Origin: a virus
Lineage: Duplodnaviria; Caudoviricetes
DNA: 61,934 nucleotides
Virus record (IMG/VR): IMGVR_UViG_3300037133_000055
Location: 1 to 61,934 of that record
Reading direction: 5' to 3' (one strand)
The first letter of the stretch is position 1, and each line of letters starts with the position of its first letter. The notes below the pieces were generated by a model that did not search any database, was not told the DNA's origin, and saw only the letters and a program-made list of their open reading frames with translations. Shown one piece after another: positions 1-61,934 of the stretch. The position numbers were made by a program, and so were the translations under genes.

Positions 1-269
1 ACACTTAAACTCATCCTTCTCTAAATCTACTATGACATTTATGATCGGCATTACATCTCTGGGCTTTGTGTTATCTTTATAGTGCATGTCGTACATATGT
101 GCAGATACAAACTGTATCTGCGTTTCCTCTAAGTAGGCATAGGGCGCGAAGCCGCGTTCTTTCATTTTATCCTCTACTATTTGCTTATCTAACAACAAGA
201 CCATCTCCTAGTTATTATTTTTATTGCCTTCCTATAATGTCTTCTACCAATCACTCCGATCGTTCTCAT

Positions 270-353
270 TTAATAGCCCTTGTATTTAAGATACTGAATA
301 AATATCTTGGGATGATTAACATACATAGAGCAGAGTTCATACAGATCGTACAT
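270..353 (-). CDS. Small hypothetical protein (27 aa, MYDLYELCSM...)
   Basis: SD AAGGGG upstream of ATG; same strand as neighbours; below ORF-track cutoff. Confidence 0.35.
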   Translation of the reverse strand: MYDLYELCSMYVNHPKIFIQYLKYKGY

Positions 354-432
354 GTCTTCCCCTTTCATCTTTAGTAAAATTCTCACGATACCTTTGTTTA
401 GCTGTCTCTAACGCCTCATTGTGTGACATAGA

Positions 433-651
433 CTACACCTCCTCCCACCATCGTCCTGGTCCCATAATATGTAAGCAATCAGGGCAGAAAATATCTCTGC
501 CCCAGTCAAACGACATGATCTCTGGGTCTGTTTCAAGCAACCCAGTATAATGATCATCAGTTTCTTTGCCACACACCGTATGAAGTTCGTCCTTCATCAA
601 GTGAGAGACAACTTTCTTTGCAGAGATATCATTCTTGTAGAAGTATTTCAT
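433..651 (-). CDS. Hypothetical protein with HxxC...CxxC (possible Zn-binding)
   Basis: Strong SD AAGGAGG; motifs HTVC and CPDC. Confidence 0.75.
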   Translation of the reverse strand: MKYFYKNDISAKKVVSHLMKDELHTVCGKETDDHYTGLLETDPEIMSFDWGRDIFCPDCLHIMGPGRWWEEV

Positions 652-680
652 CTAATTAACCCTCCTTATTTTAGTAAGGC

Positions 681-712
681 AATAAAAAGGATCGCCATTT
701 TCAACGATCCTT
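681..712 (-). terminator. Intrinsic terminator for leftward transcription
   Basis: Stem AAGGATCG/CGATCCTT followed on the minus strand by TTTTTATT. Confidence 0.65.
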
Positions 713-787
713 AAAAACACTAAGCCGAAGGCTATATTTCTCTGGATACTTGAACACCATGATTAGATAGATTAGTTTGAGTAGCTT

Positions 788-926
788 TGATTATGCAAAA
801 GAGACCTGGCTAGACTCTGGTGCTCTGATTGTGCAGAAGAGAGGTTGATTGTGCAAAAGAGATGCTGGTTGTGCAAAACAACTGCTGATTGATTGTGCAA
901 AACAACTGCTGATTGTGCAAAAGAGA
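788..926. repeat. Six direct repeats of a 17-mer, consensus TGATTGTGCAAAA(G/C)A(G/A)(A/C)
   Basis: Copies start at 788, 826, 846, 866, 890, 910 (spacings 38, 20, 20, 24, 20). Confidence 0.9.
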
Positions 927-964
927 GGCATTCCCCGAGCACCAAAGCTTCCCGACCAGGCACA

Positions 965-1291
965 TTATGCAGGGCCTATACGCATGCGCGTAACGAGGCC
1001 CTGTACCTCTACACAAAAGACACTAGGGTGCCAGTCATTATCCATCTCCACCAACAAACAGAAGCAGTCCTCTACTAACTTCAAAGCATCTACTATGTCT
1101 TCACGCATGCATGTTATGCTATGGTCTACACCTGCTAGAGTGAGACCATCATTGCACTGAGATATCTCCCGGGCGAGCACTCCATGAATTACATCTATGG
1201 GAGACACTACTTCATATACTGCATTCTTATTATGCACTTTTATCAACCTCCTGAGATTTAGTATGCTACCAACATCGTGAGTTAGTAGCAA
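965..1291 (-). CDS. Hypothetical protein
   Basis: 108-aa ORF on the early strand with globular-looking composition; start uncertain, no clear SD. Confidence 0.55.
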   Translation of the reverse strand: MLLTHDVGSILNLRRLIKVHNKNAVYEVVSPIDVIHGVLAREISQCNDGLTLAGVDHSITCMREDIVDALKLVEDCFCLLVEMDNDWHPSVFCVEVQGLVTRMRIGPA

Positions 1292-1474
1292 GTTTGTTTA
1301 GTATGCGTTCCGACGCAACACCACCTTTGAAGAATATACATACACATAGGGTGAGATTGTTAACACCAACCAGCAGTATTACCCAGTTCAGTATAGAGTT
1401 AGCATAGTTAGTATTAACTCTCTCACCGGCGCTACACCAAGATATCTACACAAACATGCAGATATCTGACAATC

Positions 1475-1615
1475 TTAACATTGTTCGTCGTACTCGGGCT
1501 CGTAGGTCATGACGTATTCGACTATCTGCTTGATCTCATCGAAGGCCTTCTCTGGCCACAGAAACTCGTGGTTAACAACATCGCTAATCTTTTCAAACGC
1601 TTCTTCCTTATTCAT
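1475..1615 (-). CDS. Small acidic hypothetical protein (46 aa, MNKEEAFEKISD...)
   Basis: SD GAAAGGGG upstream of ATG; not in ORF track. Confidence 0.7.
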   Translation of the reverse strand: MNKEEAFEKISDVVNHEFLWPEKAFDEIKQIVEYVMTYEPEYDEQC

Positions 1616-1684
1616 GTCTGTACCCCTTTCTAATTTAATTAGTCTTGATATACTGGAATGGTAAGATCGTTACATCCAGGTAAC

Positions 1685-1948
1685 CTACTTATCCCAGCCG
1701 TCACCAAACGGAGGCTCGTCCATGTTCTCGTACAGGCAGCACTTGAGACACTGATCAAGATGCTCCTGACTACCCCTACAGAGCGGGTATGGATCATTAT
1801 TCGACGTATAGCAATCAGGACATTCACTGACAATCCGGGAACCGTTCGCAAACACAAAGCCACGGTCTTTCAATTTAGTCGGCCTCTCACCCGACTGTGT
1901 CCTCACTGCATAACCAGAAGCTCTACTCTGGATAGAACTGTTGACCAT
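1685..1948 (-). CDS. Hypothetical Cys-rich protein
   Basis: CPDC, C, CLKC motifs; start uncertain. Confidence 0.5.
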   Translation of the reverse strand: MVNSSIQSRASGYAVRTQSGERPTKLKDRGFVFANGSRIVSECPDCYTSNNDPYPLCRGSQEHLDQCLKCCLYENMDEPPFGDGWDK

Positions 1949-2133
1949 AGCTGAGCAGGATGACCTGACAATTGTTGTTGATACACACTGGCTTCTTATG
2001 CCAGTATGATACTCCTATCTCTGTCAAGGAATGTTCCAAACCAGAATTGCAAACATCTCTAAGAAGAAACAGGGATAGGAGTCTGCAAACACCACTGATG
2101 AGAAATGCTACATACCCCCCCCTCGTATACGAT

Positions 2134-2179
2134 CTCGCCGCCGAAGGCGACTGTACAGGAAACAGTCGCCGGAGGCGAG
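2134..2179. other. Long interrupted hairpin
   Basis: Outer stem CTCGCC/GGCGAG and inner stem GGCGACTGT/ACAGTCGCC, just past the stop of the 2186 gene. Confidence 0.65.
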
Positions 2180-2185
2180 GTGTTG

Positions 2186-2539
2186 CTAGAACTTTCTTGG
2201 TATGAAAGTCTGACAGAACTCCGCCCTTTCTCTCATGGCATCAAACTCCATTGACACCACAGATCTATACTGACGACGTTTATCATTAGCAGATGGATCC
2301 GTAACGAACCCACCTCTGACAAACGCCATACGGTTTGAGTTGATCATCTTAGCAACAGAGTTGCACACGCAGCGTTCTGTTGCAGATAGATCAGCCCATG
2401 CTGATTTCTCTGGCTCATCTTCCATATCGCACCCTTTGCAGGAGCTATACGGAATGTGCTGCATGCTCATCCAGGGATCATCCCCAGACAAGGCTTTGTC
2501 ATATGCTAAAAAGTGTTGACACATACTGCATATTTTCAT
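2186..2539 (-). CDS. Hypothetical Cys-rich protein
   Basis: SD AAAGGAG before ATG at 2539; CSMC, CKGC, CVC motifs. Confidence 0.7.
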   Translation of the reverse strand: MKICSMCQHFLAYDKALSGDDPWMSMQHIPYSSCKGCDMEDEPEKSAWADLSATERCVCNSVAKMINSNRMAFVRGGFVTDPSANDKRRQYRSVVSMEFDAMRERAEFCQTFIPRKF

Positions 2540-2562
2540 TAGACTCCTTTCAGCCAGCTCCC

Positions 2563-2679
2563 TCATCTGAGTGGAGACTTACAGCTAACACCATTGACAA
2601 GCAGATAGAGCTCAAGATTGCTCATATCTGTCACGTCAACGTACTCACCGTCGACGAACAACATGATCCTGTCATCCAT
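2563..2679 (-). CDS. Small hypothetical protein (38 aa, MDDRIMLFVDG...)
   Basis: SD AGGAGGTG; not in ORF track. Confidence 0.7.
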   Translation of the reverse strand: MDDRIMLFVDGEYVDVTDMSNLELYLLVNGVSCKSPLR

Positions 2680-2696
2680 ATCAATCACCTCCTCTC

Positions 2697-2754
2697 TAGT
2701 GCTAATAGGCACTATAAAGGGCAGGAGTTCATTCTCCTGCCCTCTGGTAGCACC
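2697..2754 (-). terminator. Structured intergenic element 1 (terminator or processing-site-like)
   Basis: 10-bp hairpin followed by TTTATAGTGCC on the minus strand; same design as 3222-3282. Confidence 0.6.
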
Positions 2755-2756
2755 GA

Positions 2757-3164
2757 CTAGCGGTTGTTGAACGCAGCAACAACCTCGTCAGTAATTCTGT
2801 CACCAAGCGACTTGGTGAACCCAGTGAGTGACGCATACTGAGTCACACCTTTGGCATCCTTATAGCTCCGGCTGGGAGCCATGAGCGCAGTCCACTTGGT
2901 ACCCTTCTTGCTGGTGAGCTCCCTCAGAGAGAAGCCCGTCATGACCATCCCCTTGAAGATGAGGGTGGTGAAGGCCAGCAATGTGTCACTGGTATTGTTG
3001 GCAGGTGTATGAAACGACACACCTATCAGCCCTGCACTACTCTCAGGGATTAATACGGTCTCCTTCCAGTTGACATAGACACCAGATTCTGTTGCCACGG
3101 TATGAACCATAGCGGTCAGTTTCTTCATGTCTACGGAGGCTACTACTGTGTTGGTGTTTTCCAT
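2757..3164 (-). CDS. SpoVG-like nucleic-acid-binding protein
   Basis: C-terminal half LLAFTTLIF..MVMTGF..ALMAPSRSYKD..Y..ITDEVVAAF resembles the SpoVG pattern (A.A.v.f...G......f.amPSrk...Y.d.....i...vl.ay). Confidence 0.6.
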   Translation of the reverse strand: MENTNTVVASVDMKKLTAMVHTVATESGVYVNWKETVLIPESSAGLIGVSFHTPANNTSDTLLAFTTLIFKGMVMTGFSLRELTSKKGTKWTALMAPSRSYKDAKGVTQYASLTGFTKSLGDRITDEVVAAFNNR

Positions 3165-3221
3165 TTGAACCCCTTTCTGACCGTCTGCTTCCTCTCATGA
3201 GTGAAGGCTAATGACGATCGC

Positions 3222-3282
3222 AGCACCCTATTTCAAGGCACTATAAAACCCAGGACCTTACGATCCTGGGCTATGGTAGTGC
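3222..3282 (-). terminator. Structured intergenic element 2
   Basis: CCCAGGA/TCCTGGG hairpin followed by TTTTATAGTGCC on the minus strand. Confidence 0.6.
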
Positions 3283-3288
3283 ACTGAA

Positions 3289-3489
3289 CTACTCGTCTTC
3301 CTGAACAAGGTGGCCAACGCCGATCACATCGTCGACCATGTAGCTACCATCCACATCATGGATGAAAGCATTGACCATCTGGCAGCGAGAGAACCACTTG
3401 CACTCGCCACCCTCGTCAAAGCAGATGCCATCGCAGGAAGCCTGATATGCCTCCTGCTCACGTACTATCTCATACATCATTGGTAACAT
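3289..3489 (-). CDS. Small hypothetical Cys-containing protein
   Basis: SD GGAGG before ATG at 3489; four Cys. Confidence 0.65.
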   Translation of the reverse strand: MLPMMYEIVREQEAYQASCDGICFDEGGECKWFSRCQMVNAFIHDVDGSYMVDDVIGVGHLVQEDE

Positions 3490-3552
3490 GTCTTCCTCCA
3501 CAGAGAATAGAGGCCTCTCACCCTCTCAGTCTTCACTGTAATACTGGACAAT

Positions 3553-3819
3553 CTATTCCCCGGGGTATACAATAAACACGGGTGTTCTATCTACCGTTAA
3601 CAAACGGTAGGCAGACTGGAAGCTTTTGCGGAGCTGCCCAGTCTTAGTAAACCAGGCGGCCGGGACTCTAATCTCCCGGCCATTTTTAGTTATCACCATG
3701 TCTGCAATAGGACCAGACATGGCCAACCGAGGCCGTTTTGGACGAGACCCATGTGTCATACCATGAGCCCCTCTTGCAATCAGTCTCATTTCTTTTTGAT
3801 CCTGTTCCCAATCAGTCAT
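3553..3819 (-). CDS. Basic hypothetical protein
   Basis: SD GGAGGT before ATG at 3819 (MTDWEQ...). Confidence 0.7.
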   Translation of the reverse strand: MTDWEQDQKEMRLIARGAHGMTHGSRPKRPRLAMSGPIADMVITKNGREIRVPAAWFTKTGQLRKSFQSAYRLLTVDRTPVFIVYPGE

Positions 3820-3854
3820 GTCTTTACCTCCACAACAATCTCCAGAGCCTCTAT

Positions 3855-3935
3855 CTACTCTGGGATTAAAGCAATCAGAACACACGCTACAACAAAACAA
3901 AATCCTAACACCTCTGCTAGGTGCAGTATAGCCAT
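3855..3935 (-). CDS. 26-aa single-pass membrane peptide (MAILHLAEVLGFCFVVACVLIALIPE)
   Basis: SD AGGAGGTG; almost entirely hydrophobic. Confidence 0.6.
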   Translation of the reverse strand: MAILHLAEVLGFCFVVACVLIALIPE

Positions 3936-3970
3936 ATCAATCACCTCCTCTCTATTAATGAATAGACTAT

Positions 3971-4096
3971 TTACTGATTCTTGATACAAGTCCGGCATAC
4001 ATCGCCGGACTTCCATGCACAACCAGAGCACACGTTACCTGCCTCTGCATCCTCTATCATCTGGATGAGAGCCAGGAACTCTGCTGACTTCTCCAT
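3971..4096 (-). CDS. 41-aa protein with CxxC...CxxC
   Basis: SD AGGAGGTG; CSGC and CRTC motifs. Confidence 0.7.
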   Translation of the reverse strand: MEKSAEFLALIQMIEDAEAGNVCSGCAWKSGDVCRTCIKNQ

Positions 4097-4149
4097 GTGT
4101 TCACCTCCTAGACAACGCAAAGTACATCTCCTTGAGATGTCGATCAGGA

Positions 4150-4177
4150 GAGCAGTTTAACGCCATGCTCAGGGCGT
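4150..4177 (-). ncRNA. Compact H-type pseudoknot ACGCCCTGAGCATGGCGTTAAACTGCTC
   Basis: Stem 1 ACGCC/GGCGT; loop GAGCA pairs with downstream TGCTC; intergenic. Confidence 0.55.
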
Positions 4178-4181
4178 AATA

Positions 4182-4550
4182 CTAGAGTGTTGCTGCAGCC
4201 AATAGGACGGAATCACCAAGACCATTGAACAACGTCTGTGCAAGATGCAGAGCCTTGTCTAAAGGACAGAAGATATTAGTACTGAGGTCAGAGAAGATTA
4301 CCTTATAATCAACATCGCCTTCCCCATCTGATACTTCTTGAATGTCCAGAGCGAAGTCATCAAAAGCAATCTCGTTATCGTTAACATCGTCGAACGAGAA
4401 GATAAGAGCAAGTTCTTCCTCTACTTGATCGGCCAGGTCAACAAGAACTTCAACCGGCATGAATCAGTTGCTTAGGTAATCTACTGCTGCTTTCTGAGAC
4501 TCCTTAATACAGACTGCTGATACCTTGCTAATTCCCTCTACAAAGTTCAT
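4182..4550 (-). pseudogene. Acidic hypothetical protein interrupted by one in-frame TGA (nonsense mutation or readthrough)
   Basis: SD AAGGAG and ATG at 4550, 28 codons, TGA at 4464-4466, then the same frame continues 93 codons; no SD before the internal ATG at 4460. Confidence 0.5.
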
Positions 4551-4814
4551 GTATCTCCTTCTGTCGCCCACTGTTACTCCCCCAACAGGGTGGAGTGTCC
4601 AGGGCGACCCGCGTCTGATGAGGGTGGGGCTCGAAACACAGACCATATCCCTCAAAACACGTGTCTATATCCCAGGCATATTAAAGATGTTCCAGCATAT
4701 TAAACATTCCCCACGATTTCCTCTCCCCCAGAATTGTCTCTCTTCTATATAACAATGCGTTATGCCAATATTTTTTTATACATGAAAAGGTCTCTATAAA
4801 TAAATTTTGGTATA

Positions 4815-4856
4815 AGTGTAAAATGTGTTCTTTTTTGCTGTCCTTTAATAGTAGAG
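4815..4856 (+). promoter_or_regulatory. Candidate phage late promoter, copy 1
   Basis: 38/42 identical to 53507-53548; lies just upstream of the first virion-operon gene. Confidence 0.7.
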
Positions 4857-4885
4857 GGTTAATTAAAAAAGAGGGCGATATCAAC

Positions 4886-5512
4886 ATGATGGAGCTGGTC
4901 GCGACCACTGATCTGTCATCGGCATGGAATGTTAGTCCCCGTGGCAGAAAAGCGTTGGACCGTGCCGTTCAGTTGAGGACACACCAGCAAGCATTCTACT
5001 CGGCTATACCTATTGTATGTAAAGCAGAAGAGTGTCCCTATGCAGAGACATGTCAGCTGCTTGATGAAGACCTCGTTACAGTAGGTGACAAGTGTCCATT
5101 AGAGATAGCTGCTGTTGAACAACTCTTCCAAGCTTACGTAGACGAACTACATGTAGATAACATCATCGACTTATCTTTAGTTAAAGAGCTAGTCGATCTT
5201 GATATAGGAATTTTAAGATGTGAGAATAAGTTGGCTATAGACGCTGACATTATTCAGGAGATCAATTTTGCTATTACCCAGCGAGGGCAACTGATCACAC
5301 AGCCTGCGATTCATAAGGCTGCTGAATATAAGGATAAACTTCTTAATAGAAGACACAGTATATTGCAGCTACTACACTCTACCCGTAAGGACAAAGAAGG
5401 TAGTAAGCTGACTATTAACTATGATCCCTCATCCAGGGCTGCTGAACTTCTTGAAAGAGCTGAAGCTTACAAGAAGGCTAAGGCCATCGACATCGAGGGT
5501 GGTAGTGAATGA
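4886..5512 (+). CDS. Probable terminase small subunit (Cys4 motif, helical)
   Basis: First gene of the late operon; C..CPY..C..CP motif then helical region; SD GAGGG favours ATG at 4886; assignment is positional. Confidence 0.5.
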   Translation: MMELVATTDLSSAWNVSPRGRKALDRAVQLRTHQQAFYSAIPIVCKAEECPYAETCQLLDEDLVTVGDKCPLEIAAVEQLFQAYVDELHVDNIIDLSLVKELVDLDIGILRCENKLAIDADIIQEINFAITQRGQLITQPAIHKAAEYKDKLLNRRHSILQLLHSTRKDKEGSKLTINYDPSSRAAELLERAEAYKKAKAIDIEGGSE

Positions 5513-5528
5513 GTGGGGTGATAGATAA

Positions 5529-5978
5529 ATGAGTAAAGCTACACTCGTAAGAGGCCTTCTTGATGATGCAGGCGAGTTGCTCTCCAAGGGCAGACTAGAA
5601 GCAAACCAGGCAATTAACGAGTTCCCAGGTTTAACACATTCGGCTACCGTAGCCAAGGATCAGATTATGGATAGCGTCAATAAGGCCTTAAGTAGGACTA
5701 CATCACACGAGGAAAAAGCAGCGGCTGTTAGACGTGGGTTCGGAGCTGTTGCAGATTTCTTTGTGAGGGGCGACCGCGACCATATGGGAGAGCTATTGCA
5801 CAATCAGAGCTGGGGAACTAGCGCTGCTCGTATCGGTGGGGCTGCTGTATTAGGAGCCGCTGCAATTGGCGGAACTAAAGCAGTAGCAAGAGGCATTGGT
5901 AATTCTACAATTGGACAGGATGCATTAGTCGGTGGAGCTATTGTCGGTGGAGCTATTGGTCTGCCCTTCTTACTATAA
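5529..5978 (+). CDS. Hypothetical protein with Gly/Ala-rich hydrophobic segments
   Basis: IGGAAVLGAAAIGG and ALVGGAIVGGAIGLPFLL. Confidence 0.8.
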   Translation: MSKATLVRGLLDDAGELLSKGRLEANQAINEFPGLTHSATVAKDQIMDSVNKALSRTTSHEEKAAAVRRGFGAVADFFVRGDRDHMGELLHNQSWGTSAARIGGAAVLGAAAIGGTKAVARGIGNSTIGQDALVGGAIVGGAIGLPFLL

Positions 5979-6346
5979 TGAGTGCTGCACAGTTTCTCAC
6001 TGGATTTGCTAAGAACAGCGTTCGCTTTTTGAATGAAGCTCGCGGTGTTACTGCAGATGCTATTGACAATACTCACGCAGCAGCTAATGCACTACTTACC
6101 CGAGACAAGAAGTTTCACCATCTCACATTTTCTAGGTTAGGTAAGGGATTATTAGTTGGCGGCCTTGGTATTGGCGCCGTCAGTGAGTTTAATAAAGATA
6201 CAGAAAGAGCTGAGACGGGAACAGTAACACCTGGCTTTAATCCGTACCCAGCTAATACATATGATGGTCAGTCACCACAGTCTCCTTATAGTACAGGAGC
6301 AGATGGTAATCTGGTGTTTGCATTACATAATCTACGACATGGATAA
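5978..6346 (+). CDS. Hypothetical protein with a Gly-rich hydrophobic segment
   Basis: Coupled by TAATG overlap; GLLVGGLGIGAV. Confidence 0.8.
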   Translation: MSAAQFLTGFAKNSVRFLNEARGVTADAIDNTHAAANALLTRDKKFHHLTFSRLGKGLLVGGLGIGAVSEFNKDTERAETGTVTPGFNPYPANTYDGQSPQSPYSTGADGNLVFALHNLRHG

Positions 6347-6360
6347 GGAGTATACATATA

Positions 6361-6639
6361 ATGGCTAAGTCAGTTGCACCTAACAACAATGGCAATCCTG
6401 GGACCCTCGGTGGATTCAATTTCTCTTCGCCTTCATTCGGTCCTTTCCCTCAGGTAAATACCTTCAAGTCTGCCACTCCTGGCGATCCGAATCAGGTTGC
6501 CAAGAACGCACCAACTCAGGCGCCACTCTGGACTCAACTTCTAACTCCTCCTCAGGCAAACACTGCATCCCTTGCGAAGTCAATGTCTGTACCGGCACTA
6601 AAGATTAGAACAGGCAACCCGGGAGGCCTTGGTCAGTAA
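6361..6639 (+). CDS. Pro/Asn/Gly-rich small protein
   Basis: SD AAGGAG; low-complexity composition. Confidence 0.75.
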   Translation: MAKSVAPNNNGNPGTLGGFNFSSPSFGPFPQVNTFKSATPGDPNQVAKNAPTQAPLWTQLLTPPQANTASLAKSMSVPALKIRTGNPGGLGQ

Positions 6640-6777
6640 ATGGCGGTTAAGGGTGGAACTAGAGCACAGACGATTCAGCTAACAAAGAATACTACACTGC
6701 AGGTACTGGCTCAGCCAACGCTCGGTAAAGATGCCGCAGCCTGGCTGAGACCTACGGTGATTAAGAAAGGAAAGTAA
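6640..6777 (+). CDS. 45-aa basic protein (MAVKGGTRAQ...)
   Basis: Starts immediately after the previous stop with SD GGGAGG; fills the gap; not in ORF track. Confidence 0.65.
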   Translation: MAVKGGTRAQTIQLTKNTTLQVLAQPTLGKDAAAWLRPTVIKKGK

Positions 6778-6783
6778 GTAACT

Positions 6784-7221
6784 ATGGCAAATGCAGCCGC
6801 TCCGACTCCTAGTGGATTTTCAAAGCTACGTCACGTATTCCAGAAGTATCAACTGGATAAAGGACTTGGAGCGCTTAGCTTTGGTATAGATTACATGACT
6901 GATCGCAAGCAAGGCAAGAGCGTTATGTCGTCTCTTGCCAGTGCTGGGGTAAGTAATGCTGCATATATACTCTGGCCAGAGTACGGTCTATTGCAGATTG
7001 GCGCTCAGTTTGGAACTATGGGTGCAGCAGCCCTGCTAAACAATGCCAAGGGCAACGAGTACAAGAGGCAGACGATGGCCAACCGCGGGTACATTGGTGG
7101 TGGCTATCAGGACACGCAGGCTAACGCTACGATGCGTCAGGCTGGTATGCAGTCAATAGCTAACTCCTACGCTAATGTAAATACCGCCTTCGGCAACGAA
7201 GCGAGAATGTATTCGGGGTGA
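6784..7221 (+). CDS. Hypothetical protein, possibly virion-internal
   Basis: SD AAAGGA; Ala/Gly-rich. Confidence 0.8.
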   Translation: MANAAAPTPSGFSKLRHVFQKYQLDKGLGALSFGIDYMTDRKQGKSVMSSLASAGVSNAAYILWPEYGLLQIGAQFGTMGAAALLNNAKGNEYKRQTMANRGYIGGGYQDTQANATMRQAGMQSIANSYANVNTAFGNEARMYSG

Positions 7222-7227
7222 TAGGCA

Positions 7228-7617
7228 ATGTCTGACAGATCATTATTTGAAACGGTTGCTGGTTTTTTTAGGAGTGGCGCTAAGGCAGGAAGACGTACTA
7301 TCATGGAAGAAGGAGGAAAGGCAGAAGAAGATCTACAAGCTAAAGCCTTAGGTCACGATCTAAAACAAAGTAGAGACAATAATCTTTTTTCTGGCGAAAC
7401 GAAACCTAATACAAAACGTTCAAGTCTGCCAGGTGGAGAACTTGCGTCAAATATGTCTGTTGGAGATAGATGGAGAAACCTTAGCCCATATGCGAGAGGT
7501 GGAGTTTATCTAGGCGGTGGTGCCTTGGCTACTGCTGGCATTGTTTCTGCATTGCATGGTCGTCAACACAGAACTCCTAATTCAGAACTTTATTCTAATC
7601 CATATGGCGTGATGTAG
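7228..7617 (+). CDS. Hypothetical protein with a C-terminal hydrophobic segment
   Basis: GGVYLGGGALATAGIVSAL. Confidence 0.8.
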   Translation: MSDRSLFETVAGFFRSGAKAGRRTIMEEGGKAEEDLQAKALGHDLKQSRDNNLFSGETKPNTKRSSLPGGELASNMSVGDRWRNLSPYARGGVYLGGGALATAGIVSALHGRQHRTPNSELYSNPYGVM

Positions 7618-7620
7618 CTT

Positions 7621-9273
7621 ATGTCTCAACTCACAAAAGAGGAAATACAACAGGCTGAGATTTTGGCTGATCCGGTGCAGTGGGCATGGGTCTATCTGAA
7701 CTGGAAAGCTCGGGACTATCAAGAAGAAATCTTGCGTGATGAATACTATAGGCAGGTGTGGCGACTTGGTCGTCGTACTGGTAAGACCGAAGAGATTATT
7801 ATCAAGAGTCTGCACAAAGCTTATACCAAGAAGAGATTCCGTATCATCATTGTTACACCATACGAAAATCAGATCCGAGTTTTCTGGGATCGCTTTGATG
7901 AACTGATCGACGAATCACCAGAACTAAGGGCTTCGATCAAGAGCAAGACCCGCAATCCTTATACAATAAAATTTAAAAATGGTTCCAGGATCACAGGCTT
8001 CACTGCCGGTACCAAAGCTGGTAACGGTGGAGCTAACGTTCGTGGTCAGGGAGCTGACTGGATCTTTCTTGATGAGGCTGACTATCTGTTGCATGACGAT
8101 ATCGTAGCTGTTACCTCAATCGCCATAGAGGCGCCTGAAAGAATTCATATCTTCGTAAGTTCTACTCCTACGGGACGGCACGACTTCTTCTGGAAGATCT
8201 GTACCGACGCCAGGAGTCCATATAAAGAATACCACTTCTCTTCTAAGGTAAACCCCGAGTGGACAGATAAGGCCGACGAAGAGTTTAGGATATTACATAC
8301 AGAGATCGATTATGCTCATGAAATCCTTGCTGAGTTTGGCGAGGAAGCTGCTGGTGTATTTAGACATGAGTATCTAGAACGGGCCAGCAACCAGATCCAT
8401 TATTGTTATCAGGACCTTAACTATGCACAAGAACAGCACATAAAAAACAACGATATAACAGTAATGAGACTTGGACCATATGACGAGTACTACAAACCTC
8501 CTGCAGGCGGTCTGAGGACCATCGGTGTGGACTGGGATAAGGTCCAAGCGACACCTCAGATTGTTGTGACAGAGTACGTGAAAGAACTGAACAAGTTCCA
8601 GGTAATCTATCACGAGGATATTCCTCAATCGGAGTTCACGCTAGACAAGGCCGTGCAGACTATCATCTCTCTCAATAGTCTCTATCATCCTGACTGGATC
8701 TATTGCGACAGAGGGATGGGCGAGTATCAAGTAGAGATGTTACATGCATATGGAATACAGCATCCTGAGTCCGGTTTAGAGAACAAAGTCAAAGGTTGGG
8801 CGTTTAATCAGAATGTTGAGATAGTGGATCCCGCAACCAGAGAGCTTGTAGCCAAGCCATTAAAACACTTCATGGTTAATAACGGCGTCTGGTTATTTGA
8901 AAGAGACCGTATCTTACTATCAGCTTATGATGAGATGCTTTACTATCAGCTTATGAATTACTCTGTTGTCAGAAAATCTGTGAGTGGTGCTCCTATTTAC
9001 ACGTCACATGACGAGCATGCACTGGACGCCTTCATGCTTTCTCTGGCAGCCTTCGCTATAGAATTCCCTGAGATCACGAACACTATTCAGAATCCTGATA
9101 ATAGTGCTCATCTTCTAAATCTTCCCTCCCCTGCTAAAGCAACTGCTAAGGCGGTATTCCCCGACACCTATAGGAATAGTGGTCGTAACCGTCGTATTGA
9201 TTGCAGGACATCGACCTGGGGTACGCGTGGTGCTACTACAGGTTCCTCTCCAGTCCGCAGGAAATTTTTTTAA
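7621..9273 (+). CDS. terL: Terminase large subunit
   Basis: Walker A GRRTGKT, Walker B WIFLDEAD, coupling motif SSTP, RNase H-like nuclease residues GVDW...YCD...HALDA. Confidence 0.92.
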   Translation: MSQLTKEEIQQAEILADPVQWAWVYLNWKARDYQEEILRDEYYRQVWRLGRRTGKTEEIIIKSLHKAYTKKRFRIIIVTPYENQIRVFWDRFDELIDESPELRASIKSKTRNPYTIKFKNGSRITGFTAGTKAGNGGANVRGQGADWIFLDEADYLLHDDIVAVTSIAIEAPERIHIFVSSTPTGRHDFFWKICTDARSPYKEYHFSSKVNPEWTDKADEEFRILHTEIDYAHEILAEFGEEAAGVFRHEYLERASNQIHYCYQDLNYAQEQHIKNNDITVMRLGPYDEYYKPPAGGLRTIGVDWDKVQATPQIVVTEYVKELNKFQVIYHEDIPQSEFTLDKAVQTIISLNSLYHPDWIYCDRGMGEYQVEMLHAYGIQHPESGLENKVKGWAFNQNVEIVDPATRELVAKPLKHFMVNNGVWLFERDRILLSAYDEMLYYQLMNYSVVRKSVSGAPIYTSHDEHALDAFMLSLAAFAIEFPEITNTIQNPDNSAHLLNLPSPAKATAKAVFPDTYRNSGRNRRIDCRTSTWGTRGATTGSSPVRRKFF

Positions 9274-9314
9274 TAGGTATCGACGGACCGTTTTTGGTCT
9301 TGTTAATACAGTCG

Positions 9315-9411
9315 TGTTCCTCCTCTCTCTTGTTCGGCTGGTCGGCACACCCCCTCCTACTTGCCAGCCGAACACCTTTATTCTAGATTCTGCTAGGAGG
9401 GAACAACTATA
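9315..9411 (+). promoter_or_regulatory. Structured leader with anti-SD sequences
   Basis: 11-bp stem 9331-9341/9364-9374; loop CCCTCCTA is complementary to SD TAGGAGGG at 9394-9401. Confidence 0.6.
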
Positions 9412-10323
9412 AATCTTGATTATTCACCAAATATACAGTTCACTCTACCCCCTGCTACTGCAGGTGCCACAACCACGGCTACTACTACGGCAGCCAACGG
9501 TACAGTAACAACGACCACTTCTGGATCACAGTACTCCACTGTCATATCCCAGACTAACTCATATTCTTTGAGTAATACAATTAATCAGATAACTACTCTT
9601 CAGGCAAGTAATAACCTGTCAGGAGAATACTATAACGATGTCAACTCTGCTCTGGCTAATAGCCTGAGTATATTGAATGCGCAGTATGCTTATATAGGTA
9701 ATGACAATAGCGCATGGGCATCAGCCTTGCAGACATGGCAGACTCTCGATCAGACTGCAAGTGCTCAACAAGAATTAATACCATGGATCGCTCAGGTATA
9801 TCCTGATGAATATCCAGAATATACGGATGCAGTTATAAGTTATAACGGATTGCAACAGGACAGTGACAGCGCGCTACTTACCTTCCAGAATCTTAGTCAG
9901 ATAAACTTTTCTGTAGCTGATATGGTTAATGTACAGATGAGTTTTATTGAAGGACTAACCAACGTACTATCTGCTTCTATTATGACATCTGATGTTGATA
10001 GTTACATTACCGGTGCCTTAGCTGCATATCAACAGGCAAAGCTTGCGCCTGGTATTGCCAAGAACACATTGGTATATCGTATGACTAATGCAGCAAGACA
10101 AACAAAGCTCAGTAACTCATTACTGATTGCACAGCAGAGAATGCTCAGCCTTACTCCAACTATACGTTTGCAATTGACAAACGCAGATCAGGCAGCTGGA
10201 GTAACTACCCTTCAAGATCTCGCCGATGGTATCGACAAAGATTATTCTACGAAACTACTTGATCTATATAAGACTTACTCCATATATACGAATACTCTTG
10301 GGACATTGATTCAATCAGGCTAG
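9409..10323 (+). CDS. Hypothetical virion protein (Thr-rich N-terminus, helical); probable ATA start
   Basis: Frame is open 53 codons upstream of the track start, up to an ATA 7 nt after SD AGGAGGG. Confidence 0.75.
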   Translation: MNLDYSPNIQFTLPPATAGATTTATTTAANGTVTTTTSGSQYSTVISQTNSYSLSNTINQITTLQASNNLSGEYYNDVNSALANSLSILNAQYAYIGNDNSAWASALQTWQTLDQTASAQQELIPWIAQVYPDEYPEYTDAVISYNGLQQDSDSALLTFQNLSQINFSVADMVNVQMSFIEGLTNVLSASIMTSDVDSYITGALAAYQQAKLAPGIAKNTLVYRMTNAARQTKLSNSLLIAQQRMLSLTPTIRLQLTNADQAAGVTTLQDLADGIDKDYSTKLLDLYKTYSIYTNTLGTLIQSG

Positions 10324-10334
10324 GGGGAACTTAT

Positions 10335-11177
10335 ATCGCTAAGGTAGATATCGACCTTGAAAAGATACTAGAGGATCTTGGTATTGGGGCAAAGCAAGAT
10401 AACGGAACAATCGAAAAGAAGATCTGGTTGCACGACTATTCTGATTTGCCAAGCATGCAGCTCGTACCTCTTGCAGATTGGCATGATGGTAGCTGTGGTA
10501 CCAATCATACATTTATAAATAGTCTTGTGACCTACTGCTTAGCCAACGAGGATTGCTATGCCGTTGGCGTGGGTGATCTAGCGGAGAATGCTACAAGGAC
10601 TTCTGTTGGTGCTGGATTCTTTGAAGAGAATGTCCACATCCAGGATCAGATGGACAACCTATATGAACTGCTTGCGCCACTGGCTGCCACTGGTAGGTTA
10701 TGGGGATTAGAAGAAGGTAACCACTGCTTCCGAACAACAGCGTTACTTGGTCTACATCCAATGAAGATTGTAGCTGATAGATTAGGAGTTCCTTTCCTTG
10801 GATACACTTCCTACCATTTAGTTAAGGTTGGTATGCAGCAGTATCGTGTCTTCGTTGGACATAATGCAGGCGGTGGTGGCCGCACCATGGCTGCCAAATC
10901 CAGGGCTGCAGAAAACCCCAAGGATGTTGCTGACTGTGACATTTACATAACTGGTCATACCCATTTTCTTGGTCACCATAGAGCAACGCATTTTGAATTT
11001 GATGAAGACAATCTGGTTATGCGTGAACGTATGCGTTACTTTGTGTCATGCGGATCTGCGCTTAACTACTTTAATAGTTATGCAGAGATGTCAATCTTAC
11101 CACCGTTATCTATTGGTGCTCCACTTATGGTATTCAAAGGTGGTCCGCAATGGGGCATTCGCATCATAGATGATTGA
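10335..11177 (+). CDS. Calcineurin-like metallophosphoesterase; probable ATC start
   Basis: Motifs DWH, GDL, GNH, GH, GHTH; frame open to ATC at 10335 after SD GGGGGA. Confidence 0.85.
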   Translation: MAKVDIDLEKILEDLGIGAKQDNGTIEKKIWLHDYSDLPSMQLVPLADWHDGSCGTNHTFINSLVTYCLANEDCYAVGVGDLAENATRTSVGAGFFEENVHIQDQMDNLYELLAPLAATGRLWGLEEGNHCFRTTALLGLHPMKIVADRLGVPFLGYTSYHLVKVGMQQYRVFVGHNAGGGGRTMAAKSRAAENPKDVADCDIYITGHTHFLGHHRATHFEFDEDNLVMRERMRYFVSCGSALNYFNSYAEMSILPPLSIGAPLMVFKGGPQWGIRIIDD

Positions 11178-11196
11178 GGACTAGCGAGGTTGTTAT

Positions 11197-13191
11197 ATGA
11201 GTTGGATAGGAGACATTCTGCGCCGTAGACGGCCAATAGGCGAAGCTGTTCAAGACATTGTGCAGTTCATTGCAAAGTCTGTCAACAAGGGCAAGCCTAC
11301 TATAGTAACGACAGCACGTAATGCTTTCAGTTCAAGCTCCGTCATCAACTTCAAAGAGGTAGATGATGCCTACAAGAACGATGCTTACATAAGACGAGCT
11401 GTTGATAAATACGTTCACCTACTCTTTAAAGAAGGCTGGAACATGGTCGGCAAGAAAGACCAGGCAGTCAACTACATTAAGAGTCGTTTCGATTTGATGG
11501 CAGCTGTCACCAATGTACCTACTGATGTATTCATGGTCAACATTGCTCATGACCTTGTGGAGTTTCACAATGTATTCCTGGTCAAAGCAAGGGTCAAAGG
11601 TGGCTTTACTTATAGCGGAGTCAAGGCTCAATCTACCAATCCGAGAGGACCAGTCGGTGCATACTTCAGAGTTGTACCTGATGAGATCACTCCACAGTAT
11701 GATGAACGTGGAGATATCAAGTCTTATAGACAGAGCGTAGGTACTACGAATAGAGAATTCAAGCCTGAAGATGTTATTCACATTTACATGAACAAACTTC
11801 CCAACGAGTTCTACGCCACACCGAATGTCTCATGCATGTTAGATGATGCTAAATTACTTCGGCAGATCGAAGACAACGTGGGGATGATGATATATCGTCA
11901 CCTGTTTCCATTATTGCAATATACAGTAGGCAACGGAACCCCAGGTAGCGGTGCTTCACAACCTGAGATTGAAACACTCAGGACTGAAATCATGAACATG
12001 CCGGACGACGGCGCCTTTGTCACGACAGACCGCGTGAAGATTAATGCGATCAAGTTAAGTGTCATCAACGCCGAGGCTTACCTGAAGTACTTCGAGAACC
12101 GTGTGTTTACCGGCCTTGGAGTATCTCAGGTAGCCATGGGCCGGGGTGACACAGCATCTCGTGCAACTGCCGAGAGTATCATCTTCGATATGTATGATCA
12201 GATCAAAGCCTATCAGAAAGTTATGCTTGCCTTCGTAAACCAAGGCATGATTACCGAGTTGCTGCAAGAGGGTGGCTATCAACCCTTGACCAGCCCTGAA
12301 TATAAAGTAGAGATGCTTTTCAATGAGATCGATGTGGACTCTTTAATTAAACGCCAGAACCACGAAGTATTTAAGTTTGTTTCTAATCTGCAGACCTGGG
12401 AAGAGACCAGGAAGAGTCTGAATATGGAAGCAAGTGCTGATGAAAAACGCTTGTACTTCAACCTCGTGACAATACCTGTAGCTGCTGCAAATGCCGCTGC
12501 CTACAATGATGACTATACTGCTAATGCAGCCAACCGTACTGAGCCCAAGAACCAACACAGTCAATCAATGCATGAGATGTCTGGGCTTCAGATTAAGTTG
12601 GAGACACCGTCCTTTAGTCAGTTTGTCACTGAAGACTATCGAAGACTACAACACGATGTGTTGGGATTACTTTCTGATGGACGTACATACGACAAGAGCC
12701 AACATGAGATCAATGGCTTGACAGCTCTGACCTTTCAAATTATTACCAATAGACTTGTCAAAGAAGCCATGAGATCGTATCAGCAAGGAAGCGAACAAGC
12801 AATTGCAGATTATAATCAGGCGCCTCTAGGGACGCATGCTCTACCTACCGCCATGAGCACGCGTGTCTATCTATATATGCATAACCTACAGAACGATGTA
12901 AAGAACATGATTGAGAAGGCTGCCAGCAAAGAACAAGTAGTTAGTATCTTCGACAGTACACTCTATCGTTTACGATCTACTGTCTCTGATACAATACCTC
13001 GTGCTTACAATGTTGGTTATGCAATGGTAGCTCGCTCCCTCGGAGTAAAGACTCTTACAGCTGTATCTGCTGGCGATTCCTGTAAGGGTTGCGAGAGTCA
13101 CGATGTTAGCCTGGAAGATCTGGACATCATGTCAGTCCCTCCATGGCATCATTATTGTGGCTGTTTTCTTAAAGCCAAAGGAAGTGATTAG
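11197..13191 (+). CDS. Portal protein with a C-terminal Mu gpF-like head morphogenesis domain
   Basis: Position; portal-like FKPEDVIHI and GLGVSQVAMG; C-terminal CKGC...PPWHHYCGC. Confidence 0.8.
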   Translation: MSWIGDILRRRRPIGEAVQDIVQFIAKSVNKGKPTIVTTARNAFSSSSVINFKEVDDAYKNDAYIRRAVDKYVHLLFKEGWNMVGKKDQAVNYIKSRFDLMAAVTNVPTDVFMVNIAHDLVEFHNVFLVKARVKGGFTYSGVKAQSTNPRGPVGAYFRVVPDEITPQYDERGDIKSYRQSVGTTNREFKPEDVIHIYMNKLPNEFYATPNVSCMLDDAKLLRQIEDNVGMMIYRHLFPLLQYTVGNGTPGSGASQPEIETLRTEIMNMPDDGAFVTTDRVKINAIKLSVINAEAYLKYFENRVFTGLGVSQVAMGRGDTASRATAESIIFDMYDQIKAYQKVMLAFVNQGMITELLQEGGYQPLTSPEYKVEMLFNEIDVDSLIKRQNHEVFKFVSNLQTWEETRKSLNMEASADEKRLYFNLVTIPVAAANAAAYNDDYTANAANRTEPKNQHSQSMHEMSGLQIKLETPSFSQFVTEDYRRLQHDVLGLLSDGRTYDKSQHEINGLTALTFQIITNRLVKEAMRSYQQGSEQAIADYNQAPLGTHALPTAMSTRVYLYMHNLQNDVKNMIEKAASKEQVVSIFDSTLYRLRSTVSDTIPRAYNVGYAMVARSLGVKTLTAVSAGDSCKGCESHDVSLEDLDIMSVPPWHHYCGCFLKAKGSD

Positions 13192-13196
13192 CTGAA

Positions 13197-14564
13197 TTGA
13201 AGAAGTATCCCAGTGTACAAGTAGACCAGTTTAGATTAGAGAACCTCTTGCCGACTGGATGGCAGGTTCAGGAAGCAGATGGCAGTAAGAAGAACCTGAT
13301 CTGCGATATTGAGGCTATTCATGCCTGCACTACCGGCAATTTCAATACCTATACTACCGAAGAACTTCGTAAAGCACTGCCTACCTGGACGAGTCCTTAT
13401 CATAAACCAATCTTGACTCATCACAATACCCGCGACGGAGAGCCAATCGGCAGGATACTTGATGCCAGAATGGGCTATTCGGAACAGGCCAAGCAAGATT
13501 GCGTGGTAATAAGAGTTGAAATCTCAGACGCTGAGTCCATGCAGAAGGTTAAGGACGGCCGCTACATTACAGTCTCGATTGGAAGTAGAACATCAAAGGC
13601 TATCTGTTCTATCTGTGGACAGGACATCATAGCTGAAGGCTACTGTGACCACGAGGCCGGGGAAGTTTACAACGGTAAACAGTGCACAGTATTACTCAAA
13701 GGCATTACTCATAATGAAGCTTCTTTTGTCAATGTCCCTGCCGATAACAACGCACAGGTAGTCGGCATTGTCAGTGAAGGTTATTTGTTTGGAAGTGACA
13801 GTCTGGTCAGCTTGTCTGATCCAGGCACTAATTTGTTAGAGCACCAGGGCGGTATGCAAATAATGGAGGCTCTAGGCATCAAGGAGGTTGAACAGTTGCA
13901 CGTTTTGCAAGAAGCGCATGATACATTACACACCCAGTTCACTGCAGGACCAAGCGATGCATTGCGTGATGCCCATGCCGAGATTGTACGGCAGATGCTT
14001 GGCGCCACGATTGAACATGCGATGACAGACGCTCTCGACGAAACACTGCCAGAGGATTTGCGTCCAGTTATTGAAAATGCTCCACTTGATTTTGGTAAGT
14101 TCGCTGAACTCTTGGCTCAGTCTGGGCGCGACCTGGAAGCTGTCAATGTAAGTCTGGCTGCTGTAACTCTAGAACGAGATGCGGCTAAGACTGAGGCAGA
14201 GAAGCTGACCTTAGAGAATGAGACTCTTCAGGCCACTGTCACACAGTTAGGTGAACAGCTGGTTACGGTAGAGACGGAAGTCCGCCAGGTATTGGCCGAA
14301 CAACTGGTTGAGTTGGCATTGCCGGCACCAGAAGACCATGCTGTTGCCGTAGGAGAGTTTGTTGTAAAGTCAAAAGATGTTCTTCGGGAATTGCTGACAG
14401 AGTCTCGTAAGCAATTCAAAGAGCTGTATGTTGTTAAAGATCCTACTCTTTCTAATGAGGATCTGCCGGACACTTCTGAAGCAACGGCAACAGCTATGCG
14501 GGTAGAGGCGTTCTCTGGTTTATTTAGAGGACCATCCCGTGCAATAACAAAGGAGGTTAAATAG
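13197..14564 (+). CDS. Prohead protease/scaffold
   Basis: PILTHHN..PIGR, VSIGS, CSICG..CDH, EASFVNVPAD; C-terminal coiled coil; TTG start. Confidence 0.85.
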   Translation: MKKYPSVQVDQFRLENLLPTGWQVQEADGSKKNLICDIEAIHACTTGNFNTYTTEELRKALPTWTSPYHKPILTHHNTRDGEPIGRILDARMGYSEQAKQDCVVIRVEISDAESMQKVKDGRYITVSIGSRTSKAICSICGQDIIAEGYCDHEAGEVYNGKQCTVLLKGITHNEASFVNVPADNNAQVVGIVSEGYLFGSDSLVSLSDPGTNLLEHQGGMQIMEALGIKEVEQLHVLQEAHDTLHTQFTAGPSDALRDAHAEIVRQMLGATIEHAMTDALDETLPEDLRPVIENAPLDFGKFAELLAQSGRDLEAVNVSLAAVTLERDAAKTEAEKLTLENETLQATVTQLGEQLVTVETEVRQVLAEQLVELALPAPEDHAVAVGEFVVKSKDVLRELLTESRKQFKELYVVKDPTLSNEDLPDTSEATATAMRVEAFSGLFRGPSRAITKEVK

Positions 14565-14565
14565 T

Positions 14566-16026
14566 TTGAGCATGATCGATTATGGCGTTAGTGGACAGTC
14601 GATTTTCTCACCGGAAGGCAACGGCCTTATCGGCGGTTATCAGGCCGTCCCCTCCACGCCGCAAGATATTAAGCGGACACAGACCAGGCTAGTCCTGAGC
14701 GAAAATTGGAGAGCAGCCGAGAAGTGGTTGCTTGATCCGAGACTTCCAGATTTGTTCCAGTATCAGTTTGGCGGCCCATGGTGGGTAGTGATTCCGAAGG
14801 GCAGAATCCTCGGAGTAGCCACCAATGGTGGACCGAACAACGATGGTCTGATGAATGGCTACATTTCTCGGTTGCTGTTCAACGCATTGACCTTCGCAAA
14901 CGGCGGCGTGAGTATTACCGGCGAGACCGATAATACTAGTACCTCTACACCTCCGGGTACCTATACCCGTACAGCCAATCGTCCTGTGGGCGTGGCTGCG
15001 AACAACATCATCGAGCAGCGTCCCGATGACATGGCTGATATTCTGCCAGATGTGTTGCCTCGTGGTTCTTACATCGAGCTGCCTCTGATTGATAGCCAGG
15101 CCAATGCAGAACAGATTCAATGGGGTTCAGCATATGGAGTACTGCACGGCGGCGACTTGCTCATGTCCGATGCTTATGGACGTTTCGTTGAGTGGCAGGA
15201 ATATCCTACACTGACTCAGACTATCAACGTAACCTCTTCTGCTGGCGGCGTCGCCACAGTGAACGTTGATCAGCCGATCAAGAACTACGTACCGCTCGGT
15301 CAGACCTACCCTGTGACCGTTTCGGTAGTGAATCATGTGGCTCAGACCATCGTTTCTGGCGCTGAGATTACTGGCGTTGCTTGTGCTGCTGGCGCTGTCA
15401 CTTTGGCAGACCTTGGCACCAGCGCTAATGTAGACGTAACCGTGACCTATGTCACTGCCATTGGTCAGAACTATGACCAGGTAATTGGCCAGGTCTGTGC
15501 GATTGATCCGAACCTTCCACCCGAAGGATGGCTGCGTTGGGTTGAGTGGTCGATGCAACAGAAGATGCAGTCATGGGAATACATCTCTTGGGGCTATCGT
15601 CCTGAAGACATCTCCACCGGATATCCGTATTCTAACCGGTTCCAGGGTCGTATCCTTGGTGACTTACCTGGCCTTGGTATCCCTGGGCTGACCAATGGTT
15701 CTAACATTGAAGTAGCCTATACCAATGTCAAGGTTGGAGTTATTCCGGCCAACCTGCCTGCTGGTTCAATGTTCGATGTATACCTGCCGAACAAGCCGCT
15801 GGTAACGTCTACTCTTTCGCTTACCGTTGGAACGACTGCTATTACCGGCACTAACCTGGTCTTCACTGACCCAGTTTCCGGTTTGGTGCGATTCACTACT
15901 GCTGATCAGTCTGCAGTTGATCGCCCGATCCTGGCAAGCTATAGTGCAACAGGACAGATTCCCGGCGTGCCTACTAACATCGACTTTGTCGGTGCTGTCG
16001 GTGCAGTTCGGATAATGTTGATCTAA
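14566..16026 (+). CDS. Capsid-associated (decoration/cement) protein
   Basis: Lies between protease and capsid genes; beta-rich with Ig-like inserts. Confidence 0.6.
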   Translation: MSMIDYGVSGQSIFSPEGNGLIGGYQAVPSTPQDIKRTQTRLVLSENWRAAEKWLLDPRLPDLFQYQFGGPWWVVIPKGRILGVATNGGPNNDGLMNGYISRLLFNALTFANGGVSITGETDNTSTSTPPGTYTRTANRPVGVAANNIIEQRPDDMADILPDVLPRGSYIELPLIDSQANAEQIQWGSAYGVLHGGDLLMSDAYGRFVEWQEYPTLTQTINVTSSAGGVATVNVDQPIKNYVPLGQTYPVTVSVVNHVAQTIVSGAEITGVACAAGAVTLADLGTSANVDVTVTYVTAIGQNYDQVIGQVCAIDPNLPPEGWLRWVEWSMQQKMQSWEYISWGYRPEDISTGYPYSNRFQGRILGDLPGLGIPGLTNGSNIEVAYTNVKVGVIPANLPAGSMFDVYLPNKPLVTSTLSLTVGTTAITGTNLVFTDPVSGLVRFTTADQSAVDRPILASYSATGQIPGVPTNIDFVGAVGAVRIMLI

Positions 16027-16052
16027 CGTTACGCAAAGGAGGAAATCAAGAG

Positions 16053-17135
16053 TTGGCTTACACAATTGAAGAAAGAGCTAAGGCAATGCTCAGTCATTCT
16101 ACTGATATGAAGCCGGACGACATGGTAACAATCAAGGAAGTACTGAGCACTGCTGATGCAAGTATATTAGTACCGCAAGTAATCGTAGGTGTAATGCGTG
16201 AAGCAGCTGAGCCGATCTATATCGGCTCCAAGCTTCTGCAGCGTATCGACATCCAAGGCCCTGGCCGTATCGTGACGATTCCTGTCATGGGCGAGATTAG
16301 GGCTCATGATGTAGCAGAGGAAGGTCCGTATACCGAGGAGAGTCTGGACTTCGGACTCCAGACTGCACATGGTGCCATTAAGGTTGGCAAGACTGGTCTT
16401 AAGGTCAGCCTGACTGACGAGATGGTTGAAGAGTCACAGTGGGATGTTGTAGGCATCATGTTGCGTAAGGCTGGCCGTGCAATGGCCAGACTCAAAGAAG
16501 AGAAAATCTTTGAGATGTTTGGTCGTCAGGGACACCCCCTGTATGATAACTCTATCATCAATGAATATCCCCAGGCACAGACTACTGGCCGGGATTTCTA
16601 TGGTCAGTATAACAACACTCTTTCGACACTGGACTTTGTCGAGATGGTGCTGGCTGTAATGATGAGTGGTTTCGTTCCGACAGACGTACTCATGCCTACC
16701 TTGGCCTGGCTGGTCTTTGCGAAGAACGAATTGCTTGGGCAGCTGCCTTTCGGCGCTCTCGGCGGGACCCCGGGCCAGATTCAGATCAGCCCGAACTCTG
16801 TACAGGGTAGAGTCCCGATGCCTCTTGAAGTAAACCTTTCACCGTTTATCCGCTTCGACAGAACCAACATGCTGTACGATATGTATGTTTTGGATCGTAA
16901 CGAGGTTGGTCTGATGGTTGTAAAGGAAGACATCTCCGTTGAGAAGTGGGCAGACCTTGAACGTGACATCCAGAACATCAAGGTTAAAGAACGTTATGGA
17001 TGCGGTATGTTAAATAACGGCATGGGAGTAGCAGTTGCGAAGAACCTAGCGTTCCAACTCAGCTACGAGTTGCCTCATCGTCTTATCACCATGGATGCTG
17101 CCAACGTGTCTCCTGCACCAAGCAACGCCTGGTAA
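16053..17135 (+). CDS. Major capsid protein (HK97 fold)
   Basis: LVPQVI, E-loop-like HDVAEEGPY, KTGLKVSLTDEMVEESQWDV, KERYG; strong SD with TTG start; followed by a terminator. Confidence 0.88.
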   Translation: MAYTIEERAKAMLSHSTDMKPDDMVTIKEVLSTADASILVPQVIVGVMREAAEPIYIGSKLLQRIDIQGPGRIVTIPVMGEIRAHDVAEEGPYTEESLDFGLQTAHGAIKVGKTGLKVSLTDEMVEESQWDVVGIMLRKAGRAMARLKEEKIFEMFGRQGHPLYDNSIINEYPQAQTTGRDFYGQYNNTLSTLDFVEMVLAVMMSGFVPTDVLMPTLAWLVFAKNELLGQLPFGALGGTPGQIQISPNSVQGRVPMPLEVNLSPFIRFDRTNMLYDMYVLDRNEVGLMVVKEDISVEKWADLERDIQNIKVKERYGCGMLNNGMGVAVAKNLAFQLSYELPHRLITMDAANVSPAPSNAW

Positions 17136-17159
17136 ATCGTTTCACAGTAAAGAAGATGG

Positions 17160-17194
17160 AGGAGGGGTTAAACGCCCCTCCTATCATTCTTATT
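17160..17194 (+). terminator. Intrinsic terminator after capsid gene
   Basis: AGGAGGGG/CCCCTCCT stem then T-rich ATCATTCTTATT. Confidence 0.6.
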
Positions 17195-17210
17195 ATCCCG
17201 AGGTGCAACA

Positions 17211-17996
17211 TTGGAAGCTCCTTATGTAATGCTCACATCGCCTAATAATGGAGATACAGATATCGAGCCTACTGCTCCGATCAAGGTATGGTTTAACCAT
17301 GACCTAAATCCCGGGACAGTTACAGCAGCTACATTAATGCTGTTCGATATTACAAACAGTGTTGTTGTATCTGGAACAGTAGAGTATTCACAGAAGGTAA
17401 TGACCTTCATACCTAACCAACCACTTAGTCTATCAACTCAATACCAGATAGTTATAATTGGTGGCGACGTAGGCATCAAGGATGTTTTTGGCTCAACTAT
17501 GATGCAGAACTATCAGGTTGTGTTCTTTACAGCAGGATCGACGCTAGTGGCAACACCATTGATAACTATACCGGCTGACCGTACTTTGATTAGCCAACCT
17601 TTCACAGTTGCCTGGACTGGCAGCCAAGCTCCATACGATGTACAGATTGCACTTGATGCAGCGTTCCAGAGTATCTACTGGCCGGTATCTGGCGATGATC
17701 TATCGGTGGTGCAGGCTTCAGAAGACGGCGGAAGTTTAATACCAGGACGTACATTTGCAGACGGATTCTATTATGTCAGAGTACGCTCCGAAGGTGGGGC
17801 ATGGTCTGGTACGATTGGATTTGCCGTAAGTGCTCTTTTACCATCTACGCCAATTGGGCCTCTTAATCTTGTAGTGGCTTCACCTTCACCATTTGCGGCC
17901 AACCAGGATGTGACTCAGTTACAGCTCACGTTTGATAGACCTATCAATGCTCTCAGCGCTAACACTGGAGTTTATATAGTACAGGTACCACTTTAA
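17211..17996 (+). CDS. Ig-like (Big_5/SbsA-type) virion protein
   Basis: TSPNNGDTD..IKVWFNHDL..TFIPNQPL..TQYQI pattern; ends with half of a second such domain. Confidence 0.75.
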   Translation: MEAPYVMLTSPNNGDTDIEPTAPIKVWFNHDLNPGTVTAATLMLFDITNSVVVSGTVEYSQKVMTFIPNQPLSLSTQYQIVIIGGDVGIKDVFGSTMMQNYQVVFFTAGSTLVATPLITIPADRTLISQPFTVAWTGSQAPYDVQIALDAAFQSIYWPVSGDDLSVVQASEDGGSLIPGRTFADGFYYVRVRSEGGAWSGTIGFAVSALLPSTPIGPLNLVVASPSPFAANQDVTQLQLTFDRPINALSANTGVYIVQVPL

Positions 17997-18019
17997 ATCG
18001 ACTATGGGAGGTGTCTTAA

Positions 18020-18790
18020 ATAGAACCTCTGATCATAGATAACAATCTGGAACACTGGGAGATACCTACTTCTGATGTTTATCCTATGCCTCAGAACGTT
18101 GTCAATGCACAGACCAGTGTGTTCGGATCTACAGTGACTCTTAATTTCGGACAGTTAGCTCCTAACTGTCGCTATGTAGTTGTAGTTACACCAGATCTTA
18201 CTGGGGTGGATGGAAGCTGCGCAGAATTTGGCGCCTACTACTTTACATCTACTTACACTCCACTGTATTGCTCTTATCAATCAGTACTCTCGGAGATTAT
18301 GGCTTTCTCAAATTTATTTACTCCACACCTTGTTTACGAAGCCATAAGAAATGCTAGCACTCAGGCAGACATGCTGATTCAGCAGGGCGGCATGGGTCCA
18401 GGGGTATCCCCCGCTCCATATAACATGAGGCCAACTCCCTATCCAACAGAGATAGTACAGTATGTAAAGTTCTGTGCTGCCTATTTACTAACTCTGCAGA
18501 TATCTATCTGGAAGAGCATGCTCAGCGGAGAGACTAAAGAACTCAATGATTTCACCGTCACCTATGGCCCCAATACTCTTGACCGGATGCTCAAGTATCT
18601 ACAGGAGGAGATGGAGCGTTGGCGTATCGCCATGAATGGATGGGCGCGAACTCGTTGGGTGGTCAGACATGGAATGATGGTACCGACTGGGTTACCAGTA
18701 CCGGGATGGTGCCGCAAACCTCTTGGCAGAGGAGAGGCTACTGGCCTCGAAGGTTCTGCTGCTGGCCGCTTTGGTGGTAGTACCTGGTGA
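18020..18790 (+). CDS. Probable head-tail adaptor/neck protein; probable ATA start
   Basis: SD GGGAGGTG then ATA directly after an in-frame TAA; YCSYQSV..AIRNAS..LNDFTVTY adaptor-like; position. Confidence 0.65.
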   Translation: MEPLIIDNNLEHWEIPTSDVYPMPQNVVNAQTSVFGSTVTLNFGQLAPNCRYVVVVTPDLTGVDGSCAEFGAYYFTSTYTPLYCSYQSVLSEIMAFSNLFTPHLVYEAIRNASTQADMLIQQGGMGPGVSPAPYNMRPTPYPTEIVQYVKFCAAYLLTLQISIWKSMLSGETKELNDFTVTYGPNTLDRMLKYLQEEMERWRIAMNGWARTRWVVRHGMMVPTGLPVPGWCRKPLGRGEATGLEGSAAGRFGGSTW

Positions 18791-19212
18791 AATTAAGAGA
18801 AGAGTTTAATAGATTCATTCGCGACAACAAGACATCAATAACCTACGTCAGGCGTAACACTCAGATCCGCTGTAAGTGCACAGATTTTTCCACACCGAAT
18901 CCTAACTGCCCAATATGTTATGGCACTGGTTGTCTGGTTAATGTGGAAAGACACCTGGCACGTAGGTCAAGATATTGGGGTTCGGACTCCATGCATGGAC
19001 TAATTCAACCTCAACCCCTCGGATACGTGGACTCCGATGCCTGGGTCTATTACCTCCAAGCAGATTCACAGCCGAAGGAAAAAGATTTAATCATCGACGA
19101 TAAGCATTACTTGATCAGGCGGGTTCACGCAGAGCGTGACGATGAGACGATAGCTTATTATCGTGTCGTGGCTGATGTCAATATTAGGGATGGTCAGAGT
19201 GATCACTTATAA
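18787..19212 (+). CDS. Probable head closure protein with a Zn-finger insert
   Basis: CKC..CPICYGTG; position. Confidence 0.6.
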   Translation: MKLREEFNRFIRDNKTSITYVRRNTQIRCKCTDFSTPNPNCPICYGTGCLVNVERHLARRSRYWGSDSMHGLIQPQPLGYVDSDAWVYYLQADSQPKEKDLIIDDKHYLIRRVHAERDDETIAYYRVVADVNIRDGQSDHL

Positions 19213-20263
19213 CAGTTCCATCTCGTACTCGATGTCACAACCCGGAAGTCAGTCAGTACTCCTGATCGGTACTGCAACTCAAGGGCCAATTCTTACTCCT
19301 GTCTGTATATCGAACCCGCAGCAGGTCGCCAATGTGTTTGGCAGTGGCCCCTTAGTAGAGGCATTCACAGATGCCTATAGTGTTGCCTCACAGTCTTTCT
19401 ATCTGGTGCGAGTGGACGTTGATAGTCCCAGCAACGAGGATTATATTGCTGCGTTAGATAATCTCCTTGGCTATCTGCTTGACCTTCCTTTCATCAACAT
19501 CTATCCAGTAGGGCTGCCTATAGACAATGTCTCAGTGATACCATTGTTAGCTACCTATAGTTATAACAGGTTACAGCGTGGCATGGATTCACTGCTAATT
19601 CTCGGGTTCGCTCCAAACACTATATCGTCATGGGATACCTACTTATTGGGATGGATGGCCGGGATACAATCTCAAGATGCATTCGTTGTTAACGAAACAG
19701 ATGTTTCTAGCTGTTTCAGTTTAGTCGGGTCTCAGTTCGTCAGGTCAGACGGTACATTAAAAAGTGCTGCCAGTATATTTGCTGGACTTATTAGCAATAA
19801 TGCACCAGATGTTAGCCTGACCAACCAGACCACTGGACTAACACAGCTTGCTAATAGCTTCACTCAAACTCAGTGCCAGGCTCTGGCAGACGCCGGTATC
19901 GTGGCCTTCTGCCAGACAGTAAGACATGGCATTGCTGTATACGATGCTGTTACATGTGCTAGTACGACTTCATCATATCATGATCTCTACTGCTACCGTA
20001 TTGCTATCGAGGTATCAGAACGTTTGAACTCCATAGATAGACAGTACCTCGGTCTTGCAGTTGGAACTCCTGTAAATGGAGTGGCAATGAATAGTGCTGT
20101 TCAGAGTGTCTTGCAACAAGCGATAACAGATAACCTGATTACGAGTTTCTCCTTTAGTTTTCAAATAGTTCCTACCTTAAATCAGGTAATGGTGACGGCA
20201 GTCATCCGTGTAGCAGGTATAACCTACAACATCGGTGTCAATACGATTGTATTTGTTACATAG
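19199..20263 (+). CDS. Tail sheath-like protein (short paralogue)
   Basis: VLLIGTATQGP..VFGSGPLV..YLVRV matches the N-terminus of the 20870 sheath; sheath-like C-terminus; GTG start at 19199 inferred from SD. Confidence 0.7.
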   Translation: MITYNSSISYSMSQPGSQSVLLIGTATQGPILTPVCISNPQQVANVFGSGPLVEAFTDAYSVASQSFYLVRVDVDSPSNEDYIAALDNLLGYLLDLPFINIYPVGLPIDNVSVIPLLATYSYNRLQRGMDSLLILGFAPNTISSWDTYLLGWMAGIQSQDAFVVNETDVSSCFSLVGSQFVRSDGTLKSAASIFAGLISNNAPDVSLTNQTTGLTQLANSFTQTQCQALADAGIVAFCQTVRHGIAVYDAVTCASTTSSYHDLYCYRIAIEVSERLNSIDRQYLGLAVGTPVNGVAMNSAVQSVLQQAITDNLITSFSFSFQIVPTLNQVMVTAVIRVAGITYNIGVNTIVFVT

Positions 20264-20277
20264 GTGGTGACAAGAGC

Positions 20278-20844
20278 TTGATCGATCGTACAAAAGTTAT
20301 CCCAAGGTTACGAGCAAATACTCCAATGGATATGGCTGGCATGATCGATATGATCATCGCTCTCTGGCAAGAGGTTGGCAACAACGAAGTGGTTATGAAG
20401 TTTGCTGACATGAGTAAGTGGGAAGATTATCCTTGCGTTACTCTTCGAACAATCAGTTCAGTCTTACCCACCGACCAGAGAGAGCGTCGTCCAAGACATA
20501 GAGAGACAATTATTGACCCTGAGAGACAAGACGAATTTATTGAGATGCTTGGCCAGGTTCGAGAGAACATCATCGAGTTCAAGATCTATGCGCTTACGCC
20601 TGATGAGGCTGACATCTTGCATGAAAAGTTTGAAGACTTTCTGTTTATCTATACACCACACTTTACGCAGCAGGGTATTCAGAAATTCTATTTTTATAGG
20701 CAACTTGAAGATGGCCTGATTACTGAATGGCACAATCCAGTTATTACTAGGACTGTACAGTATCAGGTGCGCATTGAAAGAGTAACCTTTGTTCGCATGG
20801 GTGAACTCAACGATATTCATATTAGCATACAGCACCCGCTTTAA
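20278..20844 (+). CDS. Probable tail terminator/completion protein
   Basis: Immediately before the sheath; YPCVT..IEFKIYA..EAD pattern. Confidence 0.6.
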   Translation: MIDRTKVIPRLRANTPMDMAGMIDMIIALWQEVGNNEVVMKFADMSKWEDYPCVTLRTISSVLPTDQRERRPRHRETIIDPERQDEFIEMLGQVRENIIEFKIYALTPDEADILHEKFEDFLFIYTPHFTQQGIQKFYFYRQLEDGLITEWHNPVITRTVQYQVRIERVTFVRMGELNDIHISIQHPL

Positions 20845-20869
20845 TGTTGGGTGCTTTATATAAAGGAGA

Positions 20870-23155
20870 GTGGTTATATTGATGATCCAGGATCTTTCTA
20901 ACATTCCTGGTTTCCAGAATACTTATAACGATTACAATCTGCAGGCCGCATCTACTGTAACATCTAGCTCTAGTACAGCTAGTGTACTTCTGATTGGTAC
21001 TGCGCTAGATGGTCCCGTAGGTCCGTATGCGGTTCAACGTATATCTGATGTTGATTCCTTGTTCGGATCTCAAGTAGATTCTAACGGCATGCCTAATGGA
21101 AAGAGTCTAGTTCGTGCAGCGCATGAAAATTATGCTGCTGGTTGCACCAGCATTTATCTGATGCGTGTTGGTGGTTCTCAGGCTACTGGTAGTTTGTCTG
21201 GGACAGCTATCAGTGAAACTCTTACCACTGAAATAGCAGAGACCGTTGGTAATATTGCCGGTAATGCCATTACTGTAATTTCTCTGATTATTCCCACTGG
21301 TGGTGCATTAGTAACAGAGAGTGTTGTTGTTACTGTCGGTGGAGAATCTGTTGGCTCTGGCATTACAGTTGACAGTGTTGGTAACACTGTTACTCTTGCT
21401 AGTGGAAGCTTCTCAGCTGGTGCTGCAGTTTACATTACCTATCAGTATACTATTGTTACAAACTCAGAAGTAGTTGTAAACGAAGATGCTTTGGTCGACA
21501 GCGCGACAACCTTCTATGTACAGCACAGTAACGTAGAGACGGCTACTTTAGTAGTTAGTGTAGGCGGTACGGTAGCATCTTCATCCAGGTATACCTTTAC
21601 TGCAGCATCCAACAAGATCGTATTTTCTACTGCTCCTACTGGAACAGTTACGGCATCTTATACCTATGACATCGTGTCTACCGCCTCGACGTTTGTCAAT
21701 GGTGTTGTTGCAGGTAGCACTAACATCTTCAGTCTTTCAGAGGTACCTATCTCTGGATCGATGGTTGTTACGGTCGGTAGCACTGTTATCGATCCTTCTA
21801 CTTATAACGTTGTTACTGTAGATCAGAAGCTCTTTGTGAATGCAGGTGTCGGTAATATGGGCGACGCAGTTGTTGCCGATTACGATTATCTTGCAAGCGG
21901 TAGTATTATTCCTACTTTGAATATCACAAGTAAGTACAGCGGTTCTTTGTACAATACTGTAACTGCGTCCATTGCTTATGTTGGTTCGCTTGGAACGTTA
22001 ACTCTTACGGCTCCTACTTCCAAAGGTGGCGCCAGTGTTTCGATTGTGATTAATAAGTACGCATCGATAGCTCAGCTTATTAATGCTATCAATGCCAGTG
22101 CTGCAAGTTCTTTTTGTACTGTATCGACTAATGTCGCATCTTTGGCTCCGACAGTACTGAGTGCTGGCTATGTCCAACTTTCTCAGGGTACTGATGGACC
22201 TAGCGACTTTGATGTTACCTTCAAGTCTCAGATGTATACACTGTTGGATGCGGCGTATACTCAGCTAATCAACTTCCACGCTGACTTTGTGCTTCCTCTC
22301 GATGTATACTTTGGCGATCCTGCGCCTGGCAATTGTGACTTTGTACAACAGTTGGCTCAGTTTACTGCTATCAGTTCTATGGTAAACAGAAGCACTCACG
22401 GCATCATCAGTGTTGCGCCGGTTGCTTCGGTGAGTAGCTTGGCCGATGTTGCCAATTATGTTGCCGGTCTCAGCGTACCTGGTGTCAACCTGCATTACCT
22501 GCAAGATGATTCTGGTAATAACGTGTTTGATGCCAATGGCAACCTGATCGATATCGGACGCTTTATCTCTGTTGTTGCTGGCCCTGACATCATTGTCCAG
22601 AACACTCAGCTTGGTATCTATGGAACACCTGGAGCAGTCCTCTACGCAGGATACATTTCCACTCTACCTGTGAACCAAGGACCAGTTGGCCAGTCGATCC
22701 CGAATACCTACGGATTGCGTTACAATCTATCACTCGCTCAAGTCAATCAACTACTTAAACTGCAGTATGTATGCTTCTATACTCCGGCGAATCAGGCTGC
22801 CCCTTCTCCTGTAGTGATTGCAGATGGTCTGACGGCCGCAGGTCCTACCTCTGACTATCGTAGACTGACTACTGTTCGTGTGGTGGCTGGTGTCGTTGAT
22901 GTAATCATGACTACCTGCAAACCATTCCTAGGTCTGCCGAACTCTCCTCAGAATCAGGGAGCTATGACCACAGCTATTAAAGCTCAATTCACCAAGTTGA
23001 TTGCTGCTGGTGTATTACTAACACCGAGTACGTTCACTATCTATGCTAGTGTGCAGAACGCACTTCTGTCTACAGCATTGATTGATGTATCTTTGTATGT
23101 ACCGCTCGAACTGGCTCATATCCAGACCACAATCACTCTGCAGCCAGCAGTCTAA
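20870..23155 (+). CDS. Tail sheath protein with beta-rich insertions
   Basis: VLLIGTALDGPV, IYLMRVG, DGLT..SDYRRLTTVRV; true start probably 20876-20882. Confidence 0.85.
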   Translation: MVILMIQDLSNIPGFQNTYNDYNLQAASTVTSSSSTASVLLIGTALDGPVGPYAVQRISDVDSLFGSQVDSNGMPNGKSLVRAAHENYAAGCTSIYLMRVGGSQATGSLSGTAISETLTTEIAETVGNIAGNAITVISLIIPTGGALVTESVVVTVGGESVGSGITVDSVGNTVTLASGSFSAGAAVYITYQYTIVTNSEVVVNEDALVDSATTFYVQHSNVETATLVVSVGGTVASSSRYTFTAASNKIVFSTAPTGTVTASYTYDIVSTASTFVNGVVAGSTNIFSLSEVPISGSMVVTVGSTVIDPSTYNVVTVDQKLFVNAGVGNMGDAVVADYDYLASGSIIPTLNITSKYSGSLYNTVTASIAYVGSLGTLTLTAPTSKGGASVSIVINKYASIAQLINAINASAASSFCTVSTNVASLAPTVLSAGYVQLSQGTDGPSDFDVTFKSQMYTLLDAAYTQLINFHADFVLPLDVYFGDPAPGNCDFVQQLAQFTAISSMVNRSTHGIISVAPVASVSSLADVANYVAGLSVPGVNLHYLQDDSGNNVFDANGNLIDIGRFISVVAGPDIIVQNTQLGIYGTPGAVLYAGYISTLPVNQGPVGQSIPNTYGLRYNLSLAQVNQLLKLQYVCFYTPANQAAPSPVVIADGLTAAGPTSDYRRLTTVRVVAGVVDVIMTTCKPFLGLPNSPQNQGAMTTAIKAQFTKLIAAGVLLTPSTFTIYASVQNALLSTALIDVSLYVPLELAHIQTTITLQPAV

Positions 23156-23163
23156 GCCCAACC

Positions 23164-23192
23164 AGGGGAGGGATTACCCTCCCCTTTATATT
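23164..23192 (+). terminator. Intrinsic terminator after sheath gene
   Basis: AGGGGAGGG/CCCTCCCCT stem then TTATATT. Confidence 0.7.
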
Positions 23193-23222
23193 AAAACTTT
23201 TTAATTAAGGAGTGATTCGTAA

Positions 23223-23894
23223 GTGTCGGCTATTTCTAGCACAACTGCTTCTACCACGTTAGACACATACACCAAAACGTATACTTCGTTTTCTGGTGCT
23301 GACATTGTAGCTACGTTTAATAACGTGGTTATCGGAGAACTACAGGCCATTAGTTATACAGTAAACAGGGAAAAAGCACCGATTTACACTATGGGGAGCC
23401 CTGACCCCAGATCCTTCTCACGAGGTAAACGAGGAGTCGGTGGTTCTCTTGTTTTCGTGTTCTTTGACAGAGATGCATTACTTGATGCACTGACTGGGCT
23501 GACTGCTACTGGCCAGAGCGGCAATACTGCTCAGGCAATTCAGACGTTTGCTGCTAATGCGGCTGACTACCAGAACAATATCCTGCAGACAGCCTTAAGC
23601 GATCAGGGTTATGCCGGTATCAACTCATGGGATACTACGATGAGTAACAGTGGATACAGTAACCTTACGACTACCATTACCCCGGTGTATGTCGATCAGC
23701 TTCTGCCCTTCAATGTTGCTGTCCACTTTGCAAATGAGTATGGCCAGATGGCGCAACTTGATATCCTTGACGTAGAGATCTTGAATAACGGGATGTCTCT
23801 CTCTATTGACGATGTAGTGACTGAACAAGTGATGAGCTTCGTGGCCAGGAGTGTTACCGCTCCACAGCCTGTTACGCAATTCCTTGGTGGTTAA
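23223..23894 (+). CDS. Tail tube protein
   Basis: Follows the sheath; SFSGADI..GELQAISY..REKAPIY..RGKRGVGGSL. Confidence 0.75.
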   Translation: MSAISSTTASTTLDTYTKTYTSFSGADIVATFNNVVIGELQAISYTVNREKAPIYTMGSPDPRSFSRGKRGVGGSLVFVFFDRDALLDALTGLTATGQSGNTAQAIQTFAANAADYQNNILQTALSDQGYAGINSWDTTMSNSGYSNLTTTITPVYVDQLLPFNVAVHFANEYGQMAQLDILDVEILNNGMSLSIDDVVTEQVMSFVARSVTAPQPVTQFLGG

Positions 23895-24391
23895 TGTCTA
23901 CAAATTCTCTCATCACTAAACAGTACAATAGTTTCTCGGGTGCTGATATCACTTCAAGCTTTAACATTCAGCAAGCTGATGGAACTTATAGTCACGTGGC
24001 CTTCGGAGAGATATCTACAATATCATATTCATTGTTCACACCGACCAAGCCAGTCCGAGCTCTTGGTTACCGAGCCCCCAAAGCATATACTACGGGGGCT
24101 CGGCTCATAGCCGGATCACTGGTGTTTATTATCTTCGACCATCATATGATCTATGATCTCTGGAATAATGCTTTCGAAGATCGCACATTGATTGATGAAC
24201 TCCCTCCATTTGATGTAACCGTATCATTTTCTAACGAGTATGGGGATCAGTCAAGTCTCAGACTTTATGGTCTGAGGTTACTTGAAGAGGGACAGACGAT
24301 GAGTGTGAGTGACATCTATACAGAGCAGACATTCAGGTTCATGGCTCAGGATATTGCTTATCTGAATCCACTAAATACAGGGAGTGGGTAA
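23894..24391 (+). CDS. Tube-like paralogue
   Basis: Shares SFSGADI, GEI..ISY, GSLVF, LPPF.V..F.NEYG with 23223. Confidence 0.7.
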   Translation: MSTNSLITKQYNSFSGADITSSFNIQQADGTYSHVAFGEISTISYSLFTPTKPVRALGYRAPKAYTTGARLIAGSLVFIIFDHHMIYDLWNNAFEDRTLIDELPPFDVTVSFSNEYGDQSSLRLYGLRLLEEGQTMSVSDIYTEQTFRFMAQDIAYLNPLNTGSG

Positions 24392-24393
24392 TC

Positions 24394-25245
24394 ATGGCTT
24401 CAGCATCCCCTACGATGTTCTACGATAGTACATCTATAGCTGCCGGTAATGGTAGTCCAGGGAATCTGAACTTACTGACATTCACTCCTGAGTATTTTGC
24501 TGGAGCTGACATCAGTATCTACATAGGAGATCAGTTCTTTGATGAAGTAGTAAGTCTGCAATTTGGTATGGTACAACAGAATCAACCTGTATTTTCGTAT
24601 GCTTCGTACACCTATGATGCATTAGCCATAGGGACAAGGAACATACAAGGAACCTTCAGTATTAACTTTAGAGATCCATTATACATTGATAATAAACTTG
24701 CACTGAATGCAAATGCTTCGGTAATTCAAGATTCTGTATTCACATATAACAACACGTTGTTAGGATCACTGCAGTCAAACTCTATAATCTGCACCAAGTA
24801 TCCTGATCTGGTCGGAGCTACTACAATCCCAACGGATGTGATGTTAGCTATTGCCACTGGCACAGATGATGATATCAATAACATTGTTAACGGACTTACC
24901 GCTTACAATTGGAATAGTAGTGATGAGTCTACACTGTTAGATACTCAACACATGTTACCATTTCTTAATCAGACATTCGATATTGTTATTGCGTATGGAG
25001 AGATTCCCCATGTCAATGATTACAATACAACGCTGGGCGGCTCGTATGATAGCAGCATGGGCACGATCAATACTGCATTCAATCTATTAAGCAACCTTGG
25101 TCCAGCAATTATGCTCAGCCAGGTTCAAATAACTGGTGTTTTTCAGAATACTTCCATTGAAGACGATGGTCTCAATCTGCTTGAGGCATATAACTTCGTA
25201 GCTAAAGATCTTATAAAACAACCAACAGTTGGAACATCATCATAG
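24394..25245 (+). CDS. Tube-like paralogue (possible baseplate tube initiator)
   Basis: FAGADI..GTRNIQGTFSINF..FDIVI..YNFVAKD. Confidence 0.6.
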   Translation: MASASPTMFYDSTSIAAGNGSPGNLNLLTFTPEYFAGADISIYIGDQFFDEVVSLQFGMVQQNQPVFSYASYTYDALAIGTRNIQGTFSINFRDPLYIDNKLALNANASVIQDSVFTYNNTLLGSLQSNSIICTKYPDLVGATTIPTDVMLAIATGTDDDINNIVNGLTAYNWNSSDESTLLDTQHMLPFLNQTFDIVIAYGEIPHVNDYNTTLGGSYDSSMGTINTAFNLLSNLGPAIMLSQVQITGVFQNTSIEDDGLNLLEAYNFVAKDLIKQPTVGTSS

Positions 25246-25259
25246 GAGGACGAGAGTTT

Positions 25260-25580
25260 ATGGAAGAAGATTTGAAAGATAAGTTGATTGATGACGAGAT
25301 GTTGATCTTGTTGAAGGAACAGTTCGGCAAGGTGTTCAAATCAGAGTTTAGTATCGGATCTTTTGCCTGGCGCATTCTCGGACGAAAGGAATATAAAGAG
25401 ATTACCGAAGACGACAAGCTCACTATCTTTGCCCGTGAGGAAGCTATCTGTACGAAGTGCGTACTAGCGCCAGAAGGTTTTGATTTCACTAATGGGGCAG
25501 CCGGAGTAGCTACTGTACTTTCAGAACAGATCATGGATGCATCTGGGTTCCTTGCATTGAACAGACCGCAGGAGATCTAA
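25260..25580 (+). CDS. Tail assembly chaperone
   Basis: Small acidic protein between tube genes and the giant ORF; FAWRILGRKEYK. Confidence 0.65.
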   Translation: MEEDLKDKLIDDEMLILLKEQFGKVFKSEFSIGSFAWRILGRKEYKEITEDDKLTIFAREEAICTKCVLAPEGFDFTNGAAGVATVLSEQIMDASGFLALNRPQEI

Positions 25581-25581
25581 C

Positions 25582-26103
25582 ATGGCCGATATGAGTGCCG
25601 AGGATGAAGCCTATCTCAAGAAACAATATGATCGATACGGTTTCCTTGGTGTAACTGAGATCACTGACATCGAGTTCGCCTGGCGACGGCTTACTCGTGG
25701 AGAGTATAAGTCGTTGGTTAATCTTGGACTGTCTGATGAGGACAGCGAGGATTGGATCTGTGAACGATGTGTAGTATTCCCCGAGAACTTTGGTTTCAGT
25801 ACAGGAGCTGCCGGTATCCCCACAACTTTATCTAGGGAAATACTAGAGGGGTCATTCTTTGTTATTGATTTAAAACCCGGGCAGAGTAGTCCTGGTCGCG
25901 ACCTGTTGTTAGAGTTCCGTAATGAGATGGAATCGTTCGAGAACCAGATTGACTGCATTATTGCAGAAGCTTTTCCGTCACTTTCAATTGAGGAGATTGC
26001 CGACTGGACCGTCGATAAAACTATGTTTTACCTTTCTAGGGCTGAGTGGACACTGCATCATCTGCGTAACCTGCCGTTGGTGGAGGTCGAATCAGAAAAA
26101 TAG
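25582..26103 (+). CDS. Tail assembly chaperone paralogue
   Basis: FAWRRLTRGEYK..ICERCV..GAAGIPT aligns with the previous ORF. Confidence 0.65.
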   Translation: MADMSAEDEAYLKKQYDRYGFLGVTEITDIEFAWRRLTRGEYKSLVNLGLSDEDSEDWICERCVVFPENFGFSTGAAGIPTTLSREILEGSFFVIDLKPGQSSPGRDLLLEFRNEMESFENQIDCIIAEAFPSLSIEEIADWTVDKTMFYLSRAEWTLHHLRNLPLVEVESEK

Positions 26104-26106
26104 GGG

Positions 26107-29100
26107 ATGCAGATGTCCGTACTTAGATCTAATCAATACCTACAATCGAATTCAAATAGAGATATGTCTGATCACGATCAGGACGATCTCAGACCTACGG
26201 CCCCCAGCCCAGTTCCTAAACTATTACTGGGGGCCGCTATATTAGGCGGAGCATTTGCTTTAGCATCTCGTACCAGACTACTGGATACAGTTGCAGAAAA
26301 GCTGATGCCTCGCCTATTGTCAGTTGGAGAGGCAGCTGGTAAATACCTACAGACGAGGAACTCCACACTTGATCCTCGTAAAATTATCCCTGACTTATTA
26401 GGAGAATTGAAATCATTCAGAGGTGCCTATCGAAGTACTCTGGCCTCTCGTCTGGATTACCATAAGGGATTGTTTGAAGATCTCCTGAAACAAAAAGAAG
26501 GCATGATGAAATCAACATTGTCTAATAGCTGGAGTGATGCTATTAGACAGCAAGAGATATACAAGCAGATGACTGGTGCTGGTATGTCTCAGGATATGTT
26601 TGATTTTGTAGGACAGATGAATGCCCAGACTGTAACCAGTCTTAACCGTGATTCGCTTATTGAGTTGTCTAACTCAAAAGGATATAAGTTTGGAGAGTCT
26701 GGTCTTGACGATCTGTTTGGGATCATAAATCCTCTTCAACGGGGGAAGTTTGGTACTGGAGAGTACTATGACAAGCTCCGCAAGGAAGCCAACTCTTTCA
26801 TGGTTGGTGGCATTAAGAGAACCCTTACTCCTGAGAATGGCTGGAAGAATATTATGACCGGTGCTAGACCGGCTACAGTCTCAGAAGTATTGGCTGACAG
26901 TAATTTTAACATGCCAAAAGAAGCTAGAATGCAGCTTGCTGCTCACGTTAATAGAGATAAAGAATACGCCGGTCTTACGTATGATCCCAATGTCCTGTTC
27001 CGTGGTGGACGCGTAGCTGACTGGCGCTCATTCAATGATATGTACAACAAGACCCTCGAGTGGTGGGAAAAAACCATGCCTGGGCGTCTGCTACATATAC
27101 GTGATGCCAGAGAACGTAGCCTTGCTCCAGTTATGAAGATATTGAAGCGTGGCGATATTCATCCAGTAGTGACAGGTGATAATTTACCACTGCAGGAAGA
27201 TCTCTTGTACGCTGGTGGCAAGCTTACACGAGCAATCAATCCTGTCCAACAGTATGCCGGCGACTACGAGATGACCAATGCTCAGTATGGATTGATTCCT
27301 CGTATCTTAAAGCACATGGCAAACGTGGGCGTGACATCAAGAGCTACTACCAGATGGTATGACAAGAGTATATTTGGCCGTGCTCGTAGTTTACTGGACA
27401 TTGGCTACTCTACATCACCTACTATCCTTGGTAAGTTCAAGGGGTTCTGGAGTAAGTTCGGAGATCCTGATTGGTATCGCAATGCAGTTGATGGCGCAGC
27501 CAAACCAGGATCTACCTTCGATGCTTCTACAGTACATAACCTTAATAAGTTCTTCCATGTGTCAACCCCGGCAGTAACAGAACGTGCGCTAAATGTCTTT
27601 GCAAAACTTCATGGATATGACGAGCCATTAGATAGTTTTCAGGATTCATATAGATTACTTTCTTCGATAGCTAGCGGCAAAGGATACAATGGACCATTAA
27701 AGTCCCTATATAATTTCGGAAAGAACTCTTCAAAAGAATTAGAGAACCAACTGCAGATTCTCGGTGGCAGTCAGAAGCTTGGACTGTTTGAAGATAAGCT
27801 CCATCATGCGCTTAATGGTAGAGATATTATCAACAGAGAGATTGCCAAGGAGATTGTAAGACTTCAGGTAGAAAAAGAGCATGGATATGTAACAACTCTT
27901 GATTACCTCAAGCGACAAAAGGAAGGCATCAAGGGAGCCGATGGAAAGTTTACTGGTGGCGGTTGGCTTAATGGCAAAGACTATGAAGTAGCTAAACAAC
28001 TCGTAATGGCATCTGCCTACAAAGATGCCACCAGTGGTTTCGATAGTGGTGATGCAAAACTACGTGCCGAGGCTGTTGCCAGGGCTGAACGTTTATTCAG
28101 AGATGATGTTGTTCCCGGGTTCGTAGATAATGTGCACAAGTGGGCAAGAAGTAACTATCCACTATACAGTAGTAAGATCGGTGGAGGTATGTCCACTGAG
28201 GAGTTAATGGGCCAGAGTAGTGGTGGTGAGTCTGCTGGCGAAGAGAAAGAGTTCTTTGGATCTCGCTATACTGTATTAAAGAAACGCCCAAGAATTGATG
28301 ATGCAGTTACTGCCCTTAGAAAACAGAATGACTGGACCAAGCTCTATGCTTTTGTCAAGCAGCCATTTGAAGGACGGCAGGACTTAACGCAACTTACTTA
28401 TAATACGGTACGTCCTCTCAGTCCCTACCACCTGATGTGGCGTATGTCTGAGGAGCTTAATGAATACGGGCTCGGTTTCTCAGGCAAGAGTAACAGCAAT
28501 TTCTGGAGTGTGTTCGGAGCTTTTGCCCTTAAGAGATTTGCACCAATAGCAGCTAGCATTAGTGCAGCGCAGTATCTTAACTGGGAAACAGGTAACCTCA
28601 CTGGTTACGACATGCACCAGCGCTGGCAGCGAACGATTGCCCGTACTCATCTGATGTTTGCACCTAACGAGATGAGAGCAGCACATAAGCGTCACATCTA
28701 TGCCATGTACCCCTATATCGAACAGATGGAATACTGGCCGATGAAAGGTTCACCTTGGGTTGGCAACATGTTCTCGTATCCCTTGATGGGTATCGGCACA
28801 TCACGCCCAATGTCTAAGGGTGAGCTAGAGGACTATTATACCCGCGGAAATCAGCCAATGCGTAAGGGTCGTTACTGGGCCATTGGTTCCCGCTCTCCGT
28901 GGTGGGGCGATAAGACCACCTACTATTATCCAAACGACTATAAGATGGCAATGAGTAAGTGGCAGGATTCATCTACCGCCCTTCCAGGTAGGATTCGCTG
29001 GAGTCATAGCTGGATGCCTAATCTCAGATATCCATTGGCTCCTATCAATAGAATCATGCAGCCATACTACTACGAATCCTACCATTACAATGATCGTCCC

Positions 29101-32100
29101 TATCCCATCACGGGTCCCGCATTTGAGGAGACAACTCCATGGGGTCCGGCACTTAATGCAACAGTTGGCAGGATGATCAAGCCACAGCGCATGATGCACC
29201 GGAAAGAGCTAGAAGCTGCAATGCGTAGCGGCAATGCTCCACCTCCGATCAATGCAGCTATGGATATCGAGCGTGGCATTCCTTCTTCTAAAGGCCTCAA
29301 GGCTATCGAGCGTGGTGTTCCTTCTGCTAAACAACTCAAGGCTATTGAGCGTGGCGATATGCCTTCTGTTAAAGAACTCAAGGCTATCAACGATCATATC
29401 AAGGTAATGGGTATCTCTAAGGGTGGTGGGATCACACCTTCAACTTATGTTCCCTATGGACCTTACCTGAATCCACATGCTATACCAAATACATATGTTC
29501 AGCAGATGATACCTACATATGGGCCTGGAGTAATACCGCTTATTAATGCACGCGGAGTTGGTGTACATATACCAGTGCCATCCTCGCAGCGCACGTTTGC
29601 CTACAAGGTGTGGAACTGGATAGGTAAGACAGGTGGAGCACCTGATGCTAACACGCTCTCTAGCGACATCTGGGAGGCTACAGGAGGCCAGCCTGGTGGA
29701 ACCTTACCAGCTAACTATTCTGGCGGACAGAAGGTATGGACGTGGCTCGGTAAAGCAATAGGAGTACTACCCACTACAGAGTCTATTCCAGACTTCCACG
29801 CCGACTGGAAACATATGAATGCGGCACAAGAGCTGCGTGAACAGAACGCCATGATCAAAGCTCGTGGTGAGTTCGTTCAAACATTCGGTAGACAGCAACA
29901 GTACTCCGCTCCCTACCCCTTCATAAACCAGTCAGGTATCAAGTATGCGATAGGACAATCAGAATTCTCAGCAAAAGAACTTGCCGGTATATATGGATTC
30001 ATGGGTGAGACCGCTCTAGGCAACCCGCTACAACAGAAGAGTATCTTACAGCCGGCCTCTCGTGCCTATAGCATGGAGCATGGATGGTGGGACGACTCTA
30101 ACATGGGCGGACTGTCTGGAATGATATCCGAGATCGGGCGTCGTTTCCTACCTCACAGAATGCATTATATGAACGAATACAACCCAACAAAAAATACCAT
30201 GCCTACTTGGCTGCCTGGAAGTGACTATTTCCAGAATTTTCAAGTCGGAGATCTTTATCAAAAAGTGCCTTATGGCGAGGTCAGACTTCCTGGCGAAGCC
30301 TATGAACGAACACATCGTTTGCATCCTGACGAGTTTGGAATGTATGGAGCAGTAGATAGGTTTAATATCCTATCCGATGTGGCTCCGTACTCATCTGAAA
30401 CAAAATACTGGCGTGATGTTGTCACCCATATGAATATGCCAGCTGATATGCGTGAACAGGTAGCTATGGCAAAGCGGCGTATGGCTGTTATCAAACGTAA
30501 CCATACCTTCTATCCATATCACTTCCAGATAAACTATAAGAACATGGTCAGAGAACACGTCCATATCACCAGAGTACTGGATTATGGGTTGTTCATGACT
30601 AAAGAACATCCTGATAACCCGATCCATATTGCCGGGATCATGGTACAGGGAATGTCCGCCGATAAGACCAGAGGTCTCCTTGGACGGTCAGCCACGATCG
30701 TCTATGATAAGAACAATCCTATCCAGAATGATACTTATGGTTCGATCAGAGCAGCAGTATTCCGCGGCAATAAGAGTGTAGCTACAGAGATGGTCAACTC
30801 TGGAAGAGCCAAAGAAGCTCTGACTGATTGGTCACCGGCCGGTGTCATCGCTCGTTATATCCCAAGACAGATTCATAAGGCAGCCTTGTACGAGAAGATT
30901 GCGCACATTGATACACCCATAAACACCAAATTTTTACAAGCACGCTCTCCATTAGAATCTTATGAACGTGAGCAGGTATACGGTGAACCGTTTGGCGATT
31001 GGGGTTCTCCATGGCGTTCATGGATTGTACCAACGTACCAGTCATTCATCGAACGCAACCCTGTCATGGCTAGAATATCAGGAGCTGCTGTTGGTTACTT
31101 CATAGGTAACTTCTTCTTTGGTGGTCGCGGTAAGGCCGGGGCCGTCATTGGCGAACTAGCTACAGAGTGGGGCTCGGCCTGGCGCATCTGGGAAGAGCAC
31201 CATACTCACAAGAAGTGGATCCCTGGACGTGTTCAAAAAGTCCGTAACATGAATCAATACTTCGATACTTTGAATTATATCAAGTATCATGGTATGTATG
31301 TCGCAGCTTTAAAGAAAGCACCTCGCACCGCACTGTTAATTAAGCAGTCTGAGCAAGAGCTTAACTCTCGTAAACAGCTATCCAAAAGTTTAATGGAACA
31401 GAAACGTGCCAACTATATTGCTGGCAAGGGCAAACGCAATAAGGGTATCAACAGAAGGTTGAATCTGATCCAGCTAGGGGCTACCAACTACAAACACCTG
31501 ACCAAGAATGAAGCGACTGCGCTTTATTACTATCAGCGTATGCAGTCTACTCTCTATGGATTCCGGCCCGGGGAATCGTTCACGGCGATCATGGGTGCTC
31601 TACCCAAGAGAGATCGAGAATACTTTACGGCATTCTCCAAGGTGACAAACCCCAAAGAGCAGAAGCAGATTCTAGCATTGGTACCAGAGAATGAACGCCG
31701 TGTCTATGAATCAATGTGGCACATGCCAGTTGAGAAGCAACAGCCACTCAGTGAATATTTCAAGACTCATAAACTACCTGGTCCAACCTGGGGTGGTTGG
31801 CGCCCTGATATTAATATGCAGGATGTCAGGGTAAAAGTAGTTCACAATGAAGCCAAGGATATGTACGCATATGATATCTGGCCGAATGACTTGCAGCGTG
31901 AAAGGCAACAGCCTAACCTACCTATGATCAACAATGTCATGAAGGGTGGGCACGCTTACAAGAACCACCTGCATGATCTGATGACAGGCATGGGATTTAA
32001 GAACGTCAGGGTAGACTGGACACCTGGTGCCAACTTGGACTTTCAGATTCAGCTAGAGCAGGATCGCACCGATGAGATGCAACAGTACCTGAAGAATAAC

Positions 32101-32124
32101 CTGAACAGTTATATTTCAGCATAG
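26107..32124 (+). CDS. Giant virion protein in the tape-measure position with a degenerate SNase-like domain
   Basis: 2005 aa after the chaperones; hydrophobic segments; SNase-like stretch at ~30547-30810. Confidence 0.7.
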   Translation: MQMSVLRSNQYLQSNSNRDMSDHDQDDLRPTAPSPVPKLLLGAAILGGAFALASRTRLLDTVAEKLMPRLLSVGEAAGKYLQTRNSTLDPRKIIPDLLGELKSFRGAYRSTLASRLDYHKGLFEDLLKQKEGMMKSTLSNSWSDAIRQQEIYKQMTGAGMSQDMFDFVGQMNAQTVTSLNRDSLIELSNSKGYKFGESGLDDLFGIINPLQRGKFGTGEYYDKLRKEANSFMVGGIKRTLTPENGWKNIMTGARPATVSEVLADSNFNMPKEARMQLAAHVNRDKEYAGLTYDPNVLFRGGRVADWRSFNDMYNKTLEWWEKTMPGRLLHIRDARERSLAPVMKILKRGDIHPVVTGDNLPLQEDLLYAGGKLTRAINPVQQYAGDYEMTNAQYGLIPRILKHMANVGVTSRATTRWYDKSIFGRARSLLDIGYSTSPTILGKFKGFWSKFGDPDWYRNAVDGAAKPGSTFDASTVHNLNKFFHVSTPAVTERALNVFAKLHGYDEPLDSFQDSYRLLSSIASGKGYNGPLKSLYNFGKNSSKELENQLQILGGSQKLGLFEDKLHHALNGRDIINREIAKEIVRLQVEKEHGYVTTLDYLKRQKEGIKGADGKFTGGGWLNGKDYEVAKQLVMASAYKDATSGFDSGDAKLRAEAVARAERLFRDDVVPGFVDNVHKWARSNYPLYSSKIGGGMSTEELMGQSSGGESAGEEKEFFGSRYTVLKKRPRIDDAVTALRKQNDWTKLYAFVKQPFEGRQDLTQLTYNTVRPLSPYHLMWRMSEELNEYGLGFSGKSNSNFWSVFGAFALKRFAPIAASISAAQYLNWETGNLTGYDMHQRWQRTIARTHLMFAPNEMRAAHKRHIYAMYPYIEQMEYWPMKGSPWVGNMFSYPLMGIGTSRPMSKGELEDYYTRGNQPMRKGRYWAIGSRSPWWGDKTTYYYPNDYKMAMSKWQDSSTALPGRIRWSHSWMPNLRYPLAPINRIMQPYYYESYHYNDRPYPITGPAFEETTPWGPALNATVGRMIKPQRMMHRKELEAAMRSGNAPPPINAAMDIERGIPSSKGLKAIERGVPSAKQLKAIERGDMPSVKELKAINDHIKVMGISKGGGITPSTYVPYGPYLNPHAIPNTYVQQMIPTYGPGVIPLINARGVGVHIPVPSSQRTFAYKVWNWIGKTGGAPDANTLSSDIWEATGGQPGGTLPANYSGGQKVWTWLGKAIGVLPTTESIPDFHADWKHMNAAQELREQNAMIKARGEFVQTFGRQQQYSAPYPFINQSGIKYAIGQSEFSAKELAGIYGFMGETALGNPLQQKSILQPASRAYSMEHGWWDDSNMGGLSGMISEIGRRFLPHRMHYMNEYNPTKNTMPTWLPGSDYFQNFQVGDLYQKVPYGEVRLPGEAYERTHRLHPDEFGMYGAVDRFNILSDVAPYSSETKYWRDVVTHMNMPADMREQVAMAKRRMAVIKRNHTFYPYHFQINYKNMVREHVHITRVLDYGLFMTKEHPDNPIHIAGIMVQGMSADKTRGLLGRSATIVYDKNNPIQNDTYGSIRAAVFRGNKSVATEMVNSGRAKEALTDWSPAGVIARYIPRQIHKAALYEKIAHIDTPINTKFLQARSPLESYEREQVYGEPFGDWGSPWRSWIVPTYQSFIERNPVMARISGAAVGYFIGNFFFGGRGKAGAVIGELATEWGSAWRIWEEHHTHKKWIPGRVQKVRNMNQYFDTLNYIKYHGMYVAALKKAPRTALLIKQSEQELNSRKQLSKSLMEQKRANYIAGKGKRNKGINRRLNLIQLGATNYKHLTKNEATALYYYQRMQSTLYGFRPGESFTAIMGALPKRDREYFTAFSKVTNPKEQKQILALVPENERRVYESMWHMPVEKQQPLSEYFKTHKLPGPTWGGWRPDINMQDVRVKVVHNEAKDMYAYDIWPNDLQRERQQPNLPMINNVMKGGHAYKNHLHDLMTGMGFKNVRVDWTPGANLDFQIQLEQDRTDEMQQYLKNNLNSYISA
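29266..29388 (+). repeat. Three in-frame 39-42 bp tandem repeats (IERG.PS.K.LKA)
   Basis: Units start at 29266, 29305, 29344. Confidence 0.9.
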
Positions 32125-32141
32125 GGAGCAGTGGAGAAGAT

Positions 32142-35100
32142 ATGGCAAACAGATATAACAAAGATAGACATCCAGATGAGTTAGGCAATCTCGACAAAGC
32201 TGCTCTCGCTTTTGTTCCTGAACGTAGCGTACAGACAGGGCAAAAGAATGTGCTTGTATCCAATATCAGAAAAACACTTGACCGTCATGTCTGGCGGCAA
32301 CAACATCCTCTCGTTACTAACTATGGATATGGTCCTTATATGAATACCAATATGCCATTGAATAGTATCACTGGTAACGCAGCAGTAGATCCTGAGGCGA
32401 TGTTGTCATCGGTAAGATCATCAGGGTTAACAGTACCTATATCTAAGCCTTTAACAAGAACAGAAAAAGCCGATCTCCAGGTACTTTGGAAACACCTGCT
32501 AGACACTGAAGAACTCAATCTTAATGTAGCCAATAGATCTCAGATAGTTAGCACCCTTGATGGATTCAATCTAGCCGGTGCCGGTCATGAGGATGTTGAT
32601 ATACATGACGGTATACGCAAGAGAACTACTCTGGGTGAACATATATATGACTTACTTGACAACAACGGGTACTTCAAGAAGAAACAGGATACCGTTGATA
32701 CGATGTCTCGTGGCGAGATAGCCGGTTACTTCAAAGACTTCCCTCTACTTGGTAAAATTCAGAGCGTACAGAATAGATTGTTTATGAACACAGGTGTTAA
32801 GTCCATGAGGGCCGGAGACTTGAACTCTGCTCTTAATGCATTGAAGAAAGCCGTAATCGGTGGACCATCTAACATAAGTGATGCAACACTCAAAGATCAT
32901 ATCAACAATTTTAATATGTATATAGATCCATTTAATAAAGAAATGATGAAGTATAGCAAGACTCTGACTGATGGAACTGACAGACAGAGCATTCCTTTTT
33001 TGTCAGATGGAGCTAGCTTTGAAGATCTGAAAGCGGCATTGCAGAATCTGAAGCTGTATAAGACTGTAAAGAGTAGGCATCTTCCCACTCAGGCAGAGAA
33101 GACAGAACAACTTTTCAGGATATCAAGAAAGCTCACCGAGAGACTTTATAACAAGCTGAGTACCCCAGCCTATGCATCACTGCTTAAAGTCATAGCTCCG
33201 CAAGGTCTTGATAAATATGATGGTATGGTTGGCGTCAAGAATCTTACCACTAATAATATAAACAGCGATGCACGGCACGGAGACATAGACTCTGGATTAG
33301 ATTTTGAAGAACGTTTCAATTCTAACCTCACAGATCCTTTTAGTAGTGCGACCAACGCTTTCAAGATACAGCCACATGGAGTGGAATTATTCAAGCAGAT
33401 ATTCAAACATGACGTTAGAAAAGGCGAAGCCAATGGCGATGTGTTTGGTATACCTAGTGGCGAGAGTTCAGCAAGGTGGATGTATGCATATAAGAACAAC
33501 AGATATAGTCCAGATCCCGAAGAGAGTGTTAGAGGCGTAGGTATTCACAGCATGGATGGCGCCAAGGCTCTTGAAGAGTTGGCGTCACATGGTCAGAACA
33601 TAGACCGATTCATCATGGAACGTGAATACGAAAAGAACATGCGTAACATTCCCAAGGAGATGCGAGGTAGTTCTTATAGAGGCCGTCTCAATGATGTGGC
33701 ATCTAGAGCAAGAAAATCAATGAGTGCAGAGGAAATGCAGTCGTGGATTGGTCGTGTCGTCTTTGATAAAGTTGACAACATGCCTTCTAAAATTATTGGT
33801 ACGGTTGGCGACAAATTTCAGATCAAACCTCTCTATGCCAATCTATCTCGTGTCAATGTTAAATATAATGCCAAGACTTTTCAAGAATACTTTAATAGTA
33901 ACATAGCGTCTGGCGTAAGCTCATCTATAAGTAAAGGCTATGACGATCCACTTGACAATGGAGTAATAGCAAGCGGCAAGATCTCTGATAAGGTCAAAGC
34001 TCTTTCTAACGAACTGCTAAGCGGCGACTGGTCATCTCATGATGCAATGTTCGGACAACAGTTACCAATGGTTAACCGTTATCTGAAGAGTTCAGCATAC
34101 ATGAATCAAATTGGTGGGCGTGCAGGCAAAGAGATAATGCAAGAAACCGCTCAGGATGTTTCAGAGTTGATGGTCGAGTTCTCTCATAAGTGGTTGCATG
34201 AACGTCCTGACATTGAAGACATTGGCAAGATGGGATGGAAAGACAAGAAAGCCATAAGCGATGAGTTTGAGAAAGACTTCCAGAGGATGGCGCCTGGGGC
34301 ATTATTAAAAAGAGAGCAACTAAGTAAGGCTGATAGATTCGCTCGTGCGTTCGGAGCTATTAAAACGGTAGATAAAAATGCTACGTCTGTAGCTGATATT
34401 GAAAGAGTGATAGCTAACTTCAGGGATATTCCGCGGCATAGAAGTGCTGTTGGTGTTTTGATGGGGCTTAATGGTAGCGACAGAGACGAACTTGCTGCTA
34501 TGTTGTACAGAGGCAATCTAGGATCTATCGACGCAATAAGCGAAAATGGCGAAGGTCACGAACGTGATAGTCATGGCGATATAGCTAGTTCTGCTTTCGA
34601 TCAGCCAGAAAATGCATTCATAAGAAAAGAGACTGAAGCTGAGAACTACTATCGGATGGAGTATCATGACTGGGTGACTCCTGAAGGATGGAAAAAGTTT
34701 AACAGAATAAAGGATAAGCATGATGAACTCCTCCAGGGAGCCAGCAGTCGTGGCGAGTCGCTTATCAATATAGCAAAACTCAAAAGATCGAAGAATGTAA
34801 CATCAACAATGCTTGCGAAAGTGAATGAAGAACAGGCTCGAATCAGAAAGATTAATGCAGTACAAAGAAGTTTAGCTGATCAGATAGAGATGTCTAAGTA
34901 TCTGTCTGAATCAATGTTACCTGCGAAGGTCAAAAGTGCCCAGGAGTTAGCGCTAATAGCTGATACACTGATGCATAATCCAGGACTTGGCAGTATCAGT
35001 TACACCAGGCATGGTATTGATGAAGACATGTCTATCGCCAGTATTGGTAATGGCATCGTATCTCTACGAGATACTAACGGTAAGATGATACATCTTGGTC

Positions 35101-37796
35101 CAGAATTTAATATGTATCCGAATCAAGCCAATGTATTAAATTCTAGTGATCTGACAAGTCTTTATAACTTCCGCGGAACTATTGATCATGCACAGCGTCT
35201 TCAAAAAGAAGTTCTCCCTTTCTTGAAGAACCCCAACGGTCCTTATAATTATATAGCTAGCATGGGAGATAAAGCAGCCAACCCTCAGTCCGTACTTGAG
35301 ACTATGGATATCATATCCAAATTCAAAGTAGGGCAGAAGGTCGTAGGCCTCGACATTGAAACAACTGCAGGTAAAGGACAACTTGATAGGCTGACAGAGA
35401 TTGCTGCTAAAGAGTATGAAGTTATTGCCGGAGGTAGACTAAGGGCTACCAAGCGCAGTTTTACCAGGTTCATAAAGCCTGAAGGACAGATTATTGATTT
35501 TGCTAATGGCAAGATGCCTGCAGATGTCACGCTCTCAGACAGCGAGAAGTTGATGATGAGCGGAGCACTCGATAACGTAGGTGGCATTGATAAATTAATT
35601 GAGAAGGGTAAGAATGGCCAGAAGGTACAGGATGAATTTCATAAGTGGTTAAATCCAGATGCTGCTATCCTTGGTCATAATGTCAGGTTCGATTTAAACT
35701 ACCTGAACAATATTGGATATCATATTGACAATCAGCTAATTGTAGATACTCAGGCTACAGCCATCCTGCTTGGCAAACACAGTACTGCACTTGAGCAATT
35801 AGTTAAGAGTGACGGTAGTGCCGCAATACAAGCACTTCATGCAGCTAGTAAGCATGAAGGTATGACAGATGTCAAGGCTACTGTTGATATATACAACAAC
35901 CTTGCCCCAGAGGCTGTCAAGAAATATCTGACAGATCCTCGTCTCAATGTTGGCGACTACCTGGTACATTTCCATGGCAAGAGAGCAGCGACCATCTCCG
36001 ATGAGAATACTCGTGGTCTTGTAAAAGTCATGGGATACAGTCATGATGCTAACGGTCATACTATGCACTTAATGAGAGTGGATACTGGAGATGTATACCA
36101 GCTCAGAGAAAAGAGTAAGGCCGATCTTGAGAATGCACTTGCTACAAGCTACTACAATGTCAGTGATAGAAAGTTAGCTGATCTAGCAGCGATAAACGAT
36201 AGTTACGTAAATGATAGAGCTGCTCGTACTGCTCGCAAAATGACTTCTGATTATGATAGTGCTATCTTATACGAGAAGCGTATGGAAGCTCTACATACCT
36301 ACTCTTCTATATATGATAATACTTACGCAGATGCAGAGCATGGCGTACAAAATCTCAACGTAGATAACTACCAAGATCAGGTAGTACTAGACAAGCTAAG
36401 ACTTGCAGATTCTGACGCCGCTGGAATTATGGAAGGCATGAACAAGTCAGAGTTTGTTGGCGCTAAGGCACTAGATCCGTGGTACGTGAATGAATATAGC
36501 AAGGCACATATGGGATTGGTCCACTCTCTACAAGAGCAGGTTGCAGCTAAAGAAGCAGGTGGAGTTGGACTAAATAAATGGGGCGCAAGTAAAGCATATA
36601 AGGCAGCTTCAGATGCTCTTGCGGTTAAGTACCCAGCCAAGTCTGCCGAACGTGCAGCAGAGATGTGGGAGCAAGCGCTTCAGGTTACAGATGGAGACAA
36701 GAATTACAATATCGAGTTTGGCAGACGGCAATGGTCAGAGGCAGCTATCCATCGTTATCTGAGCGACAAGATTAAAAAAGGTAGCGTTGATGATGTATCA
36801 GGTGCCAAGCTTCGTCTCATGAGAAGTGTAGTGATACCCCAGTTAATTAAACAAGGGGTTGATCTTGAGACTCCATCTGATAGTGATATGGGTTATGGAG
36901 ATAGTAGATATGCTCCTGAAGATGCAAGTCTCATCAATAGTGAAAATCTAGAAGCAAGGATTTCTTCTTTGCAGCGTAGTGCTGCTGAAGTTAATGCTGC
37001 TAAACTTAACAACGCAGCACTACTTAGAAACAGTATTCAGACTACCTCTGTAGCAATAGACAATGCTCAGCTAGGCAATCGTACAATAAAATACGATGAC
37101 ATTCTCGCCGGAAGATCAGGCGCCTCAGCAGCCTTCATAGCAGACGCCCTGAATGCAAACAATAATACCTTTGTTAATGCAGTGAGTGCCACTCAGGAAG
37201 CAGCAGAGGCTGCAGGTAACAGCGACAAATATCTGATTAAGCCAACGTCAGGTATATTAGAAGCCTTACAGAATGCACCATTGCGTGCAACTGCTGAGAA
37301 CTCAGGACGATATACCGTCAACAGTGCTCTTGGCATAGATAAGGTTTCTGACATGGTGCGTAACTTGATGAAGCGGCCATGGGCAAAGAAGGTTTTGCCT
37401 GCTGCACTGGCACTCCCCCTATCATACCTAGCTTTCCAGATGATTCGTGGCGATGATCTAAACATGGGCAAGGCAACTCCACGGTCGGTAGCCGGTACCA
37501 ACCTTGGTGAATGGATGCAGACTCCTGATATGCGTATGCTTACGGGTACCGCTATGATGCCGGGGCCACAGCCGACTATCCAGTTCCCCACTGCACCGCG
37601 CCGCGGACACTATAAGATTTCGATGACAGAACAGAATCCTCAGAAACAGACATCAGAGAATGTGAACTCAGCCGTCAGCCAGTCACTAACCAACTCTATG
37701 CCGATACCTGTGAACATCAAGACATCTGTTACAGATAACACAAACGGTATGGATGCTACCTGGTGGTCAAGAAACATTCTCGATGCTATATTCTAA
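32142..37796 (+). CDS. Giant protein with a DEDDh (DnaQ-like) 3'-5' exonuclease domain
   Basis: ExoI LDIETT (~35350), ExoII GHNVRFD (~35672), ExoIII HEGMTD (~35853); hydrophobic segment near the C-terminus. Confidence 0.8.
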   Translation: MANRYNKDRHPDELGNLDKAALAFVPERSVQTGQKNVLVSNIRKTLDRHVWRQQHPLVTNYGYGPYMNTNMPLNSITGNAAVDPEAMLSSVRSSGLTVPISKPLTRTEKADLQVLWKHLLDTEELNLNVANRSQIVSTLDGFNLAGAGHEDVDIHDGIRKRTTLGEHIYDLLDNNGYFKKKQDTVDTMSRGEIAGYFKDFPLLGKIQSVQNRLFMNTGVKSMRAGDLNSALNALKKAVIGGPSNISDATLKDHINNFNMYIDPFNKEMMKYSKTLTDGTDRQSIPFLSDGASFEDLKAALQNLKLYKTVKSRHLPTQAEKTEQLFRISRKLTERLYNKLSTPAYASLLKVIAPQGLDKYDGMVGVKNLTTNNINSDARHGDIDSGLDFEERFNSNLTDPFSSATNAFKIQPHGVELFKQIFKHDVRKGEANGDVFGIPSGESSARWMYAYKNNRYSPDPEESVRGVGIHSMDGAKALEELASHGQNIDRFIMEREYEKNMRNIPKEMRGSSYRGRLNDVASRARKSMSAEEMQSWIGRVVFDKVDNMPSKIIGTVGDKFQIKPLYANLSRVNVKYNAKTFQEYFNSNIASGVSSSISKGYDDPLDNGVIASGKISDKVKALSNELLSGDWSSHDAMFGQQLPMVNRYLKSSAYMNQIGGRAGKEIMQETAQDVSELMVEFSHKWLHERPDIEDIGKMGWKDKKAISDEFEKDFQRMAPGALLKREQLSKADRFARAFGAIKTVDKNATSVADIERVIANFRDIPRHRSAVGVLMGLNGSDRDELAAMLYRGNLGSIDAISENGEGHERDSHGDIASSAFDQPENAFIRKETEAENYYRMEYHDWVTPEGWKKFNRIKDKHDELLQGASSRGESLINIAKLKRSKNVTSTMLAKVNEEQARIRKINAVQRSLADQIEMSKYLSESMLPAKVKSAQELALIADTLMHNPGLGSISYTRHGIDEDMSIASIGNGIVSLRDTNGKMIHLGPEFNMYPNQANVLNSSDLTSLYNFRGTIDHAQRLQKEVLPFLKNPNGPYNYIASMGDKAANPQSVLETMDIISKFKVGQKVVGLDIETTAGKGQLDRLTEIAAKEYEVIAGGRLRATKRSFTRFIKPEGQIIDFANGKMPADVTLSDSEKLMMSGALDNVGGIDKLIEKGKNGQKVQDEFHKWLNPDAAILGHNVRFDLNYLNNIGYHIDNQLIVDTQATAILLGKHSTALEQLVKSDGSAAIQALHAASKHEGMTDVKATVDIYNNLAPEAVKKYLTDPRLNVGDYLVHFHGKRAATISDENTRGLVKVMGYSHDANGHTMHLMRVDTGDVYQLREKSKADLENALATSYYNVSDRKLADLAAINDSYVNDRAARTARKMTSDYDSAILYEKRMEALHTYSSIYDNTYADAEHGVQNLNVDNYQDQVVLDKLRLADSDAAGIMEGMNKSEFVGAKALDPWYVNEYSKAHMGLVHSLQEQVAAKEAGGVGLNKWGASKAYKAASDALAVKYPAKSAERAAEMWEQALQVTDGDKNYNIEFGRRQWSEAAIHRYLSDKIKKGSVDDVSGAKLRLMRSVVIPQLIKQGVDLETPSDSDMGYGDSRYAPEDASLINSENLEARISSLQRSAAEVNAAKLNNAALLRNSIQTTSVAIDNAQLGNRTIKYDDILAGRSGASAAFIADALNANNNTFVNAVSATQEAAEAAGNSDKYLIKPTSGILEALQNAPLRATAENSGRYTVNSALGIDKVSDMVRNLMKRPWAKKVLPAALALPLSYLAFQMIRGDDLNMGKATPRSVAGTNLGEWMQTPDMRMLTGTAMMPGPQPTIQFPTAPRRGHYKISMTEQNPQKQTSENVNSAVSQSLTNSMPIPVNIKTSVTDNTNGMDATWWSRNILDAIF

Positions 37797-37820
37797 AGTC
37801 CCAAGCGAGGGGGAACATGC

Positions 37821-40800
37821 ATGATTACTTATTCACAGATGATAATGGCTATAAGCGATATCACTACTAACTTCTGTAGCATAACTCTGTCTGATACTTC
37901 CAGCATTAACGTTAGTAGTGTTAATGAACCTTCTGGAAACGCAGGCACATACTCTATTGTTGGTACGACATTTGCTTCGTTCTTAGCATATGCCATGCAT
38001 TATGAGCAGGCTATGGTTGGACAGATCGTTGAAGTTACATATGATGACGACGGATATATCTGCACGATTAATATAATGCCAGATAGCATAGGCGCATTGG
38101 CTCTTATTGATGTGAAGAACAATATCCCCAAGTTCCAGTTCGATCCCTCAGATCAGTCACCAGCCGCTGCTTCTAATGAATCATCGGCAGGGCCATCAGA
38201 TGATCGTAATCAGGTAATTGGAGAGAATAGAAATTCAGATGGATCTTTGATTGCGGATATGCTGCGTCTTGGCGACGTGCAGTTTAAGATCGCTCCTTCA
38301 CAGATCACTGTTACCGATCGTTATTCTGGAGATAAGATCCCAATCATTGCAGGCAAGTCGTCTATGTTTTCAAGTACCGGCCATAGCGAGACTCAGGTAG
38401 AGATGACTATCTACTTCAATACGTTAGATCAGATCAATGGAGTAGATGCTGTATGCACACTACCTAATGGTAGTAATATTACATATAGTGTTAATGGAAT
38501 CAGGGCACTATTGGCAGAATTCAAGCGCTGTCCATTTCTTCCTGTCGAGAATGATTACCTTAATAATGTATGCGATATCTATGCAGTGGCGTTATCTGAC
38601 CTCAGCCTCAGCACTGTAGAAAATTTCCCAGGGCTGATGTGTATAGATCTGACATGCTATGTGTTCGATCATCTAGCCTATCTACCTAGCTTATACAACA
38701 CAACGTTCAGCACTGCCTTTAACTGGCCGATGTTCAGATGGTACTATCAACAAGCACTCGTGCAGGATCCAAGCCATCCTGATCATACTTACCTACAGCC
38801 GATGACTGGGCTCGCTTCAGACTTCACGTTTAGTGTAATCAACCAGCAGTACCTGGCAGAAAAGAAAGCAGCTACGGATTATGTGAATTCCCATAAGGCA
38901 CCAACTACTTATACTTTTCAAAACCTGAATGCTAGTTTACAACAGCAGGGTTTACCAGAGCTGAACTATGACGAGAGATCCCTACAGGATTACTTTGCTT
39001 ATAGTGATGCAGTCAATCAGTTTGAGAATGACATACTACCACAGTTGCGGATCTATCAACTGACAGGCAAAGAGAGCGACAATCCTGCCAACAAGTTCTA
39101 TTCGTATTGGTCATCTGATAATGGCGGATGTTTGGAAATCAGTATCAGTGGCGCTGCAAATGTAGATGCTATCTGTGCTCCTCAATATAATTCGCATGTC
39201 ATTCTTGGACTTACTCCCGGTATGGGAATCAATATTGGCTACGCAAAGATCTGGTTCAAGCCACCAGAGCTTAGTGGCTCCACAAGTGCTGATGTTGCTA
39301 TCGGAGATATAATTAGAAGAAATGCTTTTACTGACACCGTTACTCATCAATATAGTTCAGCCATAGCAGCTGCATGGGATAGCAACTATACAACGTACTA
39401 TGCAATGTTTGCACAGTCTGAATTAGAGCCACAGGAAACTGGCAACTTTGATGACTATCCTATGGATGGTGTCATCTGTACTTTCATGAGTGCCACGTTC
39501 AATAACATACTGGTACCTATACAAACTCAGATGTGTCCTACACCTACCTATCAACATCTTGGTTCGCAGGATATTTTAATCACGATGAAATTAGAAACTG
39601 TCGACGCCACATCTGCTCAGACTTTGCTCGGTATGTTTCAAAGAGCATCCATGCTGGTGCGCGAGTATAAGCTATATCTAGATACAGGATTTATTAAGTT
39701 GACCAATGGATTGGTGCAGCTCTTTGGGGTTAACTACGTAGTACCTATACAGGTAACGCCAGCAACAACAACTGAACCTGGACACTATGCCATCGAGTTA
39801 ATATTAATGAACTATGATCGTTATCAACGTGAACTCGCTACAGCTAACGAGATAGCTACAGATAAGGTTATTGACTATTCTGACCCTAACCACGCACAAC
39901 TAGAGATTCTAAATGGACAGAAAGTTGTTCAAAGCCTTCAATATTGCGAGATGCGTCCAGACTTAGAACTACCTAACAAAATAGAGTTAGCCCTAGCAGG
40001 TTTCCATGTGGATGTATCTGGCTACTTTGCAGATCCTGATTTTTATATTGATGTTAGAAGCACATCTATCTCTGAGATTATAGACGATGTATTTCAAAAC
40101 GAGCTAGTAGCAACTACTACCGATCCATATGGTGGTGTGATGAAGGTCGCCTCCCCCATTGTTACTAATGGAGTAGCAGGGCCGATGGGCAATCCTACAT
40201 ATAACAACGTAGCCACCGGCATGAACAGTGATGGGCAGGCTGCAGTAAGTAGCAATGCGGCAGCATATGTAACTTACTATGGAGAGAACCCAGATGGTTC
40301 TACTGTATCCCCAGACAATGGTGCAGGCGCAGCGGTACAAGCATTGACGCCGTCAATTCCAAGCACAGGTGTTGATGATACAGGTAATCCGACAACAGCC
40401 GGATTTAATGTCATGTTTAAGACGATGGCTGATAAGTATAATATTCCCATTGGAATGCTTCAGGCTATTGCTGCACATGAGAGCGGTACGCAACAGTTCT
40501 GGCCAGGTACTTCCACTCCAATATGTACATTAGGCAACGGAAGCCATCTAAAAACAGCTGACATTAATGATGCTAGTATAGCAACTTGTACTGGTGTCGG
40601 TATCATGCAGAACAATTGTACCCAGCAGAGTCCGTCCATAGTCCACAAAATTGCCTACGATACCCAGTATAATATCGAACTTGGAGCATTATGTCTTGTC
40701 CAGCACTATCAGATGGTAGTAAAGGCTGGAGCCACAATTCCGTCAGCCTTTGATCAGAACCTTGGCATGTGGATTGCAGCTTATTATTCTTATGAGGGTT

Positions 40801-43800
40801 ATCCAGCTGACTACTGGAACAGCAGCAACACTACAGATTCAGCGAAGTTAGGCATTCTTTATAGTTTATACGATCCTAATACGAAGTCCGGGTTCAAAGG
40901 ATTTGGTTATTACTGTAATGGTGCAGCGGCAGGAGTTCCTTCTCTTGGTACTGGTACGGCGGACCCCACAAGTTCTTCAGGGGCTGTCGCAGAAGATGAC
41001 GTGTCAACCTATTATACAGCAGTAAACGCAGATGCTGGAGCACCTATACCTGCTGACAATGGAGATCTATTCTATCGTTCTACGGAAGATATGCGCGTCA
41101 CAGACTGTCGCGGTAGAATGGTCCGCGCCTTCCCATCATTCTTACTTGTGCTTGTTGACGAGGGCGCCTATATCAATGCCTACAAACTCCACGATAATTT
41201 CTATTCTTATTTTGCTATTAGTGAGATGCACGTCAACAAGAGTAGGAAGATTGCCGGAGACACGGCCACGCTCACTTTTATTAATGTGTTCCAGACATTG
41301 GATACTAGTCCATACGATGCATTCGAATACGCAGTGGATGATTGGACTGCAATCATTGATGATATCAGTAGTCTGTTTGTGGCGCCTCTAGCACAGCTAG
41401 AAGAAGAACGCAACCAAACATTTGATCGGTTATGTCTGTGTGCTGGTGCTAGGGTACATTTGAGGATTGGTTATGGGTCCGATGCTACCCAGTTCCCCAT
41501 TCAGATGAACGGTTGCATCACTGAGATTGGCAGCGGTGAGAACATCGATGTGATTATCCAAGGTGACGGGATAGAATTGACGAGCAAGATTCCATGGCCA
41601 CCCGGTACTACAACCAACCGAGGAGGATACCTTGGTTCATTGCTGGCTACAGGAGATACGCCTCGCCATCTACTCTACACGCTACTCACTTTGCGTGGTT
41701 CCTGGTGGAACTCTTTGCTCCACCGCATTGATGCCAAAATATATTCATTCTTTAGCTCTCAGTCACCAATGGGAATAGCTCACTTCGGAGATCTCGGAGA
41801 GGACATGTTGTTCTTTACGAACACGGCAGCAGAAGCCAATTCTGAGATCATGCAGAACATCTATCCTGGAAATAATCTGGCTACTATAAGTACGACACCA
41901 TCGTCATCATCGCAGACTCCAGCTGTTGGATTTACGATGGGCGTCCCAGTATTTGATAAGGTATCTGCTACCTGGAATTTGTCTGCCACTATTGTTGGCA
42001 ATGCAAATATTCCATTTAAGACATTTGGATTCTTGTATGGCGACTCAATACCAGATATGACAAGCCAAGTGTTCAACCTTGCTAGCACTGGTCTGACATC
42101 TAATGGTGTCACAATAACAGGATCGTTTAATGGATCCATAAATGATGTATATTATTTCTCTGCTTATATAACAGATTCTACTGATACTGCTATTGTATCT
42201 AACATAATATCGTCCCTGTCTTCTGCGAATACTGTACCAGTAGCACCTACGTCTATTATAGTAGGAGCAAAAGGAGAAGTTCCTGATACATCAGGACAGT
42301 CGAACACTACAGTTACTCCTGGCACATCCGAACAGAGTTTTGAGACAACTATCTTTGATAAGTCAGTATGGGATGTGGCACAGATCATGGCAGCCAGTGT
42401 CCCAGATTTTATCACAGCAGTGCATCCATTTGGTTTCAGGTCCACTCTGTTCTATGGCAAGCCATACTACGATCTTATCTATGATTACGATACCATAGAC
42501 GTTACCAATAACACTGGTAATGTACTAACTAAAGCACAGATTAACTCAATCAGTGATCCTGCGGCAGATGCTAACACATATAGCAGTGGTCCTACAGTTG
42601 ATAGAATAGGCCAGACAGTTGCTCAAATCAAGTCAGATAACGCAGTAGAAGAAGGAACTGCTACTACTGATGCTCCAGCCAAGACCATGATCAAGTTTAA
42701 TCCCAAAGCAAAACCATATCGTCAGTATCATATCTTCAGCTCTGACTATGATCTGCTGAATAGTAATAACCTGATCGCTTCAGATAAGAACATGCATACC
42801 TGTGTAATTGGCATGTATACAGACAATAGTAATAATCCTCAGACAACGTCACCTGTCTATCTGGATATAAATATCTATCCAGAGAAGATGAAGACAGATA
42901 TTGTCGACACTTCTCTTGCTTCAGGTGCTACTTTGTTCAAAGGCTGGCCAATATTAGGATGGGTAGTTAATAGTGTTAACTGGATCGAAAAGATTACAGG
43001 AGGAGCAGGTACTACAGTTGCCAATACTATTGCAACCTCAGCCTTAAAGCTAGATGTACAGGAGATGTATCAGGGCAGTTTCGATATCGTTGGAGATCCT
43101 AGCGTCAAGCCATATGATTCTTTCTATCTTATGGATACATATAATAATATGTCTGGCATGGCAGATGTCCGCGCTGTCACTCATCACCTGACTTTGACTA
43201 CAGGGTTCGTGTCAACGATAGAACCAGATGTGTCGATCGTAATGGCTGATCCATATATGTCGCAGTCATGGGGACTGTTTGGTAACGTAGCTTGTGCAGT
43301 GTTCATGAAGTTAGCTATGACAAGTATAGGTAGGTTTTTCAAGTACAATGGAGCAACTCCTGCTCTTGCTGCTATACTTAACGCTGCTCGTTACGGCAAA
43401 TCCAACCTACTGAAAGCAATTACATCAATAGGTAAGACAGCAGGAGCAGACGAGATAGATATCGCAATGGTTACCAAGACTGCCAACGACATTTCTGATA
43501 TTGCTGGCAAAGGTAATGTACTTGGCAGTCTCAGTACGTTTCTACCCAAGCTTAGTAATGTTATTCGTGGAGTAGGTGCCTCAGGAGTAGCGGCAACAGA
43601 GGGAGACGCAGCAATAGGAGAGATAGTAGTAGGAGGACCAATTGGGCTTGCCCTGGTTGCTATCGAGTTCATCGGACTTACTATACTGTCGGCGTCTGTA
43701 GGAACATTACTGACTCGCTGGCTTGCAAACCGAATGGCCTTGAAGATATGTCTTTTAAAGAAGAACGGCCATGAGTTTGCTGCAGGCATTGATGGACACC

Positions 43801-44690
43801 GCGGGTGCGTGGTTGGAGACGCAGGAGACGCACTCACTACAATGTTGCAAACATCTTGGGGACAGGACCTTGCTCAGCTATTTGGAGTTAGTACTATTGG
43901 AAGTATGCCAGCCTATAATGCCCTAGATGGAGTAACACCCTTAGACCCAAGTGAGATGCTCAGCGACATTAATGATGCCATGGTAGACATATCATCTACC
44001 ACTGGTAACGGAAGTGGTTACCAAACCCCTGCTCCTCAGGGGAGTGATAGTGGGGCACGAGCTCATGTCAATCTTACTTATTTTAAGAGTCAGAATGACA
44101 CATCTCTGGCAACGCTTCAACAGGTTTTGGCTACCGATGGCGCCATAGGCCCTACCTGGATTAAGATGGATAAGTGGCAGAGCGCTTCAAGTATAAATCT
44201 AAATCTTTGCGACCAAACATTAGCAAACCCCTGGATCAGGAAAGCTACCTGGGATGTTCTCCAGAATGTAGGTAGAGAGTTTACAACGCAGATTGGTGCC
44301 ACTCAGCCTAGCTGGTATTCGGTGTTAACACTCTCGTCTGCATGGAGAGGTCACGGTGACACTTCCCATGAGACTGGCTATGCTGTAGATCTTCCACTGC
44401 CAATTGCTTGGCAGGTACCTCAAGATGGCGGTCTATGGTATGGAAAAACTTATCCAAAACCTACAACGTCTTTATCTAAATCCGCTAATGATCAGGCTAG
44501 GCAATGGGTTGATACCCTAGTAAGTATCTTAATCAATAATGGAGCCTTAGAGATATTAGTTGGATATACTGATGTGCTTGGTAACATGACTCAAACGTAT
44601 CCAACCGCTGATATTCATATTCTCTTGCCAGCGCATCTTACACATGTACATTGCATGCTAGGCTTGCCATCAAACATACCAACCAGCTAG
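37821..44690 (+). CDS. Baseplate hub-type protein with lytic transglycosylase and C-terminal M15-like peptidase domains
   Basis: SLT-like AIAAHES..GIMQ..NIELG; hub-like VHLRIGYG and IVGDPSVKPYD..V.HH..GF.STI; M15-like SAWR..SHETGYAVD..HVH. Confidence 0.75.
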   Translation: MITYSQMIMAISDITTNFCSITLSDTSSINVSSVNEPSGNAGTYSIVGTTFASFLAYAMHYEQAMVGQIVEVTYDDDGYICTINIMPDSIGALALIDVKNNIPKFQFDPSDQSPAAASNESSAGPSDDRNQVIGENRNSDGSLIADMLRLGDVQFKIAPSQITVTDRYSGDKIPIIAGKSSMFSSTGHSETQVEMTIYFNTLDQINGVDAVCTLPNGSNITYSVNGIRALLAEFKRCPFLPVENDYLNNVCDIYAVALSDLSLSTVENFPGLMCIDLTCYVFDHLAYLPSLYNTTFSTAFNWPMFRWYYQQALVQDPSHPDHTYLQPMTGLASDFTFSVINQQYLAEKKAATDYVNSHKAPTTYTFQNLNASLQQQGLPELNYDERSLQDYFAYSDAVNQFENDILPQLRIYQLTGKESDNPANKFYSYWSSDNGGCLEISISGAANVDAICAPQYNSHVILGLTPGMGINIGYAKIWFKPPELSGSTSADVAIGDIIRRNAFTDTVTHQYSSAIAAAWDSNYTTYYAMFAQSELEPQETGNFDDYPMDGVICTFMSATFNNILVPIQTQMCPTPTYQHLGSQDILITMKLETVDATSAQTLLGMFQRASMLVREYKLYLDTGFIKLTNGLVQLFGVNYVVPIQVTPATTTEPGHYAIELILMNYDRYQRELATANEIATDKVIDYSDPNHAQLEILNGQKVVQSLQYCEMRPDLELPNKIELALAGFHVDVSGYFADPDFYIDVRSTSISEIIDDVFQNELVATTTDPYGGVMKVASPIVTNGVAGPMGNPTYNNVATGMNSDGQAAVSSNAAAYVTYYGENPDGSTVSPDNGAGAAVQALTPSIPSTGVDDTGNPTTAGFNVMFKTMADKYNIPIGMLQAIAAHESGTQQFWPGTSTPICTLGNGSHLKTADINDASIATCTGVGIMQNNCTQQSPSIVHKIAYDTQYNIELGALCLVQHYQMVVKAGATIPSAFDQNLGMWIAAYYSYEGYPADYWNSSNTTDSAKLGILYSLYDPNTKSGFKGFGYYCNGAAAGVPSLGTGTADPTSSSGAVAEDDVSTYYTAVNADAGAPIPADNGDLFYRSTEDMRVTDCRGRMVRAFPSFLLVLVDEGAYINAYKLHDNFYSYFAISEMHVNKSRKIAGDTATLTFINVFQTLDTSPYDAFEYAVDDWTAIIDDISSLFVAPLAQLEEERNQTFDRLCLCAGARVHLRIGYGSDATQFPIQMNGCITEIGSGENIDVIIQGDGIELTSKIPWPPGTTTNRGGYLGSLLATGDTPRHLLYTLLTLRGSWWNSLLHRIDAKIYSFFSSQSPMGIAHFGDLGEDMLFFTNTAAEANSEIMQNIYPGNNLATISTTPSSSSQTPAVGFTMGVPVFDKVSATWNLSATIVGNANIPFKTFGFLYGDSIPDMTSQVFNLASTGLTSNGVTITGSFNGSINDVYYFSAYITDSTDTAIVSNIISSLSSANTVPVAPTSIIVGAKGEVPDTSGQSNTTVTPGTSEQSFETTIFDKSVWDVAQIMAASVPDFITAVHPFGFRSTLFYGKPYYDLIYDYDTIDVTNNTGNVLTKAQINSISDPAADANTYSSGPTVDRIGQTVAQIKSDNAVEEGTATTDAPAKTMIKFNPKAKPYRQYHIFSSDYDLLNSNNLIASDKNMHTCVIGMYTDNSNNPQTTSPVYLDINIYPEKMKTDIVDTSLASGATLFKGWPILGWVVNSVNWIEKITGGAGTTVANTIATSALKLDVQEMYQGSFDIVGDPSVKPYDSFYLMDTYNNMSGMADVRAVTHHLTLTTGFVSTIEPDVSIVMADPYMSQSWGLFGNVACAVFMKLAMTSIGRFFKYNGATPALAAILNAARYGKSNLLKAITSIGKTAGADEIDIAMVTKTANDISDIAGKGNVLGSLSTFLPKLSNVIRGVGASGVAATEGDAAIGEIVVGGPIGLALVAIEFIGLTILSASVGTLLTRWLANRMALKICLLKKNGHEFAAGIDGHRGCVVGDAGDALTTMLQTSWGQDLAQLFGVSTIGSMPAYNALDGVTPLDPSEMLSDINDAMVDISSTTGNGSGYQTPAPQGSDSGARAHVNLTYFKSQNDTSLATLQQVLATDGAIGPTWIKMDKWQSASSINLNLCDQTLANPWIRKATWDVLQNVGREFTTQIGATQPSWYSVLTLSSAWRGHGDTSHETGYAVDLPLPIAWQVPQDGGLWYGKTYPKPTTSLSKSANDQARQWVDTLVSILINNGALEILVGYTDVLGNMTQTYPTADIHILLPAHLTHVHCMLGLPSNIPTS

Positions 44691-44699
44691 GAGATAACC

Positions 44700-45071
44700 A
44701 TGGGGATATTACAGCAAAGCCCAGTGGCGCAAGCAATCGCAGAAAAGATAGTCAATCCTGCGTTGGCGTCCCGGGCTCAAGGCACTTCAGGAGAAATAGT
44801 TAATTACTATGCTGCCTCTAATACTGCTGATGTAGAAATCTACGTCAAAGGTAAACGTATGCGTCAGTATGGATTGACCATGCCTCATAATGCTGGGACC
44901 ATCGGATGTGATCCCGTTCAAGGCGATCAGGTATGGATTGAGCACCTTGGAGATAATCAGCGCAAACCATTTGTAATTATGAAGTTTGATTCCAATTACC
45001 AATATGCTACAGGTCAAGGCCAGCAGACAACTCAGCAGGCCTTAACCCCCAGCAACTGGGGGCAGTCTTAG
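44700..45071 (+). CDS. Probable baseplate spike N-terminal (OB-fold) protein
   Basis: GEIVNY..TADV..PVQGDQVWI..PFVI; follows the hub. Confidence 0.55.
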   Translation: MGILQQSPVAQAIAEKIVNPALASRAQGTSGEIVNYYAASNTADVEIYVKGKRMRQYGLTMPHNAGTIGCDPVQGDQVWIEHLGDNQRKPFVIMKFDSNYQYATGQGQQTTQQALTPSNWGQS

Positions 45072-45077
45072 ATGTCA

Positions 45078-45734
45078 TCACATAAGGTATCCATTATACA
45101 CAATGTATGTTCTGGTGTAGTCAATAAACCATTCATCTTGATCGTAGCACAAAATATTTCCAGATGTGTCACGAAGCAATACAGCATATGAAGATGCATT
45201 GCCTACCGCTCCTCTATCATTTCTAAATGCAAAAGAGATAGTCGATCCATCATGCACTGGAATCGCACGTACACCAGAATTAAATCCACTAATATACTCG
45301 GGCGTACCGCTTTGCAGTGTTTGAAAATTAGCTCCACCTTCTTGATCGCCATTCCCATAATCTTTTGGGGAAGAAAGCTCAGATACTCCGTCCACGCTCG
45401 CAGAGAGATTACTTTCTTCTACGGCATTAGGAGCATTATACAAAATATCTATAGTATATTTTACGTTAGTATTTGCGACTATAGTTTGCGGAGTCGACGG
45501 AGTCATCGCAACTTCCTGCAAAGATTCGCCATCCATACCTTGACCGTTTGGAAGGTATTGAACTGAATATCTAGGATTTATAGAAGGCCAAGGACTACTG
45601 GCTTGAGTTTGTGGAACATTCACAACTAGCGTGTGGTTATCTGTACTAGCCTGGGAGGAACACCCTGCCATTACAATTGATAATATTAACACTGTTGCAC
45701 AACTTGCAATCGATATCCATAATTTTACTTTCAT
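45078..45734 (-). CDS. Lipoprotein (moron)
   Basis: Basic N-terminus, hydrophobic core, lipobox-like MAGC; antisense to the operon; own promoter. Confidence 0.8.
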   Translation of the reverse strand: MKVKLWISIASCATVLILSIVMAGCSSQASTDNHTLVVNVPQTQASSPWPSINPRYSVQYLPNGQGMDGESLQEVAMTPSTPQTIVANTNVKYTIDILYNAPNAVEESNLSASVDGVSELSSPKDYGNGDQEGGANFQTLQSGTPEYISGFNSGVRAIPVHDGSTISFAFRNDRGAVGNASSYAVLLRDTSGNILCYDQDEWFIDYTRTYIVYNGYLM

Positions 45735-45759
45735 CCTATCTACCCCCTTTGTTTCCCCA

Positions 45760-45787
45760 AGTTTAACATCGAGAGATTATTTGTCAA
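45760..45787 (-). promoter_or_regulatory. sigmaA/sigma70-type promoter for the lipoprotein gene
   Basis: TTGACA-16 nt-TAAACT with extended -10 TG. Confidence 0.75.
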
Positions 45788-45830
45788 TAGCACCGTCTGT
45801 AGATAACAACATTCTAAAGGAGTGTTTTCT

Positions 45831-46679
45831 CTGTTAGAAGAATCGTACTCTGGAGTTATGGAAGTCCACATGAGTCAAGAAGAGATGGCTCTATTCTATG
45901 AGACTAATACGATCCCCAGTATTGAACCACTCAACAATCAATACGTGTTGCTCTATCTCGATGAAAAATTATATGATGAGTATAAGTTTATTGATGGAAG
46001 TTATGTCGAGTTGGAGATCAGTTTATTAGATTCTCCTAATCTTGGTCGGCTCAGACCGAAGGACGTTCATCAAAGATGTCTTGTAGATGCTCTATTAAAT
46101 GATCAGAGTGGCAATAATAATATCACTCTTATCAAGGGACATGCAGGAACTGGTAAGTCTTTGTTCTCTCTGCACTATTGCTTCCATGCGCTTGATAGAA
46201 ATATTGTAGACAAGATCGTTATTATAACCAACCCCATGCCTACGAAGGGATCGTGGAGGATAGGTTCGCTACCAGGGACCATGGATGAGAAGCTGATGCC
46301 TACTTCAATAGGAAATATGCTGGCATCCAAGCTGGGAGATAAGGGGCACATAGCGGATCTGATTAACAAGAGACAGTTAGAAATACTTCCCTCTTCTGAG
46401 ATCAGAGGATATGAAACTGGCAAGGTATGCCTATATCTAACAGAGGCTCAGAACTATGATATCTACCTGATGAAGTTGATACTTCAGAGAGTCGGAGACA
46501 GAACTAAAGTTATTATCGAGGGTGACTCCGACACTCAGACAGACTCTAGGGACTTTGAAGGAAGAAACAATGGAATGCGCAGAATCAGTGAAGTGTTCAG
46601 GGGCGAGAAGTTCTACAGCGAAGTAGAACTAAAAACTATTTACCGATCACCTATCGCAATGGTTGCCGATCAAATGTAA
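45831..46679 (+). CDS. phoH: PhoH-like ATPase; probable CTG start
   Basis: GHAGTGKS, LPG..EK, IRG, TEAQN, ILQRVG..KVII.GD..Q; the track GTG overlaps the SD, and CTG lies 8 nt after it. Confidence 0.85.
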   Translation: MLEESYSGVMEVHMSQEEMALFYETNTIPSIEPLNNQYVLLYLDEKLYDEYKFIDGSYVELEISLLDSPNLGRLRPKDVHQRCLVDALLNDQSGNNNITLIKGHAGTGKSLFSLHYCFHALDRNIVDKIVIITNPMPTKGSWRIGSLPGTMDEKLMPTSIGNMLASKLGDKGHIADLINKRQLEILPSSEIRGYETGKVCLYLTEAQNYDIYLMKLILQRVGDRTKVIIEGDSDTQTDSRDFEGRNNGMRRISEVFRGEKFYSEVELKTIYRSPIAMVADQM

Positions 46680-46693
46680 ATGGGGGTTTTGCA

Positions 46694-47323
46694 ATGGCAC
46701 TTGGCATGGTCGATCTTAACGCCGCTATCCAACAGCAGATGCAAGGCACAGCTACTAGGGTGGGCACCGTTCACAAGAACGGTGCCAGCACAACTATTGA
46801 AGATGATGGCAGTATTGAAGGCCGAACTTCTAGCGGGATGGGCTTTCGTATCGATGCTACTACTGGTGTTGTCTCATTGGTTGGATCAGACATCCAACAA
46901 TGGTGTACCACACTAGAGATTCAAGGATCTCAGGGATCCTCAATTGTTTTAAACGACAACCAAATCCAGCTTACTGATGTTCATGGTTCAAGCTTGACGC
47001 TAGATGTAGACCATATCATAGGACTATTTAACGGTGCCAAAGTTGAAGTCATGAATGATGGTTTGACTATTAACGTGACCAACAGCAGTGGAGACGGTAT
47101 TGCAATTAGTGCTGACAGCCTGACAGCTTCTATGAATGGTTCCAAGTTTGAGCTCATGGCTGATGGGTCAACGCTCACAGCCTGCAATGGTGCTGGTATG
47201 GGTCTCTTTGTCACAGGAGAGACGACTACTGTAGTAGGTCCGAGTGGTTGTCAGGAAATACTATCTTACAACTCTGTCGATGGCAGAGTCATAACTATGG
47301 ACTGCGATAAATTTGCATCCTAA
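46694..47323 (+). CDS. Probable spike beta-helix protein
   Basis: Repeating GS.I.L..I.L.D beta-strand pattern typical of gp5/gpV C-termini. Confidence 0.55.
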   Translation: MALGMVDLNAAIQQQMQGTATRVGTVHKNGASTTIEDDGSIEGRTSSGMGFRIDATTGVVSLVGSDIQQWCTTLEIQGSQGSSIVLNDNQIQLTDVHGSSLTLDVDHIIGLFNGAKVEVMNDGLTINVTNSSGDGIAISADSLTASMNGSKFELMADGSTLTACNGAGMGLFVTGETTTVVGPSGCQEILSYNSVDGRVITMDCDKFAS

Positions 47324-47337
47324 GGGAGTGTCTATCA

Positions 47338-48171
47338 ATGGCTTTCCAAGGTATTCTTAATGTGGCTATCGACAATCTTCTTAACTATATGTTTGGAGAG
47401 ACAACGTTTGTTCTTCCAACAACGTTTTATATTGCTCTGTCCACGTCTACACCTACGGCAACTGGCGGTAATATTATAGAGCCTGCAGGTAATGGATACT
47501 CCAGAGTAGCATTTGTCAACAACACCACTAATTTTCCTGCTACTTCTACTGAAGTCTCTAAGAATAATACCCTTATCAGCTTCCCGCAGGCAAGTGGCGC
47601 ATGGGGTACTGTAACCAATGTCTGTATCTTCGATGCCCCAACCGGTGGCACGTGTTGGGCAGTTGCTCCACTCACTGCACCAGAGGCCATCACCACAAAC
47701 ATGACCTTGCAGTTACCGATCGGTAACCTGCAGATATCTATGACTCAGGGCACTGGTCCTCAGGGATTTACTAACTACGCAATCAATGCTCTACTTAGCT
47801 ATCTATTTGGACTGACAGCAATCTCACTGCCTGCAAACTGGTACATTGCTCTGTCTACTACAGTTCCAACTGCATCTGGTGGTAACTTTACTGAACCAGT
47901 AGGCAATAGCTATGCTCGTGCCACGGTATTAAATAGCTCAGCATCGTTCCTTCCTGCTACGGCAGATACCGAAGAGAATACTGGAATGGTTTCCTTCAAT
48001 TCAGCTACCGGAACATGGGGTAATGTAGTTTACATTGGCATCTGTGATGAATTAACCGGTGGTAACATCTGGGTGATCGTTCCACTAGCATCTCCAGTTT
48101 CGATCACTCTTGATATGACATTTGAATTGCCGGCTACTAATATGCAGGTCTCTATCACTCAGGGTTCCTGA
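47338..48171 (+). CDS. Tail/fibre-associated structural protein, two tandem domains
   Basis: Internal duplication of YIALST..PTA.GGN..EP.GN.Y.R...WG.V....D..TGG. Confidence 0.7.
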   Translation: MAFQGILNVAIDNLLNYMFGETTFVLPTTFYIALSTSTPTATGGNIIEPAGNGYSRVAFVNNTTNFPATSTEVSKNNTLISFPQASGAWGTVTNVCIFDAPTGGTCWAVAPLTAPEAITTNMTLQLPIGNLQISMTQGTGPQGFTNYAINALLSYLFGLTAISLPANWYIALSTTVPTASGGNFTEPVGNSYARATVLNSSASFLPATADTEENTGMVSFNSATGTWGNVVYIGICDELTGGNIWVIVPLASPVSITLDMTFELPATNMQVSITQGS

Positions 48172-48190
48172 CAAGTAGGAGGAAACAATC

Positions 48191-50233
48191 TTGACTCAAA
48201 CAGTTTTTGCTTCGTACATAAATGGTGATGGATACATGCCGGCCGATATGATGCAACGGGATGCAGACTGGGTAGTACCAGGGGTACTGGCTAGCGCAGA
48301 CCTTCTAGTTACTGCACTTGGCGGCATGGCTGTTCAGGTGTCAGGATCTGCACAGGGTTCTGTTGGCGGCAATGCATGGCTACCAGGTGGCGTGAGATTT
48401 TATAATAGCGCACCTGCGACGCTGGCGATTGCAGCTAATAGCTCTGGCAACCCACGAATCGATCTTGTGGTGGCCGGTATAGATACCAGTGTTGGTAGCC
48501 CATATAATCCGACAGTGATAGTTATCACAGGAACACCAGCAGTTTCTCCGACTGTTCCTGCACCCATCAATACACTTACTCCATATATCCCTCTGGCACA
48601 GGTTGCTGTTGCAAATGGAACATCATCCATTGTGGCTGGCAATATCACGGACGTGAGGACCAGGGCAGGAATGTATACGCCTAACGGGATGGTACTCAGT
48701 GCCGTTGATCCTGGAACAGGTGGTGCTAACGTCTATATTGCCAATCCCTATCCTGCATTCACTGCCCTGACTGACATGATACCGATAGCTGTGAAGATAG
48801 CTACCACATCTACAGGCGCCTCAACCTTAAATGTAAGTGGCCTCGGTGCAAAGGCCATCCTTGATAGCTTCGGAAATGCAATCACTGCCGGTGGCCTGGT
48901 TGCTGGAATCATCTATACATTCAGATATAATGCCACTACATCAAGTTTTATTGTACAGGGTAAAGGAGGCGGTGGCACTGCGGTAGCCAGTCAAGTGCTG
49001 ACTGGAAGTACATTCTCTAATAACTCAGGTGCAAACATACCTGGCACTATGCCCAACAATGGAGCTACTAGCTTCCCGCCACAGGCGTATGCGCAACTTA
49101 TCCCAATCGGATACTACAATGGACTGGGCCAAGTGCCTAGCGTTACTGGATCAGCAACTACTGCAAATGTACTTACTGGATATTCTTTTTGTAGCGGTAC
49201 CGGGGTGGGTCAGTCAGGTACTATGGTTAACCAGGCAGCAAAAAGTTACACGCCTTCAACGTCAGTACAAACAATCACTGCTGGTTATTACAACGGTAGT
49301 GGTACGATTGCAGCAGCTACACTTGCAACAGGTACGGCAGCCGCTGCTCAGGTTTTAACTGGCTATACATTCTCCAATGCTTCTAGTTCTGGCATATCTG
49401 GCACCATGCCAAACAACGAGCAGGTAACAGCTACATCCATTGGATTAAACGCACCAGGAACACTTTATTCAAAACCGCCAATGGGATACTACAGTGGAGA
49501 CAGCAACTGCTGGTTAGAGACATATGATGCAAACTTTACGGCAGCCAATATTTCTTCCACCTCAGAGGTCTTTGGTATATCTGGTTCTTACTACTCGCCA
49601 CATGGAACACAGACATTCACTGGTAATGGAACTTTCACAGTCCCTGCTGGAGTCAATCAGGTTATTGCTTATGTTGTTGGTGGTGGTGGTGGAGGTGGCT
49701 GGGGTACTACATACGGTGCTTTCGGCGGTAATGCAGGTACTGAGGCTCTTGTAATTATTCCAGTGTCTCCTGGACACGTTCATACTGTAACAACCGGTAC
49801 TGGTGGAGCTAGCGCTACCACAAAAGCGCATAACGGAACTGCAGGTACAGCATCATCAATAACTGGAAATGGTGTAACAGTATCTTGTCCCGGTGGAGCT
49901 GGTGGTTCCGATGCTGTACTAAGTGGTTATCCTCCTGCGGCTAGTGGTGCTACTGTTAGTGGGGCGACTGTAATACTTACTTCTACGTCGTACTCTAATG
50001 GTTGCGGCTATAACTCTAATGGTTGCGGCCAATTAGCTACAATTCTTTCAACAGTTGTAGGTGGTGTAAGTGGCGGTAGCTGTTTAGCAGGCGTTGGTGG
50101 TGGTGGTGTGACTTCTAGTGGTGCAGTAGGTCTTGGTGGCGGCTATGGTTGGGGTAACGGTGGCGGTGCTAATGCAGCTGAAGGCCCTTTTTCCGGTAGT
50201 GTTGGTAATGGAGAAGTAATATTTATTTGGTAG
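48191..50233 (+). CDS. Tail fibre protein with a Gly-rich C-terminus
   Basis: NPRIDLVV..PLAQV..ITDVR N-terminus; repeated VLTG.TF..GTMPNN; FTVPAGV..VGGGGGG; TTG start. Confidence 0.8.
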   Translation: MTQTVFASYINGDGYMPADMMQRDADWVVPGVLASADLLVTALGGMAVQVSGSAQGSVGGNAWLPGGVRFYNSAPATLAIAANSSGNPRIDLVVAGIDTSVGSPYNPTVIVITGTPAVSPTVPAPINTLTPYIPLAQVAVANGTSSIVAGNITDVRTRAGMYTPNGMVLSAVDPGTGGANVYIANPYPAFTALTDMIPIAVKIATTSTGASTLNVSGLGAKAILDSFGNAITAGGLVAGIIYTFRYNATTSSFIVQGKGGGGTAVASQVLTGSTFSNNSGANIPGTMPNNGATSFPPQAYAQLIPIGYYNGLGQVPSVTGSATTANVLTGYSFCSGTGVGQSGTMVNQAAKSYTPSTSVQTITAGYYNGSGTIAAATLATGTAAAAQVLTGYTFSNASSSGISGTMPNNEQVTATSIGLNAPGTLYSKPPMGYYSGDSNCWLETYDANFTAANISSTSEVFGISGSYYSPHGTQTFTGNGTFTVPAGVNQVIAYVVGGGGGGGWGTTYGAFGGNAGTEALVIIPVSPGHVHTVTTGTGGASATTKAHNGTAGTASSITGNGVTVSCPGGAGGSDAVLSGYPPAASGATVSGATVILTSTSYSNGCGYNSNGCGQLATILSTVVGGVSGGSCLAGVGGGGVTSSGAVGLGGGYGWGNGGGANAAEGPFSGSVGNGEVIFIW

Positions 50234-50296
50234 CGCCGTAAAACCCCGACCTTTAGGCCTGGGAATCCCCTGGCTTCAGTCATGGGGAGAAGTCAA
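50234..50296 (+). mobile_element. 63-bp remnant of IS200/IS605-family ends with no ORFs
   Basis: Left-end-like CGCCGTAAAACCCCGACCTTTAGG fused to right-end-like GAATCCCC..GCTTCAG..TGGGGAG..GTCAA. Confidence 0.65.
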
Positions 50297-50323
50297 TTGG
50301 TAGTCACTAAAGGAGCGATGTTA

Positions 50324-51166
50324 ATGCTTTCTTATTGGTTTCAATACGACACCATTACAGGAATACTATACGGTGACTTTTTACAAGAGGAAGCCCCTTC
50401 TTCAAGCATGGGTCTGATAGGGCCATACCCCCAAGACACAGCACCTGCAGATGTGATATGGGCAACAGTTTTCCCAGGTAGATATCTTGTACAGAGCGGT
50501 ATTCTTGTAGAGCAACCCTACTTTAACCTGGTAGTAACTGCAGGGACAAACATATCCACTGTTACTGCCACGCTGTGTAACTCACCAGCGACTCCTCCGA
50601 CAAGTGTAACATTTACAGTAGCCGGTTCGAGTCTCGTAGAGCAGATCGTCAACGGAGTGGCTAAGCTTACAATAGGTATTCATCCAGCAATAGCACAGCA
50701 GCTAATAGATATAAACATCTCGGCTATTGGCTGTATGAATAACCTGGCTCAAGTTGGAGGTTTTGCTCAGGAGATTGGATTGCAGCTAGTAACATTGAGT
50801 GGCGTACCTACTGTGTGCCCAACAGGTCCAGGTAGTGAGGCTTTCTTAGATAGCTTTTATTATAGCGACATGGAGCAACAGATAGGCCTTGAGGCTGTAG
50901 CTATGGAAACCACACTTAACATGAACCTCTTGCTTGGCAAGATTATCCCAGCTCTGATGCAGCCCACCTATACTCCGATTACTCTTACTCCTACTGAGAC
51001 AGCTGCCTTTGCAGCCATACAGTCTCAGGTGCTACCGTATCTACCATATACCTTAGCAACTATACCTCAGTCGCTTATCACTGTAATGCAGGGTGTCAAT
51101 GTGCAGGGATCAGAATCAATTATGCAGTTTGAGAAAGACTTAGCAACTATACCGAATCTAGAATAA
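50324..51166 (+). CDS. Hypothetical tail-associated protein (possible fibre chaperone)
   Basis: SD AAGGAG favours ATG at 50324; follows the fibre gene. Confidence 0.7.
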   Translation: MLSYWFQYDTITGILYGDFLQEEAPSSSMGLIGPYPQDTAPADVIWATVFPGRYLVQSGILVEQPYFNLVVTAGTNISTVTATLCNSPATPPTSVTFTVAGSSLVEQIVNGVAKLTIGIHPAIAQQLIDINISAIGCMNNLAQVGGFAQEIGLQLVTLSGVPTVCPTGPGSEAFLDSFYYSDMEQQIGLEAVAMETTLNMNLLLGKIIPALMQPTYTPITLTPTETAAFAAIQSQVLPYLPYTLATIPQSLITVMQGVNVQGSESIMQFEKDLATIPNLE

Positions 51167-51227
51167 TAGATATGCTTGGATGCCAGCATATTAATCACCA
51201 CGGCGCATTGATAGGTGGTGCAACAAC

Positions 51228-52319
51228 ATAGCTAACGGTTTCTTTTTTCCATTGACTTTCGAACTTACATTTAATCCTGCATCAGGCGCCGGTGTTGCTA
51301 TTTCAGGCGGTGCTGCAACGGCTTATGTCATAGTATCTGAGATGATCTCAGGGGTAACTACTTCATTTGGGACAGTTACTGCCAATATACTGATTCCTGT
51401 AGTAGCTGTCGGAACATCTATATCTAATGGTAGTGTCGTTGAAGAGATTATAGTTACAGATATGGCTACTGCACAATCTGTATCATATGGCATAGCAATA
51501 GCAAATGTAGTTGTGGTATCTAGCATATCTAGTGCGACTGTAACGAATGGCGTAGCTATAGCAAATGTGCTTGTTGAAGATAACATAGCCGCAACTTCTA
51601 TATCAGATGCTCGAGCTACTGCCAATATCATAGTAGCATCACTTACTCTTGCAGAGTCCATAACAGGTGGCACTGCAACGGCCAATATAGATCTGGCATC
51701 CTCTGCTCTCGGATCTTCGGTGTCTGGTGGCAGTGCAATGGCATATATAAATATTATCGCCAATACTACAGGATCTTCTGTGACATTGGGTACTGCCTCT
51801 GCCAGTATTATTGTTGTGGCAGAATCAATAGCAATGTCGATCTCGTACAGTTCTGTTACAGATCGCATTGTTGAGCAAGACCAGGCCAGAGCTGTATCTA
51901 TTTCGGAGGGTACTTCCACACCTAACGTAATTGTTATTGTTCGTACCATGTCGCTTGCACGTGCCATGGCAAGGATTGTAATAGAGCCACCAATTACATC
52001 CATGTCGATCTCTGGCGGTAATGCTACTGCTAAGATATTGTCAACAAGATTAGTATCTGCCATCTCAATAACCAGGGCGTCAGCTACAGCTAACACTGCT
52101 TCTCCGTCTACGAAGACTGGCGTTGGTGCAGCGTCTTCAATTACCAGGGCAAAATCTACAGCAAAGATTATTGCCCCAAATAATGTTACTACGTCATTGT
52201 CGACTGGGGCACTTACTATTATAGGACCCAGTGGATGTCAGCTCGTATTCACGAATGATCCGATCAATGGTCGAGTTATTGTAGCCAACTGCGATAAGTT
52301 TGTGGCCCCTGGCCAGTAA
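51228..52319 (+). CDS. Ser/Ala/Ile/Thr-rich beta-repeat structural protein; probable ATA start
   Basis: SD AGGTGG then in-frame ATA; ~21-aa quasi-repeats (S.S.G.ATANI.V). Confidence 0.7.
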   Translation: MANGFFFPLTFELTFNPASGAGVAISGGAATAYVIVSEMISGVTTSFGTVTANILIPVVAVGTSISNGSVVEEIIVTDMATAQSVSYGIAIANVVVVSSISSATVTNGVAIANVLVEDNIAATSISDARATANIIVASLTLAESITGGTATANIDLASSALGSSVSGGSAMAYINIIANTTGSSVTLGTASASIIVVAESIAMSISYSSVTDRIVEQDQARAVSISEGTSTPNVIVIVRTMSLARAMARIVIEPPITSMSISGGNATAKILSTRLVSAISITRASATANTASPSTKTGVGAASSITRAKSTAKIIAPNNVTTSLSTGALTIIGPSGCQLVFTNDPINGRVIVANCDKFVAPGQ

Positions 52320-52331
52320 AGGAGAGTAACA

Positions 52332-52700
52332 ATGGCCGATTTATTATTGACCAGTCTAGGTGATATTACCATAACTGATGGAGATTTTGCCATATGTTCA
52401 ACAGATGCTATCGAGGACAGTCAGGTGATTATGGCCAGGATTGAAACCAATTCACCTGACTGGTACTGTCACCCAGAGTTAGGCGCTAATTTTGAAGACT
52501 TACGTGGTCAACCATCTTCTCAATCGGTAGGTAACAAAGGTGTTGATAGTATTATAAACACATTGACTGTGGATGGATATTTTTCTACCAATGATCTAAC
52601 AGTCACTGCAATACCAGAAGCTGGTGCGATTAACTTCTTCGTGGTGGCAGATGACAACACGAACGGACCAGTAGTCTTAAACTATAAACTTTCTTCGTAA
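52332..52700 (+). CDS. Baseplate wedge/sheath initiator (gp25-like)
   Basis: DLLL..GDI..DGD..RI.T..DW..HPELGANF..L.G; precedes the J-like gene. Confidence 0.65.
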   Translation: MADLLLTSLGDITITDGDFAICSTDAIEDSQVIMARIETNSPDWYCHPELGANFEDLRGQPSSQSVGNKGVDSIINTLTVDGYFSTNDLTVTAIPEAGAINFFVVADDNTNGPVVLNYKLSS

Positions 52701-52710
52701 GGAGAATATA

Positions 52711-53508
52711 ATGATTACTTCTTATATGGGCTATAACGATCTGATGACGGATGCTCTGACAAGTTTACAGAACACCGGACTTCCTATCTATGCAGGCAGC
52801 ATTGCCAGTTCTCTTATTGAAGTGCAAAATCAATTCCTGGCCACCTACTATAATACCCTCGATTTCAATCTAACGATGGCGTATGTATCAACCGCTTCTG
52901 GTTCGTTTCTGGATCTGATCGGAACTCTTGTAAATTGCAAGAGGCAATCTCTTGAGTCAGATACCGACTTCCAGTATCGTATCGTTCACCAGACAGATAC
53001 GCTGGCTGCGGCCAATCTTACCTCATTAAGAATTCAGATACTCAGTGTGTCTGGAGTTCGCGATGTTATCATGCAGCGGTTCACTGCCGGTTCAGGTAGC
53101 TTTAGTATAGTGGTAATACCAGTTGTTGCAGGCGCAGTAAGCACAGACTTACTTGCCTCAGTGCAAGCTGTCATAGACGCACAGGAGGGATATGGTATCA
53201 ATGGACAGGCTCTATATGCAACCATGGTACCAGTTGATATCTCTATTCAACTAACTCTGAATGGTAACTCCAATGCAACGTCAGTAGCAGGTCTCGTGCA
53301 GCAGGCTGTATGGAACTACATAGCGAACTTGGATGCAGGTGATACTCTTGTCTATAACACTATCATTCAGACAATCATGAATGCGAGTACCAGCATCAGC
53401 AACTGTAGTATAAATTCTTTTGATGTAGGAGAATTGCCTGTACCCCTACAGGACCAACAGTCTGCGTGGTATGAAGTATTTTATCCAGAAAGTATTTCTG
53501 TATCGTAG
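52711..53508 (+). CDS. Baseplate J-like wedge protein
   Basis: GSIASSL, TASGSFLDLIG..R..ESD.DF..RI, SVSGVRDV, YIANLDAGDTL. Confidence 0.8.
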   Translation: MITSYMGYNDLMTDALTSLQNTGLPIYAGSIASSLIEVQNQFLATYYNTLDFNLTMAYVSTASGSFLDLIGTLVNCKRQSLESDTDFQYRIVHQTDTLAAANLTSLRIQILSVSGVRDVIMQRFTAGSGSFSIVVIPVVAGAVSTDLLASVQAVIDAQEGYGINGQALYATMVPVDISIQLTLNGNSNATSVAGLVQQAVWNYIANLDAGDTLVYNTIIQTIMNASTSISNCSINSFDVGELPVPLQDQQSAWYEVFYPESISVS

Positions 53509-53548
53509 TGTAAAAAGTGTACTTTTTGACTGTCCTTTAATAGTAGAG
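53507..53548 (+). promoter_or_regulatory. Candidate phage late promoter, copy 2
   Basis: 38/42 identical to 4815-4856. Confidence 0.7.
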
Positions 53549-53572
53549 AGATAAATATCGAAGGAGATTTCT

Positions 53573-54370
53573 ATGGCATTAGGAGTAGATAGTGCTTCCT
53601 CACTTGCAAGTATAAATTGGCAGAGCTTCTATAACTGGGATGGATCTTACCCTACATATGCAGGTCGTTATTTTGGCGGCAGTTTTAGCTGGGTGCCAGG
53701 GGAGTTCATAGCTGCAATGAAAGAAACTGGTGGCATACTAAATAAGATTGTGCCTATCCAGTCTTGTATAACTGGCAACGAACAGGCTACAGGTGCTGTA
53801 GGCTACAACCTCGGAAAGACCGATGCTATTAATACATGTCTAAGTATTGTGTCTGCTATCAATTCTGGCCAGTTGGTTATTCCTCCTTCAGGTAGTGTCT
53901 ATGTATACCTGGACGTAGAGATGGGTGTAAATCTTTCTGTAGACTATTGGGCTGCCTGGTCTAGTAATATCTTCAACTATGTAATGAATGGCAACTGTCC
54001 ATTCTGGCCATGCATCTATACATGGTATGGAGCACAGCCAAACGGAAAGTTCTCTCCAGGTGAATCTGTTCAGAATGTTCTGAACTCTGTATATACGACT
54101 TACCCAGATCACGAGAGTCTGTGTTACGGCTTGTGGTCTAATGAACCGGAACCAAATGCATATATCGCAGCCAAGGCAAGTCCATCATGGTCAGTGTTCA
54201 ATCCCGTTTTCCAAAAGACACCCGGGGCAAGTAAGCCAGTCCCTCTCCTGTTGTATCAGTTTGCTGAGAAGGGAACCAATACTGCATTCGCTGGAGGCCA
54301 GAACCTGGACCTAGATAGTGATAACAGCGGTATCACGGTAGCTCAAAACTATATGCTCACGATAGCCTAA
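53573..54370 (+). CDS. GH25-related (DUF1906/Rv2525c-like) glycoside hydrolase
   Basis: GVDSAS, GRYFG, VYLDVE, PCIY, LYQFA, DLD TIM-barrel motifs. Confidence 0.65.
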   Translation: MALGVDSASSLASINWQSFYNWDGSYPTYAGRYFGGSFSWVPGEFIAAMKETGGILNKIVPIQSCITGNEQATGAVGYNLGKTDAINTCLSIVSAINSGQLVIPPSGSVYVYLDVEMGVNLSVDYWAAWSSNIFNYVMNGNCPFWPCIYTWYGAQPNGKFSPGESVQNVLNSVYTTYPDHESLCYGLWSNEPEPNAYIAAKASPSWSVFNPVFQKTPGASKPVPLLLYQFAEKGTNTAFAGGQNLDLDSDNSGITVAQNYMLTIA

Positions 54371-54385
54371 TGGAGGTCAAAATAG

Positions 54386-55129
54386 ATGGATGGAATTATC
54401 GTTCAGTTAGGAGAGCAAGACATCCTCAACTGTTATTTTCGCGGGGCTGCACTGCCCACTGGGTTTCAATTACTACTCTGTGACTATGAGGTCGGACCTG
54501 GTGACACCTTGGCCACACTGGTTGGTGAGCCGGTCGGCAATGGATATGTAAGACAGATGTTGACACCAGACACTGTAGGATGGCCCACTGTGGCCCTTTC
54601 TGGCGGTAGCTACATGGCAACATCAGCACCGGTAACTTTCAATGCGACTGGTGGAACATGGGGTCCTGTAATTACCTGCTGCCTTGCAACGCTAGGCCTG
54701 GTCGTTCCTAACGGATTGACACTCACAGTCGAAGGACTGACAGGCGCTTCTACCTACGAATACGTAGTCACAGCTCTTTCAGAATATGGAGAGACTCTGG
54801 GATCTACACCTGTGCAAGTAGTAAATGCCAATGCCAATCTCAGTAGCTATGACTCTATTGAGCTTGACTGGAACAACGTAGCTAGTGCTGTTGCCTACAA
54901 CGTTTATCGTACTGCCAGCAATGGATCTGGAACGTCCTCCAGTACCGGTCAGATTGCAACTGTAACTTCCAGTACCTACACTGATACCGGCGTTACAGCT
55001 AGCAGCATATCACCTCCGCTCGTGGATACTTCTGGCAAGCTGATCGATGCCTACGCACTTGACGATCCTACTACACTAAATGATGGCGAGAGTATGAATG
55101 TTACTGTGAACTTTTCGATTGGTAGTTAA
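54386..55129 (+). CDS. Structural protein, paralogue of the 47338 domain with an FN3-like insert
   Basis: EPVGNGY.R..TF.ATGGTWG; YEYVVTA..GET..LDWN.V..A..YNVYR. Confidence 0.7.
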   Translation: MDGIIVQLGEQDILNCYFRGAALPTGFQLLLCDYEVGPGDTLATLVGEPVGNGYVRQMLTPDTVGWPTVALSGGSYMATSAPVTFNATGGTWGPVITCCLATLGLVVPNGLTLTVEGLTGASTYEYVVTALSEYGETLGSTPVQVVNANANLSSYDSIELDWNNVASAVAYNVYRTASNGSGTSSSTGQIATVTSSTYTDTGVTASSISPPLVDTSGKLIDAYALDDPTTLNDGESMNVTVNFSIGS

Positions 55130-55141
55130 GGAGGAATATCT

Positions 55142-56809
55142 TTGTCTAATATTGCTACTAGAATAAATGATTTTATAGATAACAACACTCCGAGGAGTGC
55201 TAATGGCCGGGCACTGACTCATCGTACAAGTCACCCCGGCCTTGACGATCTCAGAATGACTGCTCCGCACCTAATGGGAACTACCGCCATCCCCAATCAG
55301 AGTTACAATGCTGCTGTTCTTTTAGCAGCAGATCCTGATGCATCTATTGCTGATCAAGGTCAGCTTGGTATCTGCAGTGCTAAGAGTTGTTGTAATGGAC
55401 CACTTGTAAAGATAGCTATTGACGAAGGTAAGTATAAAGAACCCTTCTCTGCATTCTTTACCTACTCGCTAGAGAATTACTATGGTGGAGATCCCGGCAG
55501 TGCTGGTGCAGACTATCAGACTCTCGGCAACGTTTGTAAGACATATGGTTCAGTAACAAACTCCATCATGCCAGACAGTGGACAGACGACCGATATTAAT
55601 CTGCCCCTTCCTTCTCTAGCCTTAATGACTGAGGCTACCAAGTTTAAGACGCCAAGTTATTCATGGCTGGTTCAAGTGACTGATGATACTAGGTCGCAGG
55701 CCAGTGTCGATGCTATCTGCGCTGCGCTTGCCCAGGGCTATATTGTTCTATTCGGCATTATCGTTTGTGAAAACTTCATGGATGTAACTGGCCCTAACTG
55801 TGTTATCCCGATTCCTTCTGGCGATGTTTTAGGACTGCACTCAATTCGCATCATCGACTACAATTACACAACTCGTCAGTTCCTGATGTACAATACCTGG
55901 GGTGCTTCCTGGGGCGATAATGGTGCTGCCTGGATGAGCTTCGACTGGGTAACAGAAGGAACTACCCTTAGCAATGCATCCATAAGACACGGAGAGAAAC
56001 TTGCAGCTGCTTTGGGCGATACAGATACCTGGTGGTATGTCAATGATGCCTTCATCCTAATGGGATCGAATTCTCCTATCCCATCCCCTATTCCTGTTCC
56101 GGCTACACCAGTTGTCAAAAGTATTGTTGTAACACCAGAACTTGATACAATAGAAGTTGGAGCCACGGCACAGCTAAAGGCAATAGCGACGATGAGCGAT
56201 AATTCCTTAGAAGATGTAACTGATATAGTTAACTGGCAATCATGTGATCTAGACGTAGCCAATGTATGTGAAGGACTCGTTACCGGTATATCCCCAGGGG
56301 TGTCTAAGGTAGACGCCGAAGATGGTATGATATCTTCTGGTGCTACTATCACAGTGACTGCTGCCCCAACTCCAGCACCTAAGCCTGTTGGCGTAACCTA
56401 TGTGATCAATATGCAAGTAGGAGCTCCTACGTTTACAGCAACAGTTGGTAACATCACCAAAGGTTATACATTCTCAGCTCCTACAATTGACAGCGCCGGA
56501 AGGGCAACTGCAGAGATCAGCCCGCTCTTCACTGCGCTTGGTGCTATTGTAAATTACAATGCTGCCACGAAGCATATTGCTATCATCGAGCAAACTTCTG
56601 CAGGTGTAGAGTTTGAGATTGACATGGCAGTTGGTAGCCCTAACTTCAGCACACTGATTAATAAAACAACTGCTGATTGTGAATTTTGTATAGTCCCTTT
56701 CATTGATAGTGCTGGTCGTACAGTTGCAGAGATCAGCCCAATCTTCCAAGCAATCGGAGCAACTGTAACCTATAATGCAACTACAAAACAGATAGTTATC
56801 TGTAACTAG
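55142..56809 (+). CDS. Papain-like (C1A) cysteine peptidase + Big_2 Ig + two Cu-amine-oxidase-N-like domains
   Basis: DQGQLGIC, GLHSI..Y, NTWG.SWGDNG; SIVVTP..VGATAQLKA; P.IDSAGR.AEISP.F.A.GA.V.YNA twice. Confidence 0.8.
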   Translation: MSNIATRINDFIDNNTPRSANGRALTHRTSHPGLDDLRMTAPHLMGTTAIPNQSYNAAVLLAADPDASIADQGQLGICSAKSCCNGPLVKIAIDEGKYKEPFSAFFTYSLENYYGGDPGSAGADYQTLGNVCKTYGSVTNSIMPDSGQTTDINLPLPSLALMTEATKFKTPSYSWLVQVTDDTRSQASVDAICAALAQGYIVLFGIIVCENFMDVTGPNCVIPIPSGDVLGLHSIRIIDYNYTTRQFLMYNTWGASWGDNGAAWMSFDWVTEGTTLSNASIRHGEKLAAALGDTDTWWYVNDAFILMGSNSPIPSPIPVPATPVVKSIVVTPELDTIEVGATAQLKAIATMSDNSLEDVTDIVNWQSCDLDVANVCEGLVTGISPGVSKVDAEDGMISSGATITVTAAPTPAPKPVGVTYVINMQVGAPTFTATVGNITKGYTFSAPTIDSAGRATAEISPLFTALGAIVNYNAATKHIAIIEQTSAGVEFEIDMAVGSPNFSTLINKTTADCEFCIVPFIDSAGRTVAEISPIFQAIGATVTYNATTKQIVICN

Positions 56810-56822
56810 AAGGTGGACAATA

Positions 56823-57245
56823 ATGACACAGCCAGCTTTCCCTGAAAGTCCTAACGTTTCATGGCCTCCTGCACCACCTAACAAAAATAATATTACATCT
56901 GTGACAAATGACCCTATGAATTATCTGAAGGTCATGAGCACTACCGTGCTTGGCGCCAACGTCACCTTCACGTGGCCTTCGGTCAATAGGTTTGCTACCG
57001 CTCCTCGCGGAGATGTTGTAAACCTACCAATAGAAGCGTGGGCAGTAGTCAAGTCCGATCAGGCAGGTACACTATACCTTCAAGAATCTGAAGACCAAAT
57101 TACATGGACCAATACCATGACTCAGGCAGTGACCGCTAACAAGACTTTTAGTCCTGCACCAGATACATTCACCAAGCAATATTACCAGTGGCAGTATGTT
57201 AATGGTCCAGTTGCACAGACGACATTCACACTCTTAGTTGGATAG
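56823..57245 (+). CDS. Hypothetical beta-rich virion protein
   Basis: SD; SDQAGTLYLQES.D..TW..YVNG..AQT.F.L. Confidence 0.7.
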   Translation: MTQPAFPESPNVSWPPAPPNKNNITSVTNDPMNYLKVMSTTVLGANVTFTWPSVNRFATAPRGDVVNLPIEAWAVVKSDQAGTLYLQESEDQITWTNTMTQAVTANKTFSPAPDTFTKQYYQWQYVNGPVAQTTFTLLVG

Positions 57246-57257
57246 ACGAGGGATACT

Positions 57258-58466
57258 GTGGCTACATACACCAGCAACTTAGGATTAAAAATAATAGCTG
57301 GTCTGAGTATAACGTGTCTTAAGTACACACGTTATACTCCGGCTACAGTACCTCCTGGTTATGAGAGTTACTATGCTCAGCTTGGTGGTAATGCCAGCAC
57401 AGTAACCCTATCTGGAGATTACCTTGCGTGTCCAGTCACTCTCTCCATAGTGCCGCAATTAGCTACGGAACAGATCATGGTAACGCAGATCCGTAAGGAG
57501 ACTGTTCCTGCGATCGATGTTAGCAATAGTAGAACATACTATGACCCAAGAGTGACGGATATCATCTTCAGTTTCAGTTCGATCATTCCTGCATTTAATG
57601 TGCAGTTAGACTTGAATAGTATTTTCCTTCCTATCAATATTGGCAGGATGGAGATCATGATTCTCCACAATGGACAATGGGATACTATGGACAGCCAGAT
57701 ATCTGATGGTGTCATCAGTTTTGCAGCGACTCCGGGTACCTATGCTGTATGTCTCAATGTCTATGCATACTCTTCATTGACACAGCGCATGGCTAATCTT
57801 CTGCCGTCATGGATGGCCATTAGAACTAATCCATCTTCTACTGGCCAGCAGTTCTTAAACTACTTCGGCGTTGAACTTGATGACGTAAATGGTTACCTGG
57901 ACTGGACATTAGGAAACTTCTTTATTGGCAGTGCAGATACTAACATGCTTGATCACGCATACCGTGGAGTATTCCCTACCAATATGCAGCCAGGCCAGCC
58001 GGCAAAAGTTATTGGCAACGATCATCAAGTTGCTATCATCACTGATCAATATGAGTTTATGCGCTCCAATAGTCAGGTTGTTTTGTTTGATTACGTAAAT
58101 GGACTTATTCATACCAAGGTGCCGTACCAGGGATATCTACTCGTAGTCTATAACAACCATGAGTACACAGTAGACCTTGCCTATCATCAGGTATGGAATG
58201 CCTTTGATGAGTTTGCTTTGTTGCTAGGTGTTACACGTTGGTCAGGCGAAGCCAACTCTGATCTACGTGAACGAATTCTAGATGTCTTCAGGTATCCGGC
58301 CAATGCTACGCAGCTTGGCCTATATCAATCCATAGGACGTTCGTTGAATTTTGTTCGGCATGCTACCTGGCCAGACGATAGCGTGAACTTTGTTATCCAC
58401 GATCACAGTATCATTGATGGTACCGTACTTGTGGATGGAGTTCATGCTTCTATTGTTAGACTCTAA
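57258..58466 (+). CDS. Probable baseplate wedge protein
   Basis: LPSW..QQFLN.FG, AFDEFALLLG..R..GE.N..LRERI. Confidence 0.6.
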   Translation: MATYTSNLGLKIIAGLSITCLKYTRYTPATVPPGYESYYAQLGGNASTVTLSGDYLACPVTLSIVPQLATEQIMVTQIRKETVPAIDVSNSRTYYDPRVTDIIFSFSSIIPAFNVQLDLNSIFLPINIGRMEIMILHNGQWDTMDSQISDGVISFAATPGTYAVCLNVYAYSSLTQRMANLLPSWMAIRTNPSSTGQQFLNYFGVELDDVNGYLDWTLGNFFIGSADTNMLDHAYRGVFPTNMQPGQPAKVIGNDHQVAIITDQYEFMRSNSQVVLFDYVNGLIHTKVPYQGYLLVVYNNHEYTVDLAYHQVWNAFDEFALLLGVTRWSGEANSDLRERILDVFRYPANATQLGLYQSIGRSLNFVRHATWPDDSVNFVIHDHSIIDGTVLVDGVHASIVRL

Positions 58467-58486
58467 CCAATAAAGAGGTGTAAGTT

Positions 58487-59236
58487 ATGTCAGCGTTTGG
58501 AGTTACGATTCCTAGTAGTGGTCCAGTTGTGACAAGTGTCACGCCATCCTATGGACTAAATACTGAGATTACATTAGTAACTATCACTGGCTCTGGATTT
58601 TCTGGTGGTACCATTCATGAAGATACTAATGATGGGACACCTAAACAATTTCAGGACCCAGATGATTCAATATCTGTTTATATCGGGTCAACAGATATAA
58701 CAGTCTTTACTGTTGTTTCAGACAGCGAGATAACAGCAACCATACCAAGCAGCTCTGGATCTGTGGGAGCTCAAGATATAATCATAACAACATCCGCTGG
58801 AGCGAGTGTAACATCTACTAGCGATCAGTTTACCTACTTCCCTCTCGGCCCATCGCCCAACTACGGAGTGACAACACCTAACCTGCTTAGGGACGGTGCT
58901 CCACTCTACCAGGGTCAACCTCCACAACAATCCTGCGGCCTGGTACAGGTACCAGACGGAACAGTATATTTCATTACTGAGATTCATGTATGTAATACGA
59001 CTACGGCTTCTGCAACCTTCTCTCTCTATAAGGTTCCAGCTAGTGGGACTGTCGGTGATGATAACTGCATCTATTGTAGCATCGACGTTGACCCTAATGC
59101 ATCCTATCCGATCCAGCATACTATGTGGATGTTGGGTGGGGAAACATTAGTTGGCTCACAGAATACCCCAGGAGCAATTACCATAACTGTGAGCGGAACA
59201 GTGGCGTCAGTACCGTCAGCGCCAGACGCCGGATAA
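58487..59236 (+). CDS. IPT/TIG-domain virion protein
   Basis: PVVTSVTP..G..VTITGSGF..FTVVSDSEITAT.P..S..DQFTY. Confidence 0.8.
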   Translation: MSAFGVTIPSSGPVVTSVTPSYGLNTEITLVTITGSGFSGGTIHEDTNDGTPKQFQDPDDSISVYIGSTDITVFTVVSDSEITATIPSSSGSVGAQDIIITTSAGASVTSTSDQFTYFPLGPSPNYGVTTPNLLRDGAPLYQGQPPQQSCGLVQVPDGTVYFITEIHVCNTTTASATFSLYKVPASGTVGDDNCIYCSIDVDPNASYPIQHTMWMLGGETLVGSQNTPGAITITVSGTVASVPSAPDAG

Positions 59237-59246
59237 GGAGGCATGT

Positions 59247-61934
59247 ATGAAGTATCCCATCTATCCACCAGACATTAAGGGAATAGCTCCATTCCGCGTG
59301 CCCTCTACAAAGATCATGGTAGATCCTTCTGATCCTGGCCGCATAGGAGCTAAGTCATACAATGCATTTAAACCAATTCTCTCTGTGAAATATTTTGTTC
59401 ACTCTCCAGAGATTCCTCTGTTGAAGTATAGTATGTCCTTTGTAAATAAAGACAAGACATTTTATCTGCCGCCATTGTTTCATAAAGCTCAGGAGACACA
59501 AGTACTTAACGAGAGTATGACTCTTATTCAAAAGCATAAAACATTTTATACCCCACCTCTCTTTTCCAAGTTTCAAGAGAGCAACAATTCAAAGATTACG
59601 CTTGACGTTAGGGATACAGAAGGGATTACTTTTCTATCATCCCTGACACGAGATTTGGAGTCATCTTCAACATCTATCTGTGATGTTTATACTAGTCTTG
59701 ATGGCTCTACCATCAGTGCTTTTTTTGATGACTCTATGGCTGTCGCTCCAGCATCACCGGCAGGCTTTATAGTTGCCGTGAATGGTAACAATGCTGCAGT
59801 CACAGCAGTAGTCCAGAATGTCAATAACAATCACGAGTATGACTTAACTTTAGATACACCAGTTGAACAAGGACAGACAGTAACATTAAGCTATAGCTCT
59901 GCTGCAGGTGTACAGTCCCTTGGAGGAGTAGCACTTGTTAGTTTCACCAACGTAGAGGCAGTTAATAATGTGCCCTATGCTGGAGGGATAGACCAGTACA
60001 CAACGTTACTACTTCATTGCAACGGACCAAATGGTTGTGTAATCTTCTCTGACTCATCACAGAGTCAACATATTATTACAGCTTCGAATGGAGCCCAGAC
60101 AAGTACGACCGAAGCAGAGTTCGGAACATCGTCTGCCTTCTTCAATGGAAGCAACTCCTATCTGTCTACTCCGTCCAGTGACGATTTTGTTTTTGGTACA
60201 TTAGATTTCACTCTGGATGCATGTGTGTATTTGAATGCCATGCCAGCAGAAGATAGTTGGCCAGGTAGTTGGTCTAGCTGTATGCAGGTCCTTGGAGTTG
60301 GCACTCCCGGCCTTGGAGATGGCTGTGAGATTGTTCTAGGCGCAACCCAGATAATTCTGCAGAGCAATGATAATGAGATTATTCATGGTCCTCATGGCAT
60401 CAGCACTGGAGCATGGCATCATGTTGCAGTAACAAACAATGAGGGTACATTTAGATTATTTGTTGACGGAGTGATAGTGGCAACTGCTACATTCTCTGGT
60501 TCGATGGGAACGGGAAGTAATTTTTATCTTGGGTCTGAGACTGGCCAAGGAGCGTGGCTCAATGGATATATAACTGAGGCCAGAGTTTCTAGGGGTATCG
60601 CTCGTTGGACTGCTAACTTTACTCCACCGACAGAGCCATATTATAGCTCCTCCCCACCGGTTGTTTCTAACGTAAGCACAAGCACAGATGGTAGTACTAT
60701 TGCTGTAGTATTTAGCAAACCTATGGACACTGTGCCAATGGCACCAGCAGGGTTCACTGCAACAGTAGCAGGCAGTGCAGTCTCTATTGCATCCATTGCT
60801 TTTGATAGCAATAATAACAGCAATAATGAGTATGTCTTAACCCTGGCTACTCCGGTTGATGGGTACAATCAAACAGTGACATTGAGTTATGACTCAACAG
60901 CAGGCGTACAATCACAGGATGGGGTAGCTCTCGCTAGCTTCTCTAACTTGACAGTAACTAATGGCATGCCCTATGTCAGTCCCGTCGATGAGTACACTAC
61001 GTTGATGCTTCACTGCGATGGCCTGAATGGCGGCACTACCTTTTATGATTCATCTCCATCTCCTAATGTTGTCACTGTTAATGGTAGTGTATGCACAGAC
61101 ACTAGCACTAAAGAGTTTGGCACAGCGTCAGCCTCTTTTATTGGAGGATATGGGAATCTATCGATTCCTGGCAATGCTGGTTTTGACTTTGGTGTGGGTG
61201 ATTTCACCATTGAATGCTGGCTCAATACAGAGAATGCAGTATCTAATAATACTATCTTTGCTTATGGTGGCGATGGTAGCGGTTCAGGAGTTTATGCTTT
61301 CAGGAGTGCATGGAATGGTAATGTACCATCATTCGGATTCGATCCTGGTTCCAGTGGTCCAGGTATTATTCTTTCTGTTCCAATAGCAATTAATTCCTGG
61401 CACCATTTTGCAGTTGCCCGAAACAGCGATATTCTGTACATGTTTGTTGACGGTATCATTGTGAGTATTTTAAACATTGGAACTTATAGTGTACCTATTC
61501 CCGGCAATTACACATTCTATGTCGGCTCCAATGGAGGATATACTGGAGGATGGTTCTGGGACGGGCATGTAGACGAGTTCCGCGTCTCTAAGGGTATCGC
61601 TCGTTGGACAACCAACTTCACACCGCCGTTGGCACCATACCTGTCATTATCGACAGTTAACACCAATCAGATTCCAATGACAATTGACAACACAAGTGGT
61701 CCGGCTCTGAGTGCATATCAGAATATGATCTCTATTGACACAACAGACTTGATCAATACAGGCAAGATGCGCTCTGACTGTGGAGATATCTACGTAGTAG
61801 ATTCTGATGGAGCCACTCCATTGCCTTTCTGGATCAACCCTATCACAGTTAATACTCCGACCACCATGCTTTATGTTAAACGAGATATGGCTGCCGGAGA
61901 AGTTGCGACAATCTATGTACAGCATGGAGATCTA
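59247..61934 (+). CDS. Large adhesin/fibre, truncated by the window end: 2x(SwmB-like + LamG/ConA-like) then DUF2341-like
   Basis: SD AAGGAGG and ATG at 59247; frame runs to the window end; YTTL.LHC.G.NG..F.DSS..FT...W/C..WHH.AV..SK/RGIARW..NFTPP twice; GKMRSDCGDI..DG..LPFW. Confidence 0.8.
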   Translation, partial: MKYPIYPPDIKGIAPFRVPSTKIMVDPSDPGRIGAKSYNAFKPILSVKYFVHSPEIPLLKYSMSFVNKDKTFYLPPLFHKAQETQVLNESMTLIQKHKTFYTPPLFSKFQESNNSKITLDVRDTEGITFLSSLTRDLESSSTSICDVYTSLDGSTISAFFDDSMAVAPASPAGFIVAVNGNNAAVTAVVQNVNNNHEYDLTLDTPVEQGQTVTLSYSSAAGVQSLGGVALVSFTNVEAVNNVPYAGGIDQYTTLLLHCNGPNGCVIFSDSSQSQHIITASNGAQTSTTEAEFGTSSAFFNGSNSYLSTPSSDDFVFGTLDFTLDACVYLNAMPAEDSWPGSWSSCMQVLGVGTPGLGDGCEIVLGATQIILQSNDNEIIHGPHGISTGAWHHVAVTNNEGTFRLFVDGVIVATATFSGSMGTGSNFYLGSETGQGAWLNGYITEARVSRGIARWTANFTPPTEPYYSSSPPVVSNVSTSTDGSTIAVVFSKPMDTVPMAPAGFTATVAGSAVSIASIAFDSNNNSNNEYVLTLATPVDGYNQTVTLSYDSTAGVQSQDGVALASFSNLTVTNGMPYVSPVDEYTTLMLHCDGLNGGTTFYDSSPSPNVVTVNGSVCTDTSTKEFGTASASFIGGYGNLSIPGNAGFDFGVGDFTIECWLNTENAVSNNTIFAYGGDGSGSGVYAFRSAWNGNVPSFGFDPGSSGPGIILSVPIAINSWHHFAVARNSDILYMFVDGIIVSILNIGTYSVPIPGNYTFYVGSNGGYTGGWFWDGHVDEFRVSKGIARWTTNFTPPLAPYLSLSTVNTNQIPMTIDNTSGPALSAYQNMISIDTTDLINTGKMRSDCGDIYVVDSDGATPLPFWINPITVNTPTTMLYVKRDMAAGEVATIYVQHGDL

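What the first reader, a model, noticed from the sequence alone, without database searches (positions are those of the whole stretch)
9409..57260. Pervasive non-AUG initiation in virion genes, including ATA, ATC and CTG
SD spacing points to ATA (9409, 18020, 51228), ATC (10335), CTG (45831), TTG (13197, 14566, capsid 16053, 17211, 20278, 48191, 55142) and GTG (18787, 19199, 23223, 57258). All three ATA genes also have SD-pairing sequence: the 9352 loop, ACCTCT at 18025, and CACCAC at 51196. IF3 normally discriminates against AUA/AUC, so this may be a stoichiometry code or reflect phage-altered initiation fidelity (inference).
Basis: partly seen in the sequence, partly recalled or inferred. Interest (0 to 1): 0.7.

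Follow-up and report, generated by a model that had tools for sequence, protein, structure and literature searches.

The report
Phage genes starting at ATA/ATC codons
In this uncultured phage related to a Moorella phage, at least three genes begin at the weak start codons ATA or ATC behind strong ribosome-binding sites, a known way of starting translation that is unusually frequent here and makes gene finders cut these proteins short.

Summary
All 16 claimed codons are at the stated coordinates. Each has the best or tied-best Shine-Dalgarno (SD) pairing among its in-frame alternatives.

Homologues show that three near-cognate starts are real N-termini:
- ATA 9409 and ATA 18020 align exactly with residue M1 of relatives that are 52% and 64% identical.
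- ATC 10335 lies one codon before M1 of the MTATph1 and L167 homologues.
- Independent assemblies carry the same letters at these sites.

ATA 51228 and CTG 45831 rest mainly on SD evidence.

The TTG and GTG starts are ordinary for this Bacillota-type phage clade, and several are shared with relatives.

Internal ATA codons behave as isoleucine, so the genetic code is unchanged. The window holds no tRNA gene and no IF3 domain, but the contig is only about 28% complete.

Best reading: initiation at near-cognate codons driven by extended SDs, as shown for AUA/AUU starts in S. aureus (PMC13009471). It occurs here in 5 of 43 genes. The idea of phage-altered initiation fidelity remains untested.

Unchecked notes of this scan report similar ATA/ATC/ATT starts in other phages.

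The parts
9395..9411 (+). Initiation region of gene A: a 7-nt SD (9395-9401), a 7-nt spacer and ATA 9409-9411. The in-frame TAG at 9394-9396 closes the frame just upstream.
   Evidence: SD duplex -11.6 kcal/mol; TTG 9568 scores -0.4.
9409..10323 (+). Gene A, 304 codons. It is a conserved protein of unknown function between the large terminase and the metallophosphatase, predicted mostly helical at low confidence. It starts at ATA.
   Evidence: M1 of relative P0009 (52% identity) aligns with the ATA codon. The MTATph1 and L167 homologues start at ATG and share the L-D-Y-x-P block. The extension has coding-type codon usage. Assemblies X2 and X5 carry the same letters, and 2 of 2 X5 changes in the extension are synonymous. 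Structure model pLDDT is 42.
10322..10337 (+). Initiation region of gene B: a G-rich SD (10322-10328) that overlaps the stop codon of gene A (10321-10323), followed by ATC 10335-10337.
   Evidence: -10.1 kcal/mol; the other in-frame candidates score -2.6 to -6.8.
10335..11177 (+). Gene B, 280 codons, a calcineurin-type metallophosphatase ('DNA repair exonuclease' PHROG). It starts at ATC.
   Evidence: phrog_7339, E 2.5e-28. M1 of the MTATph1 and L167 homologues maps one codon after the ATC. In 12 of 13 aligned homologues, 5-13 residues precede the conserved N-terminal motif; the window has 7 if it starts at ATC. Assemblies X3 and X5 are unchanged at this site.
18002..18038 (+). Hairpin that pairs the SD of gene C with codons 2-4 and leaves ATA in the loop.
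   Evidence: -12.9 kcal/mol, z -2.34, 4 of 200 shuffles fold as well. The MTATph1 sequence seen does not contain the pairing segment.
18006..18022 (+). Initiation region of gene C: an 8-nt SD (18006-18013), a 6-nt spacer ending in an in-frame TAA, and ATA 18020-18022.
   Evidence: -15.4 kcal/mol. MTATph1 has the same layout (SD, then C-T-T-A-A) followed by ATG.
18020..18790 (+). Gene C, 256 codons, a conserved protein between the capsid block and the sheath genes, function unknown. It starts at ATA.
   Evidence: M1 of relative P0007 (64% identity) aligns with the ATA codon, and 18 of the next 21 residues are identical. The first ATG (18086) lies inside a conserved block. Assembly X2 is identical over 17396-18145. 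Structure model pLDDT is 35, so it was not used.
45816..46679 (+). PhoH-like ATPase gene with an SD at 45816-45822 and a probable CTG start at 45831 (282 codons).
   Evidence: PF02562, E 1.6e-26. SD duplex is -11.2 kcal/mol, against -5.1 for GTG 45822 and -5.9 for ATG 45858. The alignment to a longer phage PhoH runs from residue 11, upstream of the first ATG. There is no close relative to fix the N-terminus.
51213..52319 (+). Gene for a repetitive Ala/Ser/Thr/Ile-rich protein, with an SD at 51213-51220 and a probable ATA start at 51228 (363 codons).
   Evidence: SD duplex is -11.6 kcal/mol, against -3.4 for TTG 51252. Coding score is 0.30 per codon on + frame 0 and 0.23 for an antisense frame. 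No homologue was found.
13197..14564 (+). Gene with a TTG start.
   Evidence: SD -13.7 kcal/mol, against -4.0 for TTG 13248. MTATph1 and L167 carry an SD-led TTG three codons upstream of the equivalent position.
14566..16026 (+). Gene with a TTG start. ATG 14572, two codons later, is not excluded.
   Evidence: SD -13.3 kcal/mol at spacer 7. MTATph1 has GTG and L167 has TTG at the same distance from the SD.
16053..17135 (+). Major capsid gene with a TTG start.
   Evidence: PF25209 and the major-head PHROG. M1 of the MTATph1 homologue aligns exactly at 16053. The best-SD candidate in L167 is a TTG (-15.7 kcal/mol).
17211..17996 (+). Gene with a TTG start.
   Evidence: M1 of the MTATph1 homologue aligns exactly at 17211. 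SD -9.6 kcal/mol, against -3.6 for ATG 17229.
18787..19212 (+). Gene with a GTG start.
   Evidence: M1 of the MTATph1 homologue (a TTG start) projects to 18787.
19199..20263 (+). Gene with a probable GTG start. ATG 19190 is not excluded.
   Evidence: It has the best SD of 5 candidates (-9.6 kcal/mol). M1 of the MTATph1 homologue projects to 19193.
20278..20844 (+). Gene with a TTG start.
   Evidence: SD -11.5 kcal/mol, against -3.2 for ATG 20326. The alignment to MTATph1 begins at 20305, upstream of that ATG.
23223..23894 (+). Gene after the sheath gene, with a GTG start.
   Evidence: The N-terminal 56 residues are conserved with MTATph1 (67% identity in tblastn from residue 10). MTATph1 has an SD-led GTG upstream of its annotated ATG.
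48191..50233 (+). Tail-fibre-like gene with a probable TTG start. ATG 48236 is an alternative.
   Evidence: SD -10.2 kcal/mol, against -8.9. Only internal homology was found.
55142..56809 (+). Gene with a probable TTG start.
   Evidence: SD -11.4 kcal/mol. The next ATG is 38 codons downstream and scores -4.5. No N-terminal homologue was found.
57258..58466 (+). Gene with a GTG start.
   Evidence: The alignment to MTATph1 begins at 57366, upstream of the next canonical start at 57450, and M1 projects to 57264.

Best explanation
The window is a fragment of a large tailed phage of a Bacillota-type host, syntenic with Moorella phage MTATph1. Its genes are read by SD-dependent initiation.

Three genes start at near-cognate codons placed 6-7 nt after an extended SD: gene A at ATA 9409, the metallophosphatase gene B at ATC 10335 and gene C at ATA 18020. 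Two more probably do the same: the repeat-protein gene at ATA 51228 and the PhoH gene at CTG 45831.

Inference: the strong SD:anti-SD helix holds the ordinary host 30S subunit over the weak codon, initiator tRNA reads it with a third- or first-position mismatch, and the yield is lower than from AUG. For gene B, re-initiation by ribosomes terminating gene A 11 nt upstream may contribute.

The ATA and ATC codons are derived states. Relatives have Met or ATG at the same positions, yet the codons are present in every assembly of this phage population that I could check. They are therefore tolerated or useful settings, not errors. The TTG and GTG starts are the clade's normal usage.
For: Shown:
- The codons and SDs are as claimed.
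- Gene A: M1 of P0009 aligns with ATA 9409. MTATph1 and L167 start at ATG just before the shared block.
- Gene C: M1 of P0007 aligns with ATA 18020, with 18 of the next 21 residues identical. MTATph1 has the same SD and spacer followed by ATG.
- Gene B: M1 of MTATph1 and L167 maps one codon after the ATC. A conserved N-terminal motif precedes the first canonical start.
- The extensions have coding-type codon usage, 0.25-0.40 per codon in frame and negative in the other + frames.
- Independent assemblies are unchanged at the sites: X2 and X5 at 9409, X3 and X5 at 10335, X2 at 18020. In X5, 2 of 2 changes inside the gene A extension are synonymous.
- No cluster member has a longer, canonically started form: 0 of 4 for gene C and 0 of 3 for gene A.
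- ATA is decoded as Ile inside genes. Of 157 aligned ATA codons, 3% face Met, against 21% of 317 ATG codons.

From the literature, passages read:
- S. aureus uses AUA/AUU starts behind extended SDs at about 10-30% of AUG output (PMC13009471).
- In E. coli, AUA, AUC, AUU and CUG give 0.02-3% of AUG (10.1101/063800).
Against: - There is no direct evidence of translation. No ribosome profiling or N-terminal peptides exist, and RNA-library contigs cannot show initiation.
- ATA 51228 has no homologue, and a canonical TTG lies 8 codons downstream.
- CTG 45831 rests on the SD and on three conserved residues upstream of the first ATG.
- For gene B, a second ATC (10350) with a weak SD would also keep the conserved motif.
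- My start choices were guided by the SD, so the finding that non-ATG starts have stronger SDs (p 0.007) is partly circular.
- I could not read the DNA of the 41-kb relative. Its 'M' may be ATG, GTG or TTG, and its gene B protein was called only from residue 103.
- The host is unknown.
Confidence: 0.75

Rival explanations
1. Relaxed initiation fidelity. The phage, through a factor encoded in the missing ~70% of its genome, or its host lineage weakens IF3-type start-codon proofreading. AUA and AUC would then be efficient starts, perhaps only late in infection.
For: The density is high: 5 of 43 genes. My rough baseline is at most 6 of 375 conserved-gene instances in 80 related loci lacking a canonical start (Fisher one-sided p 0.003, or 0.055 with only the 3 homologue-supported sites). 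S. aureus ribosome profiling reported four such sites in the whole genome (PMC13009471).
Against: The window has no tRNA gene, no Rfam hit and no IF3 domain. All five sites carry extended SDs, which is what the ordinary mechanism needs. In relatives the sites hold ATG or Met, so no clade-wide habit is visible. The baseline compares unlike gene sets.
Confidence: 0.1
2. The real starts are the downstream canonical codons, and the upstream open stretches are untranslated leaders.
For: Gene callers chose these starts (P0006, 234 aa; P0008, 251 aa). For 51228 and 45831 the canonical codons lie only 8-9 codons downstream.
Against: For genes A, B and C the stretches are conserved at the protein level with relatives, whose N-termini coincide with the ATA or ATC. 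The downstream codons have almost no SD: -0.4, -6.8/-2.6 and -2.4 kcal/mol. The extensions have coding-type codon usage. ATG 18086 lies inside a conserved block.
Confidence: 0.07
3. The codons are assembly or sequencing errors, or come from a defective variant in which start-codon mutations have silenced the genes.
For: ATG to ATA is a single transition, and metagenome assemblies can contain errors.
Against: Contigs from other runs and studies have the same letters. The ORFs are intact over 256-304 codons. The two variant positions within the gene A extension are synonymous. No longer, canonically started form exists among the cluster members.
Confidence: 0.03
4. The genes are reached by recoding rather than by their own initiation.
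For: The terminase gene and gene A share a reading frame.
Against: In-frame stops sit directly before ATA 18020 and 12 nt before ATA 9409. Relatives start these proteins with M at the same positions, and MTATph1 has separate genes. ATA behaves as Ile inside genes.
Confidence: 0.03

Closest known systems
AUA/AUU start codons behind extended SD motifs in Staphylococcus aureus: infC AUA, ccpN AUA (also in B. subtilis), citZ AUA and cvfC1 AUU (Kohl et al. 2026, PMC13009471; abstract and passages read)
   Same: A near-cognate AUN codon sits a short distance after an extended SD. No canonical start is available. The expected effect is attenuated translation, about 10-30% of AUG in that study. The setting is a Bacillota-type, SD-dependent system.
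   Different: Here the genes are phage genes, and 3 to 5 of 43 are affected, against four sites reported for a whole bacterial genome. The codons are not conserved in the nearest relatives, which have Met or ATG, whereas the ccpN and cvfC1 codons are conserved. AUC and CUG also occur here. There is no experimental evidence.
E. coli near-cognate initiation: AUA, AUC, AUU and CUG at about 1-2% (0.02-3%) of AUG (Hecht et al., 10.1101/063800; passages read). AUU starts of infC and pcnB (the pcnB title was seen in the reference list of PMC13009471; the infC case is mentioned there).
   Same: The same four codons are the recognised weak starts, and IF3 is the gatekeeper.
   Different: Those are reporter constructs or single regulatory genes. 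Here they are natural phage genes with much stronger SDs. No autoregulatory logic is evident, and no IF3 gene is in the window.
Ordinary TTG/GTG start usage in phages of Bacillota: Moorella phage MTATph1 (OR602862.1) and the 173-kb contig L167, labelled as a Bacillota MAG
   Same: TTG or GTG starts of the 13197, 14566, capsid, 18787 and 23223 genes recur at equivalent positions in one or both relatives.
   Different: None of substance. This part of the finding is ordinary. Two MTATph1 annotations appear too short because such starts were missed.
Translational coupling with a non-AUG restart codon in B. subtilis (Peijnenburg et al. 1990). I saw only its citation as an ATA-start example in 10.64898/2026.10.01.756105. 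The subject of the paper is recalled, not read.
   Same: ATC 10335 lies 11 nt after the stop codon of gene A, and that stop sits inside the SD of gene B.
   Different: Genes A and C and the genes at 51228 and 45831 begin 135, 23, 61 and 759 nt after the previous + strand gene. Coupling cannot explain them.

Membership tests
SD-directed near-cognate (AUA/AUC/AUU/CUG) initiation, as in S. aureus infC, ccpN, citZ and cvfC1 | No ATG, GTG or TTG is available upstream of conserved N-terminal residues | tested here: met
   Genes A, B and C. PhoH: weak support. Gene 51228: not testable because no homologue was found.
SD-directed near-cognate (AUA/AUC/AUU/CUG) initiation, as in S. aureus infC, ccpN, citZ and cvfC1 | An extended SD lies a short, fixed distance upstream of the weak codon | tested here: met
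   5 of 5 sites score -10.1 to -15.4 kcal/mol, beyond the 5th percentile of the background, with 6-8 nt between the SD core and the codon.
SD-directed near-cognate (AUA/AUC/AUU/CUG) initiation, as in S. aureus infC, ccpN, citZ and cvfC1 | The non-canonical codon is conserved among relatives | tested here: not met
   It is kept within the ~99%-identical population. The 52-64% relative has M, and MTATph1 and L167 have ATG. This feature is not defining for the mechanism: citZ AUA in S. aureus is also lineage-specific.
SD-directed near-cognate (AUA/AUC/AUU/CUG) initiation, as in S. aureus infC, ccpN, citZ and cvfC1 | Initiating ribosomes or N-terminal peptides are mapped to the codon, and output is reduced relative to AUG | not testable with these tools
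   Only contigs of RNA libraries were available.
Altered genetic code with ATA = Met | Internal ATA codons align with Met in homologues | tested here: not met
   The 157 aligned ATA codons face I 24%, L 24%, V 22% and M 3%. ATT codons face M 4% and ATG codons M 21%.
Phage- or self-encoded initiation machinery (IF3 or an initiator-like tRNA) | An IF3 domain or tRNA gene is present in the element | tested here: not met
   0 tRNA genes, 0 hits to PF00707 and PF05198 at E <= 1 and 0 Rfam hits. The contig is about 28% complete, so this is not evidence about the whole phage.
Termination-reinitiation (translational coupling) | The stop codon of the upstream gene lies within a few nucleotides of the restart codon | tested here: inconclusive
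   Met for gene B only, with an 11-nt gap and the stop inside the SD. Not met for the other four sites.

The most novel reading that the evidence does not exclude
The phage, through a factor in its unsequenced part, or its unknown host relaxes third-position start-codon proofreading during infection. AUA- and AUC-led genes would then be switched on or boosted at a particular stage. In that case the near-cognate codons act as a timing or dosage switch for packaging and head-completion genes rather than as simple attenuators.
Probability: 0.08. Interest if true: 0.85.

Novelty: new member of a known kind. Interest (0 to 1): 0.45.

Why it matters
Standard gene finders allow only ATG, GTG and TTG. 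As a result, the database proteins for genes A and C are 53 and 22 residues too short, and two genes of the named relative MTATph1 also appear mis-started. This affects any structural or functional work on these proteins.

A set of three homologue-verified AUA/AUC starts, plus two candidates, in a single 62-kb phage fragment is much denser than the few cases documented per bacterial genome. It offers natural test leaders for measuring how far an extended SD can compensate for a weak start codon. If the density reflects changed initiation fidelity, it would point to a new kind of phage-host interaction. The evidence here does not require that.

Tried and rejected
- A megablast of 9300-18800 against GenBank phages found nothing. 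A tblastn of gene A and of the 51228 protein against phages also found nothing.
- A portal-based scan of viral contigs gave one distant 4-kb locus, which was not useful.
- To get the DNA of the 41,349-bp relative that carries P0007, P0009 and P0010, I scanned viral contigs and metagenome contigs with the gene C alignment. Neither returned a relative. The start codons of that relative therefore remain unread.
- A protein search with the 51228 protein scored 8000 candidates and found none at E <= 0.001.
- tblastn of the 48191 and 55142 proteins gave only internal, distant matches that say nothing about the N-terminus.
- Structure predictions for genes C and A had pLDDT 35 and 42. I ran no fold search and draw no function from them.
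- A raw count of SD-preceded codons over the whole strand did not discriminate, and I dropped it.
- The idea that SD sequestration is specific to the ATA genes was rejected.
- ATA = Met was rejected.
- RNA-library contigs (X12) cover parts of 9300-23300 but cannot show initiation or even transcription.
- Literature: no paper holds 'MTATph1'. The search 'ATA start codon' + phage listed 5 papers, none about phage structural genes. A six-term search on phage non-canonical starts gave nothing pertinent among the 12 papers listed. 'Peijnenburg' + 'restart codon' found 0 papers. I therefore do not claim that such dense use in a phage is absent from print; I only say that these searches did not find it. 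Supplementary files were not consulted. The supplementary tables of start-codon counts in Hecht et al. and the supplementary figures in Kohl et al. may bear on the baseline rates.

Full report
What the window is. The window is a whole IMG/VR contig of 61,934 bp that CheckV estimates to be 28% complete. It carries a large terminase gene (7621-9273), a portal gene (11197-13191), a major capsid gene (16053-17135) and a long + strand block of virion genes. The closest named relative is Moorella phage MTATph1 (OR602862.1). It is syntenic from the terminase through the sheath and baseplate genes at 23-62% protein identity, with 28 window ORFs matched. A 173-kb contig labelled as a Bacillota MAG (L167) shares the same module. 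The phage therefore belongs to a clade that infects Bacillota, where strong SD sequences and frequent TTG/GTG starts are normal (established knowledge). Contigs nearly identical to the window occur in 20 of the 24 listed sequencing runs, from peat, pond, freshwater and permafrost samples, in 18 studies.

The observation. I built a 43-gene model of the + strand from 4823 to the end. The start codons are 27 ATG, 7 TTG, 4 GTG, 3 ATA, 1 ATC and 1 CTG. The starts were chosen using the SD and homology, so the tally is a model, not a measurement. For every claimed site, the SD:anti-SD duplex is the best or tied best among the in-frame alternatives (16 of 16 sets). The five near-cognate sites score -10.1 to -15.4 kcal/mol. 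The background 5th and 1st percentiles are -8.8 and -11.7 (4000 random positions). Non-ATG starts have stronger SDs than ATG starts (16 against 27 genes, one-sided Mann-Whitney p 0.007). Because the SD guided my start choices, this is only suggestive.

ATA 9409 (gene A). The frame opens at 9397, just after an in-frame TAG. The first canonical start, TTG 9568, lies 53 codons after the ATA and has no SD (-0.4 kcal/mol). A protein search returned 2 hits among 6102 candidates: the window's own truncated call (251 aa) and P0009 (308 aa, 52% identity) from a 41,349-bp contig. M1 of P0009 aligns with the ATA codon, and the next eleven residues are nearly the same in both. The MTATph1 and L167 homologues start at ATG a few codons before the same L-D-Y-x-P block. 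Codon usage in the 53-codon extension scores 0.28 per codon in frame, the same as the rest of the gene (0.27), and is negative in the other + frames. A contig of run X2 is identical over 9300-10206. A contig of run X5 differs at three places, 9432, 9537 and 9759. All three are third codon positions, and the two that lie inside the extension are synonymous.

ATC 10335 (gene B, metallophosphatase). The frame opens at 10272. The canonical candidates are TTG 10428, TTG 10446 and ATG 10455, with SD scores of -6.8, -2.7 and -2.6. BLASTP against MTATph1 (44% identity) starts at residue 29 of the open frame and residue 7 of the homologue. L167 has the same N-terminus behind an ATG. Counting back from the shared motif, M1 of both maps one codon after the ATC. 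I aligned the window protein with 12 of the 150 listed representative hits, picked from the top 21 by a length of 279-296 aa, plus MTATph1. In 12 of these 13 homologues, 5-13 residues precede the motif. The window has 7 if it starts at ATC. The SD overlaps the stop codon of gene A, so coupling is possible. A second ATC at 10350 would also keep the motif, but its SD is weak (-5.4). X3 and X5 contigs are unchanged at 10335.

ATA 18020 (gene C). An in-frame TAA directly precedes the ATA. The first ATG is 18086 (SD -2.4). The search returned 2 hits among 499 candidates: the truncated 234-aa call and P0007 (257 aa, 64% identity). P0007 begins with M at the position of the ATA, and 18 of the next 21 residues are identical. 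It has Arg where the window has the Met of ATG 18086. MTATph1 has the same SD-spacer arrangement ending in ATG. An X2 contig is identical over 17396-18145. The differences in X5 near this site were not all listed, so X5 is uninformative here.

The two weaker cases. For ATA 51228 the only evidence is the SD (-11.6, against -3.4 for TTG 51252) and the gene order. The protein is repetitive, has no detectable homologue, and an antisense frame scores nearly as well in codon usage (0.23 against 0.30). For CTG 45831 (PhoH-like, PF02562), the SD is 8 nt upstream (-11.2). GTG 45822 overlaps the SD, and ATG 45858 has none. The alignment to the longer PhoH of Alicyclobacillus phage KKP_3916 starts at residue 11 and shows three identities before the first ATG. 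I rate these two sites at about 0.6 each.

The TTG and GTG starts. M1 of the MTATph1 homologue aligns exactly at TTG 16053 and TTG 17211, and projects exactly to GTG 18787. GTG 23223 is confirmed by a conserved 56-residue extension that MTATph1 also encodes behind an SD-led GTG; the GenBank annotation there starts too late. For the 13197 gene, both MTATph1 and L167 have an SD-led TTG at the homologous place. For 14566, MTATph1 has GTG and L167 has TTG at the same distance from the SD. TTG 20278 and GTG 57258 are supported because the alignments begin upstream of the next canonical codon. GTG 19199, TTG 48191 and TTG 55142 rest on the SD alone. This is ordinary usage for the clade. It also argues against a simple dosage code, since the capsid gene itself uses TTG.

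Errors, recoding and code change. The same letters appear in contigs of other runs and studies. The studies may belong to one campaign, and run X1 was left out as a possible source of this DNA. Among the near-identical proteins in the large collection, none has a longer, canonically started form: gene C has 4 member sequences of 234, 234, 163 and 90 aa, and gene A has 3 members, all 251 aa. Internal ATA codons align with I, L or V and with Met in only 3% of 157 cases. For ATT the Met share is 4%, and for ATG it is 21%. The code is therefore standard. Stops directly upstream, together with the separate, Met-started homologues, argue against readthrough or fusion with the upstream genes.

Is the density unusual? 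I made two rough baselines.
- Of 80 viral loci that encode gene B homologues, 77 have a canonical candidate start. One (L137) probably starts at ATT behind a long SD, one (L105) has a frame break, and one (L110) is cut by the contig end.
- Across 375 instances of nine conserved genes in the 80 terminase-related loci, 6 lacked a canonical start upstream of the match. I dropped hits on L002-L004, hits on the minus strand and frames open to a locus edge. The six were not inspected one by one.
Against that baseline, 5 of 43 gives Fisher p 0.003, and 3 of 43 gives p 0.055. The gene sets are not equivalent, so this is indicative only.

Mechanism. No tRNA gene, Rfam family or IF3 domain is present, but about 70% of the genome is missing. 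The closest documented system is in S. aureus. There, ribosome profiling found AUA starts (infC, ccpN, citZ) and an AUU start (cvfC1), all behind extended SDs, giving about 10% and up to 30% of AUG output (PMC13009471, passages read). In E. coli the same codons give 0.02-3% of AUG (10.1101/063800). The five sites here have exactly that anatomy. I therefore read them as SD-driven near-cognate initiation by the ordinary host machinery. This would lower the output of proteins that are probably needed in small amounts (inference: an enzyme, PhoH, and two unknown proteins near the packaging and head-completion genes). Possible coupling adds to this at gene B.

SD-pairing hairpins.

Context from this scan. 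Unchecked notes of this scan report similar ATA/ATC/ATT/CTG starts behind strong SDs in several other phages. They agree with this reading but are not independent evidence.

Verdict. This is a new, unusually dense instance of a known kind of initiation. Its practical consequence is for annotation, and there is a small chance that it reflects altered initiation fidelity.

Noticed in passing
L004:6357-6520 (MTATph1 record about 21356-21518) and L003:6013-6070: Two GenBank CDS of Moorella phage MTATph1 appear to start too late. CDS0020 has a conserved 50-residue extension behind an SD-led GTG. CDS0006 has an SD-led TTG directly after a stop, 19 codons upstream of the annotated ATG.
   Followed up: partly
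L137:3965-4010: A distant metallophosphatase homologue in another viral contig has no ATG, GTG or TTG before its catalytic motif. It does have a long SD followed after 6 nt by ATT, so this is another probable near-cognate start.
   Followed up: partly
L105:3611-3700: A metallophosphatase homologue in this locus reads its first catalytic motif in a different frame from the rest. This is a frameshift or an assembly error.
   Followed up: no
window 45831-46679: The PhoH-like protein lacks the N-terminal domain of about 125 residues found in its best phage homologues (Alicyclobacillus phage KKP_3916, Geobacillus virus E3). It follows a divergently transcribed minus-strand gene (45078-45734).
   Followed up: partly
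window 51228-52319: The protein is a run of Ala/Ser/Thr/Ile/Val-rich repeats with no detectable homologue. A 257-codon antisense ORF (51323-52096) scores almost as well in codon usage.
   Followed up: partly
window 1685-2014, minus strand: The minus-strand ORF has an ATA at 1999 with a moderate SD duplex (-10.5 kcal/mol). Its first ATG (1948) has a weaker one (-6.0).
   Followed up: no
L167 (contig JBFLVI010000002.1, 173,402 bp): A contig filed as part of a Bacillota MAG carries the same terminase-to-capsid module as the window and MTATph1. Its size is similar to that of MTATph1, so it is probably a phage genome or prophage binned with the MAG.
   Followed up: partly
window 9300-23300: Nearly identical contigs occur in peat, pond, freshwater and permafrost runs of many studies, including six RNA libraries. 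The phage population is widespread, and its variants are about 99% identical.
   Followed up: partly
L016:about 13930-14087: A portal homologue in a related viral contig has 52 open codons upstream of the match with no canonical start codon. I did not inspect it further.
   Followed up: no
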